Below, one piece after another: positions 1 through 26,636 of a stretch of DNA of 26,636 bases. The position numbers and the translations under genes are program-made. How positions within the stretch are numbered: position 1 is the first letter of the stretch; the number at the start of each line of letters is the position of its first letter. The notes beneath the pieces were generated by a model. That model made no database searches. It was given only the letters and a program-made list of their open reading frames with translations, and was not told the DNA's origin. The stretch comes from Selaginella moellendorffii (lineage: Eukaryota; Plantae; Lycopodiophyta). The DNA lies in assembly GCF_000143415.4 (NCBI RefSeq), contig NW_003314414.1, forward strand, positions 57,482-84,117, read 5' to 3'.

Positions 1-1257
1 GTATGTCTCAGCCATCCTGTGCATCTCCTGTAGGCTCGTATGCATCTCACCTTGATCATCCTTGAGCCCGAACATTGGCGGGGACGTAACTCTTGCTTTT
101 ATGGACTTGTAAAACTCTTTGTTTAGCGCATTCTCACTAATATGCCATTTGAGGTGCCCCGACCTTATAAACGCCTCCATTTTTTCCGCTTCCAGGGTGA
201 AAAGTTGGGCTTTGGTTCTTGCTAGCTGAGTTCTCAGTGACGTATCCAGCGGGTCCAACCTGATCAATCTCTTAATGGCTTCAATATTTCTTCTTATTGC
301 TTGCACTTTTTTGAAAACTTTTCTTCGCTTGTTCTGTGTCTTTTTCCGGATTTCATTGGCTATCTCAATTGTGAACTTGTGCAGATCTCCTCCTTCTTGC
401 TGATTCCATCTTTCTTTTATATGGTCATTCATTTTCCCGTCCTCGAAGTTTTTCCGCGATATTGGTGCAGGCCTCTTTGTTCCCCACCTCTTTAAGATGG
501 GAAGCGTCAAAGCCACCGAATTATGATCTGAGAAGTCTCTGTATCCCGTTGTTATATCTAATTTTCCACTATTCCGACACAGTTCGGGTGATATATAAAA
601 CCGGTCCAGTCTTCGTTGAATTCCCTGTTGTTGGTGCTCTTGCCATGTGAACCTTGGCTGGTGTTGTACAAACCCTGGGATGTTGTATGTATCTTCTAGC
701 CCCATCGCTAGCACTAGTTGTGCCCACATTGCTCTTTCCCTGCTTGTCCTTTTGTCTCTCATTTCTCCCCCATCTTTGTCTAGCTCCTCTTCCACAAAGT
801 TGAAGTCTCCCGTGACCATCCATGTTGAGGGTTGTGGAGGTATTCGGTGTACCAATTCATTCCAGAAATCTGCTCTTTCAGAGGAGCTTCCTGCTGGTGC
901 ATACACATTCAGGAGGCCTACTAGCATGTCTCCTATCTTGAACTGGACACACTGTGCTCTACCTGGTACCAGTATTGCATGATCTTCAACCAAAGATTCC
1001 CACGTGCCTTTTACCACTATTAATGTGCCTCCACTGCATGATACTGCCGGATTCCAAAAATATTTCCCTTTCGTAAACTTATAAACTTGATCCATTCTTG
1101 AGAGCCTATGCTCTTGCACACACAAGAAATCAAAACATTGCGTCACACCTTCTACCTGTCTAAGATACTGTCTAAATTTCGTCTTTTTGTTATTCAGTGC
1201 TGATCTCTCCTTCTTCAGGCCTCCCACGTTCCACGTTCTCACGTTGATGTTAACCAT
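1..1257 (-). CDS. ORF2 N-terminal part (APE endonuclease domain), family A copy 1, runs off the window
   Basis: ATG at 1257 (MVNINVRTWNVGG...). Matches the N-terminus of the 7451-11884 ORF, which carries TWNV, QEH, NVYAP, GDFNF, RLDRFY and SDH motifs. Confidence 0.93.
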   Translation of the reverse strand, partial: MVNINVRTWNVGGLKKERSALNNKKTKFRQYLRQVEGVTQCFDFLCVQEHRLSRMDQVYKFTKGKYFWNPAVSCSGGTLIVVKGTWESLVEDHAILVPGRAQCVQFKIGDMLVGLLNVYAPAGSSSERADFWNELVHRIPPQPSTWMVTGDFNFVEEELDKDGGEMRDKRTSRERAMWAQLVLAMGLEDTYNIPGFVQHQPRFTWQEHQQQGIQRRLDRFYISPELCRNSGKLDITTGYRDFSDHNSVALTLPILKRWGTKRPAPISRKNFEDGKMNDHIKERWNQQEGGDLHKFTIEIANEIRKKTQNKRRKVFKKVQAIRRNIEAIKRLIRLDPLDTSLRTQLARTKAQLFTLEAEKMEAFIRSGHLKWHISENALNKEFYKSIKARVTSPPMFGLKDDQGEMHTSLQEMHRMAETY

Positions 1258-4200
1258 TTCTGAATCCTCGGGCGCTGCCAAGACGCTGTCTCTCCACCCA
1301 ATGGTATGGTCCCATTGCTCGAAGTGGCCATGCGAACGGGATTCTCGCAGCTGCCTGCCGTCTTGGGCCCGCTTTCCCCCCTTTTTNNNNNNNNNNNNNN
1401 NNNNNNNNNNNNNNNNNNNNNNNNNNNNNNNNNNNNNNNNNNNNNNNNNNNNNNNNNNNNNNNNNNNNNNNNNNNNNNNNNNNNNNTCCCCCAGGAACTT
1501 GGGAGGGTTCGTTCCACTGACGTATAGCTCAATTTCGCAAACTGCTCTTCTCGGGGGGGTGAATCCTGGCGGACAGTTTCCTCTTGCAAAGTCCTCCGTT
1601 CTGCCTGATCTTGAGCGTGACTGTTGTTGTTGTTCCACTGGCCCCGGTACCCTCTGTGTAGCCTGCTGTGGTGGCATTTCACCTTTATCTTGGACCATCT
1701 CTACTTCTGTGTCAGGTTCCTTTGCCTCCCCCACGGCTTGTCCTTCGAACCGTCTTCCTGTCGGCCTCCATTCTTTCCCTCGCGAAGCCCCCGACTGTGC
1801 TTTTTCCTGCTTGGCTGCTGTTGATTGCTCCCCTTGTCCCTCCTCCTTCTGTCCTTTGGTTCGAGGCTTCTTGCTTTCGCCACTGGAGGCTGCTTTCTCT
1901 GTTGTTTCCCTTTCCCCTCTGGCTCCACGTTTCTTGCCTTCCGATCCACTGTTTGCTTTCTGTCGGTCCTCTCCTGTTTCCTGCATTCCCCCCACACTTG
2001 CTCCTCTGGCCAAACAGTGTTTTCCAATGTGTCCCGTGCGCCAGCAAATAATGCATACACTCGGGTTTGGTAGCAGCATAACCCGAATCCTTCTTGGCCC
2101 TTGCCCCTTCCCTGGCTTGAGTTCTATCTCGAAGGGGATGTGAACTTCTTTCGGAATCCTGACTTTGACCGTGACTCTGTCTCCCACTGGCATTCCTTCC
2201 ATCCTTATGAACGTAGCAAACTGCCTCAGTATTGTCGCCAGGATCTTGTCTTCGGCCAGTGCCACGTCCATACCTTGTAGCTCAAAGTTCACAATCACAG
2301 ATGGGGGGAGTAGCATCCTTTTTTTCTGGGGCGTGAAATTGTTGTGATATGATCTGAAGAAGAGCTGAAAGTCTAACTGTGCGTACGCATCCACTCGCAG
2401 CAACTTGTGCCGAGCTCTCTCGTCCTTGATGACCACATTATAGCACTTTTCTCCCAGGTCCTTCACATCTTCTGCTAAAACCGTGACCAACATGTCGTGA
2501 TATGCCAGCGCTGCGCATACCCAGTCTGATACTAAAAAACCTGCCGGGACTGCTCCTTCCACTATTACATGTATGGTTTCCTCCGCTCTTCTAGCTTGCA
2601 ACTTGTTTAGCTCCTCCATGAATTCTTCCTGGTCTACTTCCAAGACATCGTTTGCCGGTCCGAATGGCATTCTCGTAGGCTTCCTTGGTGGCATTATCTC
2701 CTCGATCTTTACTGGAGGTGGCCCAAATGGGACTATGGGAGCATCCGGACATACTGACATTTTCGAATACTGTGGTAAAACCTTCGGGTATCCCATTTCC
2801 GGCTCTCGCTTCCCTTCCGGGGATATCACCACCTCCGGCACGAGTTCCTCCTGTATCCCTCTTGATGACGATGCTTCCCACTGTCTTTCCTCGTCCAACT
2901 TCCCTTTTCCCTTGTCCTCCCTCATTCTGTCATGAAGTTCTTGTCCCAACGGAGCTTCGTATGTTCGCGCCGCCTGTCCCATTCCGTCCGATCTCTCCTG
3001 TCTGGCTTCCTTTTCTTGCCTTTCCTTTACGGCCTTCTCCTTTTCCCTTTCAGCTTCTTCTTCCAGTAGCCTTTTTGCTGCCTCTTCTGCCAAGCGTCTA
3101 GCTTCTTGCTCTTTTCGCGCGTTGGCTTCCCTGATTGCCTTGAAGCAGGGGGGGCCCTTCTCCAGCGGGCAGCACGTCTTGATTCTTCGCTTAATCCCGG
3201 TTGGGGATCCTACCGCCGCTTCCTTCCCACTGGCTTCCTTTTCTGCCCTTGCCTCTGCGTTTTCCTCCCCGACTCCTGGCGATTCGTTGGTGGGGTTTCT
3301 TCTAGGCGCTCTCGTGAGTGGGGTTTCCTCTTCCTCACTTGCATCCTCTTTTCCCTTGTTTTCCACATTGGCTGGAGAGACTTCTCCTACCAGCGTTTCT
3401 TCTGGATCTAGTACCTCTGGAAGCTGCACACCCCTGGCTCTCCCTCCTGCAGTGCTCATCCTCGCCGTTGTCCTTGCTCGTGGCATTTTTCCCCCAGTGT
3501 CTTCCTCTCTTTTTTTTCCTTCTGATTCTAGCGTTCCTTTCTTTCCCTCCCTCTCCTTTTCCCCCTTTTCCCACCCTTCCGTTCCCTCCCCTTCTTCCAC
3601 TTCCCACTTTCCTTTCGGAGATTTTTCCCCCTTGCCTTTCCTTTCCCTTTCGCTTACCGCTTTGCTTTTGTCTTCACGCTGGCCCTCGTCTTTTACCGAA
3701 AACAATGCCCTCCGGATTGACAAGTCCCCTTTAAATAGTGCTGACCCTGGCTGCCACATGTCATTCCGCCATTTGCTGCCCGCTCCTCCACGTTTTTCTT
3801 CCCCCTTTCCTGTCCACGTTGATAGCGCACACGATTGTTTTCTTGGATTCTTCGGCTTCTCCTCGGACATGACCCCGCCACACGTCTCTTCCTTGGATTT
3901 TCTGCATGGATTTTCGCCCCATGCATCTCCACGTGTCGCCTTGTCCTTCATCCCCTCCTTTCCGACCGTGACCTGCTCGGTCTCTTTAATTCCCACTGGC
4001 TGCGTGGTGATGACGTTGTTACTGTCCTCGTTTTTCTCCCGATTTGCTACGATCTTGACAGTTATTCCGCCTTTCCCCCATATTAACTCCTCCCTTGGTT
4101 TTCCCGCACCCGCATTCATTCGCCGTCTAGCCGTTGTCTCGGGATTCCGGCCGCTCCCAAATCCCCCCATCTTGGTCCGCCGCATGTCCACCATCTCCTC

Positions 4201-4266
4201 CGTCCCTTCTTCTCCTCTCGGTCGCATCCTAGCCGTCCAGAGCAGCGGTTTTTTGCCTTTGAACAT
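1250..4266 (-). CDS. ORF1 (nucleic-acid-binding, CCHC knuckle), family A copy 1, interrupted by an assembly gap
   Basis: Homologous to 11877-14936, with ATG at 4266 and TAA at 1250-1252. The knuckle reads CIICWRTGHIGKHC here. It is absent from the ORF track, most likely because the 100-N gap joins it in frame to ORF2, which runs off the edge. Confidence 0.85.
1387..1486. other. Scaffold gap (100 N)
   Basis: Run of exactly 100 N. Together with 40 unmatched bases it replaces about 183 bp present in copy 2 (11974-12156). Confidence 0.99.
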
Positions 4267-5242
4267 CTTGATCTTTGCTTCAAGCTTTGCACTTCCTTTC
4301 TTGGGCGTTGCTCTGGCCAGCGAGCTTGGTTTTCCAACTCAAGTGGAGCTTCCCTCTTGCCCAATTACTTCTGCTCAAGATCTTGGTTGCTTAGAGCTTT
4401 TGAACTTTCAGACACAAGTTCCAAGTTCAAACTGATTTCAGTCGGCTAGCCCAGTTTTGCTGTGCCCAGAATCCCCCCGACTAGTACTCCAGATCATTGC
4501 CTTATTGCGACCGTTCCTCTTATCCTCCCAGCGCGCGCTCTTTCTTTTTCAGTGCATGCAGTGGAGAGTGCTTGGGGGGTTTTTGAGACTTTTCACTTAG
4601 CTTCTTATAGCCCGGCGATCTTACTCCTCTCTGGCCTGTTCCCCCGAGGACCGAAAGGACTCTCTTACAAGCCAATACTGTCAGCCGAGGGGGGGCCAGA
4701 AAGGATGTCGTTCGGAGCCATTCCAAAACTTGAGTTACGAGCCAAAAAATGCACGACGGTGGTGATTCAGTGGGATGCTTTTGATTCTTTTTTCTTTTTT
4801 CTAGCGCTTTGCGGCTGGAGGAGAGGCTTCGCTTCCAGCTTTGATCTTTAGCCTTTGTCTGGTGACCTCTTAGCTGAAAAAAACCGGGCCACCGACTTGA
4901 AATCAGCTTGGACCACACTGCGAGCTCTATCCACCCAGTCTCTTGCTGTAACTTGCGCGAGTTGCTCACACCCAGCGAAGAACCAAACTCACTGCCCAGC
5001 CACACTCAGAGCCATCGTGCTTCTGCCTGGAGCTTCCAGATCTATTCTACCAGCCAATGCAAAAAACCCTCTCGAATCTGGCTGCAGCCGAGAAGACCCA
5101 ACAGCGCGTCTCACTGCCGTCCAGCGCCAGTGCCACACTCAAGCGTCCACTCCACTCTCAGCCTGTGGCTGCGCTTCTCTCTTCTTGCCTTAGTGCCTTC
5201 CCTCTCCTCTCCGCCTTCACTCGTCATTCTCTCTTCTCTTCT

Positions 5243-5258
5243 TCTAGTCCGACTTTGT
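5243..5258 (+). repeat. Target site / TSD motif TCTAGTCCGACTTTGT (LSU rDNA-like)
   Basis: Lies exactly between the 5' end of A1 and the 3' end of C, and recurs at all four junctions. Confidence 0.93.
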
Positions 5259-5372
5259 TAAACAGGGCTTTTATTCACCAGAAAACCAAAACTGGGCTGA
5301 GTTTCGTTAAGGCACGAAATCAGCAAAGAGCCGCGACAGAAAGTTTCGTCGTGCACGAAACCAACAAAGAGC
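5259..5372 (-). promoter_or_regulatory. 3'-terminal RNA structure of C: two copies of the conserved stem-loop plus a putative pseudoknot
   Basis: Element-sense GUUUCGU-GCACG-ACGAAAC (5343-5361) and CUGAUUUCGU-GCCUUA-ACGAAAcUCAG (5297-5323), each preceded by GCUCUUUG. Confidence 0.7.
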
Positions 5373-6493
5373 AAGAGGGGGGGTCTTCACGTGGAGGTAC
5401 TTTGTAGAAAACTCGCCGCAGACTTTTATCTCAATCCATGGTCTTGAGTAGAGCCAGCAGAAAGATGATGGGAGAAGCTCCAAGTACCAAGGAACCAGCC
5501 TTTACGACTTGAGAGTGGAGTTACTGAAGAACTTGTCTCTCTTGATCCCTTAAGGAGAGACTCCAGGTGCCGAAGGGGTCAGTGCTGAGAGGGGAGTTGC
5601 TCACAAGCTTGACGGCCCATGCTGTCGCGATTGTGGAATCCAGAACCATCTGTCCAGTGGCGTCCACAATCACTCGTGAGTACTTGCCTCTCTTGATCCC
5701 CTCAAAGGGCATGCCTTACATCGTCTTTGTGCCTCGTCGAGTCTCTGAACTGAAGTGTATCTGACCATAAGTATTTCTTGAAACCTTGGAGGTACCCCAT
5801 GGACGTACACCGCTCTCCCTTGGTTTCTTCTTGTGCACTTTCATATCTGCCCCCCGCTGTAAACTGCTGTTGATCGGACTCTACTGAGACTCAGTACCAT
5901 CTTGTCACTCGTCGGTGTCGAGTTCTCTTGTTGGTGCCTTTGCTCTGGTCCATGTCTTTATCTTGAGTGTCTTCGTAGCTTCTACCAAAGAACTCATTCA
6001 TCGTGACCACACTAAACGCCCTCAATTGTCGTAGAGAAGCTGGATGTTTGCCCAAGTGTTGGTGACGAAATCCTCCTCACGTGGGGAGCCTTGTTTCCAA
6101 ACCTCCACCATTGTCGACCTTGAAGACGCCCACAAAGAGAACCACCTCCTTGATAAGTCATCAAGATCGACAAACTTGAAGCAAGGTCGCGTACGACACC
6201 ATCACTTCAAGCTCCCAATCCTTGGCAAGAATCACCTTACAAGTCTTGGGGATGAAGAGGATCTCCTTCACCTTGCTTGAGCTCACCACTGTCCATGGAG
6301 CAGGCCTCCAGACCCCCAGAAAGAAAACCGTGGAGTAGCGAAGGACAAGTCTAAGCAACAAGCCGAGGACTCAAATACTTAGATCTCCTTCCTCCACCGT
6401 TTGATCTTCCTGAAATTCTGAAGGCCGACTCTCCATATTCAGCTCCAGCTTCTCACCGACGTGATCTCGAAACGAGTGCATCAGCCAGGAGAA

Positions 6494-7165
6494 CCAGCCG
6501 CTCAAACTTACACTGGACTTCACTTGCTTGAACCATGAAACTTGAGCAGACATATCTTGCAGCCCAGCCGTTAGATCTTCATGAAACCTTGTAGACGCAA
6601 TCTCCCTAGTGTCTTCTAGCTTCTCACCAGAGCGATTTTCGGTCCGATGTCGCCTAAAGCAGCCACAGCCGACCCATTCTCGCCTCAAACCTTAGCCGCC
6701 CAAGTGCCTAGGGTCACTTGTATCTTCCCAGATCTTTATCCAAACGGCCTGCAGCTAGTGACAGAGTGTCTTTGCCTTGTAGCACCCCAGCCGTGGAGTA
6801 GAAAAGAGAAGCCCAGCCAGTGATGAGTGCCAGCCGCTCAAACTTCCACTGGCCCACACTTGCTTGAACCGTGAACTTCAAGCAGACGGATCTCGCAACC
6901 CAGCCGTTAGATCTTCTTGAAATCTTGTAGGTGCAGTCTCCCTGGTGTCTTCTAGCTTCTCACCGGAGCGATCTCAGATCAGATGCCGCATATAGCAGTC
7001 GCAGCCGACCCTTGCTCACCCCGAACCCTAGCCGCCGACATGACTAGGGCCACTTCGATCTTCTCGGATTTCAATCCAAACGGCCTGCAGATAGCGACAG
7101 AGTGTTGCCTTGCATTGTAGGAGCCCAGCCGTGGATAGAACAGAGAAGACCAGCCAGTGATGAGA
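6494..7165. repeat. Diverged tandem duplication, two ~336-bp units (6494-6829, 6830-7165)
   Basis: Both units start ccagccgctcaaactt and end ccagccagtgatgag. They share cagccgttagatcttc, gtgtcttctagcttctcacc and atccaaacggcctgcag. Confidence 0.92.
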
Positions 7166-7339
7166 GCAAAACAAACGATTTTTCGATGAAGTGCCCAATA
7201 TTGCTTGTGCCTTCGATTCTTGAGGGGGCGCCTTGATTCAGCAGCTCACAGGACTTCTACACTACCTCCTCTACACTAGATCTGGCCACAGAAGTCGACT
7301 CTCAATGCGCCATCTCCTCCTCTCCGTCTAGGGTTTTTT

Positions 7340-7370
7340 CTCTAGTCGGACTTTTGTAGTCCGACTTTGT
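7340..7370 (+). repeat. Double target motif (variant ctctagtcggacttttgt plus tagtccgactttgt)
   Basis: Seen directly between the 5' end of C and the 3' end of A2. Confidence 0.9.
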
Positions 7371-7450
7371 TAAACGGGGCCTTTTATTTTCCAGCAAAAA
7401 ACCAAAAAACTGGGCATGGTTTCGTTGGGCACAAAACCAGCAAAGAGCCT
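7371..7450 (-). promoter_or_regulatory. Structured 3' UTR of family A (stem-loop, putative pseudoknot, AATAAA)
   Basis: Element-sense UGGUUUUGU-GCCCA-ACGAAACCA (9 bp with one G-U pair), then CCAG-U6-GGUUUUUU-G-CUGG-AAAAU-AAAAGGCC. Confidence 0.7.
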
Positions 7451-10400
7451 TTATCTAGAGGAGCCTACAATGGAAGTACCTACAGAAAGGGGGGTTGCTC
7501 GTGAACTGGCGCCCGAAGGTCTTCCTAGATGTGTCACCTGGAACCATTCGTCTGGCGGTGTCCACATCCATTCCCGAGTACCTGCCTCCCCTTGCTTCCA
7601 CAAGAAATGCCAGATCTGCGCTTCTTTTTTTGCTTTTTCTGGGCCATTTCTCCCTCCTCTTTTTTCCAGTTGTAGGACACGGGCTGCTGCTGCAGTTATC
7701 ATTCTAGTCCACACCCGTGACGCCACCACCCTTGGTCCTTCTTCCCTATCATTAAAGATTCTGTTGCACCGGGCTTTCCATACTTCCCACATTGTAATTC
7801 CTCGCAGTAGGTCCACTATCTCTGTTGGGATTCCTTCTATGTCTGTTCGAGTTGTGTTAAGCTGGTCAAACCGCGGTGCCCCTTCTTCTCTTGATGTCCA
7901 TTTCCAAGAGTCTGTTCCATTTCGCATTCCTGCGGCAGCTTCGCCCCATACTGCCGCTCCATACGTGAGGCACACTTGTCTCTGGGAGTGTTGTTGCAGC
8001 AACCAGCACGTGCTTCTCCACACGTCTTGTGCGCTTTCACATTCCCATAATATGTGCCTTTGTGTCTCCCTCGCTCCACATTTGTCGCATGTTTGGTCCA
8101 CGAGGTGTATGTTCCTTTTTGATGGTAGCCTGTCTTGCATTGTCAACCACATGAAGTATCTTGTTTTTGCTGCCCAACGTCCTTTCCATAACTCTTTCAA
8201 TATCTCCTGCTGTGTCTTGTCCTGTATGTTGGCTCGTTTCATCCTTGATACCAGTAGTGAGTCACTGCGCGGCCGAATGAGCTTTCTCCCCAATCTTGTT
8301 TCGTAGGCAAAGAATTCTTCCTTTTTCCTTCCCCGCCAATTCCATTCCGTTGGATCCCAGGCCAGCTCGCTTAATTTTTGTTGTCTGAACCAGTACATCC
8401 TAGCTACCTGGCCTTCCGTTATCTTCGGGTCCATTGATGCTGTTTTCTTATCTATCCGTATAACACGTATCGGCTCTGTTCGTGACATGTCCGGTCGTAG
8501 GCTCTCCTTGGGCACTTTGTATGGTAATAGTCTCCCAGCCACCCCGACTTCGAACACATAACATTTCGTCTGGTCTTGAGTTGCCGTGTATATCACCTTT
8601 TCCTCGGCTATCCACCAGGCTGGTGTCGTTTCTCTGACTTCCTTAATGCTCTGTTTGCATTTCCCTTGTGCTTCTTCAAAGGCTGTTTCGAACTTTTTCA
8701 GCCTGTGTGCCGAGATTTCCAGCCCATAGAAAACCTTTAGTCTATCTCTGTTCATTTCTGTTTCCCCCGCTTTTATCATTGAGTCAGCTTCTGCAAATGT
8801 TCTCATCCCAGCACTGTGAAGGTCCCGGCATACTTTGTCTATTCCTTTGTCCGCAGTTTCCCCCAAACATTTCCCCTTATATTGAAATAGCTTATTAAGA
8901 AATATTGGTTGTCGATCCAACTCATAAGTGTTTGTCGGTTTTCTTTTTTCCAACTTGCTCTTGAATTCCTTCCACAATCTGAACAGTTTCCCAGAGAATG
9001 TATTTGGTTTTGGCATTTTCAGTGCGCCTTCCATGAACAGCCACCTTTCATCTTTTTCCCAGTTTTGCCTCGTGTGTTCTAGTCTGTCCGGAATGACTTT
9101 AAGCAGTTGATGGCGTAGTAGGAGTTTCCATGGTTGGTTTCCGGGCATGTTCATTCGGTGAAAGATTTTGAATAGCAGCGCCTTGCATTGTTCCTCTATA
9201 TCTATAATGTTTATCCCCCCATCCTGTTTTGCTCTTGTGACCGAGCTCCATCCAACCTTTGCCCCTCCTCTTGATACTGTTGCTTGGCCCTTCCATACAT
9301 ATGTCCTGATGAGCTTGTTCATTTCTTTTAGTGTTTTCTTGTCCAAGTTCCATGATGCCGCCAGGAACCAGATTGCTCCTAGCACTATATTATTCGCCAC
9401 TACACATCTTGCCGAGAAGGACAGCTTCCGTGATGCCCAAAATTTCAGTTGATCTCGAAGCTTTTCGACCGCCTTCTGATTCTGCGGGAGGGGGTCGTAT
9501 GCCCGGCCTATTTGGAACCCCAAGTATCTTGTTGTTTCTCCTTGTTTCAGCCACTTAAAATCCCACTCTCTCCCCCAATTTGGCGGGTCAGAGCTTGGCA
9601 GCCATATTCCCACCGATTTTCCCCAGTTTATTCGTGAGCCAGCTGCCAGGTTGAAGAAGTCCAAGTCCTTCTTGACCTTGCTCATGTTTTCCGGGGAGCC
9701 TGTCGTGATGATTCCTGTGTCATCCGCGAAGGCACTGGATTTCAACTGCCTTTCCTCTGTCCCTGCCAGGTCTTGTAGTGAGTCTCTGCACCCAGGCAAT
9801 ACCAGCCCTTCCGGTCCGTCCATCCTTGCCAGATAATGTGCTAAAGCATCGGCCACGAACAGGAACAAAAACGGGGCTAATGGACACCCTTGTCTTACTG
9901 ACCGTTGGAGCTTGATCGTGTTCCCTACTGTCCCGTTTATTGTGACCTTGCTTGATGCGCCTTGGTATAAGGTGGCCGTCCATCCTATAAACTCTTCAAG
10001 GATGCCGATCTTCCTCATTGTCGTTTGCAGGAATTCCCAGTCTACTCTATCATATGCCTTCTCGTAATCCAGGAGTATTATGGCCATCTCTAATCCTTGG
10101 TCTTTGACTTGTTCTTGTGTGAGCAACACTGTCAATATGTTGTCTACCAGTTGTCTTCCTTCCACAAACCCATTCTGGGTGTCATGTATCGTTTCTGGCA
10201 ATAACGGCCTTAATCTCTTGGCTAGCGCCTTGGCTACTATCTTGTATAGTGTATTTAGCATCGATATCGGTCTCCAGTTCTTGAGTAGAGATGCATCCCC
10301 TCCTTTTTTGGGAATGAGCGCAATTATTCCATCTATGGCTCCTGGGGGCCATTGTCCCGTTCTCATCACCTCCTTCCATGTGTCCAACACTACTGGCCCC

Positions 10401-11884
10401 AACCATTCCCAGTTTGCTTTATAATATGCTGGTGGCATCCCATCTTCCCCCGGCATCTTGTCATCGTTCAAGTCTCTAACTGCATCCTCTAGCTCTTCCA
10501 GTGTAAAGTTTCTGCACAGGGTCCGTGCTAAGGCTTCATCTACTTTCTGGGGCACCGACTGAAGAACTTCCTCCATGGCCGTTTTCCTTTCTTCTGTCCA
10601 CGGTTCTGCTCTAAACAGTCCTTGGTAGTATGTCTCAGCCATCCTGTGCATCTCCTGTAGGCTCGTATGCATCTCACCTTGATCATCCTTGAGCCCGAAC
10701 ATTGGCGGGGACGTAACTCTTGCTTTTATGGACTTGTAAAACTCTTTGTTTAGCGCATTCTCACTAATATGCCATTTGAGGTGCCCCGACCTTATAAACG
10801 CCTCCATTTTTTCCGCTTCCAGGGTGAAAAGTTGGGCTTTGGTTCTTGCTAGCTGAGTTCTCAGTGACGTATCCAGCGGGTCCAACCTGATCAATCTCTT
10901 AATGGCTTCAATATTTCTTCTTATTGCTTGCACTTTTTTGAAAACTTTTCTTCGCTTGTTCTGTGTCTTTTTCCGGATTTCATTGGCTATCTCAATTGTG
11001 AACTTGTGCAGATCTCCTCCTTCTTGCTGATTCCATCTTTCTTTTATATGGTCATTCATTTTCCCGTCCTCAAAGTTTTTCCGCGATATTGGTGCAGGCC
11101 TCTTTGTTCCCCACCTCTTTAAGATGGGAAGCGTCAAAGCCACCGAATTATGATCTGAGAAGTCTCTGTATCCCGTTGTTATATCTAATTTTCCACTATT
11201 CCGACACAGTTCGGGTGATATATAAAACCGGTCCAGTCTTCGTTGAATTCCCCGTTGTTGGTGCTCTTGCCATGTGAACCTTGGCTCGTGTTGTACAAAC
11301 CCTGGGATGTTGTATGTATCTTCTAGCCCCATCGCTAGCACTAGTTGTGCCCACATTGCTCTTTCCCTGCTTGTCCTTTTGTCTCTCATTTCTCCCCCAT
11401 CTTTGTCTAGCTCCTCTTCCACAAAGTTGAAGTCTCCCGTGACCATCCATGTTGAGGGTTGTGGAGGTATTCGGTGTACCAATTCATTCCAGAAATCTGC
11501 TCTTTCAGAGGAGCTTCCTGCTGGTGCATACACATTCAGGAGGCCTACTAGCATGTCTCCTATCTTGAACTGGACACACTGTGCTCTACCTGGTACCAGT
11601 ATTGCATGATCTTCAACCAAAGATTCCCACGTGCCTTTTACCACTATTAATGTGCCTCCACTGCATGATACTGCCGGATTCCAAAAATATTTCCCTTTCG
11701 TAAACTTATAAACTTGATCCATTCTTGAGAGCCTATGCTCTTGCACACACAAGAAATCAAAACATTGCGTCACACCTTCTACCTGTCTAAGATACTGTCT
11801 AAATTTCGTCTTTTTGTTATTCAGTGCTGATCTCTCCTTCTTCAGGCCTCCCACGTTCCACGTTCTCACGTTGATGTTAACCAT
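7451..11884 (-). CDS. ORF2: APE endonuclease + reverse transcriptase + C-terminal CCHC zinc finger (family A)
   Basis: EN motifs TWNV, QEH, NVYAP, GDFNF, FTW..RLDRFY and SDH. RT motifs KMPGEDG, NWRPISMLNTLYKIVAK, DYEKAYDRVDW, RQGCPLAP, AFADD and RYLG. Finger CDKCGARETQRHILWEC. The first ATG is at 11884 (the ORF track starts at an upstream TTG, 11908). Confidence 0.97.
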   Translation of the reverse strand: MVNINVRTWNVGGLKKERSALNNKKTKFRQYLRQVEGVTQCFDFLCVQEHRLSRMDQVYKFTKGKYFWNPAVSCSGGTLIVVKGTWESLVEDHAILVPGRAQCVQFKIGDMLVGLLNVYAPAGSSSERADFWNELVHRIPPQPSTWMVTGDFNFVEEELDKDGGEMRDKRTSRERAMWAQLVLAMGLEDTYNIPGFVQHEPRFTWQEHQQRGIQRRLDRFYISPELCRNSGKLDITTGYRDFSDHNSVALTLPILKRWGTKRPAPISRKNFEDGKMNDHIKERWNQQEGGDLHKFTIEIANEIRKKTQNKRRKVFKKVQAIRRNIEAIKRLIRLDPLDTSLRTQLARTKAQLFTLEAEKMEAFIRSGHLKWHISENALNKEFYKSIKARVTSPPMFGLKDDQGEMHTSLQEMHRMAETYYQGLFRAEPWTEERKTAMEEVLQSVPQKVDEALARTLCRNFTLEELEDAVRDLNDDKMPGEDGMPPAYYKANWEWLGPVVLDTWKEVMRTGQWPPGAIDGIIALIPKKGGDASLLKNWRPISMLNTLYKIVAKALAKRLRPLLPETIHDTQNGFVEGRQLVDNILTVLLTQEQVKDQGLEMAIILLDYEKAYDRVDWEFLQTTMRKIGILEEFIGWTATLYQGASSKVTINGTVGNTIKLQRSVRQGCPLAPFLFLFVADALAHYLARMDGPEGLVLPGCRDSLQDLAGTEERQLKSSAFADDTGIITTGSPENMSKVKKDLDFFNLAAGSRINWGKSVGIWLPSSDPPNWGREWDFKWLKQGETTRYLGFQIGRAYDPLPQNQKAVEKLRDQLKFWASRKLSFSARCVVANNIVLGAIWFLAASWNLDKKTLKEMNKLIRTYVWKGQATVSRGGAKVGWSSVTRAKQDGGINIIDIEEQCKALLFKIFHRMNMPGNQPWKLLLRHQLLKVIPDRLEHTRQNWEKDERWLFMEGALKMPKPNTFSGKLFRLWKEFKSKLEKRKPTNTYELDRQPIFLNKLFQYKGKCLGETADKGIDKVCRDLHSAGMRTFAEADSMIKAGETEMNRDRLKVFYGLEISAHRLKKFETAFEEAQGKCKQSIKEVRETTPAWWIAEEKVIYTATQDQTKCYVFEVGVAGRLLPYKVPKESLRPDMSRTEPIRVIRIDKKTASMDPKITEGQVARMYWFRQQKLSELAWDPTEWNWRGRKKEEFFAYETRLGRKLIRPRSDSLLVSRMKRANIQDKTQQEILKELWKGRWAAKTRYFMWLTMQDRLPSKRNIHLVDQTCDKCGARETQRHILWECESAQDVWRSTCWLLQQHSQRQVCLTYGAAVWGEAAAGMRNGTDSWKWTSREEGAPRFDQLNTTRTDIEGIPTEIVDLLRGITMWEVWKARCNRIFNDREEGPRVVASRVWTRMITAAAARVLQLEKRGGRNGPEKAKKEAQIWHFLWKQGEAGTREWMWTPPDEWFQVTHLGRPSGASSRATPLSVGTSIVGSSR

Positions 11885-14800
11885 TTCTGAATCCTCGGGT
11901 GCTGCCAAGACGCTGTCTCTCCACCCAATGGTATGGTCCCATTGGTCGAAGTGGCCATGCGAACGGGATTCTCACCGTTCCTCGGAACCTGAACGAGTTC
12001 GGCGCTTGTTCCACGAAATTATCTTCTCGAATCGAAAACCTCTGCGGGTTCCAGTTGAAGTTGTAGGCCAGAATATCCTCCAGAGTCCGGCCTATGTCTT
12101 GTCCAGGCGAGATCAGAATTGCCGGTGGGGCGTATCCAACTCTGTTGTCGATCCATTCCCCCAGGAACTTGGGAGGGTTCGTTCCACTGACGTATAGCTC
12201 AATTTTGCAAACTGCTCTTCTCGGGGGGGTGAATCCTGGCGGACAGTTTCCTCTTGCAAAGTCCTCCGTTCTGCCTGATCTTGAGCGTGACTGTTGTTGT
12301 TGTTCCACTGGCCCCGGTACCCTCTGTGTAGCCTGCTGTGGTGGCATTTCACCTTTATCTTGGACCATCTCTACTTCTGTGTCAGGTTCCTTTGCCTCCC
12401 CCACGGCTTGTCCTTCGAACCGTCTTCCTGTCGGCCTCCATTCTTTCCCTCGCGAAGCCCCCGACTGTGCTTTTTCCTGCTTGGCTGCTGTTGATTGCTC
12501 CCCTTGTCCCTCCTCCTTCTGTCCTTTGGTTCGAGGCTTCTTGCTTTCGCCACTGGAGGCTGCTTTCTCTGTTGTTTCCCTTTCCCCTCTGGCTCCACGT
12601 TTCGTGCCTTCCGATCCACTGTTTGCTTTCTGTCGGTCCTCTCCTGTTTCCTGCATTCCCCCCACACTTGCTCCTCTGGCCAAACAGTGTTTTCCAATGT
12701 GTCCCGTGTGCCGGCAAATAATGCATACACTCAGGTTTGGTAGCAGCATAACCCGAATCCTTCTTGGCCCTTGCCCCTTCCCTGGCTTGAGTTCTATCTC
12801 GAAGGGGATGTGAACTTCTTTCGGAATCCTGACTTTGACCGTGACTCTGTCTCCCACTGGCATTCCTTCCATCCTTATGAACGTAGCAAACTGCCTCAGT
12901 ATTGTCGCCAGGATCTTGTCTTCGGCCAGTGCCACGTCCATACCTTGTAGCTCAAAGTTCACAATCACAGATGGGGGGAGTAACATCCTTTTTTTCTGGG
13001 GCGTGAAATTGTTGTGATATGATCTGAAGAAGAGCTGAAAGTCTAACTGTGCGTACGCATCCACTCGCAGCAACTTGTGCCGAGCTCTCTCGTCCTTGAT
13101 GACCACATTATAGCACTTTTCTCCCAGGTCCTTCACATCTTCTGCTAAAACCGTGACCAACATGTCGTGATATGCCAGCACTGCGCATACCCAGTCTGAT
13201 ACTACAAAACCTGCCGGGACTGCTCCTTCCACTATTACATGTATGGTTTCCTCCGCTCTTCTAGCTTGCAACTTGTTTAACTCCTCCATGAATTCTTCCT
13301 GGTCTACTTCCAGGACATCGTTTGCCGGCCCGAATGGCATTCTCGTAGGCTTCCTTGGTGGCATTATCTCCTCGATCTTTACTGGAGGTGGCCCAAATGG
13401 GGCTATGGGAGCATCCGGACATACTGACATTTTCGAATACTGTGGTAAAACCTTCGGGTATCCCATTTCCGGCTCTCGCTTCCCTTCCGGGGATATCACC
13501 ACCTCCGGCACGAGCTCCTCCCATATCCCTCTTGATGACGATGCTTCCCACTGTCTTTCCTCATCCAACTTCCCTTTTCCCTTGTCCTCCCTCATTCTGT
13601 CATGAAGTTCTTGTCCCAACAGAGCTTCGTATGTTCGCGCCGCCTGTCCCATTCCGTCCGATCTCTCCTGTCTGGCTTCCTTTTCTTGCCTTTCCTTTAT
13701 GGCCTTCTCCTTTTCCCTTTCAGCTTCTTCTTCCAGTAGCCTTTTTGCTGCCTCTTCTGCCAAGCGTCTAGCTTCTTGCTCTTTTCGCGCATTGGCTTCC
13801 CTGATTGCCTTGAAGCAGGGGGGGCCCTTCTCCAGCGGGCAGCACGTCTTGATTCTTCGCTTAATCCCGGTCGGGGATCCTACCGCCGCTTCCTTCCCAC
13901 TGGCTTCCTTTTCTGCCCTTGCCCCTGCGTTTTCCTCCCCGACTCCTGGCGATTCGTTGGTGGGGTTTCTTCTAGGCGCTCTCGTGAGTGGGGTTTCCTC
14001 TTCCTCACTTGCATCCTCTTTTCCTTTGTTTTCCACATTGGCTGGCGAGACTTCTCCTACCAGCGTTTCTTCTGGATCTAGTACCTCTGGGAGCTGCACA
14101 CCCCTGGCTCTCCCTCCTGCAGTGCTCATCCTCGCCGTTGTCCTTGCTCGTGGCATTTTTCCCCCAGTGTCTTCCTCTCTTTTTTTTCCCTCTGATTCTA
14201 GCGTTCCTTTCTTTCCCTCCCTCTCCTTTTCCCCCTTTTCCCACCCTTCCGTTCCCTCCCCTTCTTCCACTTCCCACTTTCCTTTCGGAGATTTTTCCCC
14301 CTTGCCTTTCCTTTCCCTTTCGCTTACCGCTTTGCTTTTGTCTTCACGCTGGCCCTCGTCTTTTACCGAAAACAATGCCCTCCGGATTGACAAGTCCCCT
14401 TTAAATAGTGCTGACCCTGGCTGCCACATGTCATTCCGCCATTTGCTGCCCGCTCCTCCACGTTTTTCTTCCCCCTTTCCTGTCCACGTTGATAGCGCAC
14501 ACGATTGCTTTCTTGGATTCTTCGGCTTCTCCTCGGACATGACCCTGCCACGCGTCTCTTCCTTGGATTTTCTGCATGGATTTTCGCCCCATGCATCTCC
14601 ACGTGTCGCCTTGTCCTTCATCCCCTCCTTTCCGACCGTGACCTGCTCGGTCTCTTTAATTCCCACTGGCTGCGTGGTGATGACGTTGTTACTGTCCTCG
14701 TTTTTCTCCCGATTTGCTACGATCTTGACAGTTATTCCGCCTTTCCCCCATATTAACTCCTCCCTTGGTTTCCCCGCACCCGCATTCATTCGCCGTCTAG

Positions 14801-14936
14801 CCGTTGTCTCGGGATTCCGGCCGCTCCCAATTCCCCCCATCTTGGTCCGCCGCGTGTCCACCATCTCCTCCGTCCCTTCTTCTCCTCTCGGTCGCATCCT
14901 AGCCGTCCAGAGCAGCGGCTTTTTGCCTTTGAACAT
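11877..14936 (-). CDS. ORF1 (1019 aa): low-complexity/coiled-coil N-half, RRM/DUF4283-like middle, CCHC knuckle, conserved C-terminal domain
   Basis: Long ORF directly upstream of ORF2, with an E/K/R/A-rich helical stretch and CIICRHTGHIGKHC (C-x2-C-x4-H-x4-C). The middle and C-terminal blocks align with family B ORF1. The RRM call is an inference from position and pattern. Confidence 0.88.
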   Translation of the reverse strand: MFKGKKPLLWTARMRPRGEEGTEEMVDTRRTKMGGIGSGRNPETTARRRMNAGAGKPREELIWGKGGITVKIVANREKNEDSNNVITTQPVGIKETEQVTVGKEGMKDKATRGDAWGENPCRKSKEETRGRVMSEEKPKNPRKQSCALSTWTGKGEEKRGGAGSKWRNDMWQPGSALFKGDLSIRRALFSVKDEGQREDKSKAVSERERKGKGEKSPKGKWEVEEGEGTEGWEKGEKEREGKKGTLESEGKKREEDTGGKMPRARTTARMSTAGGRARGVQLPEVLDPEETLVGEVSPANVENKGKEDASEEEETPLTRAPRRNPTNESPGVGEENAGARAEKEASGKEAAVGSPTGIKRRIKTCCPLEKGPPCFKAIREANARKEQEARRLAEEAAKRLLEEEAEREKEKAIKERQEKEARQERSDGMGQAARTYEALLGQELHDRMREDKGKGKLDEERQWEASSSRGIWEELVPEVVISPEGKREPEMGYPKVLPQYSKMSVCPDAPIAPFGPPPVKIEEIMPPRKPTRMPFGPANDVLEVDQEEFMEELNKLQARRAEETIHVIVEGAVPAGFVVSDWVCAVLAYHDMLVTVLAEDVKDLGEKCYNVVIKDERARHKLLRVDAYAQLDFQLFFRSYHNNFTPQKKRMLLPPSVIVNFELQGMDVALAEDKILATILRQFATFIRMEGMPVGDRVTVKVRIPKEVHIPFEIELKPGKGQGPRRIRVMLLPNLSVCIICRHTGHIGKHCLARGASVGGMQETGEDRQKANSGSEGTKRGARGERETTEKAASSGESKKPRTKGQKEEGQGEQSTAAKQEKAQSGASRGKEWRPTGRRFEGQAVGEAKEPDTEVEMVQDKGEMPPQQATQRVPGPVEQQQQSRSRSGRTEDFARGNCPPGFTPPRRAVCKIELYVSGTNPPKFLGEWIDNRVGYAPPAILISPGQDIGRTLEDILAYNFNWNPQRFSIREDNFVEQAPNSFRFRGTVRIPFAWPLRPMGPYHWVERQRLGSTRGFRNG

Positions 14937-15899
14937 CGTGATCTTTGCTTCAAGCTTTGCACTTCCTTTCTTGGGCGTTGCTCTGGCCAGCGAGCTTGGT
15001 TTTCCAACTCAAGTGGAGCTTCCCTCTTGCCCAGTTACTTCTGCTCAAGATCTCGGTTGCTTAGAGCTTTTGAACTTCCAGACACAAGTTCCAAGTCCAA
15101 ACTGATTTCAGTCGGCTAGCCCAGTTTTGCTGTGCCCAGAATCCCCCCGACTAGTACTCCAGATCATTGCCTTATTGCGACCGTTCCTCTTATCCTCCCA
15201 GCGCGCGCTCTTTCTTTTTCAGTGCATGCAGTGGAGAGTGCTTGGGGGGTTTTTGAGACTTTTCACTTAGCTTCTTATAGCCCGGCGATCTTACTCCTCT
15301 CTGGCCTGTTCCCCCGAGGACCGAAAGGACTCTCTTACAAGCCAATACTGTCAGCCGAGGGGGGGCCAGAAAGGATGTCGTTCGGAGCCATTCCAAAACT
15401 TGAGTTACGAGCCAAAAAATGCACGACGGTGGTGATTCAGTGGGATGCTTTTGATTCTTTTTTCTTTTTTCTAGCGCTTTGCGGCTGGAGGAGAGGCTTC
15501 GCTTCCAGCTTTGATCTTTAGCCTTTGTCTGGTGACCTCTTAGCTGAAAAAAAACCGGCCCACCGACTTGAAATCAGCTTGGACCACACTGCGAGCTCTA
15601 TCCACCCAGTCTCTTGCTGTAACTTGCGCGAGTTGCTCACACCCAGCGAAGAACCAAACTCACTGCCCAGCCACACTCAGAGCCATCGTGCTTCTGCCTG
15701 GAGCTTCCAGATCTATTCTACCAGCCAATGCAAAAAACCCTCTCGAATCTGGCTGCAGCCGAGAAGACCCAACAGCGCGTCTCACTGCCGTCCAGCGCCA
15801 GCGCCACACTCAAGCGTCCACTCCACTCTCAGCCTGTGGCTGCGCTTCTCTCTTCTTGCCTTAGCGCCTTCCCTCTCCTCTCCGCCTTCACTCGTCATT

Positions 15900-15960
15900 C
15901 TCTAGTCCGACTCTTCTTCTCTCTAGTCCGACTTTGTGAAAAATTCTAGTCCGACTTTGT
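15900..15960 (+). repeat. Triple target motif (15900-15912 partial; 15921-15941 CTCTAGTCCGACTTTGTGAAA; 15945-15960)
   Basis: Seen directly between the 5' end of A2 and the 3' end of B. Confidence 0.93.
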
Positions 15961-16047
15961 CAATGGGGTTTTAATTAGTTTATCCTCTACAAACCATAGA
16001 GTCCGATTTCGACATGCTCGAAACCGGAAAAGAGCTCTTCAAGATTT
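15961..16047 (-). promoter_or_regulatory. Structured 3' UTR of family B
   Basis: Element-sense GCUCUUUU-CCGGUUUCGA-GCAUG-UCGAAAUCGG (10 bp with one G-U pair), then CUCUA-U-GGUUU-G-UAGAG...AAACC. Confidence 0.68.
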
Positions 16048-19000
16048 TTAGGGGGGGTGGGACGAGGGGGACAAAGTAGAACTGGTACTCGAGCCCGTGA
16101 TGTCTGATGTCCAAGCTACCAAAGTTCCTGGTGTGGAACTCTGTCGACTCGGGGAGGTACACGTGCCTTCGTTCCTGAACATGTGCTGCCAAATCCATAT
16201 TGGTGGCTTCCACGTCCATTCTTCTTCTCCAGCCTCGCTTCTTCCTCTAAAAAACGGCCACAGCTTCTTCTCCTTCACTATCTTCCCTTCCTCGCCTCGT
16301 TTGATCAGCGTGTCCAGGCGAGCTGCGAGTGAGACGATCAGTCTGGACCAAACCTTTGAGATAGTTGCTCGAGCCGAGGGGTTCATGTCCTCGAACAGCC
16401 TGGCGCAGCGAGCCTTCCATATCTCTGCTAGTGTGCATCCCCGAAGCGCATCGAAGAGCTCCTGGTGGAGATGCGTAATGTGTGTCCGAGTTTGGTTGAG
16501 TTGATCAAAGTGTGGGGCCTCGTTGTGTCTCCACTTCCATGCATCAGGATTCTTTGTTTTTCCCTGGATGAAGCTACCCCAGAGCGCTGATTCGTATGTG
16601 ATTGCAGCTCCTCCGGTTGACGTTCGTTTAAGTACCGCTGCTGCACCTTCCCATACTTCCTGTGCTGCCGGACATTCCCATAAGATGTGTCGCTGTGTTT
16701 CTGTGGCGCCACAGGTCTTGCAGGCTGTGTTCGGAAGATGAATGGCAACCAGAGAGGGAAGACGTTCTTGCTGGGCCAGCCACATGAAGTATCGGTTCTT
16801 AGCTGACCAGCGCCCCTTCCAGATCTTGTTGATGCAGTGTGAGTGGTTCCTGGAACTGATCTGTTGGGCCTTTGCTTTCCGGATGAGGGAGGATCGAGTC
16901 GGCACCCTGATCAGTTTGCGGCCTAGCTTGGTCTCATACTGGAAGAAGTCCTTGCACGTGGTTCCCTTCCAATGCCACTCTGCAGGATCCCACTTGAGTT
17001 CATCCAGGGTTTGTTGGCGGAACCAGTAGAGGCGAGCATATTGGTTTTCTGGTACCGATGGATCAACGTTGGCAGCTTTTTTCTCCATTTGAATCACTCT
17101 GATCGGTTTAGCTCTGCTCATGTCGGGGAGGTCCTTGTACTCGGGGGTAATGATGGGGTACAAGCGTCCAGCCTGTCCTGCCTCAAATACTAGTCCCGAT
17201 GCCATGTTGGGGAGGGTGCATACGATCGATTCATCCACCTTCCACCAACGATGGTGCTGATCTTCTTGCAGGTTTAGTTGTTCGAGGCATGCGTGTTTGG
17301 CTGCTAAAAAGGCTGTCTGGAATTTACGCATCCTGTGTTCCGAGATGATTAATCCATAGAAAGCTCTGATTCGGTCGCGGTTGTGGGCCGTCTGGTTGGG
17401 CTGGATCATGGTGTCTGCCTCTGCAAAGGTTCTCATCCCTGCTCTGTGCAGGTCTCTGCATGTCTGGTCCAGGCCGCGATCCTCTGAAGCTCCGAGCGTT
17501 TTACCCTGGACAGCGAAGAGTTTGCTCAGGAAAATTGGCTGCCGGTCCAGTTGTTCTTTGGTACGAGGTGGTTTACGTTCCAGCTTGCACTTGAATTGCC
17601 TCCAGAGCTTGAACAGCTTTCCTGAGAATGTGTGAGCCTTTGTCATTTTGAGTTTGGTATCTGAAAAGAGCCATTGTTCGTCTGACGCCCAGTTTTGTCT
17701 GGTGTGCTCGTTCCTGTTCGGGAGGACTTTCAAAAATTGTGCTCGCAGCAGTATTCTCCATAGTTGGTGGCCAGGCATGAGCATCCTTGTGAAAATCTTG
17801 AAGAGAAGAGCCTTGCATTGTTCTTCGATGTCAATGATATTGAGGCCCCCTTCGTGCTTCGGAAGTGTTACTGACCGCCAGTTGACCTTTGCTCCACCAC
17901 GCGACACGCAGGAGGAGCCTTTCCAGACATAGGTACGAATGAGTTGGTTCATTTCCTGGATCGTTCGCCTGTCCATGTTCCAGCATGCTGCCAGGAACCA
18001 GATTGCTCCAAGCAGGATGCTGTTAGCCACCACGCAGCGTGCTGAGAACGATAGTTTTCTGCTCGCCCAGAACTTGAGTTGATCCCTTAGTTTTGTTACA
18101 GCTTTTTGGTTCTGGGGTTCTGGATCATATTGGCGTCCCACTTGAAATCCAAGGTAGCGGGTGGTCTCCTCCGTGTCCAGCCATTTGAAACCCAGCGCCG
18201 TGCCCCATGTTGGAGGTCTGCCGGGGGGGAGCCATAGTCCTACCGATTTGTGCCAGTTTATTTTCGATCCCATGGCCTCATTGAAAAAATCCAGATCACT
18301 TTTGACGTTTGAGAGGTTCTCCGGTGATCCCTCCACGATCAGGCTTGTGTCATCTGCAAAGGCTGAGGATAGGAGGTCCTCCTTTGAGGCTTCGTTCATG
18401 TCCTGAAGCGTGGCACCACAGCCTGGAAGGGGCATACCTTTTGGACCATGTGGTCGGGCGAGGTAGTAGGCCAGAGCATCCGCAACAAACAGGAACAGGT
18501 ATGGTGCGAGGGGGCATCCTTGGCGGACTGATCTTTCAAGTTTGAAGGACTGTCCCATGGTTCCATTGATTGTAACCCTGCTCAATGCCGAGTGGTACAG
18601 GGATGCTGTCCATTCCACGAACTGCAGAGGAACTCCTTGCTTGATCATTATGGCCTGGAGAACTTTCCAATCCACCCGGTCGTAAGCTTTTTCAAAGTCC
18701 AGGAGAATGATTGCAATCTGCTCTATCGTGTCTTTGGTGTGTTCTTGCGCCAGCAGCACTGTTAGGAGATTGTCCACGATTTGTCTGCCGTCTACGAAAC
18801 CGTTCTGCGTCTCCTTGATTGTTTCTGGGAGCAGAGGCTTGAGGCGTGAGGCCAAGGCTTTTGCTACGATCTTGTACATGGTGTTCAGCATAGAGATGGG
18901 CCTCCAGTTCTTGAGGTGGGACATATCTCCTTTTTTTGGTATCAGAGCAATGATCCCATCCGTAGCTCCTTCCGGCCACTTCCCAGCTCGCATGGTTTCT

Positions 19001-20508
19001 TGCCACATCTTGAGAACTTCTGGTTCGATCCAGTCCCAGTTTTGTTTGTAAAAGGCTGGTGGCATGCCGTCCTCCGCTGGCATCTTGTCGTCCTTGAGGT
19101 CATCCAGGGCGTCCTTTAATTCTCGCAGCGTGAAAGGTCTCATTACTCCGGTGTTCATTGCTGGGGTGTACTTGGTCGGGATATGTTCCAGCACTCTTTC
19201 AAGTTTCTCTTGCCTGACCTCATCCCATGGTTCCTCCTTGAAAAGCTGCGAGTAGTAGTGTTCTGCCATGTTGTGCATGTCATCGATCTCTGTGTGCAGT
19301 TGCCCTTGTTCGTCCTTCAATCCGAACATTGGTGGGGAGATCACTTTAGATCTTATGGATCGATAGAACTCCCTGTTTAGCGCGAGTTCACTTGCGTGCC
19401 ATCTAATGTGTCCTGCTTTTAGGAAGGCTTCCATCTTGTCGGCCTCTATCCTTTCCTGTTGGCGCTTAACCTGGATTTTTTGAGCTTGTAGCCAGGGGTC
19501 GTCCGGGTTGCTGCGAAGGTCAGTGTTGATCGAGGCCAGGACACTCCGAACCTTTTGGACTGTGTTAAAGACACCTCTCCTATCTTTCCGGATCTTGGTT
19601 CGAGCCTTTTGAGCGATTTGAAGGGTGAAGGAGTGTAGGTTCCCCTTGTGTTTCTCCCATTGCTCGTGTGCCCAGTTATTGTTGGCTTGCTCCTCAAAGA
19701 ACTTCTTGGGTATGGCAACTGGCTTCCTTGGACCTCTCGATCTTCGAAAGGGAAGTGTGAGTCTAATTGGATGGTGGTCCGAGAAGTCCGTGTAGGTGTT
19801 GTCGATGTCCAACTTCCCCCCTTGCATGCACAGGTCCATGGTGAGGTAGAAGCGGTCCAGACGACGTTGTATGCCTCTGCGTTGACGTTCTCGCCATGTG
19901 AAACGTGGTTCGTGTGTCACAAACCCCGGGATCTCGTAAGCGTCGCAGGTGCCAATTTGTAAGAGGAATGAGTTCCATGCAAGGCGTTCCGCACGTGTAC
20001 GTCTATCCTGGATTATGCCTCCCTGTTTGTCCTCCTCGTGATCCACGAAATTGAAGTCTCCAGCCAGGATCCAGTCATCGATTCCAGAGGGAAGACGATG
20101 CTGCAGAACTCGGAAGAAGTGTGCTCGTGAGGTGGAGCGGGAAGCCGGGGCGTAGATGTTCAACAGGCCTATGGTTCGGGCATTTACTTTTAACACTATC
20201 ATGTGAGCACGTCCAGGGATTAGGATCTGGTGCGAGGTGCTGAGGGATTGCCATGGTCCTTTGGCGATGATGAGGGTTCCTCCTCGCCTTCCAACTGCAG
20301 GGTTCCAGAAGTGTTCGCCTTGTGAAAACTTAAAGATTGTCTGGTGTTCTTGCATTCTATGCTCCTGGAAACAGAAAAAGTCACACTTTCCTATCACTCC
20401 TTCTAACTGGCGAAGGTATTGTCGTAGCCTCGCCTTCTTGTCATTCCATAGCACTCCGTCTTTACTAATGCCTCCTACATTCCATGACAGCACACTGAGA
20501 TCAGTCAT
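16048..20508 (-). CDS. ORF2: APE endonuclease + reverse transcriptase + CCHC zinc finger (family B, 1486 aa)
   Basis: Motifs SWNV, QEH, NIYAP, GDFNF, RLDRFY, SDH; NWRPISMLN, DFEKAYDRVDW, RQGCPLAP, AFADD, RYLG; CKTCGATETQRHILWEC. Confidence 0.97.
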   Translation of the reverse strand: MTDLSVLSWNVGGISKDGVLWNDKKARLRQYLRQLEGVIGKCDFFCFQEHRMQEHQTIFKFSQGEHFWNPAVGRRGGTLIIAKGPWQSLSTSHQILIPGRAHMIVLKVNARTIGLLNIYAPASRSTSRAHFFRVLQHRLPSGIDDWILAGDFNFVDHEEDKQGGIIQDRRTRAERLAWNSFLLQIGTCDAYEIPGFVTHEPRFTWRERQRRGIQRRLDRFYLTMDLCMQGGKLDIDNTYTDFSDHHPIRLTLPFRRSRGPRKPVAIPKKFFEEQANNNWAHEQWEKHKGNLHSFTLQIAQKARTKIRKDRRGVFNTVQKVRSVLASINTDLRSNPDDPWLQAQKIQVKRQQERIEADKMEAFLKAGHIRWHASELALNREFYRSIRSKVISPPMFGLKDEQGQLHTEIDDMHNMAEHYYSQLFKEEPWDEVRQEKLERVLEHIPTKYTPAMNTGVMRPFTLRELKDALDDLKDDKMPAEDGMPPAFYKQNWDWIEPEVLKMWQETMRAGKWPEGATDGIIALIPKKGDMSHLKNWRPISMLNTMYKIVAKALASRLKPLLPETIKETQNGFVDGRQIVDNLLTVLLAQEHTKDTIEQIAIILLDFEKAYDRVDWKVLQAIMIKQGVPLQFVEWTASLYHSALSRVTINGTMGQSFKLERSVRQGCPLAPYLFLFVADALAYYLARPHGPKGMPLPGCGATLQDMNEASKEDLLSSAFADDTSLIVEGSPENLSNVKSDLDFFNEAMGSKINWHKSVGLWLPPGRPPTWGTALGFKWLDTEETTRYLGFQVGRQYDPEPQNQKAVTKLRDQLKFWASRKLSFSARCVVANSILLGAIWFLAACWNMDRRTIQEMNQLIRTYVWKGSSCVSRGGAKVNWRSVTLPKHEGGLNIIDIEEQCKALLFKIFTRMLMPGHQLWRILLRAQFLKVLPNRNEHTRQNWASDEQWLFSDTKLKMTKAHTFSGKLFKLWRQFKCKLERKPPRTKEQLDRQPIFLSKLFAVQGKTLGASEDRGLDQTCRDLHRAGMRTFAEADTMIQPNQTAHNRDRIRAFYGLIISEHRMRKFQTAFLAAKHACLEQLNLQEDQHHRWWKVDESIVCTLPNMASGLVFEAGQAGRLYPIITPEYKDLPDMSRAKPIRVIQMEKKAANVDPSVPENQYARLYWFRQQTLDELKWDPAEWHWKGTTCKDFFQYETKLGRKLIRVPTRSSLIRKAKAQQISSRNHSHCINKIWKGRWSAKNRYFMWLAQQERLPSLVAIHLPNTACKTCGATETQRHILWECPAAQEVWEGAAAVLKRTSTGGAAITYESALWGSFIQGKTKNPDAWKWRHNEAPHFDQLNQTRTHITHLHQELFDALRGCTLAEIWKARCARLFEDMNPSARATISKVWSRLIVSLAARLDTLIKRGEEGKIVKEKKLWPFFRGRSEAGEEEWTWKPPIWIWQHMFRNEGTCTSPSRQSSTPGTLVAWTSDITGSSTSSTLSPSSHPP

Positions 20509-23500
20509 TGGCCTTGTTTGTAGTGATCCGATCGCGTTCCACCCATGAGAATTCGCGATCTCTCCCTTCTCTCGCGGGGATGACGCCGCTTTTGGTGAGA
20601 AGGGCTGCGTGCAGCTCCATGTTGGTGCCCACGATTGTGGCCTTGTCTACTTCCACATGGTACCTAAGATCCTTGATTACCTCGGACGCTTCCAGAAAGC
20701 TGTGTACTCCATTCTCTGGGAGCTGATCACGCGCCATGTGGAATGTGGGGGTGACATATCCGACCGGAGGGCCACTCCAGAGTGCTAGGTACTTCCGGGG
20801 ACGTGTGTTGCTTACATGGAGCCACAGGTTGACTTTGAGTCGCGTGAACCGTCGGGAGGAGGACGCTCGCCCTCGCGGCACCTGGTCCTCTGATGGGGAT
20901 CTCTCCACTCGTGCTCTTTCCGGGGACGGGGAGCGTTGGACTGTGTGTTGTCCACCCCGCTGGTCGCTTGTCCTCTCAGGTGAAGCTTGTCCGTCCGTCG
21001 GTGTTTCTTCCCTGCGCATTGACACTCTGTCGGACTGTCTCCTAGCTGTTCCTCCTTGAGCCGAAGGGCTTCTCCTTCTTTTTCCCCGGTCCTGCATCGG
21101 CTTAGAGGGTGTCGCTGCTGCTGGGGGTGTCGTCCTAGATTCCTGGATATGGATCGGGTGCACTTTCCCCATGATCCGGATCTTATTCGGGATTGGCGCC
21201 TTTCCAGTGTACAGAACGTGGATGAGTTGGTCCCCTGACTCCTCCCTTGTCGCCCGTTTCCCTAGGTACTGAGCGAAGCCCTCCACCATCATTGCCAGGA
21301 ACACCGGGGTGTTGTCTGTCTCGCACAGGTCCTCGACGAGTAGATCCAGCTCCATTGTTGGGCGGTGAACCAAGTCCTTCTGGCTCGGGGAGAATCCTGG
21401 CGGAAACTTGTAGAAGAACAACTCGTGTGTTGGTCTCGTCACCCTCTGCTTTAGGACCAGGGCTCGCCGGTTTTTCTCCGTGCTCACCTCCACGCTGTAG
21501 CAGTTCCGGCCAAGGAACGTGACTGGTCTCCCCCGGAACGACACTCCTGCCTCTTTGAAACCATCCTCGAGCCCTTCCAGTGCTGCTTGCCGGGCTGGTT
21601 TGTTCCCTTCAAAGATTGCCAGGATCAAGTTCTTGGCTGCCTTGGCTTGACGTTCCTGCAGTTCCATGAGGACCTCGTTCGCCTCCACTTGTAGCTCTCC
21701 TGGGACTGGTGCCGTGACATCCGACATTGCCGGTGCAGCAGCTGAGTGGGGTGAAACGGTCTTCTTCACGTCCATGTCCAACTCTTCCACCCTTGTCCAT
21801 CCGAGATAGAGTACGTCCGACTCCTTCCTCTTCTTGAGCGGGACGGCTGGAATTGCTTTCTCCTTGGTGGTCCCGGTCGAAGCTCTCGGAGCTGGTGTTT
21901 CTGGGACCTTTGTGAGCGCTGGGGAGGTCTCTTCGATCTGATCCCCCTCCGAGTCCCCCTCTTTCCCCTGTCTCTCCTCTGTCACCGCTTGGATGACTCA
22001 TTCCCTCTGCTGTGTGTCCATGAAAAGCGCGCTCAAACCCGGCGAGGCAGAGTGTGAGTCAGGCAGGGTCTGTTGTGGCGTGTTCTCCAGCATTTCGTCC
22101 GCATACTTGCCAATTCCCTCCAAAGCTGATATCGATGGGATCCTTTCAACTGTGAGCGTCCTGGCCGGTGGTGTTGCGTTCAGCGGGGGGGTGATTGTTT
22201 GCTTGGAGGATGAGGCGTCTGAAGCTCCCTTTGGTTTTTTGCCCCCCGTTGCGGTCTGGTTCTTCTTCTTTGTGATCTTGACTGTATCGGCGGATGAGGA
22301 GGGAGCAGCTCGAGTCAGTTCTGGTTCTGGTTCCACAGCTTCGTTGTCCTTCGGGGGCGGCGGTGGGCGCTGCTTGAGCTTGATCGAGAGTCTCGTCCCC
22401 GTGCTTCTCGTTTCTGGTCGAGGCTCCGCCGTAGGTCTCTCCTCATTGTCAGGGGTGTTCTGAGTCGTGTCTGTGCGAGGGGGCTCTTCCAGTTCGTCTT
22501 CCAGTGGTGGACCTCGCTTTCGCATGTTCTTTGTACGCGGCATTTCCTTCTTTGTTCCGGTCCTGTGTTCAGTAAAGAGTTCACGGATCAACGCTACTCC
22601 ACGAGGGTGCTGTGGTGATTCTGCTGAGGTACTGCTGGCAGTTTTTTGAGTCGAAGAGGGGGGTGTATGGGGGGAGGCGTGTGGGGGGTCAAGCCTTGGG
22701 GAAGAAAGGGGAGAGAGATCGACGTGTGATCGCGAGGGTGGAGCGGAGACAAATCGGGGAGCTAGGGGATTGGAAGGAGAACCGACCTCTTGGTTGTTGG
22801 CGTGATGGTCCTCTCCTTTTCTCTTTGCTCTGCTTGCTTTCTTCCGCTCTCCAGTCGCTCTCGAGTTCGATTGAACTTTTCCGAGCAGGGGCAAGTTTAG
22901 GGTTGTTGCTACTGCTCTTGGCGGGGGAGCACGTGGATGCGTGTGATTGGGCGTGCTCCGTCTTAAGTTCGCCTTGGATTTTGGTGATATAACGTGATCT
23001 TGGCGATTCTCCCGCCGTACGTTGTGTTGGTTCGAGGACTGCCCTCTTGATGATTGTCGGGGTGATGGCGACGTGGGGGGGGGAATGTTCCCTGGTGGCA
23101 CGTGGGGGATGGTGACATCATTTTTCTTTTCCTTCGTCGTCTCTCCCTTCTGTTCTGGACCGTGTGATCTTGTCTCAGTTGATCTTAGCCGTGGCTGGGA
23201 CTTGTGCGTGGGGAGGGCCACCGATCCATTGGTTGGGGTTTGCTTCTCGCGATTCAATGGTTGTGATGCTGATCGGCCCGGTACGTGTACGGTCGTCCTT
23301 GTGCGTGGTTTTTTGGTGTTGGTCGCTGTCTGCTCCGGGCCGTTGGATCTTTTTTCGGACGATCCTGACTGTGCTTGGGACTTAGCCATTTCCTGCATGG
23401 GCTTCGTCTGAGCGGGAAGAAATTTTTGATCGGGCAGATCATGGATTCTTGGGGAGGGATGCTCCCGGCCGGGTGAAAAACGATCTGGAGGTGGAACAAT

Positions 23501-23587
23501 TAATCGAAGTCCATACCTGTGTGCCCCTTGCCTTGACGTCTTTTGCAGTTCTGAGGTCCAGGGGAGGACCACGTTTTGCCGGTTCAT
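20501..23587 (-). pseudogene. Family B ORF1 (~1028 codons) split by one in-frame TGA at 21998-22000
   Basis: ORFs 21998-23587 and 20501-21985 are in the same frame: ...CAG AGG GAA TGA GTC ATC CAA GCG GTG ACA.... The combined length matches family A ORF1 and the C-half aligns with it. Confidence 0.8.
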
Positions 23588-24378
23588 GGGTGCTGGAGAG
23601 GACGATCTTTGTGGGTCATTGAGAGCTGTCCCAAGTGCTGCTGGGTATCAATCCAAGTCCATCAGACTGTCCGTGTTCGTCCTTTGCTGCTGCGCCCGCG
23701 AAGTGACCTTCTAGTGTCCTCGTGTTCTAAGGACCAGAACTTGGAGCGATTGGCACTTGTTTTGCTTCTCGGGTGCTTCTGTCCCTTTCCAGTGCTCCAG
23801 GCGTCCCTTCCTCCAGTCAGGCGTGGCCCCCTTCTTGCTTTTGAATTTTTTTTTTTTTTTTTTTCTTGGGGAAAGGGGGGGGGGGGGAGCGGGACTTCTG
23901 CCACTGATCGGTCCGCTGTTGAGTCCTCTTTTTGATCAACCAGGAGGGGCCAAAGAAGATTGTGGACCGTGAAGCCAGCAATCCTATTGCGACTGGTGAT
24001 CCTGGAGCGATCTCTTCACTACCCAAATGGATCCGCGTGGACCTTCTGTTGGGTGGAGCGAGCTTGAACCAGGGGATTCTTGGCGGTGTCAGTCAGCAGC
24101 ACTGTGGGGGGATTAGAACAATGGGGAAGAGATCGGGATCGTTGCAAGGGAAGCGCCTGACCGGCGGGGAGCCGTGGAGAACCGGGACCCTTGCACAACC
24201 AGTACCGAGATCGACAAGTGGGTTCCGCACACTCTAGAGTTCGGCCGTGAACCAAGGCGCCTAGTAGCAGATCCATGGCGAGCAGCTGGGGAGCGAACCA
24301 GGATGCCGTGGGAAGTGGGGGGGATGAGAGCGCCGGAACTTTGAGGAGCGCCTTGCACCTAGGGTTTCCATCCTCTCT

Positions 24379-24395
24379 CTCTAGTCCGACTTTGT
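24379..24395 (+). repeat. Target site / TSD motif CTCTAGTCCGACTTTGT
   Basis: Lies between the 5' end of B and the 3' end of A3. Confidence 0.93.
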
Positions 24396-26636
24396 TAAAC
24401 AGGGCCTTTTATTTTCCAGCAAAAAACCAAAAAACTGGGCATGGTTTCGTTGGGCACAAAACCAGCAAAGAGCCTTTATCTAGAGGAGCCTACAATGGAA
24501 GTACCTACAGAAAGGGGGGTTGCTCGTGAACTGGCGCCCGAAGGTCTTCCTAGATGCGTCACCTGGAACCATTCGTCCGGCGGTGTCCACATCCATTCCC
24601 GAGTACCTGCCTCCCCTTGCTTCCACAAGAAATGCCAGATCTGCGCTTCTTTTTTTGCTTTTTCTGGGCCATTTCTCCCTCCTCTTTTTTCCAGTTGTAG
24701 GACACGGGCTGCTGCTGCAGTTATCATTCTAGTCCACACCCGTGACGCCACCACCCTTGGTCCTTCTTCCCTGTCATTAAAGATTCTGTTGCACCGGGCT
24801 TTCCATACTTCCCACATTGTAATTCCTCGCAGTAGGTCCACTATCTCTGTTGGGATTCCTTCTATGTCTGTTCGAGTTGTGTTAAGCTGGTCAAACCGCG
24901 GTGCCCCTTCTTCTCTTGATGTCCATTTCCAAGAGTCTGTTCCATTTCGCATTCCTGCGGCAGCTTCGCCCCATACTGCCGCTCCATACGTGAGGCACAC
25001 TTGTCTCTGGGAGTGTTGTTGCAGCAACCAGCACGTGCTTCTCCACACGTCTTGTGCGCTTTCACATTCCCATAATATGTGCCTTTGTGTCTCCCTCGCT
25101 CCACATTTGTCGCATGTTTGGTCCACGAGGTGTATGTTCCTTTTTGATGGTAGCCTGTCTTGCATTGTCAACCACATGAAGTATCTTGTTTTTGCTGCCC
25201 AACGTCCTTTCCATAACTCTTTCAATATCTCCTGCTGTGTCTTGTCCTGTATGTTGGCTCGTTTCATCCTTGATACCAGTAGTGAGTCACTGCGCGGCCG
25301 AATGAGCTTTCTCCCCAATCTTGTTTCGTAGGCAAAGAATTCTTCCTTTTTCCTTCCCCGCCAATTCCATTCCGTTGGATCCCAGGCCAGCTCGCTTAAT
25401 TTTTGTTGTCTGAACCAGTACATCCTAGCTACCTGGCCTTCCGTTATCTTCGGGTCCATTGATGCTGTTTTCTTATCTATCCGTATAACACGTATCGGCT
25501 CTGTTCGTGACATGTCCGGTCGTAGGCTCTCCTTGGGCACTTTGTATGGTAATAGTCTCCCAGCCACCCCGACTTCGAACACATAACATTTCGTCTGGTC
25601 TTGAGTTGCCGTGTATATCACCTTTTCCTCGGCTATCCACCAGGCTGGTGTCGTTTCTCTGACTTCCTTAATGCTCTGTTTGCATTTCCCTTGTGCTTCT
25701 TCAAAGGCTGTTTCGAACTTTTTCAGCCTGTGTGCCGAGATTTCCAGCCCATAGAAAACCTTTAGTCTATCTCTGTTCATTTCTGTTTCCCCCGCTTTTA
25801 TCATTGAGTCAGCTTCTGCAAATGTTCTCATCCCAGCACTGTGAAGGTCCCGGCATACTTTGTCTATTCCTCTGTCCGCAGTTTCCCCCAAACATTTCCC
25901 CTTATATTGAAATAGCTTATTAAGAAATATTGGTTGTCGATCCAACTCATAAGTGTTTGTCGGTTTTCTTTTTTCCAACTTGCTCTTGAATTCCTTCCAC
26001 AATCTGAACAGTTTCCCAGAGAATGTATTTGGTTTTGGCATTTTCAGTGTGCCTTCCATGAACAGCCACCTTTCATCTTTTTCCCAGTTTTGCCTCGTGT
26101 GTTCTAGTCTGTCCGGAATGACTTTAAGCAGTTGATGGCGTAGTAGGAGTTTCCATGGTTGGTTTCCGGGCATGTTCATTCGGTGAAAGATTTTGAATAG
26201 CAGCGCCTTGCATTGTTCCTCTATATCTATAATGTTTATCCCCCCATCCTGTTTTGCTCTTGTGACCGAGCTCCATCCAACCTTTGCCCCTCCTCTTGAT
26301 ACTGTTGCTTGGCCCTTCCATACATATGTCCTGATGAGCTTGTTCATTTCTTTTAGTGTTTTCTTGTCCAAGTTCCATGATGCTGCCAGGAACCAGATTG
26401 CTCCTAGCACTATATTATTCGCCACTACACATCTTGCCGAGAAGGACAGCTTCCGTGATGCCCAAAATTTCAGTTGATCTCGAAGCTTTTCGACCGCCTT
26501 CTGATTCTGCGGGAGGGGGTCGTATGCCCGGCCTATTTGGAACCCCAAGTATCTTGTTGTTTCTCCTTGTTTCAGCCACTTAAAATCCCACTCTCTCCCC
26601 CAATTTGGCGGGTCAGAACTTGGCAGCCATATTCCC
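24396..26636 (-). mobile_element. Family A copy 3 (3' portion, continues beyond the window)
   Basis: Near-identical to 7371-9611 (offset 17025), with the same precise 3' end. Confidence 0.96.
24476..26636 (-). CDS. ORF2 C-terminal part (end of RT region, CCHC finger), family A copy 3
   Basis: Translation nearly identical to the copy 2 C-terminus (differences include EGTLK vs EGALK and ADRG vs ADKG). Confidence 0.95.
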   Translation of the reverse strand, partial: GIWLPSSDPPNWGREWDFKWLKQGETTRYLGFQIGRAYDPLPQNQKAVEKLRDQLKFWASRKLSFSARCVVANNIVLGAIWFLAASWNLDKKTLKEMNKLIRTYVWKGQATVSRGGAKVGWSSVTRAKQDGGINIIDIEEQCKALLFKIFHRMNMPGNQPWKLLLRHQLLKVIPDRLEHTRQNWEKDERWLFMEGTLKMPKPNTFSGKLFRLWKEFKSKLEKRKPTNTYELDRQPIFLNKLFQYKGKCLGETADRGIDKVCRDLHSAGMRTFAEADSMIKAGETEMNRDRLKVFYGLEISAHRLKKFETAFEEAQGKCKQSIKEVRETTPAWWIAEEKVIYTATQDQTKCYVFEVGVAGRLLPYKVPKESLRPDMSRTEPIRVIRIDKKTASMDPKITEGQVARMYWFRQQKLSELAWDPTEWNWRGRKKEEFFAYETRLGRKLIRPRSDSLLVSRMKRANIQDKTQQEILKELWKGRWAAKTRYFMWLTMQDRLPSKRNIHLVDQTCDKCGARETQRHILWECESAQDVWRSTCWLLQQHSQRQVCLTYGAAVWGEAAAGMRNGTDSWKWTSREEGAPRFDQLNTTRTDIEGIPTEIVDLLRGITMWEVWKARCNRIFNDREEGPRVVASRVWTRMITAAAARVLQLEKRGGRNGPEKAKKEAQIWHFLWKQGEAGTREWMWTPPDEWFQVTHLGRPSGASSRATPLSVGTSIVGSSR

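Follow-up and report, generated by a model that had tools for sequence, protein, structure and literature searches.

The 26,636-nt stretch of Selaginella moellendorffii DNA analysed here (the window) is probably part of an array made by a guild of L1-type LINEs that are specific for 26S rDNA and that insert by reuse of target-site duplications (TSDs). A and B appear to be its two autonomous lineages; C, whose 3' end is A-like, appears to travel with them as a non-coding passenger.

Self-comparison and reading of the junctions divide the window into five collinear pieces of three types; all have minus-strand orientation and follow one another as A3 / B / A2 / C / A1. The original prediction of five elements, three types and one orientation is borne out by this, and so is the absence of nesting: no element is interrupted when it is compared with sister copies or with relatives at other loci. 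A is about 8.5 kb long, B about 8.4 kb and C 2.1 kb. A1 leaves the window at its start. It consists of a left piece (1-1346) of internal A sequence, with the end of ORF1 and the N-terminal part of ORF2, and a right piece (1487-5228) with the 5' UTR and ORF1, the full 5' end lying at 5228. AG-rich filler (5229-5243), unlike that of the A2 junction, is followed by a 15-nt motif, t, which marks the C / A1 boundary as an exact match (5244-5258). C occupies 5259-7341. The A2 / C boundary (7342-7370) contains motif t (14 nt) and then a second copy, 16 nt long and degenerate. A2 is a complete A element (7371-15899); its 5' junction (15900-15922) consists of AG, part of a motif (15902-15910) and a filler that is AG-rich (15911-15922). 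The next stretch, 15923-15960, is an 8-nt insert (15938-15945) between two exact motifs (15923-15937 and 15946-15960). B lies at 15961-24380, motif t at the A3 / B boundary at 24381-24395, and A3, the 3' part of an A element, at 24396-26636, where it leaves the window.

A1 contains an assembly gap of 100 N (1387-1486). The pieces on the two sides of the gap are each collinear with A2: the left piece matches A2 10628-11973 with 99.6% identity and its ORF2 frame is open throughout, and the right piece matches 12157-15899 with 98.7% identity and carries an ORF1 that stays open over 950 aa as far as the gap. The 40 letters and 100 N of the window correspond to 183 nt in A2. The 40 unassigned letters next to the gap (1347-1386) have no match in A2, other A copies, the rest of the window or four related loci (L001-L004); when the gap side was used as a query, only its first 46-48 nt, which are A sequence, found matches. 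Because these letters are unmatched and the interval differs in length, continuity and frame across the gap are uncertain, and A1 is only putatively one element.

The gap and the unmatched letters adjoining it would also be expected if the order of elements in the window were an assembly artefact arising from near-identical repeats. The window holds 8.5-kb repeats of 99.6% identity, and its 26-kb order comes from one assembly, which was compared with contigs from other runs. An artefact is nevertheless very improbable, as mixed arrays of like kind are found in an independent Sanger-era assembly, the filler sequence is individual to each window junction, and contigs from two other studies bridge C / A1, the only window junction bridged by contigs of other runs.

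A and B are L1-type LINEs (APE + RT) by domain set, by their separate ORF1 and by best match. Exo_endo_phos, RVT_1 and zf-RVT domains (Pfam) are present in ORF2 of both families. In A2, ORF1 (11877-14936) encodes 1019 aa and ORF2 (7451-11884) encodes 1477 aa counted from the first ATG. In B, ORF2 (16048-20508) encodes 1486 aa, and ORF1 (20501-23587) carries a single in-frame stop (21998-22000). ORF1 and the start of ORF2 overlap by 8 nt in A and in B. The two ORF2 products share 57% identity; beyond Selaginella, even the closest proteins reach no more than 29% identity, and exact-product look-ups with ORF2 of A and B gave no match. Human L1 ORF2p is the best solved relative of A ORF2 (1e-41, against 1e-13 to 1e-15 for R2). 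A3 is 99.6% identical to A2 over 7371-9611, with the C-terminal part of ORF2 open for 719 aa. C has no ORF longer than 105 aa. It contains an internal duplication of about 336 bp (at 6494-7164), and its 3' end of about 100 nt is 83-84% identical to that of A. Contig depth of C is very high in RNA-type runs, and the 3' parts of A are deeper than the 5' parts in a DNA run; these values are depths per contig and not copy numbers.

Motif t (ACAAAGTCGGACTAG) is present at every junction in the window, with four exact copies and one with a single mismatch, all on the minus strand; the number expected by chance is zero (100 shuffles). It is antisense plant 26S rDNA from immediately beside the insertion point. 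The prediction that no host DNA lies between the elements is thus wrong in detail, as each junction holds this piece of rDNA. AG-rich filler and partial or extra copies accompany the motif at junctions. An Rfam scan of the window gave no match, the rDNA motif being too short to score. At L001, the 3' end of an A copy adjoins the motif, which is followed by antisense LSU rRNA (Rfam RF02543, 528 bits). The native site is found uninterrupted in 36 environmental LSU contigs, 29 of which read ...CTAGTCCGACTTTGT GAAATGAC....

The 3' junctions are invariant: five A and seven B copies stop at one nucleotide, and one C stops likewise at the motif. The copies therefore have a common end nucleotide in an rRNA gene, as rDNA site-specific LINEs do. 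After TTTGT on the plus strand the element termini read TAAA (A, C) or CAAT (B), as had been noted originally. Throughout the window and L002-L004, every junction has a spacer of 15-17 nt of rDNA, the spacing of an R1-type tandem array of TSD-separated copies. In 10 of 13 junctions the motif is followed by the native A, which would make the duplication mostly 16 bp long. Motif t thus behaves as a TSD of 15-17 bp. The native upstream flank is absent from all of L001-L004 and no insertion flanked by native rDNA on both sides was seen there; the TSD is therefore deduced from array junctions.

Arrays of this kind could form as follows. The element endonuclease would nick the rRNA-sense strand between TTTGT and GAAA, and the nicked 3' end would prime reverse transcription; priming from this strand would leave the elements antisense to rRNA. 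A cut in the second strand 15-17 nt away would, being staggered, place a copy of the motif on both sides of every insertion. As the motif copies would retain the priming-side sequence, with NAA following the nick, the site could be cut again. The next element, from any of the three families, would land beside the first, and repeats of this process would yield element / motif / element / motif. Unequal exchange among near-identical copies may later duplicate or reshuffle units. The array's anatomy, the derivation of the motif from rDNA, the independence of several insertions and one duplication by recombination are shown by the sequences; the parts of this scheme that we infer are the nick positions, the re-cleavage of duplicated sites and the identity of the reused copy (5', 3' or array-internal).

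The original prediction also held that each insertion recreates a cleavable site. As worded this is not supported: the site would be regenerated through the 15-17 bp TSD, and the means that had been proposed, element ends that imitate the native flanks, would not be the main one. Only 2-3 bases of the element ends and the native flanks are alike, and CTCT-like sequence supplied by 5' ends is absent from 5'-truncated copies; both were rejected as main regenerators of the target. NAA after the nick is all that A/C and B share with the native site. Its retention is suggestive of mimicry by the element ends, although statistically weak.

Serial insertion is supported as the builder of the array, and a single common target for its elements is likewise supported by the sequences. 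The 5' junctions of A1, A2 and the A copy of L002 differ, and all three copies start at the same nucleotide. The predicted completeness of the 5' ends is upheld by these A copies and, for C, by a distant relative in L004 that starts within about 10 nt of the C start; no second full-length B was found with which to compare the 5' end of B. The independent S. moellendorffii assembly contains similar mixed arrays in which copies with various 5' truncations all start immediately after the motif. Examples are an A of 654 nt and a B from position 4943 (L002), and a B of 281 nt and a B from position 832 (L003). Both motifs around the 281-nt B fragment carry one rare T-to-C change, as would be expected if an already variant site had been duplicated at insertion. 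This variant pair, together with small scars between motif copies, is indirect evidence that a duplicated site may be cut and used again. Contigs of the DNA run add further junction types, for example one in which C, truncated at 6770, adjoins the motif without filler, and the depth gradient along A in that run points the same way. The differing 5' junctions and truncation points indicate that several of the insertion events were independent. Serial retrotransposition, as originally proposed, is therefore favoured by the A1 and A2 junctions, by the truncations in L002 and L003 and by the alternative junction contigs.

Concatemers might instead arise in a single event, if reverse transcriptase, on reaching the 5' end of its RNA template, jumped to the 3' end of a second RNA; the motif would then be derived from RNA and would not be a TSD. 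This presumes that the second RNA reads through into the downstream motif. Contigs of RNA-type runs extend from the 3' end of C through the motif and into the next A, with depth declining inside A, so read-through RNAs carrying the motif probably exist; the AG-rich filler and partial motifs at 5' junctions also look like products of template jumping. Against this, the spacer between elements has a fixed length (15-17 nt), truncated copies are joined cleanly to the motif, and the rare variant common to both motifs around the L003 insert fits target duplication. We give template jumping very little credence as the source of the array.

The non-periodic order of elements had been taken as an argument against unequal crossing-over. 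It is not sufficient by itself, since A copies of different arrays can also exchange sequence and so shuffle the order. L004 contains two B copies with 99.8% identity, equal truncation, equal internal deletion and equal junction. Such a pair indicates that recombination also builds these arrays and contributes besides insertion, in this case by one duplication of a unit. It could be supposed that recombination did most of the work: after a handful of founding insertions, a single one per family, the array would have arisen chiefly through unequal crossing-over or gene conversion, both inside rDNA-linked arrays and between them, and the window might belong to a larger higher-order repeat. The L004 pair fits this, as do the 98.7-99.6% identity of the A copies in the window and the recurrence of the C / A1 junction in contigs of another study (986 nt, zero differences). 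The R1 array of D. melanogaster had such an origin (PMC5932611), and exchange of A copies could give a non-periodic order without new insertions. However, the 5' junctions of A1 and A2 are unlike, no junction type occurs twice within the window, related arrays have many different truncation points, and the DNA run has other junction types. Recombination from so few founders is accordingly considered unlikely, and repeated insertion into duplicated sites is retained as the probable main process.

A further, tentative proposal is that the main landing pad of these elements is the duplicated site inside arrays and not the intact rRNA gene. A and B, which are long diverged, and the strongly transcribed C might spread in a self-extending, LINE-only tract beside rDNA, where read-through RNAs bearing the motif would guide precise priming. 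If this were true, the elements would leave functional rRNA genes alone.

Telomeric or terminal LINE arrays are formed by HeT-A/TART/TAHRE, Zepp and GilM/GilT, which join chromosome ends or each other's tails. The window resembles these arrays in its mixed families, head-to-tail arrangement and LINE-only content, but every junction here keeps an internal rDNA target. No telomeric repeats were found within the window, and with the rDNA motif at each junction the suggested likeness to telomeric retrotransposons does not hold. Sequence-specific LINEs of the L1/Tx1 group (Tx1L, Keno, Mutsu and others) were reportedly described by Kojima and Fujiwara in 2004. The Selaginella elements share with this group an L1-like domain set and a fixed target in a multicopy gene. 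To our knowledge, the Tx1 group includes neither plant elements nor any that target LSU rDNA.

The only plant transposable elements (TEs) reported at the LSU rRNA gene come from the same genus. These are the PLE-X Penelope-like elements of Selaginella (Craig et al. 2021, PMC8557442), which that paper presents as the first known case of TEs that target a plant 28S rRNA gene. They share genus and targeted LSU rRNA gene insertion with the LINEs described here; however, they belong to a different retroelement class and have neither an endonuclease nor an APE domain. Given that PLE-X were named the first, the Selaginella LINEs appear to be undescribed, and no rDNA-specific LINE of plants, or of Selaginella in particular, turned up in literature searches. 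As a natural system of three partners (two autonomous, one passenger), they bear on what an L1-type endonuclease needs for site specificity, and on how TE arrays become satellite-like tracts near nucleolar organisers.

LINEs that home to rDNA and stack in tandem are a classic animal system (R1, R2). In the L001 flank, the Selaginella site and what we take to be the R1 site are a few tens of nucleotides apart. Membership of the R1 clade was considered and rejected, as site and orientation differ and the domain set and best matches are L1-like. Tandem R1 elements in Drosophila 28S rDNA go back to Roiha et al. 1981, as cited in PMC5932611, where a double-insertion model is also laid out. The elements in these arrays are separated by a 14-bp TSD, the arrays having formed by re-insertion into the TSD, and include cases of R1A upstream of R1B (Stage & Eickbush 2009, PMC2718515). 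The parallel with tandem R1 drawn in the original prediction is apt, and the mechanism matches. Both systems consist of APE-type LINEs with one LSU rDNA site, arranged head-to-tail and spaced exactly by the TSD; both would grow by re-insertion into the TSD and then by unequal exchange, and in both, lineages can mix (R1A and R1B in Drosophila). The Selaginella elements differ in being L1-type, with zf-RVT and human L1 ORF2p as best solved relative, and in having a lycophyte host. They are antisense to rRNA and so cannot be co-transcribed with it, and a non-coding passenger family, C, takes part. Stacking by TSD is known from insect R1 and has no description for plant LINEs; what is new here relative to tandem R1 is that the host is a plant, the clade L1-type and the site antisense, and that three families are mixed. 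Homing to rDNA and arrays formed by TSD reuse would thus have arisen independently in another LINE clade and another kingdom.

The array is a real, well-defined structure. All of its elements lie on the minus strand, as seen in the self-comparison of the window and in the ORF list. In the direction in which the elements read, which runs down the coordinates, the assembly gives A3 (24396-26636, clipped by the window end), B (15961-24380), A2 (7371-15899, a complete copy), C (5259-7341) and A1 (1-5228, clipped by the window start and broken by an N gap). A 15-nt motif, ACAAAGTCGGACTAG on the element strand, is found at every junction; it occurs five times in the window, always on the minus strand (four matches are exact and one has a single mismatch), and none is expected by chance. 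Ahead of the motif, the element 3' ends do not vary: A and C end in ...GTTTA, B in ...CATTG. Only the C/A1 junction, among the four in the window, is bridged by contigs of other studies; there are two of these, one spanning 986 nt without difference and the other 469 nt. This check used contigs assembled from other runs.

The motif is a fragment of antisense 26S rDNA. In L001, a related locus in a separate S. moellendorffii assembly (GCA_000143415.2), an A 3' end adjoins the motif, which runs unbroken into antisense eukaryotic LSU rRNA (Rfam score 528 bits, LSU model positions 1891-2388). A pattern scan of metagenome contigs, with the eight positions after TTTGT left free, found 36 uninterrupted LSU sites, and 29 of these have GAAATGAC at the free positions. 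From the native LSU reading and the continuity of motif and rDNA, we infer that reverse transcription is primed from a nick in the rRNA-sense strand between TTTGT and GAAA, with the motif as the 15 nt nearest the nick on the priming side. In 10 of 13 junctions the next base after the motif is the native A, and several have AG; this puts the duplication at 15-17 bp, in most cases 16.

What follows the motif differs between junctions. From A3 to B it is directly the AG-rich start of B; at the C/A1 junction, A is preceded by AG-rich filler of 15 nt. Between A2 and C there is a degenerate second motif. The B to A2 junction is the most elaborate: an 8-nt insert comes first, then a second motif, and from there AG-rich filler, 9 nt of partial motif and AG lead on to A. 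The insert, AATTTTTC (15938-15945), lies between two exact target motifs, and its final four letters equal the native rDNA flank ahead of the nick. Both the insert and the extra motif copies resemble scars, left either by abortive events or by template jumping at 5' junctions. The original prediction placed no host DNA between the elements; the motif at each junction is itself host DNA, but nothing beyond this target scrap is present. It also proposed that element ends recreate a cleavable site by mimicking the native flanks. As the main cause this is not supported: the likeness shrinks to NAA after the nick (the native site has GAAA, A and C have TAAA, and B has CAAT), and the CTCT-like 5' side is missing from truncated copies. 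The target would be recreated by the duplication itself. Retention of NAA is statistically only suggestive; it recalls the preference of L1 endonucleases for nicking at T-rich/A-rich sequence.

Several independent insertion events lie behind the arrays. A1, A2 and the full-length A of locus L002 share their first nucleotide position, yet each has a 5' junction of its own. Mixed arrays are found in the independent assembly too: L002 reads B, a 654-nt A, B (from position 4943) and full-length A, and L003 reads A, B (281 nt) and B (from position 832). Their 5' truncations differ, and each starts at or within 2 nt of the motif. Contigs from a DNA run add further junctions: in one of them the motif after an A 3' end is followed at once by a C truncated at 6770, and another has an A 5' end after a different filler. 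In the same run the 3' part of A (7382-8300) is two- to four-fold deeper than the 5' part (4300-5237), judged from rough per-contig depths, as expected if many genomic copies are 5'-truncated. The motif might instead arrive with the element RNA. This is argued against by L003, where the motifs on both sides of the 281-nt B fragment have a rare T-to-C change in common, while other changes are private; duplication of an already variant site predicts such sharing.

Recombination also acts on the arrays. In L004 (2531-13286), two B copies at 99.8% identity share the same truncation (position 1208), the same junction and the same internal deletion of ~220 nt. Either the unit was duplicated by recombination or the deletion derivative is itself transposing. 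Serial insertion had been argued from the non-periodic order of the elements; that argument is weak alone, because the order could also be reshuffled by exchange among A copies from different arrays.

A and B are autonomous. ORF2 of each encodes an apurinic-type endonuclease, a reverse transcriptase and a zf-RVT zinc domain. Its closest solved relative is human L1 ORF2p (1e-41), compared with 1e-13 to 1e-15 for R2 proteins; the closest proteins found beyond Selaginella have at most 29% identity. The two families are old, distinct lineages, since their ORF2 proteins are 57% identical but the C-terminal halves of ORF1 only ~23%. Every visible reading frame in the three A pieces is open. ORF1 of B has one in-frame stop (21998-22000, minus strand) where B relatives in L003 and L004 have a sense codon; ORF2 of this copy is intact. 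In A1, 1-1346 and 1487-5228 are each collinear with A2, and A1 may be one element, with ORF1 perhaps in frame across the gap. The interval corresponds to 183 nt in A2; the window has 100 N and 40 letters at the contig end (1347-1386) that match nothing in A2, the rest of the window or L001-L004. They may reflect an error at the contig end, or the gap may conceal a rearrangement or a nested insertion. The four junctions to its right are unaffected.

An ORF search of C found none longer than 105 aa, and only its last ~100 nt are shared with A (83-84% identity). In three runs guessed to be RNA, contig depth over C (5238-7381) is 10^3 to 10^4, compared with 0-15 over the flanking A sequence (4300-5237 and 7382-8300); in the DNA run the relation is inverted. 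Adapter sequence appears at 7319 and 7326, which is about 15-22 nt inside the 5' end of C, and contigs leave the C 3' end, cross the motif and enter A1 at declining depth. These patterns suggest strong transcription of C from its own 5' end and a degree of read-through. This passenger family is old, because L004 (16384-17269) has a distant relative (roughly 60% identity, with conserved blocks) after a B 3' end and motif; it starts within about 10 nt of the start of C. The sequence AAACCCTAG occurs within about 20 nt of the 5' ends of both B and C (24359-24367 and 7327-7335, minus strand). It resembles the telo-box, a plant promoter motif; filler joined to the final four letters of the target motif would explain it equally well. 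A GCTCTTT box followed by a hairpin is common to the 3' UTRs of A, B and C (7385-7450, 15990-16040 and 5285-5335, minus strand); the arms of the hairpin differ between families with complementarity kept.

No description of these Selaginella LINEs was found in the literature; Penelope-like PLE-X elements of Selaginella have been described as the first plant TEs with a known preference for the 28S gene as target (Craig et al., PMC8557442). In seven Drosophila species, tandem R1 copies are separated by a 14-bp duplication; their origin is explained by a resident R1 receiving a new insertion in the duplication at its 5' end, and in some cases R1A copies lie upstream of R1B (Stage and Eickbush, PMC2718515). 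A 'double insertion' followed by unequal exchange has been proposed as a general model (McGurk and Barbash, PMC5932611). The suggested parallel with tandem R1 is borne out, as in both systems copies are separated by the target duplication and families are mixed (PMC2718515). The Selaginella array most likely formed in the same way, through reuse of the target-site duplication as known from R1, and recombination made a second contribution. Unlike Drosophila R1, the Selaginella LINEs belong to an L1-type clade, reside in a plant host, are antisense in orientation and use a different insertion site, and their array mixes three families, a passenger included.

Follow-up and report, generated by a model that had tools for sequence, protein, structure and literature searches.

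Introduction

Pairs of an autonomous LINE and a non-coding rider are already known from animals, and the element described here probably belongs to that kind. In the trypanosomatid pairs RIME/ingi and NARTc/L1Tc, the two ends of the autonomous LINE make up its non-autonomous companion, RIME being a pure end-to-end fusion of 0.5 kb. The HeT-A/TART telomere arrays of Drosophila are one-directional head-to-tail stacks in which an RT-less element is found with an RT-encoding LINE; HeT-A encodes Gag and attaches to chromosome ends. The R2 SIDEs and R2/R1 hybrid SIDEs of Drosophila (Eickbush & Eickbush 2012, PMC3414825) are non-coding derivatives which retain both termini, 5' and 3', of a LINE specific for rDNA, lie at the exact rDNA site of the partner with its typical target duplication, and are believed to exploit the TPRT machinery of that partner by way of its 3' UTR. 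They are short, simple internal deletions with an HDV-like 5' ribozyme, inserted in sense orientation, whose partners are R2, with its restriction-like endonuclease, or R1, in animals. In crocodilians, the retroposon SINEU shares the target preference of Tx1-Mar, a LINE of the L1/Tx1 clade, from which its mobilisation in trans was inferred; SINEU is short, has snRNA-derived heads and targets a Mariner transposon (Kojima 2015, PMC4494074). The Persaeus SIDE of Lepidoptera is described as an internally deleted LINE derivative which spreads with its partner CR1 Zenon, is not site-specific, belongs to the CR1 clade and occurs in animals (PMC6740152). An rDNA-specific LINE with a non-coding partner was not found described for a lycophyte in the papers searched, and a 2024 review of rDNA and transposable elements names no such pair for lycophytes; the same review lists 'R2' in rice and maize, citing Kojima & Fujiwara 2004 (PMC10946416).

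Here we describe a non-coding element, C, from a window of 26.6 kb (the whole stretch of DNA analysed, from the spikemoss Selaginella moellendorffii, a lycophyte), which by analogy would work most like the R2/R1 SIDEs and like SINEU riding Tx1-Mar. As the R2/R1 SIDEs do with theirs, C appears to keep both ends of a LINE, sits at the site of its candidate partner, family A, with that partner's target duplication, and would use its TPRT machinery through the 3' UTR. Unlike them, C measures 2.1 kb, has no ribozyme match and carries in its middle foreign DNA that includes repeats; it is oriented antisense to the 26S-like motif, and the candidate for its partner is a lycophyte LINE of L1 type, with an APE endonuclease. 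Like SINEU, C shares its target with a LINE, but the target is an rDNA-like motif and C has no head taken from an RNA gene. The likeness to Persaeus is that of an internally deleted LINE derivative with a partner, and C differs from it in its apparent site specificity. Between the two ends that RIME joins directly, C holds 1.6 kb of other sequence, and in contrast to HeT-A it encodes nothing and stands in a stack whose elements are separated by a regenerated 16-nt target.

Results

A head-to-tail stack of retroelements on a 26S-rDNA-like target

The window was found to be a one-directional, head-to-tail stack of retroelements on the minus strand, in the order A / C / A / B / A, with the elements kept apart only by copies of the 16-nt target TCTAGTCCGACTTTGT. 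Its features are as follows.

1 to about 5242, minus strand: family A, 5' part
5243-5258, plus strand: perfect 16-nt target TCTAGTCCGACTTTGT, adjoining the 3' end of C and serving the left A copy, too, as its target on the upstream side
5259-7339, minus strand: element C, 2081 bp
7341-7356, plus strand: degenerate target TCTAGTCGGACTTTTG, 13/16, adjoining the 5' end of C
7371-15902, minus strand: family A, full-length L1-type LINE and candidate helper
15961-24381, minus strand: family B
24396 to the end of the window, minus strand: family A, 3' part

In a scan with the 16-mer, all matches of at least 12/16 to the plus-strand form of the target proved to be element junctions, and the 13-mer core TAGTCCGACTTTG gave seven matches with two mismatches or fewer (0.5 expected), all on the plus strand and all at junctions. 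The target copy at 15922-15941 extends into ...TTTGTGAAA, which we take to be plant 25S/26S rRNA sequence; we call the target of C 26S-rDNA-like. C is bounded by target motifs, as the original prediction had stated, with 16-nt copies on both flanks (16/16 at 5243-5258 and 13/16 at 7341-7356), and its insertion site and target duplication match those of its candidate partner A. Inside C (5259-7339) the best match to the 16-mer was only 11/16; since target copies stand at its two ends only, C is a single insertion unit rather than two. Base 7340 may be part of the target or of C, and the 13/16 copy is followed by a 14-nt target copy (7357-7370) that is part of the next A element.

The junctions themselves were closely similar among the elements. 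On the plus strand, the perfect target at 5243-5258 is followed by TAAACAGGGCTTTTATT; in the sense direction C ends ...GAATAAAAGCCCTGTTTA / ...AATAAAAGCCCTGTTTA and runs into the target ACAAAGTCGGACTAGA, and family A ends ...AAATAAAAGGCCC(C/T)GTTTA / ...AATAAAAGGCCC(C/T)GTTTA before the same target, the 3' junction (...GTTTA then ACAAAGTCGGACTAGA) being identical in the two. C starts (G)AAAAAACCCTAGACGG... directly after the 13/16 target copy, and the 5' junctions of C, A and B all lie directly after ...ACTAGA.

The 5' junction of the full A copy (15901-15960) carries three whole or partial target copies, one of them extended to ...TTTGTGAAA, a heterogeneity that is typical of TPRT. The GA-rich leader of this copy also has a 10-nt TCGGACTAGA insert relative to the left A copy (5226-5242).

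Families A and B

Families A and B have an element length of 8.4-8.5 kb. In the full A copy, ORF1 (11877-14936) and ORF2 (7451-11908) lie on the minus strand, and the ORF2 of both families has Exo_endo_phos (APE), RVT_1 (RT) and zf-RVT domains, the two ORF2 proteins being 56.5% identical. ORF2 of A is intact and matches human LINE-1 ORF2p structures (E 1e-41). The three A copies in the window are 98.9-99.6% identical to one another and are therefore young; the candidate helper, A, is present and, to judge from its sequence, looks active. To look for a LINE closer to the remnant in C (below), the last 285 residues of A ORF2 were used as a query, which gave nothing at E <= 1e-5 among candidate proteins of 0.55-1.75 times the query length.

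Several further observations were made on these families. An indel of about 43 bp separates the left A copy from the full one in the ORF1 region (1347-1486 against 11975-12156), a stretch left unaligned by blastn. The ORF1 region of B (20501-23587, minus strand) is split into ORFs at 21998-23587 and 20501-21985, and B ORF2 (16048-20508) is intact; only the piece at 20501-21985 is weakly similar to A ORF1 (23% identity, E 1e-11), and no Pfam domain was found in either piece. Two plus-strand ORFs antisense to A ORF1 (3122-4435 and 13699-15105; 437 and 468 aa), which fall where the purine skew is strongest, are probably composition artefacts and not genes.

The 3' end of C carries an A-type tail with a doubled hairpin

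From its 3' to its 5' end, C was resolved into the following parts.

5259-5333, minus strand: A-type 3' tail, with box GGCUCUUUGCUG, hairpins P2 and P3, AAUAAAAG and terminal CCCUGUUUA
5334-5400, minus strand: extra upstream copy of box and P2, GCUCUUUGUUG GGUUUCGU-GCACG-ACGAAACU
5401-5576, minus strand: spacer of ~175 nt, not in A at this position
5577-5700, minus strand: decayed ORF2 C-terminal remnant, last ~38 codons, A-type, with two in-frame stops
5701-6396, minus strand: unique non-coding body without similarity to A or B DNA or proteins
6397-7167, minus strand: tandem subrepeats of ~336 bp, about 2.3 units
7168-7339, minus strand: 5' leader, with AGACGGAGAGGAG-GAGATGGCGC (7307-7329) common with the start of A and AAACCCTAG common with that of B

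The predicted identity of the 3' terminus of C with that of family A was upheld, in that both end ...CCCTGTTTA and the last 74 nt of C are 80-81% identical to A tails (80 aligned columns); neither the box GGCTCTTTGCTG nor the end CCCTGTTTA differs between the two. The box GCUCUUU, P2, P3, an A-rich stretch and a short terminal motif are common to the tails of A, B and C, and stringent LINEs rely on 3' signals of this kind (PMC3414825). The P2 stem is GGUUUUGU/ACGAAACC in A and CCGGUUUCGA/UCGAAAUCGG in B; in C it is GAUUUCGU/ACGAAAC (about 10-11 bp) with the bulge shifted. The P3 stem is CCAG/CUGG in A and C and CUCUA/UAGAG in B. RNAalifold, run on four tails, predicted a P2 helix of 12 pairs with both-sided changes at 3/12, and the P2 of B has both-sided changes at two pairs. 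Inside P2, C differs from A by U.G to C-G and by G-C to A-U with the shifted bulge, and pairing is kept. MAFFT misaligns P3 between A and C.

Box and P2 occur as two tandem copies in C, compared to one in A and B. The extra copy is preceded by a C-run and AGTACCTCCA, the latter matching GGTACTTCCA of A, and 5343-5372 of C matches A 7419-7448 at 87%. The doubled box and P2 might, by their sequence, be a doubled signal for ORF2p binding.

Both ends of C appear related to a LINE of the A lineage

Upstream of the tail, C was found to retain the decayed end of an ORF2. In tblastn, 5577-5690 aligned with residues 1441-1478 of A ORF2 at 45% identity with two stops (E 4e-4), and in tblastx and blastn the remnant was collinear with the tail, on the same strand and about 75-77% identical to A at the DNA level. 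Counted by hand on the aligned sequences, it is nearer to A (17/38) than to B (about 8/38). The distance from remnant to tail is ~215 nt longer in C than in A, which corresponds to the second box/P2 copy plus the ~175-nt spacer, and a 22-nt stretch of the spacer (5528-5549) is repeated at 5679-5700 in the remnant region. As the tail (80% identical to A) is hardly better conserved than the adjoining dead remnant (75-77%), rate alone does not demonstrate selection on the tail of C.

At the other end, the first 50 nt of C match A best at A's own 5' start, with AGACGGAGAGGAG-GAGATGGCGC against AGGCGGAGAGGAGAGGGAAGGCGC (20/24), within the first 33 nt of C and at an offset of 10 in C and 15 in A. 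This score was reached by 3 of 3000 shuffles, and the next-best score inside A was 23 against 26; the motif is short and purine-rich, and for its purine richness we count it as moderate evidence only. AAACCCTAG is present on the minus strand of both C (7328-7336) and B (24359-24367), within ~25 nt of their 5' starts (62/3000 shuffles), and resembles the plant telo-box, AAACCCTA. GGCGC lies ~30 nt from the start in all three element types. From their sequence, AAACCCTAG and GGCGC may be internal promoter or start boxes.

With an ORF2 C-terminal remnant and an A-like start motif both retained, the two ends of C point to an A-lineage LINE, and the view of the original prediction that C is not an obvious deletion derivative is not supported as it stood. 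C looks like an end-retaining derivative of an L1-type LINE of this lineage, and its source, on sequence divergence, would be closer to A than B is, yet about 20-25% diverged from the present A copies. These LINE-derived ends bring C nearer to the SIDE/RIME type than had been thought, though its 1.6-kb middle is not LINE sequence.

The middle of C is non-coding and repeat-bearing

The earlier claim of a body unrelated to A or B stood for 5701-7306, where no similarity to either was detected at DNA or protein level and where the interior is not a simple LINE deletion; it fell for the ORF2 remnant (5577-5690) and for the 20/24 start motif. A tblastn search of C with five A and B proteins returned the ORF2-end match only, the other HSPs being rejected (E >= 0.05, scattered and often on the wrong strand). 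Remnants of APE, RT and zf-RVT were not detected in C by tblastn or Pfam, the last 38 ORF2 codons being the only detectable part, and the proposed check for decayed coding remnants thus turned up this ORF2 end and, by tblastn, no further remnant of the A or B ORFs.

The longest ORF in C is 105 aa, in agreement with the predicted lack of a long ORF. It had no relative in a word-indexed search of a 5.8-billion protein set, and by exact look-up neither seven C ORFs nor three from A or B had a counterpart in the protein collection. Pfam gave no credible match on 15 ORF pieces of C; two DUF matches were rejected as sub-threshold (14 bits).

The ~336-bp repeat was found by a repeat search and blastn and was missed by Tandem Repeats Finder. 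It comprises two full units (6482-6830 and 6814-7167) with 81% identity to each other, followed by an incomplete third (6397-6468) that has diverged further. Substitutions between the units are spread evenly over the three codon phases (23/18/18) and so give no hint of coding. When metagenomes were scanned for an 18-mer that the two full units have in common, five loci were returned, none with extended similarity to the window, which we therefore regard as chance matches.

ARAGORN found no tRNA in C, and no Rfam family, ribozymes included, matched in the window at E <= 0.1, in line with the predicted lack of a tRNA- or 5S-like head. The sole Rfam match up to E 1, a miRNA model, was rejected (22 bits against a gathering score of 80). 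C was also considered as a Pol III-transcribed SINE and rejected, because it has no tRNA, 7SL, 5S or snRNA head and, at 2081 bp against under about 0.7 kb, is too long; nor is it a SIDE in the strict sense, since its interior is not a simple deletion. The middle 1.6 kb of C is foreign or unrecognisable non-coding DNA.

Discussion

A retroposon probably copied in trans

From the anatomy of C, the homologies of its ends, the target and junctions it shares with A and its lack of coding capacity, all read directly from the DNA, we infer that it was transcribed and mobilised in trans with A, or a LINE like it, as helper. C is probably a SIDE/RIME-like non-autonomous retroposon, copied by A-type ORF2p via its 3' hairpins and hence placed at the same target. 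On the simplest account, its ancestor would be a LINE of the A lineage whose two ends survived when the coding interior disappeared and other sequence was acquired. The parts retained would be about 35 nt of the 5' start and about 440 nt of the 3' end, the latter consisting of the decayed last ORF2 codons and the 3' UTR, and some other non-coding DNA, about 1.6 kb with tandem subrepeats included, would have taken the place of the coding interior.

In the mechanism that we propose, C RNA would be bound in trans by A-type ORF2p through the box, P2, P3 and the terminal GUUUA. The APE endonuclease would nick the 26S-sense target strand after ...GACTTTGT, and the freed 3' OH would prime reverse transcription exactly at the RNA end, with the cDNA beginning at the terminal A; a read-through transcript with downstream ACAAAGUCGG could base-pair with the primer. 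The 16-nt target duplication would arise from a second nick at a distance of 16 nt. Copying in trans by an A-type ORF2p would account for the identical 3' junction, the shared target and the 16-nt duplication. As each insertion would regenerate the target on both sides, later A, B or C insertions would land alongside, which would explain the head-to-tail stack.

One copy of C was seen in the window. It looks older than its neighbours, given the 81% identity of its repeat units, its 13/16 5' flank and the youth of the A copies, and the perfect targets adjoining it are those of young A copies. C may be a fossil, or its helper may be another, unseen LINE that is more closely related to it than A.

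Other origins of C

This age bears on a different account, which we consider unlikely, which treats C as one dead copy, formed when an old A-lineage LINE inserted at this site and its interior later disappeared in place through deletion together with unrelated insertion or duplication; on this view C never moved as a 2.1-kb unit. The single copy in the window is consistent with it, as is the contrast between the old C (repeat units 81%, flank 13/16) and the 99% identity among A copies; LINE-derived ends are expected from deletion in place too, and stacked dead rDNA units can accumulate rearrangement. However, only 38 codons remain of roughly 8 kb of ORF1 and ORF2, and the replacement must have been clean, sparing the 5' start.

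The abrupt end of A homology near 5700 might instead mark a template switch, about 440 nt into TPRT of an A-like RNA, in which the enzyme moved on to an unrelated RNA of cellular or repeat origin and copied 1.6 kb of it, leaving a one-off chimera. For R2 and L1, jumps of this kind from LINE RNA onto other templates are on record (PMC3414825), but the tail of C is 20% diverged from the A copies present, and neither an A-like start motif at the right offset nor a start directly after ...ACTAGA, as in the full-length A and B, would come from a random RNA. We regard such a chimera as very improbable.

The sharp homology boundary, and the fact that LINEs are commonly 5'-truncated, would also fit two separate things, a 5'-truncated A-like LINE fragment (5259 to about 5700) beside an unrelated element or filler (5701-7339), which we find hard to credit. 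No target copy stands at the internal boundary, where the best candidate (5715-5730) was rejected as no better than background, being 10/16 and one of 73 such plus-strand matches in the window, although the outer flank of C still matches at 13/16; from 5732 onward there is no LINE-type tail, and LINE-type start features are found at the 5' end, 7339. That C is a decayed third autonomous LINE family, its ORFs eroded beyond recognition, is suggested by the coding ancestry of the 3' 440 nt that the ORF2 remnant reveals but is very unlikely for 2.1 kb, a length into which the ORF1 and ORF2 of this group could not nearly fit (A and B measure 8.4-8.5 kb), with no RT, APE or zf-RVT remnants (tblastn with A and B proteins; Pfam on all ORF pieces) and a body including tandem repeats that carry no codon-phase signal.

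Significance

Beyond the preferred reading of C as a retroposon copied in trans, we entertain, as a speculation that is quite unlikely to hold, that C represents a family of long, head-less, repeat-bearing retroposons which, with two L1-type LINE families, builds self-extending one-directional stacks on a 26S-like target that is regenerated in a plant genome. Its doubled hairpin for ORF2p binding and its own 5' start boxes would then let C compete with its helper or drive transcription within the stack, making for a plant counterpart of the division of labour between HeT-A and TART, with rDNA in place of telomeres.

If C is a propagating family, this plant would possess the complete set-up of a parasite living on a parasite that is familiar from the rDNA LINEs of animals, namely a site-specific LINE and a non-coding rider which gains the same site specificity via the 3' RNA signal of that LINE. 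When A, B and C are compared, a candidate for the minimal recognition module can be marked out, about 75 nt long and consisting of the box, two hairpins and the terminal GUUUA, which may be of use for RNA-guided, site-specific insertion by an APE-type L1 enzyme instead of R2.

Follow-up and report, generated by a model that had tools for sequence, protein, structure and literature searches.

In the literature that we searched, the LINEs that home to ribosomal RNA genes (R1, R2, R4-R9, RT and Mutsu) are confined to animals. R1, an APE-type element of the arthropod 28S gene, combines two overlapping ORFs and an APE endonuclease with a fixed insertion site and a precise 3' end that carries no poly(A); it makes a target duplication of 14 bp and forms tandem arrays with one duplication between the units, as well as copies outside the rDNA (PMC2718515). 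R2 occupies a fixed 28S site with a precise 3' end, recognizes the structure of its 3' UTR RNA and has persisted in rDNA for long periods; it possesses a single ORF with a C-terminal restriction-like endonuclease, inserts in the sense orientation and is co-transcribed. The Tx1 group (Tx1, Keno, Kibi, Koshi, Dewa and Mutsu) is described as target-specific and as part of the L1 clade (Kojima and Fujiwara 2004, cited in PMC3747384 and PMC4640811). Its members have an ORF2 of the L1 superclade, an APE endonuclease and a strict specificity for multicopy sequences, which in the case of Mutsu is the 5S rDNA. To our knowledge, Tx1-group members have been described from animals, and none has been reported in a 26S/28S gene.

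For plants, PLE-X, an endonuclease-less Penelope-like element of Selaginella moellendorffii and S. tamariscina, is presented in its report as the first TE with targeted 28S insertion (Craig et al. 2021, PMC8557442). Stringent-type L1 LINEs of plants insert at dispersed positions; their 3' stem-loop is conserved, and they are accompanied by partner SINEs (Ohshima 2012/2013, PMC3472496, PMC3747384). A 2024 review of TEs in rDNA contains no LINE in a plant 26S gene (PMC10946416). One entry of its Table 1, 'Oryza sativa, R2, 28S', was considered as prior art and rejected, since the fish Oryzias was apparently meant.

Here, we analyze a window of 26,636 nt from S. moellendorffii (NW_003314414.1, 57,482-84,117; the window denotes this whole stretch of DNA) that, as judged from self-comparison and the list of ORFs, consists solely of minus-strand non-LTR elements arranged head-to-tail. 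With a probability of roughly four in five, we read it as an antisense array of two autonomous L1-type families (A and B) and a non-coding element (C) whose natural target site is a single position within the 26S rRNA gene, TTTGT/GAAA. Our search of the literature, conducted separately from Repbase, returned no rDNA-specific LINE from a plant, at this or at any other 26S site; this agrees with the first-pass annotation of the window, which knew of no described plant L1-type family at the site.

Families A and B resemble R1 in all of the features listed above, their inferred duplication being 15-17 nt long, and differ from it in their plant host, a site 89 nt downstream, the antisense orientation, streptophyte L1-like relatives and a C-terminal zf-RVT domain. 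They have in common with the Tx1 group the type of ORF2, the endonuclease and the strict specificity for a multicopy sequence. Likenesses to R2 are the fixed 28S site, the precise 3' end, a 3' UTR RNA structure that probably serves recognition and, as we count it, long persistence in rDNA; unlike A and B, R2 has the ORF structure, endonuclease, orientation and co-transcription given above and a site 163 nt upstream. PLE-X inhabits the same genus and the same gene, but is a retroelement of another class and lacks an endonuclease. The plant L1s studied by Ohshima share with A, B and C an L1-like plant lineage and a 3'-end RNA structure common to a non-autonomous partner, whereas A and B insert without poly(A) at a single target sequence. 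Neither the poly(A) tail nor the dispersed, loose TTTT/AA-like sites of a typical L1 are found in A and B, although TTTGT|GAAA, the putative context of the nick, remains similar to what L1 prefers.

Layout, coding capacity and relatives of the elements

The order of the elements and of the motif copies between them is given in Table 1.

Table 1. Elements, ORFs and target-motif copies in the window (positions counted from its first nucleotide)
Feature	Position	Strand	Basis
A1, family A 5' portion (ORF2 N-terminal part, ORF1, 5' UTR)	1-5244	-	self-comparison
26S rDNA target motif, A1 5' end / C 3' end	5245-5258	+	motif scan
C, 2.1-kb non-coding element with A-like 3' end	5259-7339	-	self-comparison, ORF list
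Degenerate motif copy (7340-7356), then exact motif (7357-7370); C 5' end / A2 3' end	7340-7370	+	
A2, full-length family A, 8.5 kb	7371-15901	-	ORFs intact, Pfam domains
A2 3' UTR	7371-7450	-	
A2 ORF2 (APE EN, RT, zf-RVT)	7451-11884	-	Pfam
A2 ORF1 (one CCHC knuckle)	11877-14936	-	
A2 5' UTR	up to ~15901	-	
Complex A2 5' junction	15902-15960	+	motif scan, junction sequence
B, full-length, second family	15961-24378	-	Pfam domains
B ORF2	16048-20508	-	
B ORF1, one in-frame TGA at 21998-22000	20501-23587	-	
17-nt target motif CTCTAGTCCGACTTTGT, B 5' end / A3 3' end	24379-24395	+	
A3, family A 3' portion, cut by window end	24396-26636	-	self-comparison

Self-comparison, which bears out the boundaries of the elements, shows that A1 is 98.7-99.6% identical to 10628-15941 and that A3 is 99.6% identical to 7357-9611. 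Both ORFs of A2 are intact. A1 keeps both its ORF1 equivalent (1489-4266) and the N-terminal part of ORF2 (1-1281) open, but in a single frame, because an indel of ~43 nt near the end of ORF1 makes A1 shorter than A2 at this point (1346-1487 versus 11973-12157). The ORF2 of A3 continues without a stop across its visible part (24479-26635). The in-frame TGA of the B copy is CGA in three S. moellendorffii copies of this family, so that the copy in the window is disabled by a CpG C-to-T change in ORF1. Element C, the largest ORF of which does not exceed 116 aa, is over its first ~100 nt 83% identical to the 3' end of A (self-comparison) and is probably a non-autonomous element. It contains an internal tandem repeat (6494-7164) of two units of ~337 bp with 83% identity to each other. 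In run X13, which we guess to be an RNA sample and which stems from a third organism, contigs cover C at a word depth of 345-2278 and the flanking A at 0-9; C may be strongly transcribed.

The ORF2 proteins of A and B have ~1,485 residues, carry the Pfam domains Exo_endo_phos, RVT_1 and zf-RVT, and show alignable ExoIII-type motifs in the endonuclease (QEH, NVY, GDFN and SDH). With 57% identity in ORF2, the two families nevertheless share one nucleotide position of insertion. The ORF1 protein of A (1,019 residues) possesses one CCHC knuckle (CX2CX4HX4C) at residue 738, as do type I ORF1 proteins of the L1 clade; no Pfam domain was called in ORF1p, and the strict CCHC pattern had no match in the ORF1p of B. 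ORF1 and ORF2 overlap by 8 nt in either family, with the stop of the former and the ATG of the latter inside the overlap (11877-11884, ATGGTTAA; 20501-20508, ATGACTGA), an arrangement that points to reinitiation coupled to termination. At their 5' ends, C (7329-7339) and B (24360-24369; both minus strand) carry a telo-box-like AAACCCTA(G) within ~20 nt of the start, which may be a promoter element; it is absent from A. The top protein matches are gene models of S. moellendorffii with 83-88% identity, and an exact look-up of the A ORF2 in public assemblies returned no record.

The last ~90 nt of A, B and C constitute a common conserved block with a stem-loop. Over seven sequences, the stem is 98% paired, with one compensatory pair (UA-to-AU) besides several wobble changes. 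Coming from three lineages only, these sequences lend the stem-loop modest support; it would fit RNA recognition of the stringent type.

The first-pass annotation had taken the elements for an APE-type L1/Tx1 system, and their assignment to APE-type LINEs of the L1 type is borne out by their APE and RT domains, by human L1 ORF2p as the best solved structure (1e-41; R2 proteins match ORF2 only at ~1e-14), and by the L1-like relatives to which all full-length protein evidence leads. The closest matches are metagenomic LINEs (37-42% identity); the named RT relatives belong to Chara and Riccia, followed by L1-like proteins of angiosperms. In an RT tree without outgroup and without Tx1 or animal reference, A and B form one clade (support 100) that groups with two metagenomic clades (93), apart from the angiosperm L1s; given the composition of this tree, A and B may belong either to L1 proper or to the Tx1 group. 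Tx1 does not occur among the best 120 RT matches. A search of the PDB with the endonuclease only, a weak query, found no R1Bm, TRAS1 or L1 endonuclease at E up to 1, and a search of the protein atlas yielded generic LINE clusters only.

Among the outside relatives that we checked (L003 and L126-L129), only the one on L127, an ENA metagenome contig (ERZ25070695), is associated with rRNA genes, and its target is 5S. This LINE (L127:4150-10500), the RT of which is ~39% identical to that of A, is inserted in the sense orientation after ~position 8 of the 5S gene, with a 16-bp duplication (TCATACCGAGGCTACT) and without poly(A), and two copies of it are present within one 5S array. As to the other close relatives, L003 ends in poly(A), and L126, L128 and L129 have no rRNA gene nearby.

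Identity and position of the junction motif

The 14-mer TAGTCCGACTTTGT is present on the plus strand of the window in five exact copies (5245-5258, 7357-7370, 15924-15937, 15947-15960 and 24382-24395), compared with a chance expectation of 0.11 (up to 2 mismatches allowed); none of 100 shuffles gave five copies. The five are distributed over four junctions, that between A2 and B containing two of them. Additional copies that are degenerate or partial stand at 7340-7356 (CTCTAGTCGGACTTTTG) and 15900-15912 (CTCTAGTCCGACT). The 3' ends of the elements abut TTTGT, those of A and C with TAAAC (5259, 7371 and 24396) and that of B with CAATG (15961). No element of the window possesses poly(A), and the ends GTTTA and CATTG (element sense) directly adjoin the motif. 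The six nucleotides that follow the putative nick point are GAAATG in the rDNA, TAAACG in A and C, and CAATGG in B, so that every junction retains TTTGT|NAA. The 5' junctions contain variable filler and partial motif copies. At the junction of A2 and B, the partial motif (15900-15912), the initial CT of which overlaps the last two bases of A2, is followed by filler, the 21-mer CTCTAGTCCGACTTTGTGAAA (15921-15941), the filler AATT, and a second motif (15946-15960) that adjoins the 3' end of B. The initial description of the junctions, with the motif at all four of them, the 21-mer at this place and each 3' end directly after TTTGT, is therefore accurate. It had also noted a longer extension of one motif copy; the GAAA in question is present (15938-15941), although it is weak evidence when taken alone. 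The octamer GAAAAATT (15938-15945) was rejected as proof of a right-hand rDNA flank, the match being limited to GAAA.

The motif is genuine 26S rDNA, and the elements are antisense to the rRNA. On the S. moellendorffii scaffold GL377659.1 (L001), the 3' end GTTTA of a family A copy (91% identity to A2) is followed by the motif, and this runs unbroken and in register into ~900 nt of antisense LSU rRNA. The eukaryotic LSU model of Rfam detects this piece with 528 bits (model positions 1891-2388) and 91 bits (1497-1884). The A copy and the rDNA piece of L001 are each interrupted by other transposons (L001:9940-10000 and 17680-18400), one of which has a gag-like ORF. A 25-mer from L001 that ends in the motif (GAGCTTGACTCTAGTCCGACTTTGT) was recovered from at least 120 metagenomic contigs, nearly all of which offer a conserved LSU context with GAAAGAAGACCCTGTT upstream of it. 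Since most of these contigs continue with GAAATGAC, and the plant-type GAAATGACTTGAGAGG follows in nine among the matches listed, the 25-mer is not restricted to plants. The claim that the motif derives from LSU rDNA is thus confirmed by the L001 junction and by the contigs. Its designation as plant-type applies to the nine contigs in which the plant-type GAAATGACTTGAG comes after the 25-mer, but not to the 25-mer itself, which is also found beyond plants.

When one plant-type contig is aligned to the Rfam LSU model, the insertion site is located at 2442|2443, between TTTGT and GAAA, and the motif at 2429-2442; the R2 site (TTAAGG|TAGCC) is located at 2279|2280 in the same alignment. With the R1 site 74 nt downstream of the R2 site (PMC2048585), the new site lies further downstream, at 163 nt from R2 and 89 nt from R1. 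The first estimate of 140-150 bp downstream of R2 was consequently too short, but the site does lie beyond R1 and is distinct from those of R1 and R2; the predicted insertion opposite to rRNA transcription is seen in the antisense LSU next to the L001 copy. Three of four metagenomic LSU contigs (L065, L113, L125 and L030) have non-rDNA directly next to GAGCTTGAC, at a point 25 nt upstream from the insertion site; the foreign sequence is probably that of introns or of other insertions. Contig L030 departs from the rDNA 5 nt past the site, at GAAAT.

Junctions across Selaginella loci and competing readings

Copies of A and B with 87-96% DNA identity are present on four S. moellendorffii scaffolds (L001, L002, L004 and L005), which together with the window provide twelve 3' junctions in five loci. 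The 3' position is constant: all twelve junctions lie after TTTGT, and all contain the 15-mer ACAAAGTCGGACTAG (element sense) or a variant that is 1-3 nt off, in a motif of 15-17 nt. What lies downstream of the motif varies, with at least 10 different partners that comprise true rDNA, full-length 5' ends of A, B and C, a 670-bp stub of A, truncated B and two further sequences. Copies of B are 5'-truncated at three points (window-equivalent 19439, 23174 and 23550), each flanked by the motif; 5' truncation combined with an intact 3' junction is a signature of target-primed reverse transcription. In a contig from a second organism, the 5' end of C is joined to B via the variant CTCTAGTCCAACTTTGT, and a C-C tandem is also present.

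Beyond the 15-mer, 0-2 further nucleotides (AG) match the rDNA, which implies a duplication of 15-17 nt and a variable second-strand cut. This length, which includes the ~16-17 bp proposed in the first-pass annotation, is inferred from arrays rather than from a copy flanked by rDNA on both sides. A search of the window and of L001-L005 for the plant-type right flank GAAATGACTTGAG, in which up to 6 errors were allowed, gave no match beside any 5' end, so that the duplication is not seen in a bona fide rDNA unit here; likewise, no rDNA flank is found among the listed loose ends of short Logan contigs from four runs that were aligned to window positions 4800-8000.

At the gathering threshold, Rfam finds no rRNA in the window, and the array itself therefore lies outside recognizable rDNA; its rDNA content is limited to the motif of 15-21 nt. 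Rfam also finds no rDNA in L002, L004 and L005. Only one of the twelve junctions runs into rDNA, and this rDNA is broken by other transposons. A distribution of this type, with 11 of 12 junctions connecting element to element and four of five loci free of rDNA, would be expected if the 15-mer were the elements' own 3' tail, derived from an old capture of 26S sequence, and if their chief niche were self-nesting heterochromatic arrays in which the 15-mer perpetuates itself as a target; rDNA, which happens to contain this 15-mer too, would be hit only occasionally. A similar ambiguity exists for R2Hm-B, the 3' terminus of which perhaps includes 15 bp of 28S (PMC5035012). We consider this alternative unlikely, because the motif of L001 continues in perfect register into ~900 nt of LSU rRNA, and because A and B, only 57% identical, and C share the exact rDNA 15-17-mer, yet have 3' ends that differ (TAAAC versus CAATG). 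Moreover, counts of assembled loci are biased against rDNA copies, since rDNA arrays are usually missing from assemblies or collapsed in them. The alternative differs from insertion at a natural 26S target only in where most insertions land. Less probable still is the absence of ongoing site-specific transposition, with one or a few ancient insertions into an rDNA pseudogene being multiplied, motif included, by unequal crossing-over and segmental duplication: two identical B units in L004 with one same truncation point do look like a tandem duplication, and the A copies of the window are 98.7-99.6% identical, but the order of neighbors differs at nearly every junction, the motif flanks each of several distinct 5' truncation points, the variable 5' filler is of the type left by target-primed reverse transcription, both ORFs of A2 are intact, and the same junction is common to two diverged families and their non-coding partner.

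Proposed insertion route and its meaning

Under our preferred reading, in which A and B home to a single 26S position, the endonuclease would nick the rRNA-sense strand after TTTGT, and the freed 3' end would serve as the primer for reverse transcription, which would start at the very 3' terminus of an RNA without poly(A). The primer is probably helped into position by pairing with a copy of the motif that the RNA acquires by read-through. A cut of the second strand 15-17 nt upstream would then duplicate (CT)CTAGTCCGACTTTGT. The antisense position of the element relative to the rRNA would follow from this order of nicking and priming. Every insertion would regenerate the target, and since the 3' ends of the elements also keep TTTGT|NAA, new copies could land at existing junctions. 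Repeated landing of this kind would build arrays with a single motif between the units, and interior junctions could be targeted again as well. The pattern of the array matches that expected from repeated insertion into a regenerated target duplication, by analogy with the tandem copies of ancestral-type R1 in Drosophila, which have the 14-bp duplication between their units and are attributed to new copies entering the duplication that borders a resident R1 on its 5' side (PMC2718515). The common 3' UTR stem-loop probably allows the proteins of A and B to recognize both their own RNA and that of C, through which the non-coding C could be mobilized.

A bolder proposal, which we advance as tentative and rather doubtful, is that A and B belong to an old group of L1-like LINEs of the green lineage, of which they form the land-plant branch, and that this group homes to rRNA genes and can switch targets, with 26S in Selaginella and 5S in L127. 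As plant-type rDNA has an identical 25-bp 26S target, the intact A2 would then be a possible native plant rDNA-homing system, and PLE-X might use the A2 nick if the two sites coincide.

Taken together, our data support the view that A and B correspond, as L1-type elements of a plant, to the R elements of animals, with a new 26S site and an R1-like tandem array. The system combines this site with an antisense orientation, two long-diverged families and a non-coding partner. There is a practical aspect as well, since A2 is an intact copy and plant-type 26S rDNA shares the 25-nt target; animal R2 proteins are already being adapted for safe-harbour insertion into the rDNA of crops (PMC13580325). 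How sequence specificity is gained by an L1-type endonuclease and by the pairing between RNA and target could be studied in these elements, in which rDNA homing would have arisen independently, in plants, from within the L1 lineage.
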